Shown: positions 1 through 44,844 of the stretch, piece after piece
How the letters are laid out: the number at the start of each line of letters is the position of its first letter
Numbering within the stretch: position 1 is the stretch's first letter
Origin: Candidatus Margulisiibacteriota bacterium
Lineage (GTDB): Bacteria > Margulisbacteria > WOR-1 > O2-12-FULL-45-9
Length of the DNA: 44,844 nucleotides
Assembly: GCA_034723395.1 (NCBI GenBank)
Contig: JAYEOW010000016.1
Location: 1-44,844, forward strand
Direction of reading: 5' to 3'
Position numbers and translations under genes: made by a program
Notes under the pieces: generated by a model
Told to the model about the DNA's origin: nothing
Database searches by the model: none
Seen by the model: only the letters and a program-made list of their open reading frames with translations

Positions 1-126
1 AAAATGATCAAACGGTTAAGTTTCGGCTTTCGCAATGTCCAAATTTACATCAGAAAAATGATGCTGGCGTTTATTCCCATTACTTATCTAGGAGGTTTAG
101 TTTGGCACACTTTTTGCTGAGGAGCC
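1..126 (+). mobile_element. Right end of an ISL3-family insertion sequence (transposase C-terminus plus terminal repeat end)
   Basis: Frame 1 reads KMIKRLSFGFRNVQIYIRKMMLAF...C* (stop 118-120), matching the ISL3 transposase C-terminal pattern K.IKR.(A/S)(Y/F)GFRN. It is followed by GAGCC (122-126), the reverse complement of the GGCTC start typical of ISL3 ends. Truncated by the window edge. Confidence 0.75.
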
Positions 127-153
127 CGAAAAAATAATCATATAATGTAGAGC

Positions 154-492
154 TTAGGGACGCTTTTTATCTTTCTCTTCTTCCCTGATCTTCCCGATCA
201 TTCTTTCACGTTTCTGGGCCATACGATCGAGTTTGTAAACAAAGAAAAGAACTTCGGCAACCAGGGTATAAAGCTCCGGCGGGACCTCAATATCAAGCTC
301 TAATTTTGATAAAAGTTTGGCTAATTCCGGATCTTCATAGAGAGGGATCTTGTTGTCGTCGGCAATCCGAAGGATTTCATCGGCAACCGGGCCGCGCCCG
401 GTGGCAATTACCAGCGGCGCCTTATCGCGGTCCAGGTCATAACGAAGGGCTACGGCTGTTTTACGCGGTGGTTTTGGTTTTTCTTCTGCCAT
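154..492 (-). CDS. Stand-alone FlhB/EscU C-terminal domain protein (type III export switch-like, FlhX/YlqH type)
   Basis: AVALRYD...APLVIATGRG.VA.EI..IA....IP.YEDP.LA.LL..LE....VPPELY..VAEVL.FVY is the FlhB C-terminal domain. No TM region and no NPTH cleavage motif. Confidence 0.92.
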   Translation of the reverse strand: MAEEKPKPPRKTAVALRYDLDRDKAPLVIATGRGPVADEILRIADDNKIPLYEDPELAKLLSKLELDIEVPPELYTLVAEVLFFVYKLDRMAQKRERMIGKIREEEKDKKRP

Positions 493-498
493 AATGAA

Positions 499-1779
499 TT
501 ATGCCTCAATATCAATCTTTTTCAACAAAGCTTCCAAGCTCGGGATCATCGGGATCAAATACGGTTTAATGTTGCACATCGCCGGGTCGACCTTTACCTG
601 ATAACCGGTGATCATAAATTTTTGTTTTGCCAGTTTTTCCTGCAGGTCGCCAAACTCCTTGGCAATTAATCCCCGCCCCTCGTTGCCGTGATCTTTTTCA
701 GAAAAAACAAATATAACATAAACTTTACCATCTTTAACGATCATCGATACGACCATCTTCCCCATATTGGCGGTTTCCATAGACATGGTAACTTGAGTGT
801 TCCTTGGATCGACCACCGCATTTTTACCCTCCCCCTGCCGCTTGATCACGATCTCAAGATCTTTGGGAGGATCGGTCATTGCGTTTGGCACTTGATGGTA
901 CTGATAATTCACTTCAGACCTGCCCTTTTGCGAAAGGATTGACTGCGCCAAAAGATTCTGCAGAACACTTTCCATTTTCGATTGGAATTCGGTTAAAGCG
1001 GAAGATAGCACCTGTGCTTCCGCACTATTCGATGTTGGCGCCTTTTGCTGCAGCCCCTGCATCAACGCCTTTAATGCCCGGACATCGTTGATCAGGTTTT
1101 TCCCGATACCCGGTTTTCCAGAAAACTTCTGTGATAAACTTTGAAAATTTTCATCAAACTGGGAAAGGAGACCATTTAATTGGGAAATAAGGCTTGAGTC
1201 CAGCAATCCCTTCCCCATCCCCAAGGCCGACGTTAAGTTGCCAATCCCTTCCTGGATCGTCATCATCTGCGACGCCATCCCCGGGTTTTCCGAAAAATAT
1301 TGTCCCAGTACTTTTACCGCCTGCGGAGAATCAATCCCTTTCATAAGGAGCAAAACCGCCGCATCCTGCATCGCTTGTGATTTATTTGTGCCTTGTAACA
1401 TAGTCGATAGCTTTACAAAATTAGCACGGGAAAGCTCCAGGCCATTACGTAGCATTAATGAAGCTAATTTAGTATTAAAATCGCTCGGATTTATCTGGAG
1501 ATTGTTTAAAAGATGGGTTCGAATATCCTGGACAGTTAACGGTCGAGCCACTGATGGAGCAGGCTTAGCTGGAGCCGCGGGTGAAGTAGTTTGAGGAGCT
1601 TGGGTCGGAGCGACCTCAGTTGGTTTGGTTGGGGTTGTCGTTGGCTGAGAAGTGCGCACATTCCCAGTTGTCTGCGTTTGTTGTGGTTGATTTACTGGAG
1701 AACTTTGTGCTTTTCCAGTCGGCCAGATAATCGGCTTACCAGGATGGACTCCAGCGCCTTCTGCACCAAATTGAGCCAT
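499..1779 (-). CDS. FliK/SctP-like length-control (ruler) protein
   Basis: Long P/T/Q-rich N-terminus. C-terminal QVP...LEIVI...VTMSMETANMGKMVVSMIVKDGKVYVIF...L...L resembles the FliK C-terminal (T3S4) domain. Lies directly upstream of the FlhB-C gene, a common pairing. Confidence 0.7.
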   Translation of the reverse strand: MAQFGAEGAGVHPGKPIIWPTGKAQSSPVNQPQQTQTTGNVRTSQPTTTPTKPTEVAPTQAPQTTSPAAPAKPAPSVARPLTVQDIRTHLLNNLQINPSDFNTKLASLMLRNGLELSRANFVKLSTMLQGTNKSQAMQDAAVLLLMKGIDSPQAVKVLGQYFSENPGMASQMMTIQEGIGNLTSALGMGKGLLDSSLISQLNGLLSQFDENFQSLSQKFSGKPGIGKNLINDVRALKALMQGLQQKAPTSNSAEAQVLSSALTEFQSKMESVLQNLLAQSILSQKGRSEVNYQYHQVPNAMTDPPKDLEIVIKRQGEGKNAVVDPRNTQVTMSMETANMGKMVVSMIVKDGKVYVIFVFSEKDHGNEGRGLIAKEFGDLQEKLAKQKFMITGYQVKVDPAMCNIKPYLIPMIPSLEALLKKIDIEA

Positions 1780-1783
1780 TATT

Positions 1784-1793
1784 CCCCCCCCCC
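1784..1793 (-). repeat. G10 homopolymer at the RBS position of the FliK-like gene
   Basis: Ten consecutive C on the + strand; 4 nt lie between the run and the ATG at 1779. Confidence 0.9.
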
Positions 1794-1796
1794 TTG

Positions 1797-1827
1797 AAAA
1801 TAGAAAAGACAGCCATCAAGCTGTCTT
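1797..1827 (-). terminator. Intrinsic terminator-like hairpin
   Basis: Minus strand AAGACAGC-TTGATG-GCTGTCTT followed by TTCTATTTT; downstream of rplY and of the promoter at 1865-1892. Confidence 0.6.
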
Positions 1828-1864
1828 AATTCTCTACTATAGCAGATGGCGCCATCTATTATAT

Positions 1865-1892
1865 ATATCGTGTTAAAACGCCAAAAACTTGT
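1865..1892 (-). promoter_or_regulatory. sigma28/FliA-like promoter 1 (FliK-like/FlhB-C pair)
   Basis: ACAAGTTT-N12-CACGATAT. Confidence 0.75.
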
Positions 1893-1893
1893 A

Positions 1894-2634
1894 CTATTTT
1901 TTCTCTTTTTTCTCTTCAGCAGCCGGCTTCTCCGCCTTAGCTGGAGCCGCTCCAGGGGCCGCCTTTTCTTTAACCTGCTCATCAGCAACCGCATCTTCAC
2001 CCTCTGCCGTCGCTGCCACAGCTTCTTCCGGTGTTGCGGGAGGAGGAGCTTCCTCTTCCTCTTTGGTCGGCGACGAAACCGAGGCCAGCATCTCGCCTTC
2101 GGAAGTTAAGATCTCAATTTTGTTTGATAGTTTGATATCTGAAACGTGTAAAGAATCATTAACCTTCAGCACAGTCACGTCCAATTCATATTTATCAGGG
2201 ATATCTCCCGGTAAACATTTTACTTCGATCTCCCTTAATCCATGGACCAAAACTCCGCCATCTTCTTTTACGCCGATCGGAACGCCTAATAATTCGACCG
2301 GGACTTCGGTCTTTATCGCTTCGTCCATAACGACATGCATAAAATCCAGGTGGATGATATCATCCGTCATCGGGTTCTGCTGAACGCTATGGGTAATTAC
2401 CGGAATATCTTTCTTTACGCCGTCATCCGAGATTTTTAGGGTAAAAATAAGGTTATGCCCAGCTTCGGATTTAATAATTTTTTTGATAAATTCCTTATTG
2501 TCTACCGAGATCGCCATCGCTTTAAATTTACGTCCATAGACAACCGCCGGGATCAGGCCCTGTCTTCTCGCGTTCTTAGCCTTTTTCCCCAGATCTTCCC
2601 TCTTACTTGCTTTTAATTCAACTTTAGCAACCAT
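1894..2634 (-). CDS. rplY: 50S ribosomal protein L25/CTC (long form)
   Basis: ARRQGLIPAVVYG, HLDF, VPVELLG.PIGVKEDGG, CLP.DIP, acidic tail; AAGGAG RBS. Confidence 0.96.
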   Translation of the reverse strand: MVAKVELKASKREDLGKKAKNARRQGLIPAVVYGRKFKAMAISVDNKEFIKKIIKSEAGHNLIFTLKISDDGVKKDIPVITHSVQQNPMTDDIIHLDFMHVVMDEAIKTEVPVELLGVPIGVKEDGGVLVHGLREIEVKCLPGDIPDKYELDVTVLKVNDSLHVSDIKLSNKIEILTSEGEMLASVSSPTKEEEEAPPPATPEEAVAATAEGEDAVADEQVKEKAAPGAAPAKAEKPAAEEKKEKK

Positions 2635-2673
2635 TTTTTCTCCTTTTAGGCCGTAGAAATAATATCATATTTA

Positions 2674-4470
2674 TTATTCTGACGCAACCCCGTAAGGGAC
2701 CCGGCGCTTCCCATGCAGGATATATTGCCCTTCGTACGGCTCGGGCGAATATACCTTTCTAAAACGATATTGCTTATACCACTTTAAAATATCCCTTGCC
2801 ACATAAGCTGAGGCCTTATCCCCGTGCTCGCCATGCGCCACAAAAACAGAAATCACAATTTCGGGATCATCATATGGCGCATAACAGATAAACCAGGCGT
2901 GCGCTTTACCCGGATTTTCGGCGGTCCCGGTCTTGCCCGCTGCCGGGAATCCAGGGATCCTGGCAGCAACTCCGGTCGCCCGATTTACTACTTGCCGGAG
3001 CATCGCCCTCATATATTCCAAGTTTTTTTCTGATATGGGGAGGCCTCCGATCACTTCGGTCTTGCCTTTATAAACTATTTGCCCCGCTTTATTCATAATT
3101 TCATCGACCACATAAGGTTTTACCCTTCTCCCGGTCGCGATGCCGGCATAGACCGAAGCCATCTGTAAAGGGGTGACCTGGACAAATCCCTGTCCGATCC
3201 CATAATTTATCGAATCACCATCATACCAGTTTTCCTTTAAATACTTTTTCTTCCATCGCCTGTCCGGGACATTCCCCCTCTTCTCTTGTGGGAGATCAAT
3301 TTTTGTTCGCTCGCCCAAACCAAATTTTTTAGCATACTTGGCAATAAGGTCAGGCCCCAGCCTTTTACCAAGTTCATAAAATACGATATCGCACGACCAG
3401 ACCAGCCCTTCTAATGTATCTACCGGACCATGCCCCCCCTCTAACCAACACTTTGCGATCCGGTTGTTGACCCGGTAATACCCCTTGCAATCGAACACCT
3501 CGGTTGTCGTCGTCTTCCCCTCTTCCAGCGCGGCGGCCAGAGTAATTACCTTAAAGATAGAACCGGGAGGATAGTGCGCCAGCGGACGGTTCATGAACGG
3601 GTGATTCTTTTTTCCCAGCTCTTTCCATTTCCAGTTTATCAGCGGATCGGTAAACACATTCGGATCATAATTCGGGTAACTGGCCAGAGCGAGGATCTCT
3701 CCCGACTTTACATCCATAACCACAACCGCCCCTTCCCGGCCACCCAACGCCTTCTCAACCGCCTGCTGTAATTTCAAGTCCAAAGTCAGCTTCATGTCTC
3801 CGCCCGGGACCGGCTCCAAAGATTCGAGCACCCGGGTCGGCGAACCGTAAACGTCGACTTCAATTTTTTTCCCGCCATCTTTACCGCGAACATATTTATC
3901 ATATATCTTTTCTACCCCGTCCTTCCCGATAACATCTCCCAACCGATATCCTTTTCGCCTCGATTTAACCAATTCTTCCGCCTCTATCTCTCCCACATGC
4001 CCCAAAATATGCGACGCTAAATTATTATATTTATAAAGCCTTACCGGACGGCTGGTCACAACTACCCCGGCAAGTTCGCGCTTTCGCTCTTCGATGCGGA
4101 TTGCGGTCGTCAAAGATATATTGTCTTTTACAATGATAGGCTCCGCCGCGGTAACCTTGGTATCGATCTTTTCGCCCAGTATTTTACCAAGCTCATTTAA
4201 TATTTTTTCCCTCTCATTTTTACTTTTAGCATTTAAAACATAAGGGAGCACCCTGACCGAAAAGATCGGGCGGCTTTCGACCATCACCCTGCCGAAACGG
4301 TCATATATAACCCCGCGCGGGGCGGGTTCGGCAACTGTTTTCGCCGCATTCTCGATCGCCAGTTTAATATATTTCCCTCTTTCAGTGATCTGAAGATGGA
4401 CCAGGCGCAGAAAAAGCAATGCAAAAATGGCCATGATCGCCCCAAACAGCACTTGATTCTTATTAAGCAT
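2674..4470 (-). CDS. mrdA: Penicillin-binding protein 2
   Basis: N-terminal TM, APRG.IYDR, SxxK (GSIFK), SCD, KTGT; follows mreBCD. Confidence 0.95.
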   Translation of the reverse strand: MLNKNQVLFGAIMAIFALLFLRLVHLQITERGKYIKLAIENAAKTVAEPAPRGVIYDRFGRVMVESRPIFSVRVLPYVLNAKSKNEREKILNELGKILGEKIDTKVTAAEPIIVKDNISLTTAIRIEERKRELAGVVVTSRPVRLYKYNNLASHILGHVGEIEAEELVKSRRKGYRLGDVIGKDGVEKIYDKYVRGKDGGKKIEVDVYGSPTRVLESLEPVPGGDMKLTLDLKLQQAVEKALGGREGAVVVMDVKSGEILALASYPNYDPNVFTDPLINWKWKELGKKNHPFMNRPLAHYPPGSIFKVITLAAALEEGKTTTTEVFDCKGYYRVNNRIAKCWLEGGHGPVDTLEGLVWSCDIVFYELGKRLGPDLIAKYAKKFGLGERTKIDLPQEKRGNVPDRRWKKKYLKENWYDGDSINYGIGQGFVQVTPLQMASVYAGIATGRRVKPYVVDEIMNKAGQIVYKGKTEVIGGLPISEKNLEYMRAMLRQVVNRATGVAARIPGFPAAGKTGTAENPGKAHAWFICYAPYDDPEIVISVFVAHGEHGDKASAYVARDILKWYKQYRFRKVYSPEPYEGQYILHGKRRVPYGVASE

Positions 4471-4936
4471 GGCTGATCCTTTTTACGATCGGAAAGAGGA
4501 CCGGGACAAACAGCATGTTATATACCGTCGCTAAAATTGCGTTGGTGATAATAAAATAACAATCAAACCGGGCCCTCCCGAAAAAATAAAGAATTCCTAT
4601 TTCAAAAAGCCTGGAGAGCGGAGTAAAAACAACCACCAGGACCACAGAAAAAACAAATTCGTTCCCCATAAAGTTTTCTTTTAGCAAGTTCACGACCAAA
4701 CTAACCAATACTTTTACGATCGTATTGAAGTAAACACCAAATGAAAGAAGATCTTGTAATAATCCGGCCCCTGCCGAAAATATCGCTGACCTTTGCTGGC
4801 TATTAAAAACCGAATAAATGATCACCGAAACCAATATAAGATCGGGCACTACCCCAAACAGGTTCAAACGCGCAAAAATGACCGCCTGAAACATTAAGAC
4901 AACCAAGATATATATACTAGCGAGTAAAAAGGTCAT
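4463..4936 (-). CDS. mreD: Rod shape-determining protein MreD
   Basis: Hydrophobic, PDL.L and GLLQDL motifs, between mreC and mrdA. Confidence 0.9.
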   Translation of the reverse strand: MTFLLASIYILVVLMFQAVIFARLNLFGVVPDLILVSVIIYSVFNSQQRSAIFSAGAGLLQDLLSFGVYFNTIVKVLVSLVVNLLKENFMGNEFVFSVVLVVVFTPLSRLFEIGILYFFGRARFDCYFIITNAILATVYNMLFVPVLFPIVKRISHA

Positions 4937-4937
4937 T

Positions 4938-5750
4938 TTATAAAACGATGAACACTTCTTCGAGTTTTGAAAAATCGACCGCCGGTTTTACATCAATATG
5001 GTAAAAGAGATCGTGCTCCCCCTTGGATGCGCGCAAAATATGTCCGATCGGTATCCCTTGCGGAAAAACGGTCGATATATACGCAGTAGCAATTTCGTCC
5101 CCGATTTTAATGTCCTTCCCCGCACTGACATATCTCATCACCAGCCGGTTCCTGTGGGCGCCGACTACGACCCCAAAATCACGGCTTCTCTTATCCGCCG
5201 CGGCAACCGAACTTTCAACATCGGTAATCAGCATGATCTTCGAGGAAAAGGGCGAGACCTCAACCACCCGGCCCACCAATCCCTCTTTTACCATAACCGC
5301 ATCGTCAAGTTTAACTCCGGCCCTGCTCCCCTTATTTGAAATCAGGATCGTAAACCAGGGGACCGGGCTTTTCCCGATAATTTGGGCCGGCAATAACCGA
5401 TAGCGGTATTGGCTGATATTCCTAAAGCTAAGCGATTTTTTTAGCCGTTCATTCTCTTTGATCAATTCTTCCATTGAGAGCATTTTTGTGCTGAGCAGAT
5501 TAACTTCATCGGTAAGTTCAGCGTTCCTTCGCGATAGTGAATGCAGGTCCATGATCGCGCCGGGGGTTCCGGTCACCCCCTTCCAAACTGAAACAACGAC
5601 AAATTGAAAAGGATAAGTTATCGCGGCAAAGACCGGCCTCACCGCAAAAAAGTCACGGACTGCGGAAATAGAGATAAAGAGGGCGAGCAAAACAATAACA
5701 ATGGTTAAGGTATATGATTTTCTCTTTCGGTAGGGTCTTCGACCGATCAC
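4938..5750 (-). CDS. mreC: Rod shape-determining protein MreC
   Basis: TM plus coiled coil (ENERLK), KGS..GV, GLVGRV, FP.GIPIG, KPAVDF. Confidence 0.95.
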
Positions 5751-6793
5751 TGGTTTGTTCGCTTGGGCATTATCAATACCTTTTTAAGGGTATCGATCTC
5801 TTCTAATATTTTTCCGGTGCCGTAAGCCACACAGGAGATCGGGTCATCTACTACATAAACCGACATATCGGTTTCCTGGGCGATATATTTATCAAGCCCG
5901 CGAAGCAGGGACCCCCCACCGGCCATTACGATCCCGCGGTCCATAATATCGGCCGCCAGTTCTGGAGGGGTCTTTTCCAGGGTTATTCTTACCGCATCCA
6001 CTACGGTGGCAACCGGCTCCGACAACGCATCCCTGATCTCGGAAGAGGTAAGGGTCAAAGTTTTTGGAAGGCCGGTAACCAGATCGCGTCCGCGGACTTC
6101 GATCGTTTTCTCTTCAGAAAGCGGATAAGCCGAACCGACATCGATCTTGATCTGCTCAGCGGTCCTTTCGCCGATCAATAAATTATAATTTTTTCGACAG
6201 TGGGCGACAATCGCTTCGTCCATTTCGTCGCCGGCAACCCGGATCGATTTTGAAACAATGATCCCGCCCAAAGCTAAAACAGCAACTTCGGTAGTTCCTC
6301 CGCCGATGTCAACCACCATGCTCCCCTGCGCTTCAGAGACCGGAAGATTAGCGCCGATCGCCGCCGCCATCGGCTCTTCAACTAAATAGGCCTCTCTCGC
6401 TCCGGCATGCATTGCGGCATCCAAAACAGCCCTCTTCTCTACTCCTGTAATTCCGGATGGGACACCAACTACAATTCTCGGCCTGACAAAAGCAGAACGG
6501 TTATGGCTCTTATGAATAAAATGGCGAAGCATCATCTCGGTGATCTCGAAATCGGCAATAACACCGTCACGCATCGGACGGACGGCTACAATACTGGCTG
6601 GAGTTCTGCCTAGCATACCCTTTGCTTCGTTTCCAAAAGCTAAAGCGCGGCCGCCATCCTTATCGATCGCGACAACTGACGGTTCACAAAGGATAATCCC
6701 TTCCGCTCTGGCGAAAACTAGAGTAGTTGCGGTACCAAGATCAATCCCTAAATCCCTCGAAAAATGGCCAAAAATCATATCATAAACGCCCAT
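5747..6793 (-). CDS. mreB: Rod shape-determining actin MreB
   Basis: [41 protein letters not shown]. Confidence 0.98.
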
Positions 6794-6844
6794 AATAATA
6801 CTTCCTCCTTGAATAAAATACGAAAGGTGATCCGCCGCGTACGA

Positions 6845-7432
6845 TTATTCGTAGATAATTATCGAATCAAAGCCTTTTTTCTTCAACGCATCCTGCTGGA
6901 TCTTAGCCATCGCTTTCCTGTCATAGGCGCCAGCCTGGACCCGGTAACCATTACCAATTTTCCGAATAAAAGTGTCAATCCCTTTGGCCTTTAACTGGTT
7001 CGAAAGCCTTAATGCATTCGACTTCTCATTAAAAAATCCCGCCTGGACTTTATAGTAAGGGCCGACCGGTGATGGAGCGGTATAAACCTTTTTTGGTTTA
7101 ACTGCCGGTTTTTTCTCCTCTACCTTTGAAACCTCGATTATTTCTTCACTCTCCTCCAGCTCTTCAAAGCTCTGGAACCCGGCGATCGAAGGCGGCGGCT
7201 CAGGGATTGCTATCTCAAGCTTCTTGGCCGGCTCTTTTTTAACCGGGGCTAAGATCCGTTTCCCAAGATGGAAACTTATCCAGAAACTGCCAACAATCAA
7301 GGCAACTAGAAGGAGAAAAAGGAAAAAATTCTTTACATAGGTCATGATCTTCCCCTTTTCCGGGATCTCGATGTGATGCCTGCTTCCCTCTTCCGGCTGG
7401 TCATTAAAATCACTCTGGCCCAGATCGCTCAT
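6845..7432 (-). CDS. SPOR-domain membrane protein
   Basis: One TM, linker, and YKVQAGFF / YRVQAGAY SPOR repeats. Confidence 0.88.
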   Translation of the reverse strand: MSDLGQSDFNDQPEEGSRHHIEIPEKGKIMTYVKNFFLFLLLVALIVGSFWISFHLGKRILAPVKKEPAKKLEIAIPEPPPSIAGFQSFEELEESEEIIEVSKVEEKKPAVKPKKVYTAPSPVGPYYKVQAGFFNEKSNALRLSNQLKAKGIDTFIRKIGNGYRVQAGAYDRKAMAKIQQDALKKKGFDSIIIYE

Positions 7433-7441
7433 AGTAGGGCT

Positions 7442-7471
7442 ATTTTACTATACATCAATATGTGGAGTCAA
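7442..7471 (-). promoter_or_regulatory. sigma70-type promoter of the SPOR-mreBCD-mrdA operon
   Basis: TTGACT-N18-TAAAAT, 9 nt before the ATG at 7432, no SD. Confidence 0.55.
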
Positions 7472-7534
7472 GGAATTTTGTTTAATGGCAGCAACGTGAT
7501 AATGTCCGGTTCCTGCCTGCCACCAGGATCATAA

Positions 7535-7563
7535 TTGAAGCTTCCCTCTCTTTTTGTTATACT
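7535..7563 (+). promoter_or_regulatory. sigma70-type promoter of the ROK-his genes
   Basis: TTGAAG-N17-TATACT with extended -10 TG, 9 nt before the ATG at 7573, no SD. Confidence 0.6.
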
Positions 7564-7572
7564 TATTGAATC

Positions 7573-8445
7573 ATGATTATCGGGATTGATTTAGGCGGAA
7601 CCAAGATCGCAGGAGTGCTGGCCACCCCCTCTGGAAAAATTCTTATGGACGTAAACATCCCCACCGAAGCAAAAAAAGGGAAAAAAACAGTTATAAATAA
7701 CATTAAAAAAGCGATCGATATGCTGATCAGCAGTAAAAAGGTTAAAATTAAGGCTATCGGGATCGGCGCTCCAGGTCCGATTTTATATGAAAAAGGTATT
7801 GTAGTTGAGGCCCCCAACCTTCCGGGATGGAAAAAGGTCCGCCTGAAAGAGATCTTTGAAAAAGAGTATAACGTCCCCGTATTTGTCGATAATGACGCAA
7901 ATTGCGCGGCACTTGCCGAAGCGTGGTTTGGCGCCGGTAAATTCGCGAAGCACTTTTTATATATGACCGTTTCAACAGGCATCGGCGGTGGGATTATTAT
8001 TAACAAAAAAATATACCGCGGCGCTACCGGTACCGCGGGTGAATTTGGCCACATGACAATTAACATTGACGGCCCAAGATGCGGCTGCGGACACTACGGT
8101 CATCTGGAAGCGCATGCTTCCGGGACCGCGATGAAGAAGAAGGTTGGAATGGAAGCGGTTTCGGTCGAATTGGCCGCCCGCCAGGGAGACAAGAAGGCAT
8201 TAAAAGCGATCGAAGAGACCGCGCATTACCTGGCGATCGGTATCGCCAATCTGGTAAACATTTTTAATCCGGAGATGGTTGTGATCGGCGGCGGGCTTTC
8301 GAATATGCGGGAACTTTTATTCAAACCGGTCCGGAGAGATTTTAAAAAATATGCGCTAACCCTTCCCGCAAAATCGGTTAAGATCGTAAAAGCAAAACTA
8401 GGAAATCAAGCCGGCGTGCTCGGCGCAGCTGCCTTATGTCTATAG
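7573..8445 (+). CDS. ROK-family sugar kinase (glucokinase-like)
   Basis: IGIDLGGT, NDANCAALAE, GIGGG, GEFGH, CGCG..GHLE. Confidence 0.93.
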   Translation: MIIGIDLGGTKIAGVLATPSGKILMDVNIPTEAKKGKKTVINNIKKAIDMLISSKKVKIKAIGIGAPGPILYEKGIVVEAPNLPGWKKVRLKEIFEKEYNVPVFVDNDANCAALAEAWFGAGKFAKHFLYMTVSTGIGGGIIINKKIYRGATGTAGEFGHMTINIDGPRCGCGHYGHLEAHASGTAMKKKVGMEAVSVELAARQGDKKALKAIEETAHYLAIGIANLVNIFNPEMVVIGGGLSNMRELLFKPVRRDFKKYALTLPAKSVKIVKAKLGNQAGVLGAAALCL

Positions 8446-8446
8446 C

Positions 8447-8861
8447 CCTCACCCCTGCACCCCTCTCCATTCCCTCGACTTCGCTCGGGATGGAGAGGGG
8501 AATCAGTACCATAAATGAAAAGTAATCGCCAAATAATTTACGGCGCTAGATCCTCAAGAAAAGATTCAACGGAAGCAGAAGAATTACTTTGGCAGTCGAT
8601 TGATCGTTTTATTCTTGACTTTTATTGCCCCAGGAAAAAACTAGCTATAGAAATCGATGGAGGAATACACATTAATCGAAAAGAATATGATAGAATTAGA
8701 CAAGAAATTATCGAAAGTAAAGGAATCAAATTTCTAAGATTTAAAAACAAAGATATAATGAAAAAGATTGATTTCGTATTAAAAACAATTAAAAGAAAAT
8801 TAGTCCCCTCTCCACGAAGTGGAGAGGGGTGCCCCGAGCTTGTCGAGGGGCGGGGTGAGGA
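8447..8861. mobile_element. DUF559-carrying mini-element with palindromic inverted ends and 11-bp target-site duplication
   Basis: Starts CCTCACCCC and ends GGGGTGAGG(A). Each end has a CCCCTCTCCA..TGGAGAGGGG hairpin. Flanked by the direct repeat ATGTCTATAGC (8436-8446 and 8862-8872). Confidence 0.75.
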
Positions 8862-8871
8862 ATGTCTATAG
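8515..8871 (+). CDS. DUF559 (Vsr/PD-(D/E)XK-like) endonuclease-domain protein, apparently internally deleted
   Basis: T.AE..LW, FILDFYC..KKLAIEIDG..H, G.KFLRF.N present; the usual LR...G.KFRRQ segment is missing. Confidence 0.8.
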   Translation: MKSNRQIIYGARSSRKDSTEAEELLWQSIDRFILDFYCPRKKLAIEIDGGIHINRKEYDRIRQEIIESKGIKFLRFKNKDIMKKIDFVLKTIKRKLVPSPRSGEGCPELVEGRGEECL

Positions 8872-9488
8872 CAATCATCGATTACGGCAGCGGCAACCTC
8901 CGAAGTGTCCAAAAAGCCTTCCAAAAGTTGGGTTTTCCCGCGGAAGTAAGTAAAGACAAATCATTCATCCGATCCGCAAAGGGGATCGTCCTTCCTGGAG
9001 TCGGGTCATTTGATGCCGCGCTAAAAGAGCTCCGTGATAACGGCCTGGAAGGGGCGATCGAAGAAGGGATCGCGCTAAATAAACCTTTCTTAGGTATCTG
9101 TCTAGGGCTTCAGCATCTATTCGAAAGCTCCGAAGAGGGGAAAGAGAAAGGACTGGGAATATTAAAAGGCGAAGTAAGAAAATTTAATTTCAAAGGGACC
9201 CCCTGGAAAAACCAGAGCGTTCCGCATATGGGATGGAATAGATTATTGATCAAGCACCATTCCCCTATCCTGGAAGGGATCGAGGAAGGAAGCATGGTCT
9301 ATTTCGCGCACTCTTACCATGTGATCCCCAAAGATGAGATGTCAGTTGCCACCAGGACCGATTATGGTATAGAATTTGTGTCATCGGTGTGGAAAGACAA
9401 TCTTTTTGGGATCCAGTTCCATCCGGAGAAGAGCGGAGAGGTCGGATTAAAGATCGTCAGGAACTTTGGGAAATTATGTTTGAAATAA
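8862..9488 (+). CDS. hisH: Imidazole glycerol phosphate synthase glutaminase subunit
   Basis: IIDYG.GNL.SV, LPGVG, GICLG.Q, PHMGWN, QFHPEKS. Confidence 0.97.
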   Translation: MSIAIIDYGSGNLRSVQKAFQKLGFPAEVSKDKSFIRSAKGIVLPGVGSFDAALKELRDNGLEGAIEEGIALNKPFLGICLGLQHLFESSEEGKEKGLGILKGEVRKFNFKGTPWKNQSVPHMGWNRLLIKHHSPILEGIEEGSMVYFAHSYHVIPKDEMSVATRTDYGIEFVSSVWKDNLFGIQFHPEKSGEVGLKIVRNFGKLCLK

Positions 9489-10180
9489 TACCAGCAGTTG
9501 ATATATTAAATGGAAAATGCGTCCGGCTTAAACAAGGCCGCTACGATGCGGAGACGGTCTACGACGAAGATCCGGTAGAGGTCGCTAAACGCTGGGAATC
9601 ACAAGGGGCAAAACGCCTGCACATTATCGATCTTGACGGAGCGCGGACCGGAATACCTAAAAACATTGAGATTATTAAATCTATCATTAAAGAAACCAAT
9701 ATCCCCATTCAGGCCGGCGGCGGCATCCGAAACATAGATGTAATCAAAGAATTGATCGACTTCGGCATCGACCGCGTTATTTTAGGGACCACTGCCGTAA
9801 ACAATCCGAACATGCTTTCAAAATTCTGTGAAGAATTCGACGGGCAGATCGCAGTCGCGATCGACGCCAAGGAAGGGATGGCCGCTACCGAGGGATGGAC
9901 CAAGGTTTCTAAAAAAGATACTCTAACCCTGGCCAAAGAAGCGATCGGCCTGGGCGTAAAAAGATTTATCTATACCGATATCAGCCGGGATGGAATGCTG
10001 ACCGGCCCGAATTACAAGGGGATCAAAGAATTTATCGGCCAGGTGAGCGTTCCGGTGATTGCCTCGGGCGGAGCTTCTTCGAAAGAAGATATCGAAAAAT
10101 TAAGAGAGACCGGAGCCGAAGGTTGTGTCGTAGGAAAAGCGCTGTATGAAGGAAAAATTAGTTTAGAAGAGATCCTCTGA
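9476..10180 (+). CDS. hisA: ProFAR isomerase
   Basis: IIPAVDI..GKCVRL.QG, GGGIR, YTDISRDG, ASGG. Start moved to the ATG at 9476 (MFEIIP), overlapping the hisH end; the ORF-track start at 9389 over-extends. Confidence 0.95.
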   Translation: MFEIIPAVDILNGKCVRLKQGRYDAETVYDEDPVEVAKRWESQGAKRLHIIDLDGARTGIPKNIEIIKSIIKETNIPIQAGGGIRNIDVIKELIDFGIDRVILGTTAVNNPNMLSKFCEEFDGQIAVAIDAKEGMAATEGWTKVSKKDTLTLAKEAIGLGVKRFIYTDISRDGMLTGPNYKGIKEFIGQVSVPVIASGGASSKEDIEKLRETGAEGCVVGKALYEGKISLEEIL

Positions 10181-10181
10181 G

Positions 10182-11174
10182 ATGGATAAGAAAAAATTAT
10201 TAGAAGAACTGAATAAGCTAGAAGCCGATCAAATTGCCGAACTTATCCCATTAATTATTCGCAAATGCTTCCCAAAACCAGAAAACTGGAAAGACTATTA
10301 TTATAAATATTTTCCTTATTGGGAAAAAAACGGTTTTCACGTAACACTAAACCATTTTTATTCTCCCCTCCCTGAAGTATATAAATTAAATAACGAGCTC
10401 TGGGATAAGATCCCCCCTACCCCAAACCTCGATTTTAAGGAAAAAGACCAATTGGCATTGCTTAATGAGTTCAGTAAATTCCAAAAGGAATATAATGATA
10501 TACCAATTAAAAAAACAGCTACCGCCAACCAGTATTACCTGCTCAACGGTAAATACGATGGTATCGATGGGTATTCACTTTACTGCATGATCCGGCACTT
10601 TAAACCAAAAAGGATAATCGAGATCGGATCGGGGTTTTCCACCCTCCTAACGGCACAAGCATGCCTAAAAAACAAAGAGGAGAATGGAGAGGACACTAAA
10701 CTTATTGCGATTGAGCCTTTCCCGAGTAACTTTTTAAAAGCCGGCTTCCCCGGCTTATCAGAACTTATTACAAAAAAAATACAAGATGCTGATCTTAAGT
10801 TATTTGACCAGCTTCAAGCCGGCGACTTTCTATTTATCGATTCTTCCCATGTGCTAAAGATTGATAGCGATGTTAAGCTTGAATATACAAATATTCTGCC
10901 GAGATTAAAAAAGGATGTCATTGTCCATGTCCATGACATATTTCTGCCGGCGGAATACCCCAAAGAATTCATTTTTGGCCTGCTTTTTCTGTTCAATGAA
11001 CAATACCTGGTCCAATCAATTCTTGCTAATAGTGATAACTATGAAATTCTGTGGGCGGGGCATTATATGTACTTAAATCATTTTAATAAGCTAATGAAAG
11101 TCTTTCCTAATTATAAGAAGATAAAAAAGTCCCCTACCCACTTTAGCAGCTGCTGGATAAAGAAAATAAAATAG
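10182..11174 (+). CDS. Class I SAM-dependent methyltransferase (Methyltransf_24-like)
   Basis: IIEIGSGFST, FIDSSH, VHVHDIF.P.EYP; visibly AT-rich. Confidence 0.8.
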   Translation: MDKKKLLEELNKLEADQIAELIPLIIRKCFPKPENWKDYYYKYFPYWEKNGFHVTLNHFYSPLPEVYKLNNELWDKIPPTPNLDFKEKDQLALLNEFSKFQKEYNDIPIKKTATANQYYLLNGKYDGIDGYSLYCMIRHFKPKRIIEIGSGFSTLLTAQACLKNKEENGEDTKLIAIEPFPSNFLKAGFPGLSELITKKIQDADLKLFDQLQAGDFLFIDSSHVLKIDSDVKLEYTNILPRLKKDVIVHVHDIFLPAEYPKEFIFGLLFLFNEQYLVQSILANSDNYEILWAGHYMYLNHFNKLMKVFPNYKKIKKSPTHFSSCWIKKIK

Positions 11175-11191
11175 TTTTCCTCGGATCAGAG

Positions 11192-11932
11192 TTAAAAGTA
11201 TTGTCTGATAAAATCAAGTACTCTTTGATTATAAAGACGCGGGTTTACCGTATAACAACTAAAATGATCTCCATTTTTAGCGGTCCATATATCTTTTGGG
11301 AAGCCAGCCTCTTCGTACAATTTATCAGCAGCTTCCACGGGAACATCCGTATCCTTATCACCATGAATAATCAGGATTGGACGGGGGGAAATTTTTCCTA
11401 CATAATTTATTGGGGCAATATCCTCGTCAATATTTAATTTCTTCTTAAAATCAGCAAGATATGCTTTCTGCTCTTGAGTACCCGGTAAAAGATATTTATC
11501 ACTAATTTTTATCCGAGCATGATTTTCGAATCGCGGATAAACACTTTCAGCAATGACCCCTTTTATTTTTTTAGACTCTGCAGCGGCAAAAATCACGGCT
11601 GCTCCACCCATTGAAACACCAAAACCTATGATCTTATCTTGATTTATATCTTCCCTATTTGTTAAGTAATTAACTGCCCCCGCAACATCAAAACGCTCAT
11701 TCCAGCCATATGAAAGCGGCGCCTTTTGGCTTTCGCCGCAGCCGCGAAAATCAAAAAGAAAAACATTTATGTTATTTGTGGTAAGAAAGGATGCGAGAGA
11801 TAAGAGCGGCTGATATATGTGGGAACTACCCTTAGGATGACAAATAATTACAGTCGGAGCGTCAGGATCTTTAGTCTCTAAATATCCGACTAAAGAGAAC
11901 CCATCAGAACTATTAAATCTAACTTTATTAAT
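11192..11932 (-). CDS. Alpha/beta hydrolase with no canonical start (ATT start, or frameshifted C-terminal half of 11932-12321)
   Basis: The frame stays open upstream of 11611 through the ATT at 11932: INKVRFNSSDG...VIICH...FDFRGCGES...GVSMGG...HGDKD...GDH (Ser-Asp-His triad). No in-frame ATG/GTG/TTG upstream of the GVSMG Met. Confidence 0.8.
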   Translation of the reverse strand: MNKVRFNSSDGFSLVGYLETKDPDAPTVIICHPKGSSHIYQPLLSLASFLTTNNINVFLFDFRGCGESQKAPLSYGWNERFDVAGAVNYLTNREDINQDKIIGFGVSMGGAAVIFAAAESKKIKGVIAESVYPRFENHARIKISDKYLLPGTQEQKAYLADFKKKLNIDEDIAPINYVGKISPRPILIIHGDKDTDVPVEAADKLYEEAGFPKDIWTAKNGDHFSCYTVNPRLYNQRVLDFIRQYF

Positions 11933-12321
11933 TAAACAACCGTTCCCGAACCTTCCCCTAATCCACCTGATTCTGTTGGTGGTTGAGAATTATCTGCAGT
12001 TGGCATTTTATCTGTGATTTGTCCTATTTTTCTATTCGCTTCATCTAATTGTCCTTGAAGCTTTTTTGCTCGTGGATCTCCCTGCACTCTCAACTGTTCA
12101 ATTCTTTTTGCAAGTTGCGCTACTTTTCTCCTAGCTGTTTCAATTTTTGCTTTCATAGTTCTTACGGTGTCTTTTTTAACTTCCTTGTGCATTTGGTCAA
12201 ATTGTTCGCTAACTTTTCTTCCCATACTGTTTAAATCTTTAATGACCTCATTCAACTGTTTTGTAATACTCTGATTCTGGTTCGCATTCCCTCCAATTCC
12301 TCCAACTTCTCCTATATTCAT
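11932..12321 (-). CDS. Hypothetical coiled-coil protein ending in a Gly/Ser/Pro linker
   Basis: AGGAGG RBS; MNIGEVGG start, heptad-rich body, tail PTADNSQPPTESGGLGEGSGTVV. Confidence 0.75.
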   Translation of the reverse strand: MNIGEVGGIGGNANQNQSITKQLNEVIKDLNSMGRKVSEQFDQMHKEVKKDTVRTMKAKIETARRKVAQLAKRIEQLRVQGDPRAKKLQGQLDEANRKIGQITDKMPTADNSQPPTESGGLGEGSGTVV

Positions 12322-12348
12322 AACAATTCCCTCCTTTTAATAACATTA

Positions 12349-13950
12349 CTAACACGCTTCCTGGATCGAAATTGCAATTTCATGTCCAGGCGCTTCAAAT
12401 CCCGTTTCTTCGGCAAGGCGCTCAAGAATCTCATGCGCCATTTTTCTCTTATTGGTTAAATAAGCAATTTCTCCTCGAGCTTCAATAGCCGTTTGAATTA
12501 ATCTAAATTCATCTTCGGCTTCGCGGAACATCTTGGTATTCGCCTTATCACGAATCTGGTCTAATTCGGTCTGAGATAACTTAACTCCGAGCTTTTCAAG
12601 GTTCTTTAATACGGTCTTAAGCTTACGCTCGGTCATCTTCCAGGCTACCCCCGATAGTTTAGCATAGGTCGCCCGCTCTTCAAATGCTTCGTTCAACATT
12701 TCAAATAATTTCACTTTGGCAAGCGCTTTTCCTTCGGTCTCGATCTCATCAAAGTTCTTAACCCCTAACTTGATCAATCCGTTCTGCATTTTAACCATCT
12801 TGATCTGGGTGGTCAACACGGTCCGCATATCCCCATAAACCGCCCTGCGCAGGTATAGCGCGCGCAGCTTATCGGTCAAGATATCCCGCTCTTCGTCGTG
12901 TGTATATTGGTAACGGTGCCCTTCGCGCTGATCACTGTTATTCGCGCTGGCATTAGCATTGGGCGCGTCTTCGAAATCGATGATCGCGTTAAGCCCCAGG
13001 TCATCTTTCATCTTAGGGATCTTTTTGACAAAATCGCCCACGTCAAATCCCACCTTCGAGCCAAGCTTGATCAATTCGCTGATCTCTTTTTCGACCGCCT
13101 TGCCGTCTTTCCCCAAAGATTTCTTCACAACCTCTTTAGAGATAGCGTCATCCAGGAAATCGCGCATATCGCGGTGAGAATCTTCTTTTACCCTATCAAC
13201 CGCTCCCTGAAGGTGGCCGTCCATACCGCCAAAGTCATATCCTCCGAGGTTATCGTTCATAAACGCGTAGTCGATAAATCCGTTCAGCTCTTTCTTTGCC
13301 AGAATTCCGGCCAGTGATTTAGTCCCGCTGAGAAGATGGTTAATATAAGCTTGTTTGATCTGTTTTAAAACTTCGGACCGGACACTATTGGCTACGCTGG
13401 CCTTGGTACTCTGCAGATCTTTTAAGGATACTCCCCGGTCGTTAAGCAGCTCATTTTCAATTTGCTCCAGCTTCTTTTTGGTCTGCGCTCCGCCGTTAAC
13501 CAGCATTTGCGAATAGGCGCCGATATAATCTTTAACCGTGGTCGCTTTTTGCGGAAGGGCCTCATCCCCGTCCGCCATCTGCTGGCCGCCATTCCGCCCC
13601 TGCTTCTGGTTCTTGGCCGCTTTTAAGATCGGATTACTGATATCAACCATATCCTGAGCGGCATCCTCTTTACCGTAAAGCAGTTCATACTCATTTTTGA
13701 GATTATTGAGAAGCTTATTGGTCGGCATTTTTCCGGCAAGTTTAGCGGCAAGGCCAACGAGAATGCCGGTCCCTACTTTCCCCTTTTTCCCGTCCAAAGC
13801 CTTCTTAAGCGCGCTCTCTTCAACCTTGGTAGCATTATCGGTATTGGCCTGTCGCTCCATCTCAGAGCGGAGGACCTGACCCAGGTTCTCAACCGCTGAA
13901 AGGTTGGACATAACCGCTAAATTCTGTTGACTTAGTTGTTCAATACCCAT
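12349..13950 (-). CDS. Hypothetical alpha-helical protein (533 aa)
   Basis: Long ORF tightly packed in the operon; no recognised family motif. Confidence 0.85.
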   Translation of the reverse strand: MGIEQLSQQNLAVMSNLSAVENLGQVLRSEMERQANTDNATKVEESALKKALDGKKGKVGTGILVGLAAKLAGKMPTNKLLNNLKNEYELLYGKEDAAQDMVDISNPILKAAKNQKQGRNGGQQMADGDEALPQKATTVKDYIGAYSQMLVNGGAQTKKKLEQIENELLNDRGVSLKDLQSTKASVANSVRSEVLKQIKQAYINHLLSGTKSLAGILAKKELNGFIDYAFMNDNLGGYDFGGMDGHLQGAVDRVKEDSHRDMRDFLDDAISKEVVKKSLGKDGKAVEKEISELIKLGSKVGFDVGDFVKKIPKMKDDLGLNAIIDFEDAPNANASANNSDQREGHRYQYTHDEERDILTDKLRALYLRRAVYGDMRTVLTTQIKMVKMQNGLIKLGVKNFDEIETEGKALAKVKLFEMLNEAFEERATYAKLSGVAWKMTERKLKTVLKNLEKLGVKLSQTELDQIRDKANTKMFREAEDEFRLIQTAIEARGEIAYLTNKRKMAHEILERLAEETGFEAPGHEIAISIQEAC

Positions 13951-13951
13951 C

Positions 13952-14998
13952 TTAGTTAGCCCCCATCAGTTCTGGAGATATCTTTCTTACCTTAGCGTAA
14001 CAACTCTTTGCCTTCTCTTTTTCGCCCTTTAATTCATACGCTTTGCCTAAAAGGAAGTTCGGCATCGCCTTGTTCTGATAAATATTTTCTACTTTTCCGT
14101 CTAATTTCATATTCAATATTTCGGTTAAGATCTCGATCGAGGTATCGATTTTTCCCGCCACTAAATAAATACTGGCAAATACGTTGCGGGCCGGAATATT
14201 TTTTGGGTCCAATTTAATTACCGCTTCGGCAGCCTTGGCCGCTTCAGAAAGTTTTTTCATCCTTAACAATAGATCGGCTTTTTTCTCCAAAGCCTGGCGA
14301 ACGATCTCCTTATCAGTTGATAGTTCGTGCGTTTTTGTATAGTGGACCAACGCCGCTTCGTCTCTTTTTAGCTCATTTAAGTTATTAGCCAAAAGGAAAT
14401 GAAGATAAGGATCATTCGGGGTCTTTTCCAAAGCTTTTGAATAGTGCTCTACATACCATTTTCTCTTTTCGTCCATTTTAGATTCTTCCAGGTTCTTCCC
14501 CCAATGATAGATAGCAACCGGAATATCTTCACCGGTGATCGTCTTTCCGCTTCCATCAACCAACTGCTCGTTTATCGGGCGGATAAAGTGATAACCGAGC
14601 CCATTCTTGAATACTTTGGCCCGCTTATAACCGCTCTTATTTTCACAGGTTCCAACCTTAGACTCATACATCGTAAGGGCAAATGCATCATACTCATTTT
14701 TTTCGATCAGCCCTCTTAACTCTTTCAGATCTTCTTCGCGCATATATTCATCGGCATCGATCCAGAGGATCCAATCGCCGGTTGCCGCTTTGATCGATTC
14801 GTTTCGAGCAGCCGAGAAATCGTTTACCCAAGGAAAATAAAAAACCTTTGCCCCATATTTTTCGGCAACCTTGATCGTATCGTCATTTGAACCGGTATCG
14901 ACCAAAATAATTTCATCCGCATATTTACTCAAGCCGGGGAGAGTTTTCTCCAGCATCTTTTTTTCGTTCTTTACGATCATACAAGCCGAAAGTTTCAT
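13952..14998 (-). CDS. GT2 glycosyltransferase with C-terminal TPRs (GmaR/flagellin-glycosyltransferase-like architecture)
   Basis: LSACMIVKNE, DTGS.D.T, W.NDFSAARN, WILWIDADE, then TPR-like helices. Confidence 0.9.
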   Translation of the reverse strand: MKLSACMIVKNEKKMLEKTLPGLSKYADEIILVDTGSNDDTIKVAEKYGAKVFYFPWVNDFSAARNESIKAATGDWILWIDADEYMREEDLKELRGLIEKNEYDAFALTMYESKVGTCENKSGYKRAKVFKNGLGYHFIRPINEQLVDGSGKTITGEDIPVAIYHWGKNLEESKMDEKRKWYVEHYSKALEKTPNDPYLHFLLANNLNELKRDEAALVHYTKTHELSTDKEIVRQALEKKADLLLRMKKLSEAAKAAEAVIKLDPKNIPARNVFASIYLVAGKIDTSIEILTEILNMKLDGKVENIYQNKAMPNFLLGKAYELKGEKEKAKSCYAKVRKISPELMGAN

Positions 14999-15009
14999 TC
15001 CATTGCTCC

Positions 15010-15396
15010 TTAGGCTGCCGCCTGCACTCTGACCGGTTCTACTTTTTTGAGTGCTCGGCGAACCTTCTTCTGGTCGCCTAATTCTTTATCTAACAGCGCT
15101 TCTACCTTTGCTAAATGCTTATCGCGCAAACTTTCGGCCTTACGGATATAACCGTGTAATTTCTCAAGCTTGATCAACAGCTCTTTTTTGTTGGTGCCGG
15201 TCATACTCATCTCGTATTCTAAATTTGCCCGCTCCATATAGAACTCGGTTAAGATCGTGCGAACCGCATCGAGCCCCATCTCTTCCATGGCTAATGGAGT
15301 ATAACGGTCTCTTACCCCTAATCTCTCGGCCTGGATCAGGAGCTGGCTCTCCAGCTCGTTAATTAATTTGATCTGTTTATTCTTCTTCTTGCTCAT
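15010..15396 (-). CDS. Hypothetical helical protein (128 aa)
   Basis: Start placed at the ATGA overlap with the upstream stop (MSKKKNK), with a GAGGTG RBS. Confidence 0.75.
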   Translation of the reverse strand: MSKKKNKQIKLINELESQLLIQAERLGVRDRYTPLAMEEMGLDAVRTILTEFYMERANLEYEMSMTGTNKKELLIKLEKLHGYIRKAESLRDKHLAKVEALLDKELGDQKKVRRALKKVEPVRVQAAA

Positions 15397-15923
15397 CCCA
15401 GCACCTCTAACATGCTCCAATCGTAGTGCATCTGGGCAAGTGAACCCTGGTTTTGCGTAATTAAATCCTGCCTGACTTCTTCTCTTAAAGTCTGAACATC
15501 TTTGGGTGACATCCCGGCGCGCATCAAAACTGAGGCATTGATCGAAGCGGTAAACTCCGCTACTTTCGCTATTAACCGGTTGAAGTGAAAACTATTTCCA
15601 TATGATTTTTTAAATAGATCGACAAACCTTTTTTTTAATCTAGTGAGGTGCCGTCGTAAAGCGGGGGCCTGCTCGGGAGCTTTTATTGCGGTAGGCAGAA
15701 CGACTGAACTGACAACCGCGGTATCCGGCTGGGAAAGGCCAATATGCTTTTTCCCCTTATTATCATCTACCGCTGTTTCCCACTTTAAGCTGGTAGTTCT
15801 TTCCGGCTCCTTAGTAACTTTTACCGCTTCGCCATTCGCTTCAGGATTTTCCTGCCCTGGCTTTGGCAAAACCACTGCATATTGTTTATTTAAGCCGGCA
15901 CCGAGTGATAATTCTGCACTCAT
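15393..15923 (-). CDS. Hypothetical protein (176 aa)
   Basis: First gene after promoter 2, AGGAG RBS; disordered N-half, helical C-half. Confidence 0.8.
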   Translation of the reverse strand: MSAELSLGAGLNKQYAVVLPKPGQENPEANGEAVKVTKEPERTTSLKWETAVDDNKGKKHIGLSQPDTAVVSSVVLPTAIKAPEQAPALRRHLTRLKKRFVDLFKKSYGNSFHFNRLIAKVAEFTASINASVLMRAGMSPKDVQTLREEVRQDLITQNQGSLAQMHYDWSMLEVLG

Positions 15924-15947
15924 AAATACACTTCTCCTCTATAATAT

Positions 15948-15975
15948 ATATCGGGTTAAATAGGGGAAAACTTGC
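15948..15975 (-). promoter_or_regulatory. sigma28/FliA-like promoter 2
   Basis: GCAAGTTT-N12-CCCGATAT. Confidence 0.8.
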
Positions 15976-15983
15976 GCCAAAAC

Positions 15984-18083
15984 TTAGGATTTTTGCTTGT
16001 TTTTTTGGAGCCTTGCTTTGGTGTTCGAGGTGTGTTTTTTATACATGCGGGTGCGCATCTTTTGTAAAGCTCTCTGGAAGGCCTTTTTTTCATCAGATTT
16101 ACTCACATATCCTTGAGACGATTTTCCTCTCTGGGCCGCTTTTTTCTCCTCGGCTTTCCGCCTCTTTCTCGATTTTGCCGCCCGTTTCAGGGACTGTTTC
16201 TTCTCCCTGATCTCTTCTTGCTGCAGCTCTTCGATCTGATCAGCGTAATCGGTCTTATCTTGTTTATAACGAGAGCTAATAACCCGCTTAGCCGCACAGC
16301 GTTCCATAATCCTGACTATATCCATCTGCTCTCCCCACTTCAGGTACATCCCAACCGCATGGACCGCCCAGTTATTGGCGAATTCAGGTCCCTGGACAAT
16401 CGCGTTGTACGTTAATCCTTTAAATTGAGCGGTTGTATATTCAGGATGGTGCTCATCCCAGCCCGCGGCATTTTCGTTCATGCGCGAAAGGTGTCCGTAT
16501 AAAGAGTTGTGCAACCGGTCCAATTTATGGGTCCTCCGCCACACGTTCCCCTCTACCCCATTTTCAAGTCTTACATAATAATCTTTTGCCCATTTTCTAT
16601 CCCAACCATAGCTCTTGTACGAAGAGGTCGGCATTTTTACGGCAACAACCTTACTCCAGGAACCATAGCCATCACCGCTAGCCGGCATTGATCCAATGTA
16701 ATCCGACGTGGCAGAATCCAGGTTAACCCACTGCCACGAAGAAACCTCGTCTTGATAATTTTCCCAGATCGGCCTTCCATTTTCTACTTCAGTTGCCCCA
16801 AACCAATCATTAATTAAGGAATTAACCGCGTTATATTCGTCGCTACCTGAGTTATATTGGTCCCGATATGCATAAAGCATATTGGCCTCACTGTTGCTAT
16901 CTCCATTAAAATCTTTCCGGCCAAACCACTTCGATTGTTTCCAGAATATATCGCGGTCCATGTTTGATAATTCATGCCCATTGTTATAGCCCTTTTCATA
17001 AAAGGTGGTCACCCTGTTTTGAAAAGAGTGCTGCATATAGATAAACAACGGGAACATCGAAAGCGCATGATGGTTCATGTAAGGGTTATGCGAAAAGATA
17101 AAGTCATCAACGGAGTCGATCATCGCCTGGTCGTTTCGCGTATTCTCTACCGGTCCTAACATCGCCGACATCGCATACCAGGCACGTTCACGTGATTCGT
17201 ACATAGCAGCGGTGTATAACGCCGCTTCAGATGCGGTTAAATTATTATAAGATCCATCCAGCGCGATCTGATAATAACTCTTCCCGGCAAGATGGACATT
17301 GTTGTCCAGTAAGTTCTTTACATCAATCCACTCCTTTTTAATTGCTTTCAAAAAATCTTTCACAAAATATGCCTGGTCCGCGTCCTGCAATGCGGATTGG
17401 TTATCTTTTGAATGGTCGTTTTTCAGCATGATATGGTTCCACTCACCGGCGCTCATAACCATATTCACATTCCTAAAACGCCCCCCCATCCCGCTTCCCG
17501 CAAAACAACCGTTCGGATCCCCCGAACCGAAATTACCAAAAACTGGTGTGCGGTGGTGCTGGCCGGAGATCCAGTTGGTACGCCACTCGGTATAGCCGTC
17601 TTCACGTCCATTATCCTCTTCCCAGATAATCGTATCAGCATTGGTAATGCGGCCATCTCCGTTACGATCGGATAAAGCGGTCCGGGTAACAACGCCGTTG
17701 CCATCCTGTTCTTCTCCATAACCCCAAAGATCAATATCAGCCGCGTCAAAGTTGCCGTCCCCGTTCTTATCGGTCAATTCGTATTCATTAAAAGCATCCC
17801 ACCACTCCTGAGTAACCCAGGTCTTATCGTTGTCGGGGCCATGCTCAAAATAGACTGCTCCCTCGTCCCCCTCCTCCGCATTCATCTTGCCTGCATATGC
17901 CAGCTGCTCAAATTCGGGAAGGAACTTCATCATTTCCAAACCGAAGTTCCCGAGTTTGAGCAGGTCCTTATTCCCGGTAATAAAGTTGAGGAGATCGGGC
18001 CCCTGGGGAACAATACCTTTGCGGGGTTTACGACTTTTTAACAGGGTCAGGTTCGTAATGTGGGCATATTTGTTGTAAAACAT
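15984..18083 (-). CDS. Hypothetical protein with EF-hand/dockerin-like Ca-binding loops and basic coiled-coil C-terminus (699 aa)
   Basis: DKNGDGNFDAADI, DRNGDGRITNADT, DFNGDSN; W/Y/D/N-rich core; K/R-rich tail. Confidence 0.8.
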   Translation of the reverse strand: MFYNKYAHITNLTLLKSRKPRKGIVPQGPDLLNFITGNKDLLKLGNFGLEMMKFLPEFEQLAYAGKMNAEEGDEGAVYFEHGPDNDKTWVTQEWWDAFNEYELTDKNGDGNFDAADIDLWGYGEEQDGNGVVTRTALSDRNGDGRITNADTIIWEEDNGREDGYTEWRTNWISGQHHRTPVFGNFGSGDPNGCFAGSGMGGRFRNVNMVMSAGEWNHIMLKNDHSKDNQSALQDADQAYFVKDFLKAIKKEWIDVKNLLDNNVHLAGKSYYQIALDGSYNNLTASEAALYTAAMYESRERAWYAMSAMLGPVENTRNDQAMIDSVDDFIFSHNPYMNHHALSMFPLFIYMQHSFQNRVTTFYEKGYNNGHELSNMDRDIFWKQSKWFGRKDFNGDSNSEANMLYAYRDQYNSGSDEYNAVNSLINDWFGATEVENGRPIWENYQDEVSSWQWVNLDSATSDYIGSMPASGDGYGSWSKVVAVKMPTSSYKSYGWDRKWAKDYYVRLENGVEGNVWRRTHKLDRLHNSLYGHLSRMNENAAGWDEHHPEYTTAQFKGLTYNAIVQGPEFANNWAVHAVGMYLKWGEQMDIVRIMERCAAKRVISSRYKQDKTDYADQIEELQQEEIREKKQSLKRAAKSRKRRKAEEKKAAQRGKSSQGYVSKSDEKKAFQRALQKMRTRMYKKHTSNTKARLQKNKQKS

Positions 18084-18097
18084 AACTTAGTTATTGA

Positions 18098-18424
18098 TTA
18101 CGAAAACATGTTGTTTACTTGTCTCTGCAGGGTCATATCATGTTTTAACGCGTCTAAAAGGTTGTTAAAGATCAACCCCTGCTCTTCCTGCCACATCGTC
18201 ATCGCGGTATTCGCGGCAATCCCGTTCTTCTGGTCAGCCGTAAAATGGTACTGGCCAAAATTGAGGTCGGACTCTTCATTAACCAGGTCTTTCATCAAAT
18301 TAGTTAACTCACCTCTAAATCCCCTATAGAAATCGGCGACCTTATCACGGGTAACGGTCGAATTGATCTGATACCCGTCAACCTGAAGGGCGCTTAACGC
18401 TCCGGAATAAACATCTCCAATCAT
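18098..18424 (-). CDS. 108-aa helical protein, putative needle/inner-rod-like subunit
   Basis: AGGAGG RBS; C-terminus FNNLLDALKHDMTLQRQVNNMFS; aligns ungapped with its neighbour. The CDS is solid, the function is inferred. Confidence 0.55.
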   Translation of the reverse strand: MIGDVYSGALSALQVDGYQINSTVTRDKVADFYRGFRGELTNLMKDLVNEESDLNFGQYHFTADQKNGIAANTAMTMWQEEQGLIFNNLLDALKHDMTLQRQVNNMFS

Positions 18425-18457
18425 AATAATTTCCTCCTAATTAATTTTTTAACCTTG

Positions 18458-18513
18458 TTTAAGGGACCGCTGGTCCCCTAAATAAGGCAGGCCCCGGTCT
18501 CCCGGGGCCTTCC
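18458..18513 (-). other. Two tandem GC-rich RNA hairpins without a U-tract
   Basis: Minus strand AGGAAGGCCCCGG..CCGGGGCCTGCCT, then TTTAGGGGACC-AGC-GGTCCCTTAAA. Confidence 0.75.
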
Positions 18514-18518
18514 TATGG

Positions 18519-18845
18519 TTACATATTGAACTTGTTCATCGCGGTCTTAACCAGTTTGATCTGGTTTGTACCGATTCCTGATATGTTAGATACAGCAGTT
18601 TGAATCGCATCCTTAGCAAATTCTAAGAGCGCGACACCGCCAGTTCCTTGCAGTGAAGCTTCTTTTCCGCCCCACTGAATTGATCCTGCTTCGTGAGTTT
18701 CTGGGTCTCCATCCATAACTACGTCTGCAACTGCATCGTTGTCAGACACTTCATTAGCCGCAGTGATAACCTTATCTAAAAGATCCTGGTTACGCGCGTC
18801 CTGAAGGTTTAATGCGTCAACAACACTTCCTTGAAAATGGTCCAT
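18519..18845 (-). CDS. 108-aa helical protein, putative major needle/filament subunit
   Basis: Own sigma28-like promoter, AGGGGGTG RBS, downstream hairpins; C-terminus ALLEFAKDAIQTAVSNISGIGTNQIKLVKTAMNKFNM. The CDS is solid, the function is inferred. Confidence 0.55.
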   Translation of the reverse strand: MDHFQGSVVDALNLQDARNQDLLDKVITAANEVSDNDAVADVVMDGDPETHEAGSIQWGGKEASLQGTGGVALLEFAKDAIQTAVSNISGIGTNQIKLVKTAMNKFNM

Positions 18846-18887
18846 ATTTTTTCACCCCCTTTTTTCTTTGTTTCCCATCCACTTATA

Positions 18888-18915
18888 TTATCGGGTCGAG
18901 CGGGCAAAAACTTGC
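18888..18915 (-). promoter_or_regulatory. sigma28/FliA-like promoter 3
   Basis: GCAAGTTT-N12-CCCGATAA. Confidence 0.8.
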
Positions 18916-18916
18916 A

Positions 18917-19150
18917 TCAGACAACCATGTTTTGCTGCATCCCCGGGATGTTGCCGGTCGAGATCTGGGCGATCATGTTTTTAACGTCCTGAGGATCGAT
19001 CTTTAATTCGGGGCTCCCGCCAAGGTTCTTCGCGTCGAGCGCGCTTTTAACCCTGTCTCCCAGCTGGCCAAGTAAATTATTCCCTATCCCTTCCCGGGAT
19101 TCTTTTACCTGGCTGGTCAATTGTGAATTTATGTTAAGTCCTGTTTTCAT
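18917..19150 (-). CDS. Small hypothetical protein (77 aa)
   Basis: ATGA overlap with the upstream gene; fills the gap to promoter 3 exactly. Confidence 0.7.
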   Translation of the reverse strand: MKTGLNINSQLTSQVKESREGIGNNLLGQLGDRVKSALDAKNLGGSPELKIDPQDVKNMIAQISTGNIPGMQQNMVV

Positions 19151-19440
19151 TTGTTTAGATTATCGAACAACTGTTTGATCTTGCCGATCGATTCTTCGAT
19201 AATTTCTTCTTCGGCTTCGAGGAAGCTAAAAGGATCGCTGTGCAGCTCTTCTTTATTGCGGGTAAAGGCCAATGACGCGGCATTGCTCTCTTTTGCGATC
19301 TGCATTTTGGCCGCTTTTGCCACGCCGGCGATACTCTCGGCAAAGTTAGCCCCGTTTGTATTCTGGACGCTATTTACCGACTTTGCGGTCGATTTAACAT
19401 TTATTTCGTTATTATACGGTAATATACTTCCGATATTCAT
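19147..19440 (-). CDS. Small hypothetical protein (97 aa)
   Basis: Starts 1 nt after the giant gene's stop; MNIGSI N/S-rich start, NFAESI, acidic C-terminal helix. Confidence 0.75.
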   Translation of the reverse strand: MNIGSILPYNNEINVKSTAKSVNSVQNTNGANFAESIAGVAKAAKMQIAKESNAASLAFTRNKEELHSDPFSFLEAEEEIIEESIGKIKQLFDNLNK

Positions 19441-19441
19441 T

Positions 19442-22400
19442 TTAGGCTACCCCCGCTCCGCTCGTTTTAATACTGTTCTCTTCGCGAAGCGCATCTTCAT
19501 ATTGCTGCCGATAACTCTTCTTTACCTGGCTGCGGGCAATACCAGCCAATACACTAGGCGCGCGGTCTACCAATCCCGGCTTAGGCTGCTCTACTTCCCT
19601 TACGACATTCTCCATATCTTTTTGAACACGCTCTCTTCCCGCCCTAACAAACTTCTGAATAAAGGCAAGGATACTTGAACCAGGAGCTTCCTGGGACGCC
19701 TGAGCCCCCGCTTTTCTGGACGCCTCTCTAACCTCCGCTTTCTTAATATCTCTTTCTAATGATGTAATATCTTTCTGTAATCCCTGCAAATTAGCTCTTA
19801 AACCCTTAACCTCAGTTTCTACCCCTTTAATCTTTTGTTCAGCCAGTTTAATTCGATCGGTTATTTTCTGCTTAGCATGGATTAATAGTTTCTCTTGAGA
19901 TTCCACTGATTTTAACTGCACTTTTAACTTAGCAAGTAATACTTTATCCTGGGCAGTTAGTTTCTTCTTGGTTTGCAGAGCAAATATTTTCTTGCCGATT
20001 TCTGTCCTTTCACGCCGGAGCTGGCCGATCTGGACATCAGCCTGTTTCTGCCATGCCGCAACCTCAGCTCTGATCTTTGGCAGCTGAGTTTTTAAAGCGT
20101 TGAGCTCTTTTATTTTAACCGATAATTGTTTCTGGACCGCATCCCTCTTTTGTTTAAGCTGCACTAACTGCGCCTTAAGCTGCAGTGAGCTGGCCTTTGG
20201 AGCCGCCAGCCTTCTTTGCGGAACATATTTTTTAACTGCCACTGTCTTAACTTTTGAGCTTGAAATATGATTTGCAATCTGGTTTGCCTGCTTAAGCAGC
20301 GCCTGGGTCCTGGTATGAGTAGTTGTCCGGCTGCTCTGGTTTACCCGGTTCACATTAGTTGGAGTAGAAACCTTATTCGCCGCCGGGGCATTTAGGGCCG
20401 CGGCAGCCTGGGCGACCATCGGCGCTAATTTGGGGTCAAGCATCTCAACCTGTTTTAATATTTTAAGCGCGCGTTCTTTGGCAACCTTGCCTCCTCCCAA
20501 CTGATCTATTCCAGATTTGATCAAGGCTTTATTCGGCTGTTTAACTATGTACCAAGCAACATCACGGGCAGAATTTTTCGGATTATTTGCCATTGATTGG
20601 ACTTTTCTATTAAACGCGCTGATGTTGGTCTTCTCCGGAGTCTTTCTCAACCTTAAATAAGTGTCCGCGGAATTTTTCGCTTCGGACATAATGAAATTTG
20701 AGGTCTTTTCGCTCCGGGCAGCCACGTAACTAGCCTTCATATTCTCCTGGTCGATAAATGAGAGCGCTACTTGTGCTGCCTCGATATCAGCATCCATATT
20801 GTCCATTGAATTAAAATAATCCGAAGATTTCTGGGCAGACCGCTCTTTAGGGGCATCTGCTTTTTTAGCATTCTTGTTGTGTACCCCATCATAGGTAAGG
20901 TCAACCGTAATATCGATTAACCGGCTGGCTAGATTTAAGGCCGCGATAACCCGATTGAACTTACCAATATCCTTGCCAATCGTGGTCATATTCTTACCTT
21001 TAAAAAACGATCTTTTATCTTTTACCCAGAAGCTTTTCCCCTTGGTCAATATCTTGTGCTCCGCCTTCATCCGGGCATTATAGGCGCTTAATCCAATCGT
21101 AGCTAAGCTTACTGCCGTCCTAATAGATGATAAAATAACGCCGCTGATTGCCCCTTTGATCTGATTACGCCGTTCAATTATACTGTCTAGCGCGCCCTTT
21201 AACGAATCGAGCATCGAAAGGGCGACCGATTTATGGTCGTTAAGCGAATCTTTACCAAAGTCTTTGCGCGGCATGCTCTTACCCGAAAAGCGCGCTTTTG
21301 CCTGCGACTTGGCATCGGTAAGGATACTGCGGGCAACGGCAATCGCTTCTCTAACATTATATAAAGCCTTCATCCGGCCCGAGAGTTTCGAAGCTTCCGG
21401 GCTAACCATCATAAAGGTGCTGTCGATGCTCGTCATCAGCGAAGAGTTCATCTCCAGCATGATCTCGTATTCCATCTTATCCATCCTGGAATCAATACCT
21501 GCTTCGTTATTAACTCTGCGCCCGGTTTTATCTACGGTAGTTTTTGCTTCATACCCTTTTAAACTACCGTAATCATTTTTACCTAAGGTAATCGACGCGG
21601 TAATCAACGATGCTAATGAGTTGGTCAGTGACATTAATCCGCTGGTTAGTCCCATACATGCCTTATGAAATGTGATTAAACCTGAAGTTGTAGAATTAAG
21701 CGTGGCTGCTCCGCCAACCCCACCAACTATAGCAAACACCGCGTTAACCCCAAACGTAGCCGCGGCCATTTTCATCGCTTTTTCCTTGTCGCGGGCGCGG
21801 TTCATAACCTTTACTTTTTCCTGCAATGCCCTGACGATATTGCTGACCACCTTCATCGCGGTGCTGAAAGAGGCCTGGTTAGTAGATTTTGAAAGTTCGC
21901 CTTGAGTGCTTAAAGTCTGGCCGGTAAACTCCTGTTTTACGATCATCCGGAGCTCAGAAGATAGCGCTCTCGCCTTAGCCAGCGCCTCTTTTGCGGCATA
22001 GATCCTGCCGATCCGCGAATAGACGCTAGTTACCAGAGAGAAATTGACTCCGTAGTAACCGTCGCCGCTCGAAACGATCCCATGCTCCATTAACTCCTGG
22101 TAAGCTTTAAGTTCTATCGCGTCTAACTTTGCTTCGACCGATTTTGCCCCGCGAGAGCGGAGAATATTATCCAGATCTTCGCTTACAACATTAAATGCCC
22201 CTTTGATCTTGTTGTGGTCCCTGACCGCAGTGTACAATTGAAATGCAGCAGAAGATAATGCAGAAACAATCCCCATATACACTCCCCATAAAGCGGGACT
22301 GATTATATATCCAAGAACGGCGCCCAAAGCAGCGCCGGCAACCGAAATTGCCGCCCCTCTCATCGCATCTTTTGCCCCGATGTCGGCTTGCAGCTTCATA

Positions 22401-24958
22401 TTTTTAGCGATCACTACTTCCTGATGATGGAACTTGATCGCGGAGAGGAGCGTCTGCCGCTGCATCATAATATTTTCAACCGCGTTCTGCAGGAGCGCCT
22501 CCCCGGAATTAGCAGAAGAACTTCCGGTAAATTCAGAATCGGCGACCCTTCTAAGGTCTCGGCTGTTCTTGATCAGTGAGAAGATCGACCGGACCGCGTT
22601 ATCCATCATCTTCAGCTTCATCTCATAGGCGGCAAACTGCTTTGTATTTAAGAAATAGAAATCATCACCGGTCTGGCCAAGCATCCCGTTATTGTAGGCG
22701 GCCGCTCTTACCGTTGCCTTCTGCTCCATCTCGATCTCATCAAGCACATCTAAAATAGCATCCCCATGGCCTTTCTTCTCAGTGATCGGTTCGTTGTAAT
22801 GCGCTTCGATCGGATTATATTCCTTAATCCTCGAAGCTTCATAAGTCCCGATCGCGTTCATCAATCCGCCGGCAAGACCGCAAACCGCGGCAACCAGCAT
22901 TGCCATTGCCGGAGCTGTCGCACCGAGCGAGTAGATCGAAACTGCTACAGCGGCGATCGTTAAGACAACCGCGGCCAAGCGGAAAGGGCGCGCCCTTAAA
23001 AGCTGCTGGTAGTTCTTTAGTAATTGAACATTGGTATTATGGAGCTTGCTCTTTAACATCAGCTGAGAAGCGGTAGCGTCAAATACCTGGGTAGCGTGGC
23101 CAAGCGCGGATTCGGCGGACTGCATCAGCATTTCGGCGTCATTCTTGATCCCCGAAAGGCCGGTAAATTTCTCCCGGGCAATATTCCTCATATCCCTGCC
23201 GAGCATTTTGATCGACAGGTAAGAACGAATGCCATTTTGTGAAGCAACCAATCCACCGCGGTAATCCGCGAGCATCCCCTCAATATCAAGGGTCATATAT
23301 TCCGCACCTTCAGCAAAGTCGTACTCACTGCTATCCGCCCATTTCACAAAACCATATGCCATCCCGACGACCGGAATAAAAGATAAGACCGGCCCAAGAA
23401 CATATTGCCACTTGCCCGTCTTCTCAAGGAGTTCATTTAACTTATTGACACCCTTCTCAGTGCCTTTCGAAAGTTCTTCCAGGCCACGGCCAGCCCAGTA
23501 TCCGATGCTGTACTTACGGCCGGTTTTCGCGTACCATTCTCTCGAATCATTGTTCCACTGGCAAATCCACCAGACAACCACATCACCGACCTCCTGCATA
23601 AGCCGCCCGATCTTTTTCATCAAATCCAGCGCGATGCGCGGCAAGGCAGCCATGAAATCAGCCGCCACACTGCCAATTTTGAATATTTGCGCTAATCCCC
23701 ATAATACCCCGGTCTTCTCCATCGCCTTACAAACCGCGTTATTCATGCCGCTTATGGATGACCAGATCCCTTTCCAATCAAACTTTCCCAGGGATTTCCA
23801 GAACTTCTTGAAATTCTTCCGGAAGCCCTTTGGATTGTCCTTCTCGATCTTATCTAGATTCTTCTGGACCTCAGCCAGCCCCTTATCGACTTCCGCATTC
23901 ATCTCATCGATCTTAGCGCTGAATGCCTTTAAGCTCTTGACCATTCCCAGAGCCATCATGTTCATATCGCCGCTGGCAAAACACTGGGTGATCAGGGCAA
24001 TTACCGAGTTAATTACCCCCTGCATTGCAGCTAGGGTTTTCTGGGTCGTTTTATAATATTTCTCCGACTCCTTAAGCGCCATCCTGGTCTTCTTCATGTC
24101 GTTTTTGCCGCCGGTAAAGAAGTTCCCAACCTTATCGTACCACTTGTTGTACTTATTCTTGATCTTCGCCATTTTATCGTTGTATATCTTTAAATTATCG
24201 GTATTTATCTTCTCGAACAGCTTAGCGACCGCTACTTGAGACATCTTTTGAAGGATCCTGATCTTGCGGGCGAAGGTCTCTTTGTAGGAGTATTTATCAT
24301 CCTGGATCGGCTCGCCGGTAAACGCCTCTTCAACCAGCTTCTTGGTCTCGAACTGATTTCCAATCGCAATTAAAAGTGCGGCTAATATATTAGCGCGGGT
24401 TATGATATATTTTGTCCATTCTTCCAGCTTCTCAGGATCCGGCTCCCAGTAACCATCTTCATTCTGGACCATATAATCTTCTTCGGTAAATTCGAGCACT
24501 TTGTCAGTGAGGTCGCCGTCCAGGTTATCCGCGGTATCGATCGCCCCGCCCATTCCACTGGTTTCGTCACCGCTATCTGCCGGTGAGGTTCCATTGGTAC
24601 CGTTAGTTCCGCTGGCGCCATCGGCAGGATCGCTCGGGCTTGGATTTGGCGGTGGCGGAGGCGGAGGAGCCTCTTTGGTCTTTCCTCCGTTAACTAAATC
24701 ATGGTATTCGGAAGAGTTTTCGATATATTGTTCTTCAACCGCTTCCTGAACAGTTTTGGACTGCAAAGCCGCATTGGCCTGGGTGGAATTAAGAGGGGGT
24801 CCCGAGATCTGTGCTTTATCAGTTGCTTCCGCAATCGCTACTTCGAGGGTATCCGAAACAAGAAAATTAGGCTGCGCTCCGGCGCCCGCAAGCCGTTCCT
24901 CGGCTTCAAGCATAGCTCTTTGCAGCTCTATTACATTATTTACGTTTGGAGGATTCAT
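19442..24958 (-). CDS. 1838-aa helical repeat protein with multiple hydrophobic hairpins (translocator-like) and C-terminal coiled coil
   Basis: F(T/S)G-anchored repeats at aa 213, 598, 810, 1011 and 1224; G/A-rich hydrophobic pairs; poly-Pro N-region; no signal peptide seen. Confidence 0.8.
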   Translation of the reverse strand: MNPPNVNNVIELQRAMLEAEERLAGAGAQPNFLVSDTLEVAIAEATDKAQISGPPLNSTQANAALQSKTVQEAVEEQYIENSSEYHDLVNGGKTKEAPPPPPPPNPSPSDPADGASGTNGTNGTSPADSGDETSGMGGAIDTADNLDGDLTDKVLEFTEEDYMVQNEDGYWEPDPEKLEEWTKYIITRANILAALLIAIGNQFETKKLVEEAFTGEPIQDDKYSYKETFARKIRILQKMSQVAVAKLFEKINTDNLKIYNDKMAKIKNKYNKWYDKVGNFFTGGKNDMKKTRMALKESEKYYKTTQKTLAAMQGVINSVIALITQCFASGDMNMMALGMVKSLKAFSAKIDEMNAEVDKGLAEVQKNLDKIEKDNPKGFRKNFKKFWKSLGKFDWKGIWSSISGMNNAVCKAMEKTGVLWGLAQIFKIGSVAADFMAALPRIALDLMKKIGRLMQEVGDVVVWWICQWNNDSREWYAKTGRKYSIGYWAGRGLEELSKGTEKGVNKLNELLEKTGKWQYVLGPVLSFIPVVGMAYGFVKWADSSEYDFAEGAEYMTLDIEGMLADYRGGLVASQNGIRSYLSIKMLGRDMRNIAREKFTGLSGIKNDAEMLMQSAESALGHATQVFDATASQLMLKSKLHNTNVQLLKNYQQLLRARPFRLAAVVLTIAAVAVSIYSLGATAPAMAMLVAAVCGLAGGLMNAIGTYEASRIKEYNPIEAHYNEPITEKKGHGDAILDVLDEIEMEQKATVRAAAYNNGMLGQTGDDFYFLNTKQFAAYEMKLKMMDNAVRSIFSLIKNSRDLRRVADSEFTGSSSANSGEALLQNAVENIMMQRQTLLSAIKFHHQEVVIAKNMKLQADIGAKDAMRGAAISVAGAALGAVLGYIISPALWGVYMGIVSALSSAAFQLYTAVRDHNKIKGAFNVVSEDLDNILRSRGAKSVEAKLDAIELKAYQELMEHGIVSSGDGYYGVNFSLVTSVYSRIGRIYAAKEALAKARALSSELRMIVKQEFTGQTLSTQGELSKSTNQASFSTAMKVVSNIVRALQEKVKVMNRARDKEKAMKMAAATFGVNAVFAIVGGVGGAATLNSTTSGLITFHKACMGLTSGLMSLTNSLASLITASITLGKNDYGSLKGYEAKTTVDKTGRRVNNEAGIDSRMDKMEYEIMLEMNSSLMTSIDSTFMMVSPEASKLSGRMKALYNVREAIAVARSILTDAKSQAKARFSGKSMPRKDFGKDSLNDHKSVALSMLDSLKGALDSIIERRNQIKGAISGVILSSIRTAVSLATIGLSAYNARMKAEHKILTKGKSFWVKDKRSFFKGKNMTTIGKDIGKFNRVIAALNLASRLIDITVDLTYDGVHNKNAKKADAPKERSAQKSSDYFNSMDNMDADIEAAQVALSFIDQENMKASYVAARSEKTSNFIMSEAKNSADTYLRLRKTPEKTNISAFNRKVQSMANNPKNSARDVAWYIVKQPNKALIKSGIDQLGGGKVAKERALKILKQVEMLDPKLAPMVAQAAAALNAPAANKVSTPTNVNRVNQSSRTTTHTRTQALLKQANQIANHISSSKVKTVAVKKYVPQRRLAAPKASSLQLKAQLVQLKQKRDAVQKQLSVKIKELNALKTQLPKIRAEVAAWQKQADVQIGQLRRERTEIGKKIFALQTKKKLTAQDKVLLAKLKVQLKSVESQEKLLIHAKQKITDRIKLAEQKIKGVETEVKGLRANLQGLQKDITSLERDIKKAEVREASRKAGAQASQEAPGSSILAFIQKFVRAGRERVQKDMENVVREVEQPKPGLVDRAPSVLAGIARSQVKKSYRQQYEDALREENSIKTSGAGVA

Positions 24959-24967
24959 CTATAATAT

Positions 24968-24995
24968 ATATCGTGGTTTGAAGGGTAAAACTTGC
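24968..24995 (-). promoter_or_regulatory. sigma28/FliA-like promoter 4
   Basis: GCAAGTTT-N12-CACGATAT, 9 nt before the ATG at 24958. Confidence 0.8.
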
Positions 24996-25009
24996 ATCAA
25001 AAAGGGGGA

Positions 25010-26152
25010 TTATCTACGGGTATTAACCGACGGTTTTGGCGGTGCTGGAGGGACTCGGACGGGAATAGCTGGACCTCCGGCAGGCTGTGTTTTAGTTTGC
25101 ACCTTCATCGCATCCCGATTTTGCTTGATAAATGTCCTTAATTGGGTCGCGCTTGCGCCGCTTTTATACTCTGATACCAGTTTTTTAAACTTAGGACTCC
25201 CCGGGTTAAAATCGTCCATTATCTCAGCGTATCTCTCTCCAACCTTCCATTGCAATCCATTGATTATCTTTACGGTATTACTAAAAGCCTCAAAATCGGC
25301 CTTTGTAACCCCTTTTTTATCCCCTTTTTCTCCTAAGACAAACTTAGCAAACAACGTTCTTGTAAAGACGCGCGAAAGGAGCGGATCCTTGTGCAGGCCC
25401 TTAAGAACATCAACCGAGATGCTTTTCTTTAACGCGTGCAGGTAGAGCTTATTAAACAGCGCGGCTCCCATTAACCGGTTGAATTTCTTCTGCAATGCCG
25501 GGGTTAATGAATCATAACGCTCATGTAACTTACGTTCCAAATCCCGCCCTTTAAGCTTCTCTTTAAAGCCGCGATCTTTCAAATAGGCGAGAATTCGCTT
25601 GGCTTCACCTTTGTGCCAATGGAAAATTGCTTTCCTATTCCTATCCCTAGCCACAAATCCACGCATCTGGCGCGGAGCCGGGGTGATCGTTATCTCGGTA
25701 CAACCTCTGAAATATTCAAAATTGGTATTGGTAGCAATATAGAACTCTTCATAATGTTCAAAAGCCGAGAGCAGCCCGCGCTCACTATAGATCGGCGATC
25801 TACCGGAAAAGGCCTTCCATGCCGCATCGGTAATATTGGTATCAAAAGCTTTTTCAAAATTTTTTCTGGTAAAAGGTTTTCCATCTCGTTTACATCTCTC
25901 AAAAGCATCTTTTAATCGTGCCACTATCCCCATTCGGTCAAGGTCTTTTCCGCCGGTAACTTTAGAGTAAATCTCCGCAATTCTGGCCAACCGATCACTA
26001 AAAGATGTTCGTGTATTAGTAGGAAAAGCGGCAGTGTTTATTGGCGGCGGGGTTGCCCGTTTTGCCTGCGGCTCGACCGCAGGGGCCGGCTTCCGGCGCG
26101 GGGCCGGCGGCGGGATCTGTATTCTAGGTCTGGCTGCGCCTACTGCAATCAT
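25010..26152 (-). CDS. Hypothetical basic protein with Pro-rich termini (380 aa)
   Basis: Abuts the upstream stop, AGGTGG RBS; no recognised domain. Confidence 0.8.
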   Translation of the reverse strand: MIAVGAARPRIQIPPPAPRRKPAPAVEPQAKRATPPPINTAAFPTNTRTSFSDRLARIAEIYSKVTGGKDLDRMGIVARLKDAFERCKRDGKPFTRKNFEKAFDTNITDAAWKAFSGRSPIYSERGLLSAFEHYEEFYIATNTNFEYFRGCTEITITPAPRQMRGFVARDRNRKAIFHWHKGEAKRILAYLKDRGFKEKLKGRDLERKLHERYDSLTPALQKKFNRLMGAALFNKLYLHALKKSISVDVLKGLHKDPLLSRVFTRTLFAKFVLGEKGDKKGVTKADFEAFSNTVKIINGLQWKVGERYAEIMDDFNPGSPKFKKLVSEYKSGASATQLRTFIKQNRDAMKVQTKTQPAGGPAIPVRVPPAPPKPSVNTRR

Positions 26153-26380
26153 TTACTTTAAACCACCTTTTTTTATTAGGTCATCAAGCTCTTTCTGCTT
26201 GGCCTTCATCTTGCCCATTACTTCGTTAAGATTGCTCTCTGCAAGCTTAACTTCTTTATCTGCCTTAGCTTTATAGATATAAGCCTTAATCAAATTTAAG
26301 AGTGAAGAGACCAAAACCACGATCGCCACTCCTAAAAAGAACGATGTCCAATTAAAATTTTGTGTTATAAATTCAAACAT
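26153..26380 (-). CDS. Small single-TM coiled-coil protein (75 aa)
   Basis: WTSFFLGVAIVVLVSSLLNLI followed by a heptad-rich tail. Confidence 0.75.
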   Translation of the reverse strand: MFEFITQNFNWTSFFLGVAIVVLVSSLLNLIKAYIYKAKADKEVKLAESNLNEVMGKMKAKQKELDDLIKKGGLK

Positions 26381-26391
26381 AATTAAGTTGT

Positions 26392-26763
26392 TTACCTCAC
26401 TACTTTAGTTGGGACCGCTTTCCTCGACTGGGTTGCAGGCGACGGATTCTTAGTCGTCGCCAGACGTCCGGTATAAGTACCTCTCCGTTCGCCAAACAGC
26501 CGATTTAAAAGCAGACCAAAAACTGATCGATCCTCACCCTGAGACTGGCCGCGGCTGTTTTCACCGGTCGCTTTATCTCCGCCTTCTTGATAAATATCCA
26601 CGCCCTTCCCCTCCTCAACACAGTCGGAACCTCCGATTTTACTGAATTCTTGTGGAACCTCTCCTGATTTCCTTTTGAAATCCTGTCCATGTTTTCTGTT
26701 CGTGATTCTGCCGGGAAGATTAGCTACTACCGAGCCGGCGCTTCTAACATAATTAACTGCCAT
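26392..26763 (-). CDS. Hypothetical low-complexity protein (123 aa)
   Basis: First gene after promoter 5, GAGGTG RBS. Confidence 0.65.
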   Translation of the reverse strand: MAVNYVRSAGSVVANLPGRITNRKHGQDFKRKSGEVPQEFSKIGGSDCVEEGKGVDIYQEGGDKATGENSRGQSQGEDRSVFGLLLNRLFGERRGTYTGRLATTKNPSPATQSRKAVPTKVVR

Positions 26764-26783
26764 TATACTACACCTCTATCAAT

Positions 26784-26811
26784 CTATCGTAACAACTTGC
26801 AAAAAACTTGC
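26784..26811 (-). promoter_or_regulatory. sigma28/FliA-like promoter 5
   Basis: GCAAGTTT-N12-TACGATAG, with a second GCAAGTT inside the spacer. Confidence 0.75.
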
Positions 26812-26815
26812 ATCG

Positions 26816-26857
26816 AAAAAAAAGAGGGGTGCGCCATCTGCAAATAGACACCCCCCG
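26816..26857 (-). terminator. Intrinsic terminator after the PorV-like gene
   Basis: GGGGTG...CACCCC stem followed by TC and T8 on the minus strand. Confidence 0.65.
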
Positions 26858-26869
26858 TTATTCAAACAC

Positions 26870-26904
26870 TAAATTTCAAATGACAAATTTCAAATGTCAA
26901 ATGA
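26870..26904. repeat. Five tandem heptamers (CAAATTT/CAAATGA/CAAATGT)
   Basis: taaattt caaatga caaattt caaatgt caaatga. Confidence 0.85.
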
Positions 26905-26916
26905 AGGTCATATTAT

Positions 26917-27801
26917 TTATATTTTATTTATTTCTGCGACTCTACGATCGGGTTGTTTGTCGAACGCGAGAGAGATAGATATATAGTGTATCGGGCTTTC
27001 GGAACCGCGGTAAGCATAATTTACTCCTACTCCATTGCGGCTTACGCCTACTCCAGCTGTATTGTATACTCCATCTTTACCGGCCCGAAGGGCGACCAGC
27101 GAGATCGGCTTCCATTCGCAGCCTACCCTCCCATCACTATCCGCGCTTACTATAATAGATTCGAGAAGTTTAGCTGAAGCGCCAAGAGAGATGCTATATT
27201 CGTCTTCACTGGCACTGTCCATAGCGCTAAAAAAGTTCTTAATATTAATACCCAGAGAGATATCCTCTCCCGGCTTTAACATTGCCGCCAGATCGGCATT
27301 GATAATAGAACCATTATTATCAGATAGCCCTTTTGCTCTGGTAATCAGATAATTTGATACTTTTAAACTTCCGCCCAGGGATAATTTACCCATAAACTTT
27401 GGAACTACCGAAAAGCGGTTGAATTCGCGGGCATATGAGAGGATTAACGCCTGGTTTTGGGCTGCAACCGGGGCCTCGCCTTGGTCGTTGATCGCGGCCG
27501 CGGAGAGGCCGTCAATTGGATAAGCAGAGCTGATATAGCCGATCCCAAAGTTACCAACCGGGGTCTCTTCGACCCCGCCTATAATAGTATAGCTCCTATC
27601 AGAAATTTTGTTTGAAACGACTGCGTGTTCACCGTGGAGATAGCCGATCCCGGCGGGGTTCTCAAAAATAGCATTGGCATCGTCAGCGATAGCCACAAAA
27701 GCTCCCCCCATCCCCATCGGCCTCGCCCCCATATTATCCGAAGCAAAAGAGACGGATGCAACTAGTAAGACTGCAGACAGCAAGAGAATGTACTTCTTCA
27801 T
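26917..27801 (-). CDS. PorV/PorQ (UPF0164, FadL-like) outer-membrane beta-barrel
   Basis: Signal peptide, GARPMGMGGAFVAIADDANAIFENPAG signature, alternating beta-strands. Confidence 0.8.
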   Translation of the reverse strand: MKKYILLLSAVLLVASVSFASDNMGARPMGMGGAFVAIADDANAIFENPAGIGYLHGEHAVVSNKISDRSYTIIGGVEETPVGNFGIGYISSAYPIDGLSAAAINDQGEAPVAAQNQALILSYAREFNRFSVVPKFMGKLSLGGSLKVSNYLITRAKGLSDNNGSIINADLAAMLKPGEDISLGINIKNFFSAMDSASEDEYSISLGASAKLLESIIVSADSDGRVGCEWKPISLVALRAGKDGVYNTAGVGVSRNGVGVNYAYRGSESPIHYISISLAFDKQPDRRVAEINKI

Positions 27802-27833
27802 TTGACCCTCCTATTAAACATCCTACACCTTTA

Positions 27834-27861
27834 TTATCGTAGCTTGGGGGATAAAACTTGC
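27834..27861 (-). promoter_or_regulatory. sigma28/FliA-like promoter 6
   Basis: GCAAGTTT-N12-TACGATAA. Confidence 0.78.
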
Positions 27862-27870
27862 GCGCCTCTC

Positions 27871-28977
27871 TCAGACTATTGAGTTCGGTTCCAGACGGCT
27901 TTGCGGGGGGATTTCCGATCCTTTTCTCAGCAAGCAGCGGTTTGAACTTACTGTCCCTTCGTGCACCTTCGCCCCCTCACCAATCTCGCACCAGCTGCCG
28001 ATTACCGACCGGGTAACCTGGGCATCTTTCTTTACAATTGTATCTGACCAGATAACCGAGCCCAACACGGCAGCCCCTTCTTCGATTATACATTGATCGC
28101 CAATCACCGAATCACGGATATAGGCATCCTTCCCAATATGGCAGCGATTCCCGATTATTACCGATCCTTCAAAACGGGCAGAGCGGTTCACCCAACCCCG
28201 CTCACCAATCCAGGTCGATTTACCGGTCTTTTTCCCGGGAATGAGGACTCGTACCTGCCCGCGCATCGCGTCATAATTCGCTTCAATATATTTATCCAGG
28301 CAGCCGACATCGCTCCAGTATTCGACCATCTTATAACCATAGATAGCCGCTTCCTCTTCGACCAATCTTGGAAAAAGTTGTTTGCCAAAATCATAAAATC
28401 CGTCTGGTATCATTTCGAGGACCTTGGGCTCGACAACATATATGCCGGCATTTACCATATTACTCTTCGCATCTTCCGGTTTCGGTTTCTCCTGAAAGCC
28501 GGTTATCTTCCCCGTCTCATCCTGAATGACAACGCCAAATTGGCTCACATCATTGACCTTCGCTAAAGCGACGGTAAACAAGGATCTCTTCTTTTTATGC
28601 AAATCAACAATTTTCTTTAAATTTATATCGGTCAACGCGTCCGAAGAAAGCACCAGGAAACTGTTTTTTACCCCTATATATTCCGCCATCCGCTTTACCC
28701 CACCCGCGGTCCCCAGGAGCTCTTTTTCATACGAATACATCAGCTTGACCCCAAACTTACGGCCATCCCCAAAATAGTTTTGGATCTGCTCGGGATGATA
28801 ATGGATATTAGCGACGATTTCTTTAAACCCGTACTTCTTTAAAAGCTCGATGTTATGCTGCATGGTTGGGATATTAACGATCGGCACCGTCGGTTTTGGC
28901 ACCGCGATCGTAAGCGGCTCCAGGCGGGTCCCATACCCCGCGGCCATGATCAGCGCCTTTAACTTTTTATCTCTCAA
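27871..28977 (-). CDS. NDP-sugar synthase (mannose-1-phosphate guanylyltransferase-like) with hexapeptide repeats
   Basis: ALIMAAGYGTRL.PLT..PKP, LGTAGG, FQEKP, YWSDVG, left-handed beta-helix tail. Confidence 0.9.
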   Translation of the reverse strand: MRDKKLKALIMAAGYGTRLEPLTIAVPKPTVPIVNIPTMQHNIELLKKYGFKEIVANIHYHPEQIQNYFGDGRKFGVKLMYSYEKELLGTAGGVKRMAEYIGVKNSFLVLSSDALTDINLKKIVDLHKKKRSLFTVALAKVNDVSQFGVVIQDETGKITGFQEKPKPEDAKSNMVNAGIYVVEPKVLEMIPDGFYDFGKQLFPRLVEEEAAIYGYKMVEYWSDVGCLDKYIEANYDAMRGQVRVLIPGKKTGKSTWIGERGWVNRSARFEGSVIIGNRCHIGKDAYIRDSVIGDQCIIEEGAAVLGSVIWSDTIVKKDAQVTRSVIGSWCEIGEGAKVHEGTVSSNRCLLRKGSEIPPQSRLEPNSIV

Positions 28978-29398
28978 TCTTTCTGATCCTCCTTAGGTGC
29001 CGCTCTTCTCCCGAGAATTCTGTCTTGAGCCATACATCCAGTATTTTTGTCGCTTTGGCCCTGGTTAGTTTTCTGCCTGCCAAACATAATATGTTGGCAT
29101 CCCCATGCTCCCGGCTCTGTTTTGCGGTATATGTGTCGTGGACCAAGACCGCCCGGACCCCCTTAACCTTATTGGCGGTAATTGAAACCCCTACTCCAGA
29201 TCCGCAAATAACTACCCCCCGATCAAATTCTTTCGCGGCAACCGCCTCGGCTACCGGATAGGCATAATCGGGATAATCGACCGATTCCTCAGAATATGTG
29301 CCAAAATCCTTAAATTCGATCTTTTTCCTTTTCAGATATTTTTTTAATATCTCTTTTAGTTTATACCCTGCATGGTCGGATCCGATCGCTAGCTTCAT
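28967..29398 (-). CDS. rpiB: Ribose-5-phosphate isomerase B
   Basis: GSDHAG, DYPD, CGSGVG...ANK, RH.RR. Confidence 0.95.
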   Translation of the reverse strand: MKLAIGSDHAGYKLKEILKKYLKRKKIEFKDFGTYSEESVDYPDYAYPVAEAVAAKEFDRGVVICGSGVGVSITANKVKGVRAVLVHDTYTAKQSREHGDANILCLAGRKLTRAKATKILDVWLKTEFSGEERHLRRIRKIER

Positions 29399-30093
29399 CT
29401 GATCACCATCCTCATCTCTTTTACCGCCTCTTTCATGCCGACAAATACCGATCTCGCGATAATTGAAAAACCGATATTCAACTCCTCGATCCCCGGGACC
29501 TTTACAATATCTTTAACATTATTATAATCCAAACCGTGCCCCGCATTTATCCTTAATCCGATCCAACGCGCCTTCTCGACAGCAATCCCGATTTTTTCCA
29601 GCTCTTTTCTTTTGTTTTTCGCATTGGCATACTTTCCGGTATGCAGCTCGATAAAATCGGCAGTCAAAAAAGCCGATTCTTCGATCTGCTTTTTTACCGG
29701 ATCAACAAAAAGGCTGACCAGTATCCCCGCCTTTTTTAATTTCGCGATGATCGGATCGAGTTTTTTAGAGTTTTTAACAACATCTAATCCTCCCTCCGTT
29801 GTCAGTTCTCTTCTTTTTTCGGGAACGATAGTAACCATCGCGGGCTTAAGCTTTAAGGCAGTCTTTACCATCTCGGGAGTAGCGGCCATTTCGAGGTCGA
29901 GGCGGGTATCTAACTTTCGCAGGGCTTTAACATCACGGTCCTGGATATGCCTTCTATCCTCACGGAGGTGGCAAACGATCCCATCCGCTCCGCCGGCAAT
30001 CACCTCTTTAGCCGCTGCAACCGGATCGGGAAAACCCTCTTTGCGGGCCTCCCTCAAAGTCGCGATATGGTCAATATTTACCCCTAATCTCAT
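29395..30093 (-). CDS. pdxJ: Pyridoxine 5'-phosphate synthase
   Basis: LGVNIDH.ATLR, HLREDRRHI, TTEGGLD, AGHGL.Y.N, ELNIG. Confidence 0.97.
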   Translation of the reverse strand: MRLGVNIDHIATLREARKEGFPDPVAAAKEVIAGGADGIVCHLREDRRHIQDRDVKALRKLDTRLDLEMAATPEMVKTALKLKPAMVTIVPEKRRELTTEGGLDVVKNSKKLDPIIAKLKKAGILVSLFVDPVKKQIEESAFLTADFIELHTGKYANAKNKRKELEKIGIAVEKARWIGLRINAGHGLDYNNVKDIVKVPGIEELNIGFSIIARSVFVGMKEAVKEMRMVIR

Positions 30094-30575
30094 TGGACAT
30101 CCTTATGGACTAAACAGATCGCATAAGCCGAGATCCCCTTTTTTGATCCGGTAAAGCCTAATCCCTCTTCAGTCTTCCCCTTAATATTGATCAGTTCAGG
30201 CTTGATCTCTAAAGTGTTGGCAATATTCTGTTTCATCTCTTCGATATAAGGTGCAAAACGGGGCTCCTCTGCAACGATCGTTGAATCGATATTATTTATC
30301 GCATACCCGCGGTTACGGATAAGCTCTTTAATGAATTCAAGGAGCTTGAGGCTGGCAATCCCCTTATAATCAGGGTCCCCCGGAGGAAAATGCCTTCCTA
30401 TATCTCCTTCTCCCATCGCTCCAATCAGTGCGTCAATAATAGCGTGAATCAAAACGTCGCCATCTGACCAGCCCAATAGCCCCTTCGGATGGGGAATTCC
30501 GGTCCCGCCAACAGTTAACTTGCGGCCTTTTACCAGCTTATGAACATCGTACCCAAAACCAATCTGCATCCTCAT
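30090..30575 (-). CDS. ispF: 2-C-methyl-D-erythritol 2,4-cyclodiphosphate synthase
   Basis: IGFGYDVH, SDGDV..HAI.DAL.GA, GDIG.HFP, E.LGFTG. Confidence 0.96.
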   Translation of the reverse strand: MRMQIGFGYDVHKLVKGRKLTVGGTGIPHPKGLLGWSDGDVLIHAIIDALIGAMGEGDIGRHFPPGDPDYKGIASLKLLEFIKELIRNRGYAINNIDSTIVAEEPRFAPYIEEMKQNIANTLEIKPELINIKGKTEEGLGFTGSKKGISAYAICLVHKDVQ

Positions 30576-30613
30576 CCCAACCTTCTAAATAATTGATTGC
30601 TTAATCATCCGTC

Positions 30614-30745
30614 ACCCTTCTCCATTTTTCAAATAGAGAAGGGTTAACTTTTCCTATTATATCACCATTTAATTCAATCCTCATCCCCTTCTCCATCTTT
30701 GATGGAGAAGGGGAAACCCGAGCGAAGCGAGGGAGGGGATGAGGA
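30614..30745. repeat. Two REP-like palindromes related to the DUF559 element ends
   Basis: ACCCTTCTC..GAGAAGGGT (30614-30644); TCCTCATCCCC..GGGGATGAGGA (30678-30745) enclosing CCCCTTCTCCATC-TTT-GATGGAGAAGGGG. Confidence 0.8.
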
Positions 30746-30748
30746 CCG

Positions 30749-31345
30749 TCAATATCCTTTAAATAAATAGTAAACTAATGACACGTACTCCCAAACCACC
30801 CTCTGGGTATCCTCGTGCCTCTCCCACCACCCCTTAACTTTAAATTTACTGTCCTGCACCGGATAAGAAAGGACCTCGATATTTAAGCCGGCCACCCCCT
30901 TCTTAAATGTCCGTTTACTTCGGCGGCTATGATAAGGAGAAGTAACCAGGATAACCGACCTAAACTTATTCTTCCTGATCAAGGGGAGGGATAAAAGCAC
31001 ATCCTCCATGGTCGACTCAGATTTTCTCTGCAGCAAAACAGCACTCGCCGGAACTCCAGCGGCTACTGCCTGTTTTTTCATCCAATCAGCGGCTGCCAAT
31101 TCCCACATGATCGGTCCGCCGCTCATTATTATTTTAGGGGCGTATCCTTTTTTGTGGAGCTCCACCCCTTGGGCTACCCGCTCCCCGTTGGAATCGCCGG
31201 CCAATACGACAATTACATCAGACAGCTCTAATTTGTCCTGGACGACCAGAAAGCGGGCTATCCCCTCCAAAATAAAAGTGGCGGAAAAGTAAACCGCAAA
31301 AACAATTAAAAATAAGACGATTAAGCCTTTAAATCTGTTTTTCAT
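30749..31345 (-). CDS. YdcF/DUF218 (ElyC/SanA-like) protein
   Basis: D.IVVLAG, IIMSGG, S.ST.E, LVTS.YH.RR. Confidence 0.9.
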   Translation of the reverse strand: MKNRFKGLIVLFLIVFAVYFSATFILEGIARFLVVQDKLELSDVIVVLAGDSNGERVAQGVELHKKGYAPKIIMSGGPIMWELAAADWMKKQAVAAGVPASAVLLQRKSESTMEDVLLSLPLIRKNKFRSVILVTSPYHSRRSKRTFKKGVAGLNIEVLSYPVQDSKFKVKGWWERHEDTQRVVWEYVSLVYYLFKGY

Positions 31346-32482
31346 CTATCGTGGTTCTTTTAGCAACGATCGAAAGAGAAATTTTGGATTCTTTAATAGT
31401 CCCATTACCAGCGTCCCGATGGTCGGATAGGTGCGCGGATTGGCTGCCAAGCCCCAGATAACCGAAGAATGGTTCTCAAAATCACCGGTCTTCTCTATTA
31501 ATTTAATATTCTCTTTGGCGTAAGAAAATATTTTCCTCAGCACATCTTCATTCATATTTTCTAAAACATTCCTGGCCAAAAGGCAAATTTTTACTTCCCG
31601 CTCAAATTTTTCGCTCCATCTGTTCTCATATAGAGCAAGATCCCCCTCCTTTATCGCGTCCACCAGGATCTCTGCCGACTTCATACCATAATAGATCCCT
31701 CCGGAGGTGATCGGTTTTACCTGACAGGCAGCATCCCCAAGCAGAGCCGCTCTCCCTTTTACCAGCTGGCAGGTCCCGATGGGGATCAGCCCCGCATTCT
31801 TTTCGATTATCTCACCGCCACCAATCTTTTCCATAAAACCATTTAATTCCTGATATGGATTCGGAGAGATCGTCCCTATCCTCGAGATCCCGTTCCCTTC
31901 GGGAATAATCCAGGTGAACATAGAGAAAGGTTTTACGTAGTGGACCTCGACCTTATTCGTGTTCTTCGGCGTCATTTTTACCCGGTATTGATAGCCCCGA
32001 TAAAGCTTCATGTCCGAATAAAATTCAAGTGATTTTCTTACCCTCGAATTTGGGCCATCCGCCCCAACCACCACATCCGCATAATATTCACCATTGTTCG
32101 TTTTTAAAATATAACCATCTTTGATCGGATGGACATCCTGCAAAGCGGTATTAAACTCTATGTTCAAGTCTTTACTCATCTCTTTATCAAAGGTCTCTCG
32201 TTCAATAATATGGGCGACCTTGTTCCGGGAGATTGAGAAGGATGAACCATTAAAGTGAATGTCCGCCCCATTGATCGTATTAATGATCGATTTAGTAGAT
32301 ACAGGCAGGCGCATTTCCTTAAATATGCCGCTCCCTACGATCCCGGCGCATTGAACCGGCCTGCCAACTTCCGCATGATCTTCCAGTAAAAGTGGAGAAT
32401 ATCCGCTATTTTTGAGCAGCTGGCCGAGGTAACATCCTACCGGCCCCGCTCCCACAACGATAATTTTGGTAGATTTCTTCAT
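31346..32482 (-). CDS. Geranylgeranyl-reductase-family FAD-dependent oxidoreductase
   Basis: GAGP.G, G.PVQCAG, GADG..S, WIIP, GDAA.QVKP...GGIYY. Confidence 0.88.
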   Translation of the reverse strand: MKKSTKIIVVGAGPVGCYLGQLLKNSGYSPLLLEDHAEVGRPVQCAGIVGSGIFKEMRLPVSTKSIINTINGADIHFNGSSFSISRNKVAHIIERETFDKEMSKDLNIEFNTALQDVHPIKDGYILKTNNGEYYADVVVGADGPNSRVRKSLEFYSDMKLYRGYQYRVKMTPKNTNKVEVHYVKPFSMFTWIIPEGNGISRIGTISPNPYQELNGFMEKIGGGEIIEKNAGLIPIGTCQLVKGRAALLGDAACQVKPITSGGIYYGMKSAEILVDAIKEGDLALYENRWSEKFEREVKICLLARNVLENMNEDVLRKIFSYAKENIKLIEKTGDFENHSSVIWGLAANPRTYPTIGTLVMGLLKNPKFLFRSLLKEPR

Positions 32483-32556
32483 GGCAGGATCTGTATTATA
32501 TATAATATAAGTAATTTAGTAAAGGGAAGGGGTGAGGGTTGCAATAATATAAGGAG

Positions 32557-35136
32557 ATGCTAAAATCAAGTAGCCGGATGTGTATTAAGCGACCTATTAC
32601 TGTTTTGCTCTTTTGCTTATTGCTACTTGGGGGCTCCTATGCGGATGAACAACATCGGGTAAACTCTGATTTTTCCCACTTCTGGATATCCGAAACCTCC
32701 CAGGAAAGTATTGACCTTAAATATTCCAGGCCAATCAACCAGGGCCAGCTGTTCGATCCGCCAAAAACATTATATACCTTCAGCAGAGAAGTAGACGGTT
32801 ATGATATCAAAACCGATGAGAACAAGGTTTTTATCACCTTCGCCAACAAGGACGGGCTATTTTTCATCCACTCATCAGACTATGGGCGAAGTTTTAGCAG
32901 CCCCCAATCGATCTCTCAAGATCCCGGGGACCCCGCCTTGATAATTAAAGACAATTTGATCGTTATCGCCTGGGAAGAAGATCACAAAATAAAGATATCC
33001 AGCTCAGAGGGGAACCAGATAACTTTCGGAAAGCCTGCCGAGTTTGCCGTTACTGGAGAAGCCCTCTCCCTCCCTTCCCTTTCAATCAACGAGCGCAATG
33101 AAATTCAACTTCTATCACTCTCAACCAACCTAAACACTAACCTAAAAAATGTTATTTTTGCCAAGCTTGATAATGAGGCGCCGGTCAGGCTTTACCAAAC
33201 CCTGGATGAGATTACGGCAATCTCCAGCAATAATGATCTGATTTATTGGCAAAAAGAGGGCTATTCCTATATCACCCCTTCCTTTAACCAGGGTGATGAT
33301 TTTGGAGAGATAATAGAATTCACAACCGATGATACGATACTGGCAATCCTCTTTCGCCGGGGAAAACCATACCTTATTAGCCACGAAAAAGAGCTGCAAT
33401 TCTCTGAATTAAAAACCGAGAATCCGCCGCGGCCAATCGTTCTTTCTCCAAAAGACGGGATATCTACCAACATGGAAAATTTAAAGATAAACTACAATAC
33501 CCGAAATTTTAATACATATCTGTGCGAGATTGAGTTATCAGGCTCAAATTACATCCATAGTTTTGATCAAGTCGCCACCTCTGAGACTAATATATTTTCT
33601 CCGGGCACTGATATTCCAGATGGGACTTATAATTTGAGAATGCGCTCCTTTGATGGATTAAAATCGGGAGATTATAGCACTGCGATAGAGTTAATAATTG
33701 ACAGTATAAAGCCAAACATTACCTCATTAGAAGTTGTCTTTTCCCAGGGAATTATCGAGTTTTCGGGAAAATCAAGTGAGCCAACAAAGATCATAACGAT
33801 CAACAACCAGGTGGTATCTTTTGAATCAGATCTAAAGTTTACTAAAGAATTTGACCTTATTTCAGGCGATAATATATTCACCTTTCTCCTTTCAGATGAA
33901 GCTGGAAATATAAATATCGTAACCAAAGAGGTAGTTTACAACGCCGCCAGCCCGGAGGTTACCGCCTTAAAACCGGAGGCTGACGAATGGTTTAAGGCCG
34001 GATCGACCATTTTTATCGAAGCTTCGGTTTTTGACCTCCAGGAAGACATTGAAGATGAGCCCGACGCCCAGGTGATGATTAACGGCCAATTGTTGGAAGA
34101 TACCCTCTCCTATGATAAAGAGGGAAAAACACTCTTTGGATTCATCACCCTGCCCGAAGAGCTGTCCAGTGGAACGTATAATGGAAAGATTAGTATACTT
34201 GACCAATCCAATAATCAAGGGGAAACATCTTTTGATATAAATATTGATAACACCCCCCCCGCTATGGCCCAAAACAGTAACACTTACTATTCGAATTCGA
34301 GCGATAATATTCCAATCCCGATCTCTGACTCGGGAGCTGGAATAGATCCTGCCGGAACGATCATAAAGTTATCCGGAGCCTCATTTGAAGGAACAGTAAG
34401 CATTGAAGCCGCGGGGATCATTATTTCCCCAAACCTCACCTTTCTTGAAGGGAGTTATGAAGTCGAAGTATATCCGCGGGATATGGTGGGTAATACCGGA
34501 GAGACAATCTCATTCTCCCTGGTCATTGATACTACTCCCCCTAACCTTATAATGACCGGAACTTACGAACCACAAACTAATAAAAGCCGGATCACCCTGC
34601 AAGCCGAGATAAAGGATGATAATCCGGTTACGGTCGAAATCCATAACAATCAGAAAAAAGTTTCCTCGAAAACTTTAGCCGATAGTAATTATTCGGCGGA
34701 AATACTTCTTTTCCAGGGAGAGAACGATATAATAATTAAGGCAGCCGACCAGGCAGGCAACAAAGCTAACGCGAATATGAAAATATTTTCCAGCAGCGGA
34801 TTTTCCAAAAACTTAATTACCAATTGCACGCATGGGCCAAATCCGTTCAATCCGGACAAAAAAATCCCTGGCGCGTTTTCCACCCAGGGGAATGGAATGG
34901 TGTTTTCCTATGCCCTCTCCCAACCTTCGAATATAAAGATCATGATCTTTGATATAACCGGAACACTGGTCTGGGTAAGGGAGATGCAGAATGTTTCATC
35001 CGGAGCTACTGCCTGGAGCGGGAATGACCAGTTCGGGCAAAAAGCGGGGAATGGGATATACCCTTATATTTTCAAGGCTTCAAGCGGCGGGCAAACAGAA
35101 ATGGTAAGGAGCAAGATAATCGTCTTCCGTCAATAA
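32557..35136 (+). CDS. Secreted multi-Ig-domain protein with C-terminal FlgD-Ig/T9SS-sorting-like domain
   Basis: Signal peptide, S.D.G..F BNR-like motif, D..PP and D.AGN Ig repeats; C-terminal PNPFNP...IFDITG.LV...WSG.D..G...GNGIY.Y. The start may instead be the ATG at 32578 (TTGCAA-N16-TAAAAT upstream). Confidence 0.82.
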   Translation: MLKSSSRMCIKRPITVLLFCLLLLGGSYADEQHRVNSDFSHFWISETSQESIDLKYSRPINQGQLFDPPKTLYTFSREVDGYDIKTDENKVFITFANKDGLFFIHSSDYGRSFSSPQSISQDPGDPALIIKDNLIVIAWEEDHKIKISSSEGNQITFGKPAEFAVTGEALSLPSLSINERNEIQLLSLSTNLNTNLKNVIFAKLDNEAPVRLYQTLDEITAISSNNDLIYWQKEGYSYITPSFNQGDDFGEIIEFTTDDTILAILFRRGKPYLISHEKELQFSELKTENPPRPIVLSPKDGISTNMENLKINYNTRNFNTYLCEIELSGSNYIHSFDQVATSETNIFSPGTDIPDGTYNLRMRSFDGLKSGDYSTAIELIIDSIKPNITSLEVVFSQGIIEFSGKSSEPTKIITINNQVVSFESDLKFTKEFDLISGDNIFTFLLSDEAGNINIVTKEVVYNAASPEVTALKPEADEWFKAGSTIFIEASVFDLQEDIEDEPDAQVMINGQLLEDTLSYDKEGKTLFGFITLPEELSSGTYNGKISILDQSNNQGETSFDINIDNTPPAMAQNSNTYYSNSSDNIPIPISDSGAGIDPAGTIIKLSGASFEGTVSIEAAGIIISPNLTFLEGSYEVEVYPRDMVGNTGETISFSLVIDTTPPNLIMTGTYEPQTNKSRITLQAEIKDDNPVTVEIHNNQKKVSSKTLADSNYSAEILLFQGENDIIIKAADQAGNKANANMKIFSSSGFSKNLITNCTHGPNPFNPDKKIPGAFSTQGNGMVFSYALSQPSNIKIMIFDITGTLVWVREMQNVSSGATAWSGNDQFGQKAGNGIYPYIFKASSGGQTEMVRSKIIVFRQ

Positions 35137-36521
35137 GCCCCGCTTCCGAGAAAAACAACTAAGGCCGTACGCAATAGAATTTTTAAATCGAGCCAGAGCG
35201 ACCAATTCTCAATGTAGTAAATATCAAGCCTGACCATATCTTCAAATGGGAGAAGTGAACGTCCAGACACCTGCCAGAGACCGGTTATTCCCGGCCGAAC
35301 ACGGAGGCGTTTTTTGTGCCATACGCTGTAATTCTTCACTTCACGCGGTAATGGAGGACGCGGGCCCACCAAACTCATCTGGCCCAAAAGAACATTAAAA
35401 AGCTGGGGGTACTCATCGATACTCCAGCGGCGCATAAATTTACCCAACGGGGTAATCCGCGGGTCATCCTTCATTTTAAAAAGATACCCTTCGGCTTCGG
35501 AAAGCGGTTCAAGCTGCGGAAATAATTGCTCCGCGTCCTGGACCATCGATCTAAACTTGAACATCTTAAACATCTTGCCATCCAACCCCACCCTCTCCTG
35601 CATAAAAAAGACCGGGCCCCTCGAAGTTGTTTTAACAAGCAGGGCAAATAACAAAAAGAACGGAGAGAGCGCCAAAATGCCCAGGAAAGAGAAGCTCACA
35701 TCGGTCGTCCGTTTTAAGAAAGCATTCAACCCCTTGAGCTGGATCTCTGATACCGTCAGCAAAGGGACGCCGCCGATCTCATCCACGTCGAGGCGGCTTG
35801 CGATCAATTCCAAAATACCGGGAACGATCTTAAACTCTACGCCATAGCGCTCACATTCCGTAATTACATCCAGCACCTTATTAATCGAGATCCTGGTACT
35901 GGCAATTATTACCTCTTCAATCTTGTTATTCTTAACCGTTTCAACAACTTTATCTATCCCCCCCAGGACAGAATAGCCATTATACTCTTTCCCCTGCTTC
36001 TCTGGATTATCATCCAAATAGCCAAAAACCCGGTAGCCTAAACTTTTATCCTGGGTCACCTTTAAGGCAAGCAGCTGTCCCATTTCCCCCGCCCCTAAAA
36101 TAAGCAAGTTCTTGCTTGCAATCCCTTTAGAGCGAAGAAGCCGTTTTAGAGAAAAGAGAAAAATCCTCGAGAAGGTTAGACAGATCAACGATATCCACCA
36201 GACATTGGCGATCACTAAACGCGAAAACCAGAATTCGCGATACATAAAGAGCAAAGCAAATAGAACCAAGGTTGCTACCGAAACGCCCAAAAACACATTC
36301 GCAACCTCATCAATCAGCGCCGTATTCTTTTTATCTTCATACAACCCGATCAATTTAAAGATCGCCAGCCAGATCAAAGTTACAAAGATCAATACCCTGA
36401 AATACTGCTCAAAAACCGGTACAGTTGCGGGGGCTAAAAAAATAAATGTCTTAAACCTTATTAGATAAGCAAGGATTAAAGAGACGTTTATTAAAATGAT
36501 ATCCAGGACTATTTTAAGCAT
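35130..36521 (-). CDS. Polyprenyl-phosphate sugar phosphotransferase (WcaJ/WbaP family)
   Basis: 4+1 TM segments, KFRSM, D.RIT..G...R..SIDE.PQ..NVL.G.MSLVGPRP, PGITG.WQV.GR. Confidence 0.94.
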   Translation of the reverse strand: MLKIVLDIILINVSLILAYLIRFKTFIFLAPATVPVFEQYFRVLIFVTLIWLAIFKLIGLYEDKKNTALIDEVANVFLGVSVATLVLFALLFMYREFWFSRLVIANVWWISLICLTFSRIFLFSLKRLLRSKGIASKNLLILGAGEMGQLLALKVTQDKSLGYRVFGYLDDNPEKQGKEYNGYSVLGGIDKVVETVKNNKIEEVIIASTRISINKVLDVITECERYGVEFKIVPGILELIASRLDVDEIGGVPLLTVSEIQLKGLNAFLKRTTDVSFSFLGILALSPFFLLFALLVKTTSRGPVFFMQERVGLDGKMFKMFKFRSMVQDAEQLFPQLEPLSEAEGYLFKMKDDPRITPLGKFMRRWSIDEYPQLFNVLLGQMSLVGPRPPLPREVKNYSVWHKKRLRVRPGITGLWQVSGRSLLPFEDMVRLDIYYIENWSLWLDLKILLRTALVVFLGSGAY

Positions 36522-36522
36522 C

Positions 36523-39042
36523 TTACCTGAGTTTTTTTAACATCTCTTTTGCGTAGGGGTTATTCGGCAAAAGCATCAATGCTTGTTCAAATTCCCTTTT
36601 TGCCTTTGCATGATCACCCTTCAAATAATAGATCCTGCCCAGTCCGTTACGGGCCATAACATTCTTTGGATCTGCGATCAAAACCTGCTGCAGGTCCGAA
36701 AAAGCCTTGCTGTTTAGCCCTCTTTTCATATTGATCTCGGCACGGAGCAGATATCCGGGACTGGATTTTGGGTCGATATCGATCATATCTTCGGCTACGC
36801 CCATTGATTCTTTTACCTTCCCATGCGAAAGATAAAGCCGACCCACCCTTTCTAAAATAATAAGGTTGGTCGAATATTTTCTTCTCGCTTCCTCAAAAAC
36901 CTTAAGCGTATCCCCAGGTCGTCCCAACCTCTTATTAAGACCTTCAAGAGACTGCATCGGCTGGGTCAATCCAGGATTAATAAAAAAAGCTTTTTTATAT
37001 CGTTTTATCGCGTCAAGTTCTCTATTTTGTGTTTCATAGATCAGTCCCAAGACGTGATAGACTTCGGCATAATACGGATCGATCTTTATCGCGATCTCGG
37101 CATGATTTTGAGCTTGGGCCAAGGCCCTTTGGTCTCCCATCTTATACAAAAGATAGTATATCTTTGAGAGGATATAGTAATTATCCGCGTTATACGGGTC
37201 TATGACCGTCCCATATTTTAAAGTCTCGATCGACTTATTAAGATATTTTTTTCTATCCGGTCGGGTCCTGGAAAGGTTCATATAGGCGATCCCCAGATGG
37301 GAAACGGTCCCTCCCTCGTAAGGAAAAACATCGAGCGATTTCTCATAACATTTAACTCCCTGATCAAGGTTGCGCAGCTGGACATTGACCTTACCTGTCT
37401 TGAAATGTACATCACCACGAAACGAAAAGAATGATATATATATTGCAATACCTGCCAAAACAATAACTCCGGCGATCGGAAGCCACGGGATATCCAGCCA
37501 ATTGATCTCTTTCTCCTGCCCTGCCTCAGGCTGGTTCTTTCCTATCACCATGATCATTGCCCAGATCATCCAGAAAAGAGAGGTAATCGCCACCACGCCA
37601 AAACTAAATTGATTCTGGATCAGGAATGCAACTGCCGCCGCTAAAAGCCCGGCCATCATCAGTTTCTCGCTCTGATCGTTAGTCAATCTAGACCTTACCC
37701 AACCGGTGCGAAAAACCATAAATAACAACCAGAGGTACACAAAGAATGTCACCAACCCCTTGGTAACACTCACATCAAATATCTCATTATGGGCCCGGTC
37801 TTGTTTAACATGAAAAGCTTCTTTAAACCTAAAGAGATCGGTCTCGTATCTGGGAAAAACCATTTTCAGTACTTCGGGACCGATCCCAAATACTGGATAG
37901 TTAGCGATGATCTGAAAAGAGCTCTTCCAAGTCTCCCCACGCGACCCTGCCGCCCCTTTCAGCTCCATCGTCCTCCCTGCCCCCTCTTTTTCGGTAGTTA
38001 TCTCATCCGAAAATCGCTTAAAAGGGGAAAACTGCGGATTTGACATTGTTATCCCTGTGATCAGAAAAATGGTAAAGGTTAAAGCGATGATCTTTTTCCA
38101 GTTGGCAAGGATCCATTTTCTCCCCGCAATTATCACAAACAGAGAAGCTCCGGTAAAAAGCCCCATATATCCGCCGCGGCTCTGGGTATAAAGGATACAA
38201 ACATAATTTAATATCAAGCCGATCCCGAGCACAGCATTCAGCACCCACGGATGCAGCTTATCGTACGAATAAGTAAACATCAAAGCGGATGCGGTAATAA
38301 CGATAAAACCGAAATACCAGAGCAATACATTATGCGCGTCCAGGCTATAGATCATGGCGATAAAAGTTACCTGGGTAAAGACAAAATAACCGACCGGGAC
38401 CAGCTGTTCCACCCAGTTGATCTTGGACGGGAAGTCCTGCTTCCTGATCAAGATCATGGCAAGATTTAAAAAGAAAGCCATCAACATGTAAGCAGCCAGG
38501 AAGTTCGGTTGCCCGATAGTTCCAATAACCCTCTGCCAGGTTATTACCCCGCCCCACATGTAAGGGTCCCAGCCATGCCTCTGAATAATTGAATAGACGG
38601 CCATTAGCGTAGCCGCCGAAACTACTGTAACAAACGCCCTTTTCAGTTGCTTGGTTGATCTTAAATAGTTCGTCACCACAAAGAAAAATAGCCCAAATAG
38701 ATACCAGCTGGTCAACCCTTCATAACGGCCATAGAATCCGACAAAACTCGTATAAACGTGGACCGAAGTTATGGTAGCAATAGTTGTACAAAGTAAAAAG
38801 GATAGGACCGGCCAATCAAGCGGGGTTCTGAAAAACCTATGTTTCTTTGTCACAATAAGTTTAATCGCCCAAACGCCTAAAAACACCAAGCCAAAAAGCC
38901 GCATCCAGGCGGTCTTAGTCCCCGAGAACACGATCCCTAACCGCCGGTCAAAGATCGTCGGCATAATAAAGATCACGATCAAGATCAGTATCTCTATTGC
39001 AAGATCAAAAACCTTTGATGAGTTCCATTTAATTTTTGTCAT
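36523..39042 (-). CDS. O-antigen-ligase (Wzy_C)-like membrane protein with C-terminal TPRs
   Basis: Many TM segments, GTIGQPNFLA, TQSRGG, R...W, FGIGP, DRAHN, TPR tail. Confidence 0.88.
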   Translation of the reverse strand: MTKIKWNSSKVFDLAIEILILIVIFIMPTIFDRRLGIVFSGTKTAWMRLFGLVFLGVWAIKLIVTKKHRFFRTPLDWPVLSFLLCTTIATITSVHVYTSFVGFYGRYEGLTSWYLFGLFFFVVTNYLRSTKQLKRAFVTVVSAATLMAVYSIIQRHGWDPYMWGGVITWQRVIGTIGQPNFLAAYMLMAFFLNLAMILIRKQDFPSKINWVEQLVPVGYFVFTQVTFIAMIYSLDAHNVLLWYFGFIVITASALMFTYSYDKLHPWVLNAVLGIGLILNYVCILYTQSRGGYMGLFTGASLFVIIAGRKWILANWKKIIALTFTIFLITGITMSNPQFSPFKRFSDEITTEKEGAGRTMELKGAAGSRGETWKSSFQIIANYPVFGIGPEVLKMVFPRYETDLFRFKEAFHVKQDRAHNEIFDVSVTKGLVTFFVYLWLLFMVFRTGWVRSRLTNDQSEKLMMAGLLAAAVAFLIQNQFSFGVVAITSLFWMIWAMIMVIGKNQPEAGQEKEINWLDIPWLPIAGVIVLAGIAIYISFFSFRGDVHFKTGKVNVQLRNLDQGVKCYEKSLDVFPYEGGTVSHLGIAYMNLSRTRPDRKKYLNKSIETLKYGTVIDPYNADNYYILSKIYYLLYKMGDQRALAQAQNHAEIAIKIDPYYAEVYHVLGLIYETQNRELDAIKRYKKAFFINPGLTQPMQSLEGLNKRLGRPGDTLKVFEEARRKYSTNLIILERVGRLYLSHGKVKESMGVAEDMIDIDPKSSPGYLLRAEINMKRGLNSKAFSDLQQVLIADPKNVMARNGLGRIYYLKGDHAKAKREFEQALMLLPNNPYAKEMLKKLR

Positions 39043-39043
39043 T

Positions 39044-40015
39044 TTATCTTGCTTTCAATCGCTCCAGATCGGCGTTAACCATCATTTCGACCAGTTGCTT
39101 AAAACGTGTTTTAGGTTCCCAGCCCAGCTTCTCCTTCGCTTTCCCATAATCGCCTTGCAGTAATTGCACTTCTGCCGGACGGTAGAACGATTCGTCAACA
39201 ACCACATGGTCTTCCCATTTTAACCCCACAAGATTAAAGGCGGCTTGCGCAAAATCTTTTACCGAATGTGTCTCTCCGGTCGCAATTACAAAATCCTCCG
39301 GTTTATCCTGTTGGAGCATGAGCCACATCGCTTCCACATAATCTCCAGCAAACCCCCAGTCTCTTCTGGCCTCTAAGTTACCAAGCTTTAACTTACCAGC
39401 TTTGCCAAGCTTAATCTTAGCTACACTGTCGGTTATCTTCCTGGTCACAAATTCAAATCCGCGGCGGGGTGATTCGTGGTTAAATAAGATCCCGTTGCAT
39501 CCAAATACATCATAAGCTTCACGATAATTTTGGGTAATATAATAACCGGCTGTTTTTGATATCCCATAAGGAGATCGGGGATGAAAATGAGTGTTCTCGT
39601 TTTGAGGAGACTCTCTAACCAGCCCGAACATTTCGCTGGAAGCGGCAAAATAGAACTTGCACTTCGGGGCTTTTTGTTTAACTGCTGAAAGTACGTGGAG
39701 GGTCCCATCCACATTTGTATGAAAGGTCGAGAACTCATCTCCGAAGGAATAATCGACAAAGCTCTGCGCCCCAAGATGATAAAGCTCCTGCGGCCTAATT
39801 TTTTCTACAATGTTAAAAATACTGGCATAACTTTCTAGTGATGCCGGATGTAATGTTAGCTTATCTAGGAGATGCCTTATTCTCCACAACCTATGTTCAG
39901 GATCTTCTAATGCCACCCTTCTTACTATCCCATGGACCTCATATCCTTTATCTAAAAGAAATTCAGCCAGATAAGATCCATCCTGTCCGGTTATTCCCGT
40001 AATTAATGCCTTCAC
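39044..40015 (-). CDS. gmd: GDP-mannose 4,6-dehydratase
   Basis: ALITGITGQDGSYL, PRSPYG, FNHESPRRG, FVTRKI, RDWG. Confidence 0.96.
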   Translation of the reverse strand: MKALITGITGQDGSYLAEFLLDKGYEVHGIVRRVALEDPEHRLWRIRHLLDKLTLHPASLESYASIFNIVEKIRPQELYHLGAQSFVDYSFGDEFSTFHTNVDGTLHVLSAVKQKAPKCKFYFAASSEMFGLVRESPQNENTHFHPRSPYGISKTAGYYITQNYREAYDVFGCNGILFNHESPRRGFEFVTRKITDSVAKIKLGKAGKLKLGNLEARRDWGFAGDYVEAMWLMLQQDKPEDFVIATGETHSVKDFAQAAFNLVGLKWEDHVVVDESFYRPAEVQLLQGDYGKAKEKLGWEPKTRFKQLVEMMVNADLERLKAR

Positions 40016-41106
40016 CTTACCAGCTCCCTGAATTTAGAAGTAATAAATTCTCTCATTTTATTTTTAAAAATCTCTTTATCAAATCCCTCTGCCCATTCAC
40101 GGATCTTTTTCTTATCAAAGGTCATAAACTGGAACTTTTTTATCGCATCGACCAACGAATCGACATCCTGCTTATCAAAAAACAGTCCGGTCTCACCATC
40201 CAGCACAGTCTCCTCCGCTCCACCCGCCCGGTAAGCAATTACCGGCCGGCCCGAGGCCATCGCTTCTACCGGGACAATCCCAAAATCCTCTTCACCGGGA
40301 AATATCAACGCCCGGCATTCGGCCAGGTTTTCGGCCAACTCCCTATCCGACACCCGGCCGAGAAATTGGATATTAGGATTAGCCATCCTCTCAAGGCTCA
40401 TTTTATCCGGCCCATCCCCAATGATCCTTAAGGGGAGATCCAGCTTATTAAACGCTTTTACTGCCAGGTCTATCCGTTTATACGCGTTCAGGCGGGATAA
40501 AACCAGAAAGTAATCCTGAGCCTGATTTGACGGCTGAAATAAAGAACACTCCACCGGCGGGATAATTATATCAGATTCCCTCCTATATGTCTTTTTAATG
40601 CGCTCAGCAATTATTTTTGAGATCGCGATAAAATAATCGACATTATCAACTGTTTCAAGGTCCCATTTTTTTAGCGGTCCAAGCACGATCGGCAGGATTT
40701 TTTTTATAAACTCGGGATACCCCTCCCTCCCCACATAATCATCATAACGCCAGACAAACCGCATTGGAGTGTAACAATAGCAGATATGAAGCTGCCCTTT
40801 CCTTTTTTTAATCCCTTTGGCAAACGCCGAGCTCGACGATAAGATCACGTCGTATCCACTAAGATCAAAGCTCTCAAATGCCAGCGGATAAAACAAAAAA
40901 TAATACTTGAACAGCTTAAATACAAACGGGAACTTCTGCATGAACGAAGTGCGAATATCCATTTCGCGAAAATTATCGGGCATCCGTTTTGCGTCGTAAA
41001 TTGAGGTATAGATCGGGGCATCCGGATACAATTCGCGCAAGGCAGAGATCACCCTCTCCGCCCCGCCAAACTGATTTAGGTAATCGTGAACGATCGCAAT
41101 CTTCAT
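40012..41106 (-). CDS. GT4 glycosyltransferase (mannosyltransferase-like)
   Basis: AIVHDYL.Q.GGAERV, YC.TPMR, EDFGIVPVEAMASG. Confidence 0.92.
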   Translation of the reverse strand: MKIAIVHDYLNQFGGAERVISALRELYPDAPIYTSIYDAKRMPDNFREMDIRTSFMQKFPFVFKLFKYYFLFYPLAFESFDLSGYDVILSSSSAFAKGIKKRKGQLHICYCYTPMRFVWRYDDYVGREGYPEFIKKILPIVLGPLKKWDLETVDNVDYFIAISKIIAERIKKTYRRESDIIIPPVECSLFQPSNQAQDYFLVLSRLNAYKRIDLAVKAFNKLDLPLRIIGDGPDKMSLERMANPNIQFLGRVSDRELAENLAECRALIFPGEEDFGIVPVEAMASGRPVIAYRAGGAEETVLDGETGLFFDKQDVDSLVDAIKKFQFMTFDKKKIREWAEGFDKEIFKNKMREFITSKFRELVR

Positions 41107-41945
41107 ATATATTCTTTCTCTTTTAGGTAAGCCTGCAAAGCCTCCTGCCAGGGGCGCAGATCATCCATCCCCAGTTCTTTAATTTTGGTGTTAGCCAATA
41201 CCGAATATTTAGGCCGTTTGGCTTTAGTTATAATCTTACCAGCAACTATTTTTTCAGGATTACGGTTTAATAATTTAAATATCTCGCGGGCAAACTCATA
41301 CCATGAGCAATCCCCGTTATTAACAATATGAAACAGGCCATACTTATTGGTTCTAGCTAATTGATCGATTTTCCTGGCTAGATCATAACTGTACGTTGGT
41401 GATATACGTTCGTCATCTACGACAGTCGCAGTTTCTTTTTTCACAATGTTATCAACGAAATTTGTTTTCCCCTTTTCCAAGCAACCCGCCACCCCATAAA
41501 GTCCAGTGGTACGAATAATAAAATATTTATCTAGACTATTTCTAACGACTTCTTCCCCCGCAAGTTTTGATTTTCCATACTTCGATAGAGGATTTGGCTT
41601 ATCCGATTCAACATAGGGAGAATTCTTTTTGCCATCGAACACATAATCGGTTGAAATATGGACCATCGCCGCATCGATCGCCTTACATGCATCCGCCACA
41701 TTTTTAACTCCATCCCGGTTTATCGCAAGGGCCAATTTACTGTCCTCCTCTGCTTTATCGACTTGATTATAGGCAGCGGTATTGATAACAACATTCGGAG
41801 AATACTTTTTAATAGCATCTAAAGTTTGCTGGCGATTAGTAATGTCGATATCTTTAATGGTTAGAGGAATCTGCTCTGCTTTGGGGATTACCTTACAAAG
41901 GTCAGTTCCAAGCTGGCCGTCAGCGCCGATGATCAAAATTTTCAT
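41103..41945 (-). CDS. rfbD: dTDP-4-dehydrorhamnose reductase
   Basis: [31 protein letters not shown]. Confidence 0.94.
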
Positions 41946-43126
41946 TTCTTCTTTATCACATTTTTAAAGTGTCTTTTCCCCCGTTGAATGATTACAGGCT
42001 TTGAAACATCAATAACATCTTCTTCTCCGACTACTCTATCATCAACCTTAAATCCTTTTTGTTTGATTATTCTTCTCGCTTCAGATTTAGATTCAGCCAT
42101 TCCTGAAGCAGTCATTATCTCAACAGAAGGAGCAGAAAACCCAGAAAAAGAATCTTTTGGAATTTCAAACGATGGGATATTATCCGGATTATCTTTCTTT
42201 TTATGCACCCTCTCAAATCCCTCTCTTGCCTTTACTGCCTTTTCTTTATTATAAAACCTAGCAATCAATTCTTGCGCTAACAATTTCTTGGCCTCATTAG
42301 GATGCATCTTTTTTATGTCGTCAATAGAAATATCGGTTAATAATTTAAAATATTTCATCATCAACTCGTCAGATATCGACATGGTCTTGCCGAAAATCTC
42401 TAAAGGTGGTTCGGTAATCCCGATATAATTATCCAAAGATTTGCTCATCTTCTGCACACCATCTGTCCCTTCAAGCAACGGGAGAGTTAACACAACTTGC
42501 GGCTCCTGACCATATCTTTGTTGAAGAGTCCTCCCCATCAGGAGATTGAATTTTTGGTCGGTCCCGCCGACCTCGATATCCGCTTTTAAATGGACAGAAT
42601 CATAGCCCTGGAGAAGCGGGTACATAAATTCCAGCACCGAAATATCTGTCTCATTTTTAAAGCGCTCTTTAAAGTCTTTCCTTTCCAGCATGCGGGCAAC
42701 GGTGTATTGGGCAGATAATTCCAGGACCTTTTCCAGGTTCATTTTCTCTAGCCATTCGGAGTTATAAACAACTTTAGTCTTTTTCTCGTCTAATATTTTA
42801 AAGACTTGTTTTTTATAAGTTTTTGCATTTTCTTTCACTACTTCAGGCGAGAGCTGTTTACGAACATCAGATTTGCCGCTGGGATCCCCGATCCGGGCGG
42901 TAAAATCGCCGATAATAAAAACAACCTGATGCCCAAGGTCTTGAAGCTGTCGCAGCTTGTTTAAAACAACCGTATGCCCGATATGAATGTCCGGCGCGGA
43001 CGGATCAGCCCCCCATTTAATACGGAGCGGCCTTCCCTTCTTTAGCTTTTTAATAAATTCATCTTCAGGAATCAACTCTTGGATCCCAAGTTTAATAATT
43101 TTTAATTGCTCTTCAATATCTTTCAT
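41942..43126 (-). CDS. tyrS: Tyrosine--tRNA ligase
   Basis: [28 protein letters not shown]4 domain. Confidence 0.97.
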
Positions 43127-44235
43127 TTACAACCCATCCCCTTAAGCACCTGGCGGATCATTTTAAACGGAACATCATCTCTAATGATCACTTTCCCAAT
43201 TCTATCGGGAAGGACAAAAAGCAGTTTTCCACCGCGGACCTTCTTATCGATCATCAATGCCTTGATTATCCGTTTCGCGGCCAAGCCATCAATCTCCGTT
43301 GGTAATCCAAGTTTTTCCAAAAGATTGCTAATTCTCTTAACCGCATCTTCGCCAATCATCTTCAGCCGATTGGCAATCTTCGCCGCCGCAACCATCCCCA
43401 TCGAAACTGCTTCCCCGTGGTTATAAGTTTTGTACTTAGTCAGGGTTTCAATCGCGTGGCCGATCGTGTGACCATAGTTTAGAATCATCCGGTACTTATT
43501 CTCCCGCTCATCTTTTGCGACCACCATCGCTTTTATCTTGGCTGATTCGGTAACGATAATTTGCCATACTTTTAAGGCAGCACGAAGGGTATCTTGCTCT
43601 TCGAATGCCTTGGTATTTAGATGGTGCGCATTCTCTTCCAAAAATGTAAAGAAGGCAGCGTCTTCAATAACACCATATTTTACGACCTCCGCTAAACCGG
43701 TCCGGATCTCTCTAGCTGGTAAAGAAGTCAAAGTTTGAATATCGATAAAGACCTGTTTTGGCTGGTAGAACGAACCGATCAGATTCTTCCCCTTAGGATG
43801 ATTTACCCCAGTCTTCCCGCCGATCGCCGCGTCTACCTGAGCCAATAGAGTTGTCGGCACTTGTATATAATTTATTCCCCGCATATAGGTCGCCGCCGCA
43901 AAACCAGCCAGATCGCCGATCACTCCGCCACCGAAGGCAATGATCAGCGAATCACGCGGCGCAGAATGTTTTGCCAGTTGATCGTAGATCTTTGAAGCGA
44001 TCTTTAAGTTCTTATAGCGCTCGCCGCGCGGGATATCGATCGTTTTGTAGGCAAATGATTTAAAACCTTTTTTCAATGCATCGCCATACAACTCTTTTAC
44101 TAGCGGATCGGTAATGATGAAGATATGGCTCCCCCACTCTTCGGTTTCGATCAGTTTTCCAAGGTCCTGAAGAATATCCGAACCGATAAAGACATCATAA
44201 CTTCGTTCTTTTAGATCAACCTTTATTTTGGGCAT
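43123..44235 (-). CDS. aroB: 3-dehydroquinate synthase
   Basis: [38 protein letters not shown]. Confidence 0.97.
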
Positions 44236-44731
44236 TTATAAACTCCTCTATCTCTTTTACTTCCTGCTCAATTGTCTTTTTCGATGTATCGACAATAAGA
44301 TCAGCAGCTGCTTTGTAGATTGGCCCCCGTTGATCGAGAATCTTTTTTATCTCTGCTTCCGGACTGGAAACATTCAATAGCGGGCGATGGGTATGCTTTT
44401 TTATCCGTTCATAGATCGCTTCCGGGTCCGCCCAAAGCAGGATCAACGGACCGATATCCTTTAATATTTTAACATTTTCTTCGCGTAAAACCATCCCTCC
44501 GCCGGTCGAGATCACAAAATTGTCGTACTCTTCAAGGGCTTGAATAACACTGGTTTCAAGGCTTCTAAAATGCTCTTCACCTTTAGCCAGGAAGATATCG
44601 TTGATCGGCATCTTTTCGGTCTTAACGATTAGCTCATCGGTATCTAGATAGTCCATCTTAAGCTCTTTGGCCAGGCGATGGCCGACCGCTGTTTTTCCCG
44701 ACCCCATAAATCCGATTAATACTATGTTCAT
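44216..44731 (-). CDS. aroK: Shikimate kinase
   Basis: GFMGSGKT, GE..FR..E, STGGG, RPLL. Confidence 0.95.
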   Translation of the reverse strand: MNIVLIGFMGSGKTAVGHRLAKELKMDYLDTDELIVKTEKMPINDIFLAKGEEHFRSLETSVIQALEEYDNFVISTGGGMVLREENVKILKDIGPLILLWADPEAIYERIKKHTHRPLLNVSSPEAEIKKILDQRGPIYKAAADLIVDTSKKTIEQEVKEIEEFINAQNKG

Positions 44732-44844
44732 AGTTTAATTGCGCCCGTAGCTCAATCGGATAGAGCACCAGTTTCCTAAACTGGGGGTTGTGAGTTCGAT
44801 TCTCGCCGGGCGCAATTAAACTATGAACATAGTATTAATCGGAT
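44710..44844. repeat. Perfect 38-bp inverted repeat enclosing the tRNA
   Basis: 44710-44747 is the exact reverse complement of 44807-44844 (window end). Confidence 0.95.
44741..44814 (+). tRNA. tRNA-Arg (CCT)
   Basis: GCGCCCG/CGGGCGC acceptor stem, D arm GCTC..GAGC, anticodon arm CCAGT-TTCCTAA-ACTGG, GTTCGA T-loop; CCA not encoded. Confidence 0.95.

Follow-up and report, generated by a model that had tools for sequence, protein, structure and literature searches.

The six copies of a two-box motif on the minus strand of the window (the whole 44,844-nucleotide stretch of Candidatus Margulisiibacteriota DNA analyzed here) are, in our confident assessment, promoters of the sigma-28 (FliA/SigD/WhiG) kind, which would be read by a class-specific FliA-like sigma factor and would form a late, non-motility tier of gene expression; the sigma-28-variant interpretation offered in a preliminary description of the same DNA is thereby supported. 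The surprise, which the preliminary description had not recognized, lies in the regulon, wherein flagellar-type promoters stand ahead of mostly giant orphan proteins and no motility set.

According to the proposed explanation, a candidate sigma factor from the basal-body operon would read all six sites. In the uncultured Margulisbacteria class concerned (Saganbacteria according to some sources), the promoter would have changed to a -35 box of GCAAGTTTT in place of TAAAGTTT, a spacer of 12 nt in place of 11, and a -10 box in which the GC before CGATA is no longer conserved, and class-invariant substitutions in the region 4.2 helix of the sigma factor may match this change. As the sigma gene appears to be co-transcribed with basal-body genes, the approximately 22 promoters of the genome are probably the late tier of a flagellar-type hierarchy, this timing being a prediction. 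The tier would not be devoted to motility, for the regulon comprises a second FliK/FlhB-like pair, a PorV-like barrel, and about 20 orphan proteins, which are signal-less, cysteine-poor, and Pfam-less and reach 3665 aa in length.

Six Probable Promoters and Their Operons

A pattern search of the window for CAAGTTT-N14-CGATA returned exact minus-strand matches at 1866-1891, 15949-15974, 18889-18914, 24969-24994, 26785-26810, and 27835-27860, each within one of the 28-nt sites originally claimed. The full form of the motif at these sites is GCAAGTTT-N12-nnCGATAn, and the 12-nt spacer begins with T at 6/6 of them, as had also been described. A seventh match, with one mismatch, lies within a gene on the plus strand (13737-13762) and is taken as chance; in 100 shuffled controls with up to one mismatch allowed, matches averaged 0.29 and never exceeded 3. 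From the -10 octamers of P1 to P6 to the next start codon, the distances are 85, 24, 42, 9, 20, and 32 nt, respectively. The position weight matrix (PWM) scores of P1, P2, and P4 (36.4, 40.1, and 41.4 bits, respectively) are circular, since the matrix was made from 22 sites and then scored on those same sites.

P1 (1865-1892, minus strand, as are all features that follow; ACAAGTTT-N12-CACGATAT) lies 1 nt past the stop of the L25 gene and precedes an operon (154-1779) that encodes a FliK-like protein (499-1779, 426 aa) and a paralog of the FlhB C-terminal domain (154-492, 112 aa). The former matches Pfam Flg_hook at 24.2 bits, below the cut-off, and the latter matches Pfam Bac_export_2 at 74 bits and NCBIfam flhB_rel at 90.8 bits, under the cut-off of 117. 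An ortholog of the FliK-like gene is present in 59/65 genomes of the class; a recognizable copy of P1 (PWM 13 or more) was found upstream of 19/28 orthologs, and the strict motif upstream of 10/28. P2 (15948-15975; GCAAGTTT-N12-CCCGATAT), 8 nt past the stop of a 699-aa gene, is kept ahead of the orthologous operon in genome G016. Its operon (11932-15923) begins with genes for proteins of 176 and 136 aa and a GT2-TPR glycosyltransferase (348 aa), followed by a 533-aa all-helical orphan and a 129-aa coiled coil. All 48 members of the 533-aa family come from Margulis- or Saganbacteria and are annotated as hypothetical, and fold comparison of the model of this protein (pLDDT 64) gave no match.

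P3 (18888-18915; GCAAGTTT-N12-CCCGATAA), which lies 1 nt past the stop of a 77-aa ORF and is kept ahead of orthologous operons in G016, G116, and G145, precedes an operon (15984-18845) of a 108-aa gene, a terminator-like hairpin (18489-18510), a second 108-aa gene, and the gene for the 699-aa orphan; the model of this orphan has a pLDDT of 82 and a pTM of 0.79, and its best structural matches (Z 5.9) are confined to a long C-terminal helix. P4 (24968-24995; GCAAGTTT-N12-CACGATAT) is situated 14 nt past the stop of a 380-aa gene and 9 nt from the ATG of the giant gene that opens its operon (18917-24958), in which a 1838-aa protein is followed by 97-aa and 77-aa ORFs. No Pfam or NCBIfam family was matched by the giant protein in profile searches; two orthologs, 22-23% identical to it, measure 2620 and 1525 aa, and P4 is kept ahead of the giant orthologs in G116 and G145. 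P5 (26784-26811; GCAAGTTT-N12-TACGATAG), 105 nt past the upstream stop, has counterparts in G016 and G145 ahead of a small syntenic gene, and its operon (25010-26763) encodes a 123-aa protein, a 75-aa single-pass membrane ORF, and a 380-aa protein, none of which matched a Pfam family. Finally, P6 (27834-27861; GCAAGTTT-N12-TACGATAA), 9 nt past the stop of a nucleotidyl-transferase gene, precedes a single gene (26917-27801) for a 294-aa PorV/PorQ-like outer-membrane barrel with a signal peptide and a hydrophobic N-terminus (NCBIfam PorV_fam 46.4 bits, under the cut-off of 90); the ortholog in G016 is 39% identical and lies behind the same promoter.

The Motif Across Genome and Class

The prediction that the six sites define a regulon was upheld by a scan of the genome (1.68 Mb, 97% complete), which yielded about 22-24 members with fixed spacing, nearly all intergenic and directed into a gene. 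At the exact spacing the motif occurs 23-25 times, as against 1-9 times at other spacings: AAGTTT-N14-CGATA has 25 copies, whereas the N11, N12, N13, N15, N16, and N17 variants have 9, 4, 1, 3, 3, and 4, and the N11-spaced copies have no extended consensus in common. The genome yielded a single kind of such promoter. Although ORFs of at least 120 aa cover 92% of the genome, 18/24 sites fall entirely outside them.

The consensus of E. coli/Salmonella FliA class 3 promoters is given as TAAAGTTT-n11-GCCGATAA (PMC2859248). Positions 3-8 of the -35 box (AAGTTT) agree with TAAAGTTT, while the full octamer does not; among 23 genome copies, position 1 shows G 18 times, A 4 times, and T once, and the C at position 2 was a given of the pattern searched for (another two AAGTTT copies carry T or A instead). 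The -10 box has the CGATA core of the sigma-28 class, with conservation of the preceding GC lost, and all motif copies have the 12-nt spacer rather than the 11-nt spacer of that class, the canonical spacing occurring once in the genome; what is conserved instead is the T that follows AAGTTT, together with a C-rich patch of the spacer. A -35 box that starts with GC would need a changed sigma factor, because a T-to-C change at position 1 of the E. coli aer promoter drops activity from 223 to 23 units (PMC2859248).

Were the motif instead an operator bound by a regulatory protein, or a piece of a dispersed repeat element with no promoter function, its habit of adjoining upstream stop codons would find an explanation; five of the six window sites lie less than 15 nt from such a stop, as had been claimed, a count that at 18888-18915 depends on the 77-aa ORF (18917-19150) being a real gene. 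Conservation, however, is limited to the two boxes, and the variable 12-nt spacer and flanks argue against a repeat element; among G016, G116, and G145, spacers and flanks differ while the position of the promoters before orthologs stays. The motif is also asymmetric, has a single rigid spacing, and is oriented toward a downstream gene (a co-oriented ORF begins within 400 nt of 23/24 sites), properties that are expected of sigma-read promoters and atypical for a dimeric operator. We consider an operator or repeat highly improbable and retain promoters of the sigma-28 kind as the preferred reading.

The motif is a property of the class. All 31 genomes of the same order carry 6-23 copies of CAAGTTT-N14-CGATA each (reversed control, 0-2), and all 65 genomes of the class carry 3-24, whereas 81 other genomes of the phylum have 0-9 copies, mostly 0-4, which is near background. 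Families f48-f50, outside the class, have 1-9 copies and no close ortholog of the candidate sigma factor. Where relatives outside the class have flagellin genes, TAAA-N15-nCCGAnAA was read by eye at the canonical spacing in 8/14 of the regions upstream of them.

A Candidate Sigma Factor

A FliA/WhiG-type sigma factor, for which the preliminary description had advised a search, is indeed present: its gene belongs to the flagellar basal-body operon, and across the class its distribution follows that of the motif. The 246-aa protein is encoded within the series FlgF-FlgG-FlgA-FlgH-FlgI-(100 aa)-sigma-FlgB-FlgC-FliE-FliF. Its best NCBIfam family is FliA_WhiG (TIGR02479) at 135.6 bits, under the curated cut-off of 189.6, followed by WhiG (118.4), FliA (112.8), SigB/F/G (79.9), and cyanobacterial RpoD (71.2 bits); among solved structures, WhiG-type factors (6pfv, 6pfj, and 7lq4) and the Aquifex and E. 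coli FliA proteins come out as its best relatives, ahead of RpoD. Orthologs were found in 58/65 class genomes at 57-81% identity, while identity outside the class is at most 38%; the 7/65 genomes in which the motif is present and no ortholog was found are 51-95% complete. Inspection of region 4.2, likewise advised, revealed a recognition helix with class-invariant substitutions, reading LSRPKVCR in 11/11 class orthologs as against SKSKV(S/N)R in 6/6 FliA-like proteins encoded outside the class (five come from genomes that bear flagellin).

Some doubt as to the reader of these promoters could arise from the FliA-like protein scoring under its family cut-off, from three other sigma-domain genes in the genome (RpoD, a 222-aa factor, and a 681-aa protein), and from the location of the 222-aa sigma gene between two motif sites on contig C31; the sites would then be promoters served by another factor, either the housekeeping sigma aided by an activator or a different alternative sigma. 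None of the other 64 class genomes, however, contains an ortholog of the 222-aa factor, and the 681-aa protein was found in 3/146 genomes, whereas the motif is class-wide, and the FliA-like 246-aa protein is the only alternative sigma factor co-distributed with it. Furthermore, the CGATA and AAGTTT cores constitute the sigma-28 signature described in PMC2859248, unlike TTGACA/TATAAT. Another reader is thus very unlikely, and the 246-aa protein remains the putative sigma factor for the six sites. Profile searches for a FlgM-type anti-sigma factor (PF04316) gave no match in the genome, nor in a set of 19 small proteins associated with the regulon (57-380 aa, the majority shorter than 180 aa), which evolve too fast for profiles, as judged from the 77-aa ORF, for which one relative was found.

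Flagellar Inventory

The export gate, MS ring, rod, and L and P rings of a motile flagellum are all represented in the genome, where FlhA, FlhB, FliP, FliR, FliO, FliI, FliJ, FliF, FliE, FlgB, FlgC, FlgF, FlgG, FlgH, FlgI, FlgA, FliM, FliN, and a FlgE/G-like protein of 271 aa were found. With its FlgH and FlgI rings and its flagellar rod proteins, the apparatus looks to be of a flagellar lineage and not of an injectisome one. Within the regulon, flagellar genes are limited to the FliK-like and FlhB-C-like genes, and late flagellar targets (flagellin, hook-associated proteins, stator, and chemotaxis) were not found.

An ordinary motility regulon, whose flagellin, hook-associated, cap, and motor proteins have diverged beyond the reach of profiles, would accord with operon sizes reminiscent of the flgM-flgN-flgK and fliC-fliS sets, with the glycosyltransferase-TPR gene in the P2 operon, and with the all-helical nature of the 533-aa protein. 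Flagellin_N, Flagellin_C, and FliD_C nevertheless had no match in the 97%-complete genome, and the same profiles do work elsewhere in the phylum: Flagellin_N was found in 14/81 genomes of other classes and in 1/65 (a weak match) of this class, and the MotB plug in 55/81 of the former. FliG is a 154-aa stub with N and M domains only (no significant FliG_C match in the genome; best 16.8 bits, below the cut-off), MotB_plug and chemoreceptors had no match in the genome, and the sole MotA_ExbB match is an ExbB adjoining ExbD and TonB. FliG_C and MotB_plug were each found in 4/65 class genomes and are both absent in 61/65; the four FliG_C matches lie in ORFs of approximately 500 aa, three beside a MotB-like gene, and full-size FliG (131-150 bits) occurs only in 13 flagellin-bearing genomes. 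Lastly, neither the 533-aa nor the 699-aa model matches a flagellar axial protein, although this weighs little for the 533-aa protein, the model being all-helical and of low confidence. A cryptic motility regulon is accordingly unlikely; rather, the class appears from its gene content to keep a flagellar base with no detectable filament, FliD, or motor genes in most genomes, and the sigma-28-type promoters would serve another purpose.

Comparison With Known Systems

The two boxes, the AAGTTT core at -35, the CGATA core at -10, and the rigid spacing are shared with E. coli/Salmonella FliA promoters; as the preliminary description correctly stated, the -35 box here starts with GC instead of TA and the spacer is one base longer (12 instead of 11 nt) than in the published consensus (PMC2859248). 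In some copies the -35 box starts with AC. A FliA/WhiG-family sigma factor encoded amid flagellar genes is likewise common to both systems, whereas flagellin, stator, and chemotaxis targets are missing here. For Chlamydia trachomatis sigma-28, which is kept without a flagellum, only two target genes, hctB and tsp, are reported (PMC12282069); sigma-28 serves non-motility genes there, as it would here. The present genome differs in its approximately 22 promoters and its near-complete flagellar basal body.

In Streptomyces, which is non-motile, the FliA-family sigma factor WhiG controls sporulation genes and is restrained by the anti-sigma factor RsiG with c-di-GMP. WhiG is the closest solved relative of the candidate sigma factor by sequence, and both would exemplify the re-use of a FliA-family sigma for another program. 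Campylobacter jejuni, which has a working motile flagellum, exports sigma-28-dependent non-flagellar proteins (Feds, FspA, and CiaI) through it. Here, too, signal-less proteins would be co-expressed from sigma-28 promoters and may exit via the flagellar export gate, although neither filament nor motor accompanies the gate and some of the candidate cargo proteins measure 700-3665 aa. Buchnera aphidicola is a reduced endosymbiont in which, to our knowledge, no large sigma-28 regulon of orphan proteins occurs. A role in protein export has been proposed for its basal bodies, which lack a filament, and, as in the class studied here, genes for the basal body and for type III export are retained, whereas those for flagellin and the motor are absent (PMC8109811). 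What distinguishes the Margulisbacteria is that a dedicated putative sigma factor and about 22 promoters accompany the retained base, and that they do so in a whole free-living class.

A probable variant promoter motif

The six minus-strand sites proposed in the preliminary description as a variant sigma-28 promoter (1865-1892, 15948-15975, 18888-18915, 24968-24995, 26784-26811, and 27834-27861; P1 to P6) were all recovered at those positions by a pattern search of the window, which located six exact minus-strand copies of CAAGTTT-N14-CGATA. When up to one mismatch was allowed, shuffled sequences averaged 0.29 matches, and the extra single-mismatch match, situated on the plus strand inside a gene (13737-13762), was treated as a chance occurrence. 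In octamer form the sites read (G/A)CAAGTTT, a 12-nt spacer, and nnCGATAn, and the spacer starts with T in every case, as had been claimed. From P1 to P6, the upstream stop codon precedes the start of the motif by 1, 8, 1, 14, 105, and 9 nt, and the next start codon follows the end of the -10 octamer by 85, 24, 42, 9, 20, and 32 nt; the description of five sites as lying no more than 15 nt from the upstream stop is borne out provided that the 77-aa open reading frame (ORF) at 18917-19150, which overlaps the stop of the preceding gene by 4 nt, is real.

Across the 1.68-Mb assembly (55 contigs, 97% complete; the window is contig C16), AAGTTT and CGATA stand 14 nt apart in 25 places, while separations of 11, 12, 13, 15, 16, and 17 nt give 9, 4, 1, 3, 3, and 4 copies. 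A second promoter class was considered and rejected: the nine AAGTTT-N11-CGATA copies have no further common consensus, and GCAA-N18-CGATA without GTTT (31 copies) is at background, other spacings yielding 16-36. The genome thus appears to hold a single promoter class. The suggested matrix scan for additional members returned 24 sites of at least 20 bits, versus none in three shuffled genomes; the matrix was built from 22 of these sites, so that their own bit scores are circular, and the two that it added are weak sites on contigs C37 and C38. Of the 24 sites, 18 fall wholly outside every ORF of at least 120 aa, though such ORFs make up 92% of the genome, and 23 have a co-oriented ORF within 400 nt downstream, the remaining site being at a contig end. 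The motif is not a dispersed repeat: conservation is confined to the two boxes and a few spacer and flank positions, namely an A located three bases ahead of the GC, the T that follows AAGTTT, and a patch rich in C near the start of the spacer.

In the stretch 24958-24995, which includes P4, the -10 octamer stands just 9 nt ahead of the ATG of an 1838-aa gene, the start codon of which is supported by a paralogous 3665-aa protein that likewise starts MNPP; the corresponding gap in relatives is 9 nt before the orthologous giant gene of genome G145 (L062:12538-12575) and 6 nt before a 79-aa gene of genome G016 (L065:5377-5411). At these distances, the messages would be leaderless or nearly so. 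A search for RNA sequencing runs covering 15000-24999 listed none. The leader behind P1 (1780-1864) carries a near-perfect 8-bp palindrome directly after the -10 box and, immediately ahead of the start codon of its FliK-like gene, a run of ten G that could be a slippage-prone tract. A strong terminator-like hairpin (18489-18510, minus strand; nine pairs, eight of them G-C) lies between genes 1 and 2 of the P3 operon, so the first 108-aa product may exceed the operon's other products.

A probable cognate sigma factor

A search for a FliA/WhiG-type sigma factor, as had been advised, found a 246-aa FliA-like protein on contig C55 as the best match in the genome. Its top NCBIfam family is FliA_WhiG (135.6 bits, under the curated 189.6), followed by the WhiG and FliA models, and its best solved relatives are WhiG-type factors (6pfv, 6pfj), Aquifex FliA (1rp3), and E. 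coli FliA (6pmi), with RpoD behind. The gene sits within a flagellar operon that reads FlgF, FlgG, FlgA, FlgH, FlgI, a 100-aa ORF, sigma, FlgB, FlgC, FliE, FliF, a 154-aa FliG stub, FliI, and FliJ. Given this co-transcription with basal-body genes, the promoters assigned to the factor most likely constitute a late tier.

Region 4.2, which had also been singled out for inspection, has a recognition helix that is invariant in the class (65 Margulisbacteria genomes, labelled Saganbacteria by some sources) and differs from that of FliA-like proteins elsewhere: LSRPKVCR is present in 11 of 11 class orthologs, compared to SKSKV(S/N)R in six of six FliA-like proteins of other classes, of which five belong to flagellin-bearing genomes. 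The E. coli sigma-28 consensus is TAAAGTTT-n11-GCCGATAA, and replacing T by C at -35 position 1 in the E. coli aer promoter reduces activity about tenfold (PMC2859248, in part); a promoter starting with GC would therefore be expected to need a changed sigma.

The remaining sigma-domain genes of the genome, encoding the housekeeping RpoD, a 222-aa factor, and a 681-aa protein, were set aside as readers, as none of the other 64 class genomes carries an ortholog of the 222-aa factor and the 681-aa protein occurs in only 3 of the 146 phylum genomes. The 222-aa factor (contig C31:15519-20211; L011:7520-12212) is strain-specific and RpoH/RpoS-like in region 2; its gene immediately follows a motif-driven 952-aa gene and is followed closely by another motif site, a position that suggests a possible sigma cascade. 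The 681-aa protein (contig C33:3579-5621; L003:91-2136) joins a C-terminal sigma-70-type domain to a 420-aa N-terminal extension of unknown kind.

No match to FlgM was obtained by profile search of this 97%-complete genome. The 77-aa ORF was considered as FlgM-like on the basis of a presumed motif and was rejected, having no Pfam support and a supposed key glycine that is not kept in its only relative. The 100-aa ORF (contig C55:4258-4560; L035), which overlaps the sigma start and has no Pfam match, was also considered as an anti-sigma factor; its EFxAIFYKExLKQ block, conserved in nine relatives, resembles the rod-binding domain of FlgJ.

Conservation of sigma and promoter across the class

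The motif and the sigma factor are distributed together. Every one of the order's 31 genomes carries 6-23 copies of CAAGTTT-N14-CGATA, where the reversed control gives 0-2; the count is 3-24 in each of the 65 class members and 0-9, mostly 0-4, in the 81 genomes that belong to other classes. Of the 65 class genomes, 58 have a sigma ortholog (57-81% identity); the other seven, which gave no match, are 51-95% complete, and the best matches outside the class reach at most 38%. In flagellated relatives outside the class, TAAA-N15-nCCGAnAA, with canonical spacing, was read by eye in 8 of 14 flagellin upstream regions. Five such regions (L038, L041, L043, L046, and L047) show no obvious sigma-28 box and have in common GG(T/C)CCGC-N-TGTCGGG about 120-150 nt before the start codon.

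Conservation of position was followed in G016, G116, and G145, three members of the class that belong to other families and have their motif sites grouped in a syntenic island. The promoter occupies the same position before the orthologous genes for the giant and the PorV-like protein and before the counterpart of the 176-aa operon, as well as before syntenic small-gene operons corresponding to the 108-aa and 123-aa operons, the first genes of which have no detectable sequence match. The spacers, flanks, and proteins (21-57% identity) have meanwhile diverged. Orthologs of the FliK-like gene occur in 59 of the 65 class genomes; among 30 fetched loci, 28 of which had upstream sequence, the strict motif lies within ~160 nt upstream in 10 of 28 and a recognisable one (matrix score of at least 13) in 19 of 28. 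Very probably, the sites are promoters of the sigma-28 type, and the FliA-like sigma specific to the class reads them.

Content of the regulon

Within the window, P1 drives a FliK-like protein and a paralog of the FlhB C-domain; P2, proteins of 176 and 136 aa, a GT2-TPR glycosyltransferase, and proteins of 533 and 129 aa; P3, proteins of 108, 108, and 699 aa; P4, the 1838-aa giant together with 97-aa and 77-aa ORFs; P5, proteins of 123, 75, and 380 aa; and P6, a PorV/PorQ-like barrel. Elsewhere in the genome, promoters precede proteins of 3665, 1911, 1152, 952, and 768 aa and some small ORFs. The regulon holds three of the genome's five largest ORFs. Most of its products have a polar N-terminus and no signal peptide, and cysteine amounts to 0.24%, versus 0.88% in the proteome (rank test, p = 8e-6; 22 proteins of at least 100 aa). 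No Pfam family was assigned at E <=0.01 to 19 of 21 first-gene products, nor, for the three relatives, to 43 of the 54 proteins encoded downstream at E <=0.0001.

The 533-aa family has 48 members, all of them hypothetical proteins of Margulisbacteria/Saganbacteria. Its predicted model is all-helical, of modest confidence and without a fold match, the best VIA-align hit (Z 7.6) falling on helical hairpins; a divergent flagellin was considered here and found no support (PDB profile search E >=0.08; Foldseek none at E <=0.001), although for a model of this confidence a missing match weighs little. The 699-aa family (22 members) yields a confident model (pLDDT 82, pTM 0.79), for which whole-chain searches gave nothing at E <=0.001 in Foldseek and a best VIA-align Z of 5.9, on the C-terminal helix. 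The best score of the 1838-aa giant against a protein atlas, 0.80, is at chance level. Read by eye, this protein (19442-24958, minus strand) opens with a disordered stretch rich in proline and closes with a lysine-rich coiled coil; in between lie at least four modules, all of which combine an (E/R)F(T/S)G motif with long segments that are hydrophobic and hairpin-like. Its 2620-aa ortholog in G116 (L061:4305-12167) carries, close to its N-terminus, a transglutaminase-like core (cysteine-protease fold; Pfam E = 1e-6), for which the window's 1838-aa copy gives no Pfam match.

Adjoining the island, plus-strand genes at 7573-11174 encode a ROK kinase, a DUF559 nuclease-like protein, a HisH/HisF-like pair, and a methyltransferase, and the glycosyltransferase of the P2 operon lies at 13952-14998 (minus strand); the set from ROK kinase to glycosyltransferase recalls the sugar-modification islands beside flagellin genes. 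The window that holds the motif-driven PorV-like barrel also encodes an 859-aa protein (32557-35136, plus strand) with Ig-like domains and a weak CHU_C (type IX secretion-type) C-terminal domain.

A flagellar base and its possible use

The genome encodes the export gate, ATPase, MS ring, FliM, FliN, rod, and L and P rings, as well as a short FlgE/G-like protein and two FliK-like proteins. Profile searches of it gave no match for Flagellin_N, Flagellin_C, FliD_C, chemoreceptors, or the MotB plug, and no fourth Flg_bbr_C-type axial protein (a possible FlgK) was found. The sole match to the FliG C-domain (16.8 bits) is under the cut-off, FliG being a 154-aa stub, and MotA was not found, as the sole MotA_ExbB protein is an ExbB beside ExbD and TonB. 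Flagellin profiles match 15 of the 146 phylum genomes and 1 of 65 in the class; FliG-sized proteins at 131-150 bits occur in only 13 genomes, all flagellin-bearing and from families f44-f47, outside the class; and the MotB plug is found in 59 of 146 and 4 of 65 genomes, respectively. Since the same profiles work across the phylum, the class keeps the base of a flagellum, with no filament, cap, or torque part detected. Filament and motor proteins of divergent sequence might instead be hidden among the regulon orphans, most of which have no Pfam family; given profiles that recognise such parts in the sister lineages, this is improbable. In several Margulisbacteria genomes without flagellin, a ~500-aa FliG_C-like ORF adjoins a MotB-plug gene (e.g., G125:C24:12943-14193, G131:C20:16535-17770, and G070:C21:93228-94540); the pair resembles a distinct, stator-linked system that would not belong to a flagellum.

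A tentative proposal, to which we give somewhat less than even weight, is that the class-wide flagellum has become a non-rotating, filament-less type III export machine, with the regulon as its cargo or external structure. The late sigma-28-controlled gene tier would have been replaced wholesale, such that ~20 promoters, under a co-evolved sigma/promoter code, would drive giant, cysteine-poor, signal-less orphan proteins, alongside a second ruler/switch pair (FliK-like and FlhB-C-like). Should the export machine be real, it would represent a second change from flagellum to secretion device, independent of the injectisome and with the regulatory hierarchy intact.

Significance and comparison with known systems

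The canonical form has been left at two positions of the -35 box, in the length of the spacer, and in the recognition helix. This makes a clean case from nature of joint change in a sigma factor and its promoter, for which flagellated sister lineages with the canonical form serve as a built-in control. The motif also furnishes a computable list of the genes switched on by a motor-less, filament-less, flagellum-derived apparatus in an uncultured class, and assigns ~20-40 functionally uncharacterised proteins per genome to a single functional set; the purpose of retained basal bodies and the route from flagellum to secretion device are thereby made testable. Among the papers listed by searches on Margulisbacteria/Saganbacteria and flagella, none deals in its title or abstract with this apparatus or promoter.

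Use of sigma-28 outside motility has a precedent in WhiG of Streptomyces. Another is found in Chlamydia, where two targets are described (PMC12282069, in part); basal bodies without a filament are described in Buchnera (PMC8109811, in part), and the origin of the injectisome from flagella is treated in PMC3459982 (in part). Set beside these systems, the promoter is a variant of the known sigma-28 type, and the regulon and apparatus are more unusual than the promoter itself.

Follow-up and report, generated by a model that had tools for sequence, protein, structure and literature searches.

A sigma-28-type block of orphan genes as a possible cargo and outer-part module of a flagellum-derived, flagellin-less type III export machine in Margulisiibacteriota

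In the metagenome-assembled genome of an uncultured Saganbacteria-type bacterium (completeness 97%), we analysed a window, i.e. a stretch of DNA of 44,844 nucleotides, in which 16 minus-strand ORFs, all co-oriented, lie between positions 27801 and 11192, matching the about 16 co-oriented genes of the original prediction. From high to low coordinate they code for proteins of 294, 123, 75, 380, 1838, 97, 77, 108, 108, 699, 176, 136, 348, 533, 129 and 139 aa. Curated Pfam cut-offs were exceeded by only two of the 16, namely the 348-aa GT2 and TPR protein and the 139-aa alpha/beta hydrolase fragment (11192-11611, minus strand; BD-FAE, 28.5 bits vs a cut-off of 26.8); being such a fragment at the low end of the block, the latter is placed outside the module and sets its boundary. 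NCBIfam, scanned with 15 of the 16 ORFs (the 139-aa fragment left out), adds a PorV/PorQ match of the 294-aa protein, below threshold (46.4 bits vs a cut-off of 90). The other 13 gave nothing above any cut-off in either library, and the earlier description of mostly unrecognisable proteins thus stands. Across the whole Pfam and NCBIfam libraries, the ORFs of the block gave no match to chaperone, needle, tip, translocator or SctF families, and glycosyltransferase is the sole component label of the prediction that is recognisable in the block. Its statement that no flagellin, hook or cap is recognisable there also holds: Pfam and NCBIfam scans, and fold searches with the 533-aa and 699-aa models, resolved none of the ORFs to an ordinary axial protein or to the known folds that would have spoken against the prediction.

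Five transcription units in the block, as well as a pair of genes coding for FliK-like and FlhB-C proteins, are headed by the motif CAAGTTTT-N12/13-CGATA, which resembles the FliA (sigma-28) promoter consensus, TAAAGTTT-N11-GCCGATAA. A search of the window with CAAGTTTT-N{10,16}-CGATA recovered seven matches against 0.00 expected from 100 shuffles. Six of these lie on the minus strand in intergenic DNA, as anticipated for five units and the FliK/FlhB-C pair under one promoter; the seventh, on the plus strand within a gene (41561-41587), is probably a chance match. Genome-wide there are about 20 intergenic copies, none of them on the basal-body contigs C55 and C46, and the motif recurs at orthologous positions in all 10 fetched relatives' loci, which span four taxonomic levels.

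Unit 1 begins with motif P1 (CAAGTTTT-N13-CGATA; 27835..27860, minus strand, like all features below) and codes for an outer-membrane barrel of the PorV/PorQ type with a signal-like N-terminus (294 aa, 26917..27801; NF033709, E 4e-12). The barrel has about 12 barrel-length paralog matches in its own genome, and its orthologs (38-41% identity) head the block in order-level relatives, with the motif at the same place in four relatives' loci (L049, L051, L052, L054). Unit 2, headed by P2 (26785..26810), which also precedes the orthologous small gene in L044, comprises three orphans with no family above cut-off: a 123-aa protein (26392-26763), a 75-aa protein with one transmembrane segment (26153-26380) and a 380-aa protein basic and P-rich at both ends (25010-26152). 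The 75-aa orphan is kept in six relatives' loci; the other two were found in the closest relative, G069, only.

P3 (24969..24994), whose CGATA lies 10 nt from the start codon, precedes a gene for a giant orphan of 1838 aa (19442..24958) that lacks a signal peptide and any Pfam or NCBIfam match; the motif is kept before the giant-gene orthologs in L044, L049, L051, L054, L057 and L058, and these orthologs range from 1207 to 2620 aa. The giant comprises four tandem modules of about 205 aa, each closed by a hydrophobic hairpin, followed by a coiled-coil-like C-terminal third, with at least five hydrophobic windows of 19 residues in the stretch from residue 519 to 1081 and a [KER]F[TS]G motif at residues 596, 808, 1009 and 1222. 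Directly after it lies the gene for an acidic 97-aa orphan (19147..19440, pI 5.1), which has no Pfam or NCBIfam family, is kept in seven relatives' loci and is a candidate chaperone or anti-sigma factor. A 77-aa orphan follows (18917..19150; family alignment A5), whose gene has its own sigma-28-type promoter in relatives, 7-13 nt before the start codon in L044, L046, L052 and L054 and 88 nt before it in L043.

Unit 4 is headed by P4 (18889..18914), likewise kept before positional equivalents in relatives. Its first gene codes for an acidic, fast-evolving orphan (108 aa, pI 4.4, 18519..18845) with sequence homologs within its own family only. A hairpin of nine pairs, eight of them G-C, lies 3' of this gene (18489..18510) and is the top-ranked terminator-like site within 11000-28000; it is possibly a partial terminator that would give high expression of the first 108-aa gene. 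The second acidic 108-aa orphan (pI 4.6, 18098..18424; alignment A6) is encoded directly upstream of the 699-aa gene. This adjacent pair was found by sequence match in 8 of 10 fetched relatives (G085, G069, G083, G055, G067, G011, G023 and G020), with no 108-aa homolog detected in G007 and G015, and the small protein is a candidate dedicated chaperone. The 699-aa orphan (15984..18083) has homologs in 22 of 121 phylum genomes, and its AlphaFold2 model (pLDDT 85.1, pTM 0.81) displays an alpha/beta body with two D-x-N-G-D-G loops, and a C-terminal helix, very basic and about 130 residues long. The model found no Foldseek PDB match at E<=0.001 (best VIA Z 5.6).

P5 (15949..15974), kept before the 176-aa orthologs in L046, L048, L050, L053, L055 and L056, heads unit 5, which opens with two basic orphans lacking any family above cut-off (176 aa, pI 9.5, 15393-15923; 136 aa, pI 9.7, 15010-15420) that form a single 247-aa fusion in G020 (L060:10900-11643 matches both). 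Next comes the cytoplasmic GT2 glycosyltransferase with C-terminal TPR repeats (348 aa, 13952..14998; Glycos_transf_2, 91.1 bits), which also has a SunS-like NCBIfam match below cut-off (E 8e-23) and is kept within the block in eight relatives and in genome G043, discussed below. The 533-aa orphan (12349..13950) is the phylum-wide core gene of the module: profile A1 detects its family in 111 of 121 phylum genomes and in 71 of 71 high-quality ones, and it has 264 cluster representatives among 1.84 billion proteins. Its N-terminal 128 residues are predicted to be disordered and residues 129-525 to form an all-alpha domain (AlphaFold2 pLDDT 80), with no PDB match by sequence or by fold. The final gene codes for a basic coiled-coil orphan (129 aa, 11932..12321) with sub-threshold coiled-coil matches only and no homolog in the relatives' syntenic loci.

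Synteny in related genomes, which the original prediction had asked for, holds: throughout the class the block is conserved, with the same order of genes and the same promoters. That these ORFs and motifs arose by chance, or that the contig is a mis-binned foreign element, is vanishingly unlikely: G043 shares both the order of the genes and the housekeeping genes at either flank (hisH/hisA and, at the opposite side, NTP-transferase/rpiB), as many as 111 of 121 genomes have orthologs, and a motif found seven times against none expected is itself conserved in relatives. These conservation data effectively refute an artefact.

Near the low end of the window, the block's promoter motif is shared by two genes of the flagellar-type apparatus. 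The motif at 1866..1891 lies upstream of the gene for a 426-aa FliK-like protein (499-1779; Flg_hook E 3e-5, 24.2 bits, below the cut-off of 29.8), which is followed by that for a stand-alone FlhB C-terminal-domain protein of 112 aa (154-492; Bac_export_2 E 1.7e-20; TIGR00789 E 4.6e-26, 90.8 bits, below its cut-off of 117.35). Of 31 class genomes, 30 code for the FlhB-C protein; FliK is its upstream neighbour at 29 of 29 loci, FlgF comes next in 20 of 29, and in at least nine of the 29 (flanks cut at 1500 nt) the motif can be seen at the corresponding site before FliK. "Late" expression finds no support here: in 20 of 29 relatives, the promoter-headed FliK/FlhB-C pair leads directly into a rod/ring/sigma operon.

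The genome codes for a full flagellar-type basal body with a complete export core (FlhA, FlhB, FliOPQR, FliF, FliH/I/J, FliM/N, FlgB/C/F/G, FliE, FlgA/H/I, a 271-aa FlgE-like protein, two FliK-like proteins and a FliA-like sigma), and a further protein without a family match reads, by its sequence, as FlgJ-like. The basal-body operons lie on other contigs (C55 and C46), in line with the prediction that the export core must be sought outside the block. The sigma scores 135.6 bits, below the NCBIfam FliA cut-off of 189.6, and is one of three FliA-related sigmas in the genome. Neither flagellin domain, N or C, nor FlgK/L, FliD, FliS or FlgM was found in this 97% complete genome; FliG is a 154-aa N/M fragment with FliG_C absent, and MotAB were not found, the sole MotA/ExbB-family gene being the ExbB of an ExbB-ExbD-TonB operon. 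Axial-family C-terminal motifs occur in only four proteins genome-wide (FlgF, FlgG, FlgC and the FlgE-like protein). An export core plus FliA without flagellin or motor is what the prediction had named as support, and this outcome speaks in its favour. Its further step, to a contact or injection appendage, needs changing: the machine is of flagellar type, has L/P rings, and FlhA (770.8 vs 661 bits for SctV), FlhB (409.7 vs 335 for SctU), FliP (258.2 vs 198.9 for SctR) and FliI (666.2 vs 615.5 for SctN) favour the flagellar models, with FliF also a best match. Two secretins are encoded on other contigs, one adjoining a PilO-like gene and neither adjoining type III genes.

Relative to 1551 background ORFs, the N-terminal residues 2-26 of 23 regulon proteins contain more N (2.7x), Q (2.5x), P (1.8x) and G (1.4x), and their N/Q/S/G/P/T fraction differs from this background (Mann-Whitney p = 2.9e-10). 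The N, Q and P of the predicted S/N/Q/P-rich N-termini are therefore confirmed, but serine is not enriched (0.99x). A hydrophobic N-terminus was seen in 0 of these 23, so the predicted lack of signal peptides holds for them and fails for the 294-aa barrel; given Sec-type or transmembrane features in this barrel and in the 75-aa protein, not every block member is a type III substrate. Against export, too, the N-terminus of the 699-aa protein is ordered and conserved rather than a disordered signal. Of 13 regulon proteins encoded elsewhere in the genome, 12 lack a Pfam family, and they include giants of 768, 1152, 3665, 1911 and 952 aa.

Such observations bear on a quite unlikely alternative, in which a recruited FliA-like sigma runs a stage-specific or envelope programme and the orphans act in the cytoplasm or the inner or outer membrane by ordinary routes. 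The regulon does hold a Sec-type outer-membrane barrel, membrane proteins and a nucleotidyltransferase-like protein, the giant could be an inner-membrane protein, three FliA-related sigmas are available, and the block is unlinked to the basal-body genes in the source genome, as it is in G007 and G023, two relatives with single-contig genomes. In favour of the export reading, about 5 kb separates the export-gate operon from the block in G010. Against the alternative, the same promoter heads the FliK/FlhB-C genes contiguous with the rod/ring/sigma operon in most relatives, the N-termini differ in composition from the proteome, the 533-aa family and type-b FlhA each occur almost throughout the phylum, and a fully conserved export machine without recognisable substrate would otherwise have nothing to export.

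The phylum-wide distribution addresses the origin of the machine. Among 121 Margulisiibacteriota genomes FlhA is present in 113 and flagellin in 15, with FliG_C in 56 and MotB_plug in 52. All five flagellated members examined have two FlhA types, of which type b is 63-65% and type a 41-44% identical to that of the source genome. In G043 (same class, 100% complete), a FliF_C-FliG_M-FliG_C protein, MotA and MotB head the orthologous export-gate operon, there is no flagellin match, and the syntenic block likewise consists of orphans, the GT2-TPR gene and a 533-aa homolog. Hence, the machine descends from a rotary flagellum whose motor this lineage lost; it probably rotates in some relatives, which fits a filament better than a secretion device, and in the source lineage it cannot rotate, as stator and FliG torque domain are gone.

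It is accordingly conceivable, if on balance somewhat unlikely, that the system is a divergent, ancient flagellum with outer parts built from proteins outside the flagellin family, the block being its module for junction, filament, cap, chaperone and glycosylation; relatives with MotAB and FliG-C would swim with it, and here, the motor lost, the filament would be static or decaying. Beyond G043 and the excess of motor over flagellin genes, this is consistent with a GT2-TPR enzyme in a late flagellar-type operon, like flagellin glycosyltransferases, with the own promoter and strong 3' hairpin of the first 108-aa gene, as for an abundant subunit, and with the own promoter of the 77-aa gene in relatives. 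However, axial-family terminal motifs occur in no protein beyond the FlgE-like one, the two confident models (533-aa and 699-aa) are unlike flagellin, hook-associated proteins and FliD (Foldseek, VIA), and the giant with its hydrophobic hairpins has no flagellar-filament counterpart. Moreover, in families f1-f5 and f7 the module is intact with FliG_C/MotB in 0 of 35 sampled genomes, and it therefore has a function for which rotation is not needed.

With moderate confidence, we posit that the block is a conserved module coding for the cargo and the outer parts of a type III export machine that derives from the flagellum, has no flagellin and occurs phylum-wide. Its unknown proteins are probably what the machine exports or builds, and in this lineage the machine most likely serves for secretion or attachment. 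The system is a flagellum descendant, and a non-flagellin filament module is an equally possible reading of the block. The FliA-like sigma would turn on the regulon, and the 533-aa, 699-aa, 1838-aa and small 77-108-aa proteins, which lack a signal peptide and have N/Q/P/G-rich N-termini, would exit via the export gate and the rod/FlgE-like channel. Acidic proteins of about 100 aa beside large ones may serve as export chaperones, the GT2-TPR enzyme might glycosylate a substrate in the cytoplasm before export in the manner of flagellin glycosyltransferases, and the PorV-like barrel could be the outer-membrane partner.

With the flagellum and sigma-28 class-3 regulon of Salmonella and Bacillus subtilis, the system shares the gate, ATPase complex, MS ring, FliM/N, rod and L/P rings, the FliK ruler and FlhB switch, a FliA-like sigma gene inside a basal-body operon, and a glycosyltransferase and small acidic proteins beside large substrate-like proteins. 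It differs from them in having no recognisable flagellin, FlgK, FlgL, FliD, FliS or FlgM, in its 154-aa FliG and absent MotAB, and in a regulon of orphans that includes proteins of 1838-3665 aa. With the injectisome it has in common flagellar descent, lost rotation, the presumed export of non-axial proteins without Sec signals, ruler and switch, small acidic helper proteins and large hydrophobic-hairpin proteins reminiscent of translocators; unlike the injectisome, its core proteins score higher on flagellar than on Sct models, it has L/P rings (FlgH/FlgI) and a full FlgB/C/F/G rod, and its genome's secretins stand apart from type III genes.

For Buchnera aphidicola, PMC8109811 describes flagellar basal bodies kept without filament or motility and proposed to be protein exporters. 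The retention of basal body and export apparatus without flagellin, in a presumed secretion role, is common to both. The Buchnera state is a remnant of recent reduction within a single endosymbiont lineage, which is not known to have a dedicated cargo regulon; the state here is, in contrast, phylum-wide, has its own sigma-28-type regulon of conserved orphans and, in flagellated members, coexists with a second, canonical flagellar system. FliA-family sigmas have also been recruited to other programmes, as with Chlamydia sigma-28 and Streptomyces WhiG, and the chlamydial late regulon likewise combines such a sigma with non-flagellar genes in an organism without flagella. Chlamydiae, however, rely on an injectisome and possess only few homologs of flagellar proteins, whereas the present lineage has a complete flagellar-type basal body, and its promoter also heads the FliK/FlhB-C genes of that machine.

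The block comprises 16 co-oriented ORFs on the minus strand, from 27801 to 11192, in five units of, by length in aa and in order, 294; 123-75-380; 1838-97-77; 108-108-699; and 176-136-348-533-129, followed by a last ORF of 139 aa. The strongest terminator-like hairpin of the region falls within the fourth unit, just after the first 108-aa gene. The upstream regions share a promoter motif, CAAGTTTT-N12/13-CGATA[AT], with seven matches in the window against 0.00 expected. Six of these lie on the minus strand, where five stand at the heads of the block's units and one precedes a FliK-like gene (499-1779), which occupies the low end of the window together with a stand-alone gene for the FlhB C-terminal domain (FlhB-C; 154-492). 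Hence, the claim of the original prediction that five units are headed by the same promoter as the FliK-like/FlhB-C pair is borne out. A variant of the motif, TAAA-N13-17-CCGATA, was rejected, as it gave three matches against 1.1 expected, none of them intergenic; the true -35 element is CAAGTTT. The block motif, CAAGTTT-N12/13-CGATA[AT], resembles the sigma-28 consensus, TAAAGTTT-N11-GCCGATAA. The start codon of the gene for the giant 1838-aa protein lies 10 nt past CGATA (24959-24994), and 7-13 nt separate the two in many genes of this regulon in relatives (loci L044-L057); the regulon mRNAs are probably leaderless or near-leaderless, without a Shine-Dalgarno sequence.

Only two of the 16 ORFs pass a Pfam curated cut-off, namely the 348-aa glycosyltransferase, which combines a GT2 catalytic domain (Glycos_transf_2, 91.1 bits) with TPR repeats (several families above cut-off), and the 139-aa ORF, a fragment of an alpha/beta hydrolase. 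An NCBIfam scan of the 15 block ORFs other than the 139-aa fragment returned a sub-threshold match of the 294-aa protein to the PorV/PorQ outer-membrane barrel model NF033709 (E = 4e-12; 46.4 bits, cut-off 90), and nothing for the rest. In blastp against all ORFs of the genome this barrel, with about 12 barrel-length paralog matches, is the only block protein with paralogs. In the stretch 11192-11931, the 139-aa ORF corresponds to the C-terminal part of the hydrolase (BD-FAE/Peptidase_S9); the N-terminal part appears to run upstream in frame without an ATG, GTG or TTG start, beginning just past the stop of the 129-aa gene, so that this may be a truncated gene or one with an unusual start. The other genes of the window are housekeeping ones (MreBCD, PBP2, hisH/hisA, rpiB, pdxJ and polysaccharide genes), and among them lies a DUF559 (endonuclease-like) gene (8515-8871, plus strand); another DUF559 gene is found directly downstream of FlhA on contig C46 (19929-20306; L016:1929-2306). 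At 5 kb from the barrel, on the plus strand (32557-35136), is encoded an 859-aa protein with Ig-like domains and a C-terminal CHU_C domain of the type IX secretion kind.

The proteins of the regulon, in the window and elsewhere in the genome, have a distinctive N-terminus. Across 23 of them, N, Q, P and G are over-represented at residues 2-26, and F, C, M and D under-represented, when set against 1551 background ORFs, with an N/Q/S/G/P/T fraction of 0.445 against 0.280 (p = 2.9e-10), and a hydrophobic N-terminal signal was found in none of the 23. Structure models were obtained for two block proteins. In that of the 533-aa protein (91-sequence alignment; pLDDT 80), a disordered stretch of 128 residues comes first, and an all-alpha domain (pLDDT above 90) spans residues 129-525, while the 699-aa model (pLDDT 85.1, pTM 0.81) displays an alpha/beta body with a long basic C-terminal helix. 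As the original prediction of orphan proteins would have it, neither matches a solved structure: for the 533-aa protein, the best sequence-profile match in the PDB has E = 0.68, Foldseek finds nothing in the PDB at E ≤ 0.001, the ESM Atlas yields nothing usable (TM ≤ 0.32) and the best hit of the VIA wide search (Z 7.5) covers short helical pieces; for the 699-aa model, Foldseek finds nothing and the best VIA wide Z is 5.6. The giant protein contains four modules of about 205 aa. Each has a hydrophobic hairpin and the motif [KER]F[TS]G, and the modules are visible at the motif level only, as self-blastp detects no internal repeats; its best feature score against the Atlas, 0.80, is in the chance range. 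The 97-aa and both 108-aa proteins are acidic (pI 4.4-5.1); those of 136 and 176 aa are basic. In scans against the whole Pfam and NCBIfam libraries, no needle (SctF), tip or translocator family came up for the block ORFs, and the labels of needle, translocator, tip and effectors proposed earlier find no backing other than general resemblance.

The export core anticipated elsewhere in the genome was recovered on two contigs. C55 encodes FlgF, FlgG, FlgA, FlgH, FlgI, a 100-aa protein that by eye reads as FlgJ-like in sequence (no Pfam match), a 246-aa FliA-like sigma factor, FlgB, FlgC, FliE, FliF, FliG, FliH, FliI and FliJ; C46 encodes a second FliK-like protein, a 271-aa FlgE/G-like protein, FliM, FliN, FliO, FliP, FliR, FlhB and FlhA. 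Genes for the export gate and ATPase (FlhA, FlhB, FliP, FliR, FliI, FliJ) score far above the Pfam cut-offs and FliH accompanies them; FliQ was identified in the orthologous operon of a relative, G043. The MS ring, rod and L/P-ring set (FliF, FliE, FlgB/C/F/G, FlgH, FlgI, FlgA) is present. The 271-aa protein, next to a FliK-like gene, matches the FlgE/F/G subfamily model TIGR03506 (120.8 bits, cut-off 70.25) and no FlgE equivalog above cut-off, and has the length of a rod protein. FliG, at 154 aa, consists of the N and M domains only, and FliG_C has nothing but a chance-level 16.8-bit match elsewhere in the genome. The sole gene of the MotA_ExbB family is an ExbB beside ExbD and TonB, and MotB_plug has no match. 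Likewise, Flagellin_N and Flagellin_C have none at E ≤ 0.1; FliS, FliD (FliD_C) and FlgM were not found, and the axial C-terminal motif Flg_bbr_C has four matches in all, in FlgF, FlgG, FlgC and the FlgE-like protein. These absences rest on the 97% completeness of the metagenome-assembled genome (1.68 Mb, 55 contigs). Two short secretins are encoded on other contigs (C5 and C1), one beside a PilO/T2SS-M-like gene, with no type III gene within the flanks of about 1.5 kb of either. By its gene content, a basal body of flagellar type is complete here, with distal parts and motor not recognisable, and the proposed combination of an export core and a FliA-like sigma without flagellin, FliG_C or MotAB is indeed what the genome holds.

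The FliA-like sigma (C55:4553-5293) has FliA_WhiG as its top model, at 135.6 bits (cut-off 189.6), and is one of three FliA-related sigmas in the genome, the others being of 196 aa (C46:681-1271) and about 230 aa (C31:~18800-19230). The C31 copy is closely followed by another motif-headed gene, and the short sigma type comes directly after FlhA in two relatives (G043 and G010), with one or two small ORFs between. About 20 intergenic copies of the motif occur genome-wide, and 12 of 13 further proteins downstream of them lack a Pfam family, including ones of 768, 1152, 3665, 1911 and 952 aa. None of the motif copies lies on the basal-body contigs C55 and C46. A regulon unrelated to export we deem improbable beside the linkage to FliK and FlhB-C. 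At least 9 of 29 genomes of the class show the motif ahead of FliK, a minimum given that the flanks reached no further than 1500 nt; FliK precedes FlhB-C in all 29 class loci, and FlgF follows directly in 20. The motif-headed pair thus opens the rod/ring/sigma operon in most relatives, so that 'late' is not an adequate label for the regulon. The window, which is contig C16 of the genome, ends just past FlhB-C (1-492), and C55 begins just before FlgF (C55:1-912). From the adjacency of the two genes in those 20 loci, these ends of C16 and C55 may adjoin each other in the chromosome; against this, the genes are not adjacent in the closest order (f2).

Comparison with relatives establishes, at the level of sequence, a conserved regulon on a sigma-28-type promoter tied to the FliK/FlhB-C genes. 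The motif is held at orthologous positions in all 10 relatives' syntenic loci examined. Synteny extends through the family, order and class, and partly to another class, with the order barrel ... 75, giant, 97, 77, 108, 108, 699, 176, 136, GT, 533 being retained. An artefact, to be considered for a metagenome assembly, is exceedingly improbable beside this conservation. The 699-aa gene and the 108-aa gene that immediately precedes it can be recognised as a pair by sequence in 8 of 10 relatives examined, the search finding no 108-aa homolog in G007 and G015. In G020, of another class, a single protein of 247 aa (L060:10900-11643) combines the 176-aa and 136-aa ones, which suggests that the two may interact. 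Among 1.84 billion proteins, 264 cluster representatives belong to the 533-aa family. Among 121 genomes of the phylum (71 of high quality; relatives not mutually independent), the machine and this family co-occur phylum-wide: FlhA is found in 113 (69 of the 71) and the 533-aa profile in 111 (71 of the 71), with Flagellin_N in 15 only. Five flagellated members examined have two FlhA genes each, one type being 63-65% identical to ours (60-93% within the type) and the other 41-44%. Together with the phylum-wide spread, this indicates that the flagellin-less system is a distinct apparatus and not a decayed canonical flagellum. In the same order, G035 has a lone weak Flagellin_N match (C4:62270-62632; 59 bits, 253-aa frame) and matches to neither FliG_C nor MotB; the Flagellin_N match may stem from a remnant or from a divergent axial protein.

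Motor genes are far more frequent than flagellin, with FliG_C in 56 and MotB_plug in 52 of the 121 genomes, with MgtE as a possible identity for the FliG_C matches some 480-500 aa long in other classes; neither was found in any of 35 genomes sampled from families f1-f5 and f7, ours included. In G043, of our class and 100% complete, MgtE was ruled out as the identity of the match, which is a FliF_C-FliG_M-FliG_C protein beside MotA and MotB in an operon that runs Rho, Mur ligase, this protein, MotA, MotB, FliK, FlgE-like, FliM, FliN, FliP, FliQ, FliR, FlhB, FlhA and a short sigma. The position of these genes inside the orthologous operon argues that the system was ancestrally a rotary flagellar motor, of which the stator and the torque domain were lost in our lineage. 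In G043, too, flagellin has no match, and the syntenic block of that genome, flanked identically by hisH/hisA and NTP-transferase/rpiB, contains orphans only, apart from the GT2-TPR gene and a 533-aa homolog. At the position of the first 108-aa gene, G043 encodes a protein (L117:7413-7757) with a threshold-level EF-hand (best EF-hand_5, 25.8 bits, cut-off 25.9); with two D-x-N-G-D-G loops in the 699-aa protein, calcium binding may be a recurring theme of the module. The motor genes cut against a pure injection device. They would suit a module for a non-flagellin filament, which we regard as unlikely.

On balance, we lean modestly towards the block as the cargo or outer-part module of the machine, with a non-rotating role in secretion or attachment. 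The orphan proteins would be exported or assembled by the flagellar-type machine, the small acidic ones might be its chaperones, and the GT2-TPR enzyme, going only by its place in the operon, could glycosylate an exported substrate. A bolder and considerably more doubtful proposal is that Margulisiibacteriota possess a third kind of type III machine beside flagella and injectisomes, ancient and phylum-universal, with distal parts and cargo unrelated to flagellin or needle, which may rotate a non-flagellin appendage in the motor-bearing classes and is static in Saganbacteria, secreting the hairpin giants or inserting them into other cells. If true, such a static device would be in keeping with the attached way of life reported for Termititenax. 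To our knowledge, the passage from flagellum to injectisome is known only from its end points. In this sister lineage of Cyanobacteria, the whole phylum appears to keep a flagellar-type basal body with outer parts and regulon replaced by orphan proteins, and motor-bearing and motorless lineages stand side by side, with a canonical flagellum also in some members. This would provide a natural series for how a motility organelle turns into a secretion device and for what a flagellar gate exports besides axial proteins. At least 12 conserved protein families of unknown function gain a testable context, two of them with confident models matching no solved structure, and the sigma-28-type promoter defined here would mark the regulon in any Margulisiibacteriota genome.

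In a literature search, with subscription journals outside its coverage, no flagellar-type system lacking flagellin turned up for Margulisbacteria or Saganbacteria. Margulisbacteria are named as one of the phyla in which some flagellins occur (PMC7018530) and as one of those that have FlgV homologs (PMC11607428), and the nearest known case is the basal body without filament of Buchnera (PMC8109811). The export gate and ATPase, MS ring, rod and L/P rings are common to the flagellum and this machine, whereas the flagellar parts FliG_C, MotA/MotB, flagellin, FlgK/FlgL and FliD were not found in the genome. In the injectisome, the secretin SctC replaces the L/P rings and is coded with the T3SS genes; here FlgH and FlgI are instead encoded in the rod operon. 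Moreover, in contrast to the Sct-type core of injectisomes, the core of this machine better fits flagellar models: FlhA, at 770.8 bits, falls just short of the NCBIfam flagellar cut-off of 772.1, and every core protein tested scores higher on the flagellar than on the Sct equivalog (SctV, SctU, SctR, SctN, SctJ).

Follow-up and report, generated by a model that had tools for sequence, protein, structure and literature searches.

Flagellar type III systems that lack flagellin and are used in secretion, namely, those of Buchnera aphidicola basal bodies and of Lysobacter enzymogenes OH11, are described in the available portions of two papers (PMC7688988, PMC8109811). In Listeria, according to the available part of a further paper, the flagellin O-GlcNAc transferase GmaR, a protein of GT and TPR layout, transfers GlcNAc onto flagellin (PMC9638930). 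The locus analysed here shares features with both of these cases, as well as with flagellin genes in general. It lies in a window of 44,844 nucleotides (the whole stretch of DNA that was analysed) from the 97% complete genome of an uncultured Saganbacteria-like bacterium, and comprises two small neighbouring genes, ORF-A and ORF-B, whose gene context speaks for a connection with type III export of flagellar type.

Expression signals of ORF-A and ORF-B

The two neighbouring open reading frames are real. Both are located on the minus strand and encode products of exactly 108 aa, ORF-A at positions 18519-18845 and ORF-B at positions 18098-18424, the stop codon of the latter being 14 nt before a gene for a 699 aa protein. 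The strong ribosome-binding sites ascribed to both genes in the preliminary description of this DNA are present (GGGGGTGA at 18852-18859 of the minus strand in the case of A, and AGGAGG at 18433-18438 in the case of B). Gene A also has a promoter-like element of its own, as had been proposed, but this element is sigma-28-like rather than sigma-70-like. It has the form GCAAGTTT-N14-CGATA, occupies positions 18889-18915 of the minus strand, and ends 43 nt before the ATG of A. Directly after the stop codon of A there is an intrinsic-terminator-like hairpin (18489-18510, minus strand) with a 9-bp stem, which includes 8 G-C pairs, and a T-rich tail. Gene A, with its sigma-28-like promoter, strong ribosome site and hairpin terminator, is monocistronic by these signals; no promoter was found for B, which the terminator separates from A. 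The sequencing runs listed for positions 15300-19500 are three DNA runs of a single study; RNA runs were looked for and not found.

When one mismatch at most in the GCAAGTTT part and spacers of 13 to 15 nt before CGATA were allowed, the promoter motif was found at 38 sites in the genome, whereas 20 shuffles gave 3.5 sites on average and never more than 8. Exact motif sites number 22 in the genome, and the 6 of them that are in the window are all on the minus strand and all before genes, among them a FliK-like gene, a gene for an 1838 aa protein, gene A, and a glycosyltransferase operon. The spacing of the textbook sigma-28 consensus is one base shorter than that of this motif. The counts and positions of its sites show that the motif is genuine and associated with flagellar genes.

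Flagellin genes, as a late class, are characterised by a sigma-28 promoter, a terminator of their own and high translation signals, and the sequence of gene A carries predicted counterparts of all three. In 7/7 loci examined, the gene at the position of A (the slot-A gene) is flanked by the sigma-28-like element, the ribosome site and the terminator, even where the small protein encoded in this slot belongs to a different family; equivalent hairpins follow the slot-A genes of six other loci. At least four mutually unalignable protein types occupy the slot across related genomes. In hhalign comparisons, the alignment of the A family (A1, 25 rows out of 57 matches) scored a probability of 0.2% with the slot-A protein of genome G129 and of 0.1% with a slot-A type of a sister lineage (A4). 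The probability was likewise 0.1% for A4 and the one flagellin of the order, and a search of PDB sequences with the A4 profile returned coiled-coil noise only (E >= 0.1). A sister-lineage slot-A protein has a sub-threshold match to Flagellin_C (E 0.045, 14.5 bits, cut-off 23).

Sequence relationships and predicted folds

The products of A and B were initially described as paralogs with a gapless alignment of their last 41 residues. The comparison of A with B by BLASTP yields no local alignment at E <= 100, and when the 25-row alignment of the A family was compared with the 16-row alignment of the B family by profile-profile hhalign, the probability was 0.3% over 13 columns. From these two comparisons, therefore, the 41-residue alignment receives no statistical support. 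By these comparisons A and B are not demonstrable paralogs, and they have in common only their size and predicted layout, which in both consists of an N-terminal helix, a short beta-hairpin at a Gly-rich turn, and a C-terminal helix of about 40 residues.

In the A family the N-terminal helix is conserved and the middle varies; then come a W58-G59-G60 turn and a C-terminal module of nearly invariant sequence. Residues T68, G70, V71, A72, L74, A77, D79, I81, Q82, T83, A84, N87, and G92 are invariant in the 25 rows of the alignment, and W58 is kept in 19/25 aligned relatives. The conserved N- and C-terminal helices around a middle of variable length make the layout of this family resemble that of axial proteins. 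The family is present in 7/146 genomes of the phylum, all within one family. Its C-terminal module (~40 residues), which is unannotated, shows 65-77% identity between phyla. The product of A has no Sec signal. Behind Sec signal peptides, the module is present as well in proteins of Ignavibacteriota, Bacteroidota, and Aminicenantes-labelled records. Its presence in Sec-exported proteins of other phyla argues that it works outside the cytoplasm and, at the same time, indicates that it is not specific to type III export. Whichever reading of A holds, the module is worth a structure.

Search of all Pfam-A and NCBIfam models by hmmscan, in which HMMER filters remove most matches above about E 0.1, gave no family at E <= 1 for either A or B. 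No sequence of a solved structure matched the family profiles (alignments A1 and A3) below E 0.06: among PDB sequences, A1 returned armadillo-repeat noise only (E >= 1.3), and A3, which was built without the repeat proteins P0064, P0072, and P0073 and without P0075 (2574 aa), returned a single bromodomain (E 0.066). The C-termini that had been likened to those of type III needle and inner-rod proteins thus find no counterpart in these searches.

The predicted structure of A comprises helices at residues 3-35 and 68-107 and strands at residues 55-58 and 61-64 (pLDDT 63, pTM 0.27), with residues 36-54 under pLDDT 50. VIA-align of this model gave matches to single helices throughout, with a best Z of 5.0, and the ESM Atlas search with A gave nothing at >= 0.9 and no structural row above TM 0.45. 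In the model of B (pLDDT 79, pTM 0.62), the disordered residues 1-21 lead into a helical hairpin whose tip is formed by a beta-hairpin (helices 22-48 and 69-107, strands 54-56 and 59-61), and the turn has F-G, not W-x-G. The model of B is thus a helical hairpin; in that of A (pTM 0.27) the two helices do not pack together. The best structural matches of B, to WXG100-like proteins, YscO/CdsO, FliJ, and designed hairpins, all score alike (Z 7-8), at the level to be expected of any hairpin. Foldseek comparison of the B model with PDB found nothing at E <= 0.001, the best match being prefoldin beta (E 2.0, TM 0.54).

ORF-B is present in 11/31 genomes of the order, and in genome G129 a remote B-like protein occupies the B slot (hhalign probability 43%). 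The 699 aa protein encoded next to it (15984-18083, minus strand) contains DxDxDG-type repeats, ends in a tail that is very basic, and is without a signal peptide. It is present in 17/31 genomes of the order, and its gene is directly downstream of a B-type gene in the six other genomes where both were located.

Flagellar genes and the putative regulon around ORF-A and ORF-B

The genome encodes the export and basal-body proteins FlhA, FlhB, FliOPQR, FliM/N, FliF, FliH/I/J, and FliE, the rod and L/P ring proteins FlgB/C/F/G and FlgA/H/I, a third protein of the FlgE/F/G family (271 aa), two FliK-like proteins, and a FliA/WhiG-like sigma factor that scores below the NCBIfam cut-off (135.6 vs. 189.6 bits). 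FHIPEP and YscJ/FliF each occur once, both in flagellar-type operons with FlgH/FlgI, FliE, and FlgB/C; the flagellar operons are on other contigs, not next to the A/B cluster. Flagellin_N, Flagellin_C, and FliG_C have no match anywhere in this 97% complete genome. Its FliG consists of 154 aa, with N and M domains only, and the single match to MotA_ExbB is in a 153 aa frame. Since the genome yielded neither a MotA gene of stator size nor a FliG torque domain, no rotation is expected. In the order as a whole, FHIPEP (FlhA) is present in 30/31 genomes and Flagellin_N in 1/31. Two secretin matches, neither near the cluster, were also found; these left aside, no injectisome-specific gene was seen in the genome. 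The search of the openly accessible literature brought up no paper on the A/B system.

Upstream of ORF-A, on the same strand, are genes for proteins of 77 aa (18917-19150), whose homologs in related loci carry the sigma-28-like motif, of 97 aa (19147-19440), found order-wide at 38-43% identity, and of 1838 aa (19442-24958), in which about 5 hydrophobic segments alternate with or adjoin no named domain but long coiled coils are present. The copy of the motif that precedes the last gene (24969-24995, minus strand) ends 10 nt before its start codon. A second sigma-28-like element of this region (15949-15975, minus strand), 25 nt before the gene for a 176 aa protein, heads tightly packed genes for proteins of 176 aa (15393-15923, minus strand), 136 aa (15010-15420, minus strand; with 56-65% identity the best conserved of the cluster), a glycosyltransferase, and proteins of 533 aa (12349-13950, minus strand) and 129 aa. 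The 533 aa protein, without a family match, is present in 28/31 genomes of the order. The glycosyltransferase (13952-14998, minus strand) is of the GT2 + TPR protein glycosyltransferase type; among solved structures GmaR is the closest to it (E 4.5e-29, residues 3-183).

Elsewhere in the window, the motif at 1866-1892 precedes the minus-strand genes of a 426 aa FliK-like protein (499-1779) and of a stand-alone FlhB C-terminal domain (154-492). The motif also precedes the gene (26917-27801) of a PorV-like outer-membrane protein, which has a signal peptide, and the genes of several giant proteins. These giant proteins of the sigma-28 regulon have 1152 to 3665 aa and no family match. Among the regulon proteins tested, only the glycosyltransferase and the FliK-like, FlhB-domain, and PorV-like proteins match Pfam. 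A 3D (peptidoglycan-hydrolase) domain considered for a 125 aa regulon protein on contig C6 was rejected, as this protein has no Pfam family at E <= 0.01. Among the cluster proteins scanned (11932-26763), hydrophobic 19-residue segments were detected, at the threshold used, in the 75 aa and 1838 aa proteins only, and none in A, B, or the 699 aa, 533 aa, 176 aa, and 136 aa proteins.

Possible roles of the A and B products and comparison with known systems

The explanation that we prefer is built on the observed reading frames, protein families, motif enrichment, synteny, and gene content of the genomes, and we hold it tentatively, at a probability somewhat short of even. It assumes that A is the main late export substrate, encoded in the flagellin slot, and that B is a conserved partner of the adjacent 699 aa calcium-binding-type protein. 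The cluster of A and B would be under sigma-28-type control, presumably dependent on FliA, and would serve a flagellum-derived type III export apparatus that has apparently lost flagellin, the stator, and the torque domain of FliG. ORF-A, as its signals suggest, would be the monocistronic, strongly expressed late gene in the flagellin slot; its product would most likely leave through the flagellar-type gate and end outside the cytoplasm. There it may be the main distal subunit, possibly polymerising into a thin non-rotating filament or a needle-like structure, or an abundant secreted surface protein, and it is a probable target of O-glycosylation by the GmaR-like enzyme encoded in the cluster. 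ORF-B, apparently unrelated to A and more widely conserved, would provide a hairpin protein translated just ahead of the 699 aa protein, with which it most likely acts, either as a minor subunit, distal or associated with the cap, or as the chaperone for its export. The idea of a small, helical and abundant subunit that has a promoter of its own and leaves through a type III machine gains indirect support from a flagellar apparatus for which no flagellin, no C-domain of FliG, and no stator of MotA size could be recognised, from the regulatory anatomy of a flagellin gene kept around A in 7/7 loci, and from the presence in the cluster of a GmaR-like glycosyltransferase under the same promoter motif.

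Several results speak against the preferred explanation. By sequence and profile searches, neither A nor B is linked to axial, needle, flagellin, or chaperone families; the monomer model of A is poor, with no packed hairpin predicted; the A family is restricted to 7/146 genomes of the phylum, and its C-terminal module is, judging by its Sec-exported relatives, not specific to type III export. At least four unalignable slot types would be unusual for a subunit that docks on a conserved rod or hook. Additionally, the cluster is apart from the flagellar operons, a terminator is located between A and B with no promoter found for B, the sigma factor scores below the FliA/WhiG cut-off, and the consensus spacing is one base shorter than that of the motif.

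Of the alternatives that keep A and B as a pair of similar proteins, the one put forward in the preliminary description, that they are true, very divergent SctF/SctI homologs, is disfavoured by the present results and very improbable. Their size, the helix-turn-helix layout of B, the polar amphipathic C-terminal helix, and a needle chain at Foldseek rank 46 (E 7.1) are in line with it, but no profile, that of T3SS_needle_F included, matches A or B, the two show no detectable relationship to each other, and the sole type III apparatus found is flagellar and includes L and P rings. Two secretin matches, neither near the cluster, left aside, genes specific to injectisomes were not seen. We give just as little credence to a WXG100-like heterodimer of the ESAT-6/CFP-10 type with a type VII-like exit. 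Such a pair is suggested by the neighbouring genes for proteins of about 100 aa, the central W58-G59-G60 of A, with W in 19/25 relatives (in a hairpin modelled at low confidence), and the best structural matches of B, which include HP0062 (Z 8.1), CFP-10/ESAT-6 (Z 7.8), EsxEF, and EsxGH. These Z values, however, are tied with those of unrelated hairpins, the turn of B is F-G and not W-x-G, neither A nor B matches the PF06013 or TIGR03930 profiles, and a genome-wide search with PF06013 gave 0 matches at E <= 1. As only one full FtsK/SpoIIIE protein (a 766 aa frame), next to one sub-threshold match, was found, there is no multi-domain ATPase of the EssC/EccC type.

Two further alternatives assign A and B to other functions of a sigma-28 regulon. 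It is doubtful, although less so than the pairings above, that A is a non-polymerising late regulatory substrate, e.g., an FlgM-like anti-sigma-28 factor expelled at the completion of the apparatus, and B a cytoplasmic export chaperone, analogous to FliS, FliT, or FlgN, for A or the 699 aa protein. The anti-sigma role is unfilled, since there is a FliA-like sigma factor and no match to FlgM, either for A and B or genome-wide at E <= 1. A is small, partly disordered in the model, and behind a sigma-28-like promoter, and flgM genes are behind sigma-28-type promoters as well; B is a small hairpin encoded right before a large putative substrate, and FliJ, YscO, and CdsO are among its structural neighbours (Z 7.2-7.4). 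On the other hand, the slot-A protein is not the same across genomes in which the cluster and the sigma factor region are conserved, although an anti-sigma factor is expected to change slowly, in step with its sigma factor; by conservation, the order-wide 97 aa protein is a better FlgM candidate, and the C-terminal module of A occurs also in Sec-exported proteins of other phyla. In the case of B, the disordered N-terminus of 21 residues and fold matches that are generic for hairpins do not favour a chaperone. Neither Pfam nor NCBIfam contains a family, those of FliS, FliT, and FlgN included, that B matches. Also unlikely is the possibility that A, B, and their neighbours form a sigma-28 regulon unrelated to type III export, which would build another surface or cytoplasmic structure (adhesion, envelope, coiled-coil scaffold) and share only the transcription factor with flagellar genes. 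The physical distance of the cluster from the flagellar operons, the occurrence of the motif before the PorV-like protein and several giant proteins, and the hydrophobic segments of the 1838 aa neighbour, which suggest membrane insertion and not export, are consistent with this possibility. Against it, the motif is common to the FliK-like ruler gene, the A module and the DxDxDG repeats of the 699 aa protein point outside the cell, only the 75 aa and 1838 aa proteins among those scanned in the cluster have hydrophobic 19-residue segments, and the flagellar gate is the only dedicated signal-independent exporter identified here.

If the preferred explanation holds, a whole uncultured lineage next to Cyanobacteria keeps the flagellar export machine for a non-swimming use, with the gene in the flagellin position encoding the main product of this machine. 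It would be a natural, independent example of how a flagellum comes to serve secretion or attachment, a change that is considered the origin of the injectisome, and would give names to two protein families, A and B, and to a sigma-28-type regulon mostly without Pfam matches. A bolder version, which we regard as rather improbable, would see in Saganbacteria-type Margulisbacteria a second and independent case in which the flagellum became an organelle that does not rotate and serves secretion or attachment. This organelle would have kept the rod, the L/P rings, and a ruler of FliK type, its tip would be a thin polymer of fast-evolving glycosylated slot-A hairpin subunits of ~100 aa, with B and the 699 aa protein as distal partners, and the giant regulon proteins would be delivered through it or alongside it. 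Such a conversion, if true, would parallel the origin of the injectisome needle.

In comparison with SctF (PrgI/MxiH/YscF) and SctI, which are small helical proteins exported by type III systems and polymerising distally, the B model is a hairpin of similar size. A and B, however, have no sequence or profile relation to needle or inner-rod proteins, and the turn in both is predicted to be a Gly-rich beta-hairpin, while needle proteins have a Pro-containing turn; the apparatus here is of the flagellar type, with FlgH/FlgI rings and a FliK-like ruler. WXG100 proteins (ESAT-6/CFP-10, HP0062) are similar in their length of about 100 aa, hairpin fold, W-x-G (in A), adjacent genes, and top Z for B, but A and B match no profile of this family, the turn of B has no Trp, and no EssC/EccC-type ATPase was found here. 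As in Buchnera and Lysobacter, where, according to the available portions of the papers, non-flagellar proteins are exported, genes for export and for the basal body persist although a working flagellin is missing. The state observed here is, however, lineage-wide (FlhA in 30/31 and flagellin in 1/31 genomes), and it is associated with a sigma-28-type regulon of its own and a flagellin slot conserved for small proteins, neither of which is mentioned in the available portions of PMC7688988 and PMC8109811. Gene A differs from flagellin genes (fliC/hag type; Listeria flaA) in that its product has 108 aa rather than roughly 250-600 aa and does not match Flagellin_N/C, that the slot is filled by unrelated small proteins in sister lineages, and that the genome around it yielded neither the torque domain of FliG nor a MotA gene large enough for a stator. 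Nevertheless, it is like them a monocistronic late-type gene with a sigma-28-type promoter, a strong ribosome site, and a terminator, it encodes a protein family with conserved terminal helices around a variable middle, its regulon includes a glycosyltransferase of GT2 + TPR layout, to which GmaR is the closest among solved proteins, and a flagellar export gate is encoded in the same genome.

Two adjacent 108-aa ORFs and their predicted structures

The two neighbouring ORFs of the preliminary description are both present on the minus strand, where ORF-A (18519-18845) and ORF-B (18098-18424) lie head to tail and encode exactly 108 aa each. The ribosome sites proposed for them were also found upstream on the same strand, namely GGGGGTGA for A (18852-18859) and AGGAGG for B (18433-18438). 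A 9-bp hairpin (8 G-C) with a T-rich tail (18489-18510, minus strand) directly follows the stop codon of A, and a 699-aa ORF (15984-18083, minus strand) starts 14 nt beyond the end of B.

Of the 60 candidates that the search with A produced, 57 passed E <= 0.001, and 25 of these relatives were aligned as the A family (alignment A1). A word search with B returned B itself as the sole match, and a full HMMER pass recovered 18 proteins at E <= 0.001. The 16-row B family alignment (A3) comprises 13 of these matches, B included, plus positional orthologs taken at two loci, one of which is the same as an HMMER match; three repeat-containing proteins and another protein of 2574 aa were excluded. The supposed paralogy of the two ORFs found no support, as BLASTP of A against B gave no alignment at E <= 100 and profile-profile comparison of A1 with A3 by hhalign gave a probability of 0.3%. 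A and B do not appear to be paralogs by any test run (BLASTP, hhalign), and what they have in common is their length and predicted topology.

In the model of A (pLDDT 63, pTM 0.27), an N-terminal helix (residues 3-35) is followed by a disordered region (36-54), a beta-hairpin (55-64), and a C-terminal helix (68-107). The model of B (pLDDT 79, pTM 0.62) comprises a disordered region (1-21), an N-terminal helix (22-48), a beta-hairpin (54-61), and a C-terminal helix (69-107). Homology to needle proteins (SctF/SctI) had been suggested, but no Pfam or NCBIfam family matched A or B at E <= 1, and profile searches of both families against the sequences of solved structures gave only noise. Foldseek found no match to the B model at E <= 0.001, the best being prefoldin beta (E 2.0, TM 0.54). 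In the comparison of the B model with 48,161 chains by VIA-align, HP0062 ranked first (Z 8.1, rmsd 2.9, 81 residues aligned) and CFP-10/ESAT-6 reached Z 7.8, a level that is, by the program's own remark, common for helical hairpins; gp41, designed hairpins, CdsO, YscO, and FliJ were tied with the top matches within 1 Z unit. The best match of the A model (Z 5.0) was limited to the C-terminal helix. Because of these profile, Foldseek, and VIA-align results, B is, as modelled, a helical hairpin that cannot be assigned to any family, and a hairpin in A is not established. The proposed needle homology is not supported, but the functional idea behind it, abundant polymer subunits, may still apply.

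The conserved C-terminal module of the A family

Members of the A family begin with an N-terminal helix of moderate conservation, continue with a middle part of highly variable length, and end in a near-invariant C-terminal stretch. Invariant residues are T68, G70, V71, A72, L74, A77, D79, I81, Q82, T83, A84, N87, and G92, and W58 of the W-G-G turn is retained in 19 of the 25 rows. Calcium-binding-type loops (DxDxDG or DxNxDGxI) occur in the 699-aa protein and in the middle part of several A relatives, those of the DxNxDGxI type in some rows of A1.

The C-terminal module of about 40 residues shows 65-77% identity between phyla. It is found in proteins of about 224 aa that combine a Sec signal peptide with a coiled coil, in records labelled Ignavibacteriota, Bacteroidota, and Aminicenantes, as well as fused behind hydrophobic regions or placed between other domains (P0077, P0081, P0101, P0102) and inside larger secreted proteins (loci L015-L018, proteins P0076-P0102). 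None of these module-bearing proteins of other architectures has a Pfam domain or any other annotated domain. From such architectures we infer that the module probably acts in an extracytoplasmic location and is not tied to a single export route.

The gene cluster and its promoter motif

In transcription order, the cluster encodes proteins of 123, 75, 380, 1838 (with about five hydrophobic segments), 97, and 77 aa, then A and B, followed by proteins of 699, 176, and 136 aa, a GT2-TPR glycosyltransferase (348 aa), and proteins of 533 and 129 aa. This order is kept in Saganbacteria CG08 (L012) and at loci L011 and L033, and occurs in a diverged form in genomes G122 and G129. Among 31 genomes of the order, the 533-aa protein is matched in 28 (16 of the 16 of high quality), the 699-aa protein in 17, and the B family in 11; the A family is matched in 7 of 146 genomes of the phylum, all within one family. 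The B slot of G129 holds a 101-aa protein (hhalign probability to A3 43%). The position of A, the "flagellin slot", is occupied by a 91-98-aa type (alignment A4) in G108 and G129-G132 and by proteins of 117, 72, and 113 aa in G122, G125, and G116, respectively. None of these alternative types could be aligned with A1; one gave a sub-threshold Flagellin_C match (E 0.045).

The sigma-28 consensus is TAAAGTTT-N11-GCCGATAA. The promoter that had been proposed for A is borne out at the motif level by a similar, sigma-28-like sequence, GCAAGTTT-N14-CGATA(A), with a spacer one base longer. Allowing at most one mismatch in GCAAGTTT and a spacer of N13-15 before CGATA, 38 genomic sites were found, whereas 20 block shuffles averaged 3.5 and never exceeded 8. 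A related pattern, AAGTTT-N11-13-CCGATA, has seven genomic sites, six of them on the right strand with an ORF starting 6 to 43 nt downstream. Exact GCAAGTTT-N14-CGATA sites number 22, of which 16 are on other contigs and six in the window, where each is on the minus strand: before a FliK-like gene (1866-1892), the 176-aa operon with the glycosyltransferase gene (15949-15975), A (18889-18915), the 1838-aa gene (24969-24995, 10 nt before its ATG), and the 123-aa and PorV-like genes (26785-26811 and 27835-27861). The PorV/PorQ-family-like outer-membrane protein (26917-27801), whose gene is preceded by the motif, has a signal peptide and an NCBIfam match below the cut-off (E 4e-12). No Pfam family was matched by seven other members of the regulon, of which four are small and three reach 1152, 3665, and 1911 aa (contigs C3 and C22). 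With only 6-12 nt between the motif and several of the start codons, the transcripts may be leaderless or the true starts may lie further downstream. At all seven slot-A loci examined, the gene carries the motif and a AGGAGGTGAAA-type ribosome site and is followed by a hairpin terminator, regardless of the protein type encoded; in relatives, further sites precede 77-aa, 97-aa, 176-aa, and giant genes.

The best solved relative of the cluster glycosyltransferase is GmaR (22ao_A, E 4.5e-29, residues 3-183), followed by SunS-type peptide S-glycosyltransferases (E 8e-19 to 8e-16), which makes it a candidate protein-glycosylating enzyme under the promoter motif common to A. In GmaR (PMC9638930), an N-terminal glycosyltransferase domain that transfers GlcNAc onto flagellin is followed by TPRs, a layout shared by the cluster enzyme.

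Flagellar gene content and the predicted role of A

The genome assembly (1.68 Mb, 55 contigs, 97% complete; the window is contig C16) has Candidatus Saganbacteria and Margulisiibacteriota MAGs as its closest named records. Its flagellar loci (L008, L010, and L034) are on contigs C55 and C46. Contig C55 encodes FlgF, FlgG, FlgA, FlgH, FlgI, FlgB, FlgC, FliE, FliF, FliH, FliI, FliJ, a 154-aa FliG with N and M domains only, and a sigma factor whose best family is FliA/WhiG (135.6 bits, under the 189.6 cut-off). Contig C46 encodes FliM, FliN, FliO/P/Q/R, FlhB, FlhA, a 243-aa FliK-like protein (L034 1730-2461), and a 271-aa member of the FlgE/F/G family (120.8 bits for TIGR03506, cut-off 70.25). 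Together, the two contigs cover the export gate, the rod, the C-ring, and the L/P rings. The second FliK-like ruler protein, of 426 aa, is encoded in the window (499-1779, minus strand) together with a stand-alone 112-aa FlhB C-terminal domain (154-492, minus strand), present besides the full-length FlhB. A DUF559 (endonuclease-like) gene lies in the window (8515-8871), and another adjoins flhA on contig C46 (L010 11929-12306). No Flagellin_N, Flagellin_C, FliG_C, or FlgM match and no MotA-sized stator gene was found in the genome; its single MotA_ExbB match lies within a 153-aa frame, which we take to be of ExbB/TolQ and not MotA size. Among the 31 genomes of the order, FHIPEP (FlhA) is present in 30 and Flagellin_N in one. 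This sole Flagellin_N match (251 aa, genome G126, L029 1408-2163) has a signal-peptide-like hydrophobic start, odd for a flagellin. Of the flagellar apparatus, the lineage has kept the export machine, the rod, the rings, and the rulers, along with a FliA-like sigma factor, and is devoid of recognisable rotating and filament parts.

Since the export machine is retained without these parts, the gene at the flagellin position encodes what is, by its model, a small protein of two helices that lacks a Sec signal, and the conserved module appears to be extracytoplasmic in other proteins, we read A as the predicted main late export substrate. It might form a distal polymer or else be an abundant protein of the surface, and B is read as probably acting together with the 699-aa protein. 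This reading is weakened by the lack of any homology, the poor model of A, the turnover of slot-A types, and the physical separation of the cluster from the flagellar operons.

We found no paper on Margulisbacteria or Saganbacteria that describes a flagellin-less flagellar export system. Such systems are already reported from Buchnera and Lysobacter enzymogenes OH11 (PMC8109811; PMC7688988). What these bacteria and the lineage studied here have in common, in the latter judged by gene content, is a flagellar export machine without a working or recognisable flagellin.

Follow-up and report, generated by a model that had tools for sequence, protein, structure and literature searches.

The window that we analyzed is a 44,844-nt contig (JAYEOW010000016.1) from a Candidatus Margulisiibacteriota bacterium (GCA_034723395.1). 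On its minus strand, at 19442–24958, lies an uninterrupted open reading frame of 1838 codons (P0001) that encodes a giant protein of 1838 amino acids. This protein has full-length, stop-free relatives with 30–45% identity. The composition of the gene equals that of its flanks, and the first 113 nt of its mRNA fold on par with shuffled sequences (z = -0.16). The family comprises 77 cluster representatives and is restricted to Margulisbacteria/Saganbacteria. We detected it in 45 of 146 genomes, versus 135 of 146 for the export gate (FlhA). Across the class, the giant gene is single-copy and vertically inherited, and it has a fixed housekeeping neighborhood, with a conserved location between ispF-pdxJ-rpiB and the rest of its operon.

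This ten-gene orphan operon keeps its gene order in five closer loci, all distinct, as well as in seven distant genomes from the class. All of its genes are on the minus strand. Upstream of the giant gene is a 380-aa gene (25010–26152) that is proline-rich at both ends and has no family; its syntenic homologs are 24–27% identical. A 97-aa gene (19147–19440), whose ATG is 1 nt past the giant gene's stop, encodes a protein with an N/S/Q-rich N-terminus and an acidic, conserved C-terminal helix. It is followed by genes for two 108-aa proteins. The first of these ("a"; 18519–18845) has a promoter to itself and also a terminator (a hairpin at 18489–18510, -25.7 kcal/mol, z = -3.3), and its C-terminal half is very conserved; the second ("b"; 18098–18424) has no family. 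Also without a family are a 699-aa protein with a very basic C-terminal tail (15984–18083) and a 176-aa protein (15393–15923). The remaining genes encode a 136-aa protein (probably 128 aa; 15010–15420) whose relatives are 54–69% identical, a fusion of a GT2 glycosyltransferase with TPR repeats (13952–14998; PF00535 with E = 1e-25, TPR families, and a SunS-like match), and an all-helical 533-aa protein (12349–13950), which is the best conserved member of the operon and is found phylum-wide (127/146 genomes). A 129-aa coiled-coil protein (11932–12321) is possibly encoded by the operon's last gene; we did not find a homolog of it in the related loci.

We did not find a flagellar or secretion family for any member of the operon. 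Pfam searches with 40 homologs from eight of the operon's families (E ≤ 0.05) gave scattered weak rows, none of them recurrent. Flg_bb_rod, Flg_bbr_C, Flagellin_N/C, and FliD domains were not found in the giant protein or in any other operon protein, and we did not recognize a SycD/IpgC-type chaperone. The operon's TPR repeats occur solely as the tail of the GT2 protein, and their SctY-like match is weak (40.8 bits versus a cutoff of 70). For the 533-aa protein, an AF2 model (pLDDT 62.7, pTM 0.37) had no Foldseek match at E ≤ 0.001 and a best VIA Z of 7.7, and the language-model atlas gave no usable match. According to a KD window scan, no operon protein has a hydrophobic N-terminal segment, except for the product of a PorV-like gene at the upstream edge. 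Several of the operon proteins begin with polar N/G/P-rich N-termini.

The N-terminus of the giant protein (residues 1–85; 24704–24958 on the minus strand, as for all segments below) is acidic, non-hydrophobic, and conserved, as judged by net charge, hydropathy, and the invariant columns in family alignments. We read no signal-peptide-like segment in these 85 residues, which might be a region for export or docking. Next is a variable linker rich in Pro, Gly, Ser, and Thr (residues 86–150; 24509–24703). In 4 of the 22 relatives that we scanned, a transglutaminase-like core (PF01841/PF04473) lies in this region or near the N-terminus (P0008, P0054, P0064, and P0066). Transglutaminase-like cores, which are of the cysteine-protease type, are frequent in secreted effectors.

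The middle of the protein consists of five related units and one insert. Unit 1 (residues ~151–375; 23834–24508) runs from EDGYW through EEAFTG and a weakly hydrophobic stretch (309–340) to LDKIE. The insert (376–545; 23324–23833) is Trp/Lys-rich and amphipathic, with one hydrophobic segment (519–539), and is not a repeat unit. Units 2, 3, and 4 (546–760, 22679–23323; 761–962, 22073–22678; and 963–1175, 21434–22072) each have a coiled coil and a two-helix hydrophobic hairpin, at residues 656–706 (nt 22841–22993), 868–899 (nt 22262–22357), and 1063–1126 (nt 21581–21772), respectively. Unit 5 (1176–1400; 20759–21433) has a single hydrophobic segment at 1270–1292 (nt 21083–21151). The rest of the protein (1401–1838; 19445–20758) is a basic coiled coil, and the net charge of the C-terminal ~440 residues is +46. 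The last ~30 residues are conserved, with invariant C-terminal columns.

This anatomy, with ~200-aa related units that carry helical and G/A-rich hydrophobic hairpins and then a basic coiled coil, bears out what a first-pass annotation had described from the DNA sequence. We reproduced its F[TS]G anchors at F213, F598, F810, F1011, and F1224, with spacings of 385, 212, 201, and 213. The motifs that it placed before the anchors (EDGYW, GAEYM, GDDFY, GDGYY, and DSTFM) and downstream of them (LDEIE, LDAIE, MDKME, and MDNMD) were all found, in register. The LDKIE that likewise closes unit 1 was absent from its list, and there is an additional FFTGG at residue 281, outside the periodicity.

The repeats are also statistically supported. 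We computed Smith-Waterman z scores for 28 segment pairs with 100 shuffles per pair. The highest scores were 11.8 for U2/U3, 7.6 for U3/U4, 7.1 for U2/U4, 6.7 for U1/U4, and 5.0 for U4/U5, and the remaining 23 pairs (including U2/U5, U3/U5, U1/U2, U1/U3, and U1/U5) were at 2.8 or below; because the shuffles were global, these scores are somewhat inflated by hydrophobic-on-hydrophobic alignment. We then compared unit profiles from a 12-member family alignment with hhalign. The probabilities, in register, were 93.9% for U2-U3, 95.1% for U2-U4, 96.6% for U3-U4, and 97.8% for U4-U5, with weaker values for U1-U4 (64%), U1-U3 (49%), U2-U5 (35%), and U3-U5 (25%). All of the controls, in which units were compared to the N-terminus, the insert at 376–545, or two C-terminal blocks, were at 1% or below. 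By profile-profile comparison, units 2–5 are related, and the relationship of unit 1 is weaker (49–64%).

Each repeat unit has a small β-hairpin, a ~40-residue helix, the FTG turn, and a ~65-residue helix that leads into a G/A-rich hydrophobic helix-turn-helix. In the AF2 model, unit 2 has helices H63–131 and H138–164. The segment in unit 2 (656–708) is hydrophobic in all 12 of the relatives that we compared, at the same alignment position, and in most relatives the hairpin is strongly hydrophobic (Kyte-Doolittle up to 2.9). The segments in units 3–5 are hydrophobic in 8–10 of the 12. In the giant protein itself, the stretch at 185–203 peaks at a hydropathy of just 1.46. The additive Hessa free energies of its best 19-mers are all at least 0 (0.05 to 3.9 kcal/mol), which at most weakly favors a secreted protein.

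Searches for known families and folds returned little for the giant protein. It has no Pfam or NCBIfam families at E ≤ 0.01, and the sole row from Pfam, NCBIfam, and PHROGs was a chance match (0.0035). In a profile search of PDB sequences, the matches were confined to the C-terminal coiled coil (myosin and SMC type), which fits the earlier description of a protein that ends in a long basic coiled coil; MakE (6w08) matches this C-terminus at the coiled-coil level only (E = 8e-4). Residues 546–1175 (units 2–4) gave just two chance rows when compared to PDB sequences with phmmer (E = 3.5 and 4.9). Fold searches used an AF2 model of 855 residues (pLDDT 69.6, pTM 0.62), which had no Foldseek match in PDB at E ≤ 0.001. 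In a wide structural search with VIA, the best Z was 10.0, to generic helical hairpins only, and helical proteins require Z of ~13 for significance. The N-terminal coiled coil of IpaB (residues 74–224; 3u0c) scored Z = 9.0 (rmsd 4.6 with 123 aligned residues), which ties dozens of unrelated helical hairpins, and another IpaB structure (5wkq) was similarly tied at Z = 8.8. ClyA/Hbl/MakA-type toxins were absent from the 50 rows of the wide search, and no Pfam model for them matched. In the language-model atlas, the top scores were at most 0.85, which is below the 0.9 level, so we view these as leads only; one such lead is an N-terminal RTX hemolysin domain (0.79). The first-pass annotation had likened a unit to an SctE/SctB translocator or the hairpin of a pore-forming toxin, and no homology or fold result backs this resemblance.

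The giant gene is preceded by a sigma-28-like motif, GCAAGTTT-N14-CGATA, at 24969–24995 on the minus strand. From the end of the CGATA to the ATG is 10 nt, and the mRNA therefore probably has little or no leader. The consensus for sigma-28 is TAAAGTTT-N11/12-GCCGATAA, and on this basis we take the motif to be of the sigma-28/FliA type, with AAGTTT at -35 and CGATA at -10 as the hallmarks. The motif lies within 80 nt of the start of the giant gene in 9 of 12 orthologous loci, with protein identity down to 20–30%. The giant gene's promoter region is also a weak sigma-70-like site (9/12).

Across the 1.68-Mb genome, [AG]CAAGTTT-N14-CGATA has 22 sites, whereas none occurred in any of 10 genomes simulated with a first-order Markov model. 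Six of these sites fall within the window, and every one is on the gene strand, just 5' of open reading frames. They precede the giant gene, four further genes of the operon, and a FliK-like gene. Among them are sites (all on the minus strand) at 26785–26811, ahead of a 123-aa ORF, a 75-aa ORF, and the 380-aa gene; at 18889–18915, ahead of the gene for 108-aa protein "a"; at 15949–15975, ahead of the 176-aa gene; and at 1866–1892, ahead of the FliK-like gene (499–1779; Flg_hook, E = 3e-5) and a gene similar to the C-terminal part of FlhB (154–492; Bac_export_2, E = 1.7e-20). Most of the 22 sites precede orphan genes, including genes for proteins of 768, 952, 1152, 1911, and 3665 aa. BLASTP found no significant similarity between the giant protein and the 3665-aa and 1911-aa members of this set. 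A few of the sites are ahead of housekeeping genes (hisS and tuf units), and none are on contigs C46 and C55, which carry the basal-body and export-gate clusters.

The genome encodes a FliA/WhiG-like sigma factor of 246 aa, between flgI and flgB in the basal-body cluster. Its best model is TIGR02479 (E = 2e-39), with a score of 135.6 bits that is under the curated cutoff of 189.6. We infer that this FliA-like sigma factor recognizes the motif. Among the sequencing runs listed for the stretch there is none of RNA; the single run that contains it is of DNA and may be the window's source. A second alternative sigma factor (222 aa, RpoH/RpoS-like) is encoded downstream of one of the motif sites, which makes it another possible reader of the motif. 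In flagellated relatives, the flagellin gene of locus L074 is preceded by TAAAGTTT-N13-CCGATAT, with identical spacing. AAGTTT-N13-15-CGATA is found in just 1 of 15 flagellin upstream regions, and a loose TAAA-type pattern, whose chance rate was not computed, is found in 7 of the 15.

The genome, which is 97% complete, encodes most of a flagellar export apparatus and basal body: FlhA, FlhB, FliP, FliR, FliO, FliM, FliN, FliI, FliJ, FliF, and FliE, along with the rod and ring proteins FlgB, FlgC, FlgF, FlgG, FlgA, FlgH, and FlgI, a short FlgE/G-like protein, and FliK-like proteins. In the same genome, there is no match to Flagellin_N, FliG_C, MotB_plug, FlgM, FliS, or FliD_C. FliG is a 154-aa N/M fragment, and the three matches to Flg_bbr_C are all rod proteins. 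This pattern is widespread: flagellin is found in just 15 of the 146 genomes of the phylum, and within the window's class, FlhA is found in 62 of 65 genomes and flagellin in 1 of 65. The five flagellin-bearing genomes that we sampled have two copies of FlhA each. In a tree of 20 sequences, one of the two falls with the type found throughout the phylum, whereas the second belongs to a separate clade (100/100 support). The main texts of the searchable literature on Margulisbacteria and Saganbacteria did not, as far as we found, mention flagellar or type III genes: "flagell", "secretion", "motil", and "pili" have 0 occurrences in the main text of PMC6349859, and in the Trichoplax symbiont preprint, the passages on secretion systems are about the other symbiont.

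Because a conserved sigma-28-type promoter and an orphan regulon occur together with an export machine that lacks flagellin, an exported, membrane-inserting role for the giant protein is plausible, and the protein is a strong candidate for what the machine exports or anchors. Our tentative reading is that the giant protein is a late substrate of the flagellin-less type III machine and inserts its hairpins into a membrane. The giant gene would be a late-class gene, with a sigma-28/FliA-type promoter, of a flagellum-derived export apparatus that Margulisbacteria have kept without flagellin, the torque domain of FliG, or the stator. The unfolded chain would leave N-terminus first via the FlhA/FlhB/FliPQR gate and then the rod. 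Outside the cell, the helical hairpins would push their hydrophobic tips into a membrane, which could belong to a partner or prey cell or be the outer membrane of the producer itself. There, the protein might form a pore, such as the concatenated multi-subunit pore that the first-pass annotation had suggested, and at the apparatus's distal end it would serve as a single-chain translocon or a membrane anchor. Counting against this reading are the lack of a homology or fold link to any translocator or pore former, the second alternative sigma factor, the motif sites ahead of housekeeping genes, the weak sigma-70-like site, the scarcity of the pattern before flagellin genes in flagellated relatives, and the detection of the giant family in far fewer genomes than the export gate.

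The main rival, which we consider somewhat unlikely, is that the giant protein is a resident scaffold of the inner membrane. SRP/Sec/YidC would place the hairpins in the cytoplasmic membrane, leaving the basic coiled coil and every long helical domain in the cytoplasm. The protein would anchor or organize an envelope structure, either the type III apparatus or some other, and it would be late-class and non-exported, with regulation like that of MotA/B. Sigma-28 regulons do include non-exported membrane proteins such as MotA/B and the chemoreceptors, which counts against export. The topology of the hairpins, as we read it (both flanks on the same side, with K/R in the flanks and an uncharged turn), would fit such a scaffold, as would the large size (1838 aa) and the basic C-terminal coiled coil (net +46). 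Also, the unit 2 hairpin is strongly hydrophobic in the relatives and would suit a protein that is inserted into the producing cell's inner membrane during translation. On the other hand, most of the giant protein's hairpins are just marginally hydrophobic, and the first 150 residues are acidic or polar, so that clear hydrophobic segments come late (weakly from 309, then from 519, with hairpins from 656). The operon partners point away from a scaffold as well: they are small, their N-termini are polar and lack a hydrophobic segment, and one of them resembles a major secreted subunit in having a separate promoter and terminator. The enzyme-like N-terminal core in some of the relatives is another argument for export.

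An unlikely alternative is that the giant protein shapes membranes, mediates attachment, or is cytoskeleton-like, with no link to type III export. The motif would then mark a broader stress or stationary-phase regulon (such as that of the 222-aa sigma factor), and its link to flagellar genes would be incidental. The sites before hisS, the tuf units, and the cluster with the 222-aa sigma factor are consistent with this, as is the lack of a flagellar or secretion family among the operon members, and the FliK-like gene is ~10 kb from the operon with housekeeping genes in between. However, the CGATA at -10 and the AAGTTT at -35 are hallmarks of FliA-type promoters (compare L074), and the FliK-like and FlhB-C-like genes are under the same motif. 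The lack of sites on C46 and C55 is expected if the motif marks late genes.

It is far less probable that the giant protein acts as a pore-forming toxin with no link to the flagellar machine and is secreted along a different path (type I or lysis). α-Pore-forming toxins do insert by helical hairpins with hydrophobic tips, and the atlas lead to an RTX hemolysin domain (0.79) points the same way. But RTX repeats are absent from the giant protein, type I secretion genes are absent from the operon and the window, and single-copy vertical inheritance in a fixed housekeeping neighborhood is unlike most toxin genes.

Finally, a best match to a phage tape-measure protein was one outcome that the first-pass annotation had set against its own reading, and we reject this origin, which the gene's context effectively refutes: despite the long helical chain with hydrophobic segments and top-ranked BFVD rows to tape-measure and minor tail proteins that are at noise level (E = 9.3e-3, TM 0.11, rmsd 43), the giant protein has no tape-measure family in PHROGs or Pfam and 0 relatives in 2.9 million viral contigs (52 candidate stretches), no phage or tail genes are nearby, the neighbors are housekeeping genes, the composition equals that of the flanks, and the position beside ispF-pdxJ-rpiB is kept across the class.

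A bolder and rather doubtful extension of our reading is that Margulisbacteria have a third kind of type III machine, with the giant protein as its distal one-chain translocon of five fused translocator-like units. This machine would have descended from the flagellum (or be its sister), would lack rotation and flagellin, and would have a rod, L/P rings, a FliA-type regulon of its own, and orphan substrates. Its external conduit would be built from the small neighbors, in particular the 108-aa protein that has a separate promoter and terminator, and glycosylated by the GT2-TPR enzyme.

If correct, our reading would explain what a family of giant orphan proteins does and would point to the cargo or a distal part of a flagellum-type export machine that an entire phylum, next to the Cyanobacteria, has retained without making flagella. 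The 22 motif sites, mostly before orphan genes, would then be a list of candidate substrates of the machine. The reading would also describe a natural translocon that formed by repetition within a gene rather than by oligomerization, and it would bear on the relationship between the flagellum and the injectisome.

How does the giant protein compare to known systems? Like the SctE and SctB translocators (IpaB, YopB, SipB, and PopB; IpaC and YopD), it combines a coiled-coil hairpin with a hydrophobic helical hairpin and lacks a signal peptide. It is also suspected to share their passage through a type III gate and their action, the insertion of hairpins into a target membrane. Unlike the translocators, which are two oligomerizing proteins of 300–600 aa, the giant protein has five linked units in one 1838-aa chain. 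It has no sequence similarity or significant fold similarity to them, and its associated machine is of the flagellar type instead of an injectisome. The Inc proteins of chlamydiae are type III substrates without signal peptides that have a bilobed hydrophobic hairpin, with its flanks on the same side, and long coiled coils. They differ in having a single hairpin, in being much smaller, and in having no homology to the giant protein, and their host-vacuole context has no known counterpart for the giant protein. Tape-measure proteins are also very long, consist largely of helices, and enter membranes by hydrophobic segments rich in G and A, whereas the giant protein has no such family, phage context, or viral relative.

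Parallels for the suspected route are the α-pore-forming toxins MakA/B/E of Vibrio and the Cia proteins and FlaC of Campylobacter, which are non-flagellar proteins that are exported via the flagellar gate. Helical membrane-active proteins, a flagellar export gate, and late-gene regulation are common to both, with export and membrane activity putative for the giant protein. The hosts of those proteins build a filament, whereas the giant protein's machine lacks flagellin, and the giant protein is built from repeats and is four to five times larger. As for the machine, the filament-less basal bodies of Buchnera keep the gate, rod, and rings without flagellin and have been proposed to be protein exporters. 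But those arose by reductive decay in an endosymbiont, whereas the Margulisbacteria have a phylum-wide system with its own orphan regulon, and in the flagellated members this system coexists with a second, complete set of flagellar genes.

The 1838-codon ORF on the minus strand at 19442-24958 is open throughout, and its base composition is about that of the surrounding DNA. The first-pass annotation described its product (the giant) as a chain of cryptic repeats, and the motifs it relied on are all present: F[TS]G anchors at residues 213, 598, 810, 1011, and 1224; EDGYW, GAEYM, GDDFY, GDGYY, and DSTFM, aromatic motifs that each lie about 40 residues ahead of their anchor; and LDEIE, LDAIE, MDKME, and MDNMD, close to the unit ends. 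We also found a unit-end motif that had not been listed (LDKIE, at the end of the first unit, U1) and an additional FFTGG at residue 281, outside the repeat periodicity.

The repeats of units U2 to U5 (residues 546-760, 761-962, 963-1175, and 1176-1400) are beyond chance, and U1 (about 151-375) is probably a genuine copy as well. Smith-Waterman z scores against 100 shuffles were 11.8 for U2/U3, 7.1 for U2/U4, 7.6 for U3/U4, 5.0 for U4/U5, and 6.7 for U1/U4; the other 23 of 28 segment pairs were at 2.8 or below. Because global shuffling favors any pair of segments that share a hydrophobic stretch, we also ran hhalign on unit profiles cut from a 12-member family alignment. U2-U3 (93.9%), U2-U4 (95.1%), U3-U4 (96.6%), and U4-U5 (97.8%) aligned in register, over 108-149 columns each, and the weaker pairs were U1-U4 (64%), U1-U3 (49%), U2-U5 (35%), and U3-U5 (25%). 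Comparisons of the units with the N-terminus, the insert at 376-545, and the C-terminal blocks all gave 1% or less.

In an AlphaFold2 model of residues 546-1400 (25 sequences; pLDDT 69.6, pTM 0.62), the aromatic motif of each unit lies in a two-stranded mini-hairpin. Next come a helix of roughly 40 residues and the FTG break, followed by a helix of 65-75 residues that runs into hydrophobic segment 1, a short turn, and hydrophobic helix 2. The hydrophobic hairpins are at 656-706, 868-899, 1063-1126, and 1270-1292. The first is found at the same alignment position in all 12 relatives, and each of the remaining three in 8 to 10 relatives. Around the repeats are an acidic N-terminus (net charge -18 over residues 1-150) that, read by eye, appears to lack a hydrophobic segment, the Trp/Lys-rich insert at 376-545, and a basic coiled coil (net +46) that makes up the C-terminal 440 residues.

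The giant has no match to a family in Pfam, NCBIfam, or PHROG, its matches in PDB sequence searches were limited to coiled coils, and Foldseek found nothing in the PDB at E ≤ 0.001 for the model of 546-1400. In a wide structural search, the best hits (Z up to 10.0) were generic helical hairpins, and the N-terminal coiled coil of IpaB (Z = 9.0 and 8.8) fell within this noise. The likeness to SctE/SctB translocators that had been proposed contributes no support to a translocator reading; the genomic context does support it.

A word-index search for relatives of the giant found just three clusters. An exhaustive search with residues 546-1400 as the query yielded representatives of 77 clusters at E ≤ 1e-3, including 38 at E ≤ 1e-30, mostly 1300-2400 amino acids long. 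Among 10 clusters whose NCBI names we examined, three were Candidatus Margulisiibacteriota proteins, one was an unplaced "hypothetical protein" from JGI, and six had no name; the sole genome-contig locus that we found for the family is from a Candidatus Saganbacteria MAG. The family was matched in 45 of 146 species genomes of the phylum (44/65 within the class of this bacterium and 1/81 outside it). It has no described relative. Four of the 22 relatives that we scanned (P0008, P0054, P0064, and P0066) have a transglutaminase-like core, of the cysteine-protease type, at about residues 120-280. This is a variable N-terminal linker, which is of low complexity in the giant itself.

The giant is the second gene of a collinear block that encodes, in order, proteins of 380 amino acids, the giant, 97, 108, 108, 699, 176, and 136 amino acids, a GT2 glycosyltransferase fused to TPR repeats, and a protein of 533 amino acids; a 129-aa coiled-coil gene is perhaps the last member. 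The ATG of the 97-aa gene is 1 nt past the giant's stop. The operon is always downstream of ispF-pdxJ-rpiB and a nucleotidyl-transferase gene, and its order is kept in five closer loci (not counting L005, a duplicate of L001) as well as in seven distant members of the class. Apart from the glycosyltransferase, no member could be assigned to a family, even among 40 homologs scanned at E ≤ 0.05.

The best conserved member is the 533-aa protein (12349-13950), which is as widespread as FlhA: it is present in 127/146 genomes of the phylum and in 71/72 of the high-quality ones. Its model is all-helical (pLDDT 62.7), without a fold match, and it has no family match. The first 108-aa gene (18489-18915, with its promoter and terminator) has its own sigma-28-like box and, immediately 3', its own terminator hairpin (-25.7 kcal/mol, z = -3.3). 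The C-terminal half of its product is nearly invariant (ASLQGTGGVALLE[FY]AKDAIQTAVSNI). This layout, with promoter, terminator, and invariance, is expected of an abundant structural subunit. The 699-aa protein (15984-18083), for which we found no family, has two putative calcium-binding loops of the DxNGDG type (EF-hand or dockerin-like) and, by its sequence, a Lys/Arg-rich C-terminal tail of about 90 residues. Adjoining the operon upstream, and syntenic in several relatives, is a gene for a PorV/PorQ-like outer-membrane barrel (26917-27861 with its box; NF033709, E = 4e-12, below the cut-off) with a signal peptide.

The sigma-28-like box, [AG]CAAGTTT-N14-CGATA, was first noticed four times in the intergenic DNA of the operon. 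There are 22 copies of it in the genome, compared with none in any of 10 genomes simulated by a first-order Markov model; relaxing the pattern gives 44 sites, versus 1-8 in 20 shuffles. For 21 of the 22 boxes, the same strand has the start of an ORF of at least 50 codons no more than 400 nt downstream, and the remaining box is at a contig end. In the window, boxes precede the PorV-like gene (27835-27861), the 123/380-aa genes (26785-26811), the giant (24969-24995), the first 108-aa gene (18889-18915), the 176-aa gene (15949-15975), and a FliK-like gene (1866-1892). Elsewhere, most precede genes without a Pfam family, including those for proteins of 768, 1152, 3665, 1911, and 952 amino acids, none of which is similar to the giant; a few stand ahead of units with hisS or tuf. 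These further regions are on contigs C3 (8934-25989), C22 (5905-11763), C31 (9565-20860 and 29522-30097), C11 (14496-16001), C19 (30116-31197), C29 (30449-30696), and C44 (23699-25942), as well as C4, C6, C15, and C54.

The giant very likely belongs to the regulon that the box defines. In 9 of 12 orthologous loci, the start of the giant has a box no more than 80 nt away. In two other genomes (G129 and G089), the nearest box is over 1.5 kb upstream, which in G129 is just before the preceding gene, and a third (G136) has no box near the giant. The CGATA ends 10 nt ahead of the giant's ATG, with the same spacing at the orthologous loci L001, L002, L004, and L006 of close relatives. Because of this spacing, and because there is no Shine-Dalgarno sequence in the start region (24958-24995), the 5.5-kb mRNA is probably leaderless. 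The promoter region also reaches a score of 9 of 12 as a sigma-70-type site (a scan found 37 such sites, versus 27.5 ± 5.9 expected). A 222-aa RpoH/RpoS-like sigma factor, whose gene is downstream of one box, could be the reader of the box.

Six ORFs of at least 60 amino acids in this genome have MN[IPV][GP] at their first ATG, and five belong to the regulon: the giant, two operon proteins (97-aa and 129-aa), the 3665-aa protein, and a 66-aa protein (starts at 24958, 19440, and 12321 in the window, C3 14992, and C29 30649). Because the pattern was chosen after seeing these ORFs, it can serve as a pointer to an export signal but not as a test.

This bacterium also encodes a flagellar-type machine, with an export gate, rod, and L/P rings that are almost complete and with parts of a C-ring. 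FliK-like (Flg_hook, E = 3e-5) and FlhB-C-terminus-like genes are at the left end of the window (154-1779). Elsewhere in the genome (1.68 Mb, 97% complete), one contig encodes FlhA, FlhB, FliR, FliP, FliO, FliN, FliM, a 271-aa FlgE/G-like protein, and a second FliK-like protein. Another encodes FlgF, FlgG, FlgA, FlgH, FlgI, a FliA/WhiG-like sigma factor, FlgB, FlgC, FliE, FliF, FliI, FliJ, and a 154-aa fragment of FliG (N and M parts only). None of the 22 boxes is on C46 or C55, the contigs with these basal-body and export-gate clusters. Six-frame searches of the genome found no Flagellin_N, FliG_C, MotB_plug, FlgM, FliS, or FliD_C; each of these models was positive in 3 or 4 control genomes. 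The only three Flg_bbr_C domains are each in a rod protein.

Across the phylum, FlhA is present in 135/146 genomes and flagellin in 15/146; within the class, the counts are 62/65 and 1/65. Two FlhA matches are present in most of the genomes with flagellin. In a 20-sequence tree of FlhA, rooted at its midpoint without an outgroup, one copy from each of five sampled flagellin-bearing genomes joins the phylum-wide type, and the second copies make up a clade of their own (each split is supported at 100/100, and 2.3 changes per site lie between them). Therefore, the machine is not the decaying flagellum of a few lineages. The phylum's common machine is a conserved type III apparatus without flagellin, and apparently non-rotary. 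In the literature on Margulisbacteria or Saganbacteria that we could search, which includes PMC6349859, the preprint 10.1101/568287, and PMC8382752, we came across no reference to genes of a flagellum or a type III system. The repeat protein is real, and it is more interesting than could be seen from the bare sequence.

The reading that best fits these observations is that the giant belongs to the late-class products of a type III machine, one that lost its filament or never had one, and that it would leave the cell through this machine. The classical way for a soluble protein to enter a membrane is through helical hairpins with hydrophobic tips, and five of them in a single chain might form a translocon or an anchor without oligomerization. 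That the giant is exported and inserts into a membrane is a tentative proposal. It is suggested by the promoter class; the polar N-terminus without a signal-peptide-like segment; the small operon partners, which also lack hydrophobic N-termini; the one partner that, as a major secreted subunit would, has a promoter and a strong terminator to itself; the enzyme-like inserts in some relatives; and the need of the gate for some export substrate. The TPR-bearing glycosyltransferase in the operon points the same way, as such enzymes modify flagellins.

A somewhat less probable explanation is that the giant is a resident scaffold. Resident membrane proteins also occur in sigma-28 regulons, which counts against export, and in relatives the U2 hairpin has the hydrophobicity that ordinary insertion would need, whereas the additive Hessa values of the giant itself (0.05 to 3.9 kcal/mol) weakly favor export. 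A function unconnected with the type III machine is unlikely, and a toxin that uses another route is very improbable. A phage origin is barely credible: the top BFVD hits were tape-measure proteins, at a level that any long helical model reaches against another (E = 9.3e-3, TM 0.11, rmsd 43), and the context speaks against a tape measure, as there are no relatives in viral contigs, no phage genes nearby, and a conserved gene position in a housekeeping neighborhood.

The box resembles the sigma-28 consensus. As a caveat, among the upstream regions of 15 flagellin genes, only one matches AAGTTT-N13-15-CGATA, and seven match a loose pattern, some perhaps by chance. The flagellin gene of a flagellated relative (L074) has the box TAAAGTTT-N13-CCGATAT, with the same spacing as the box of the giant.
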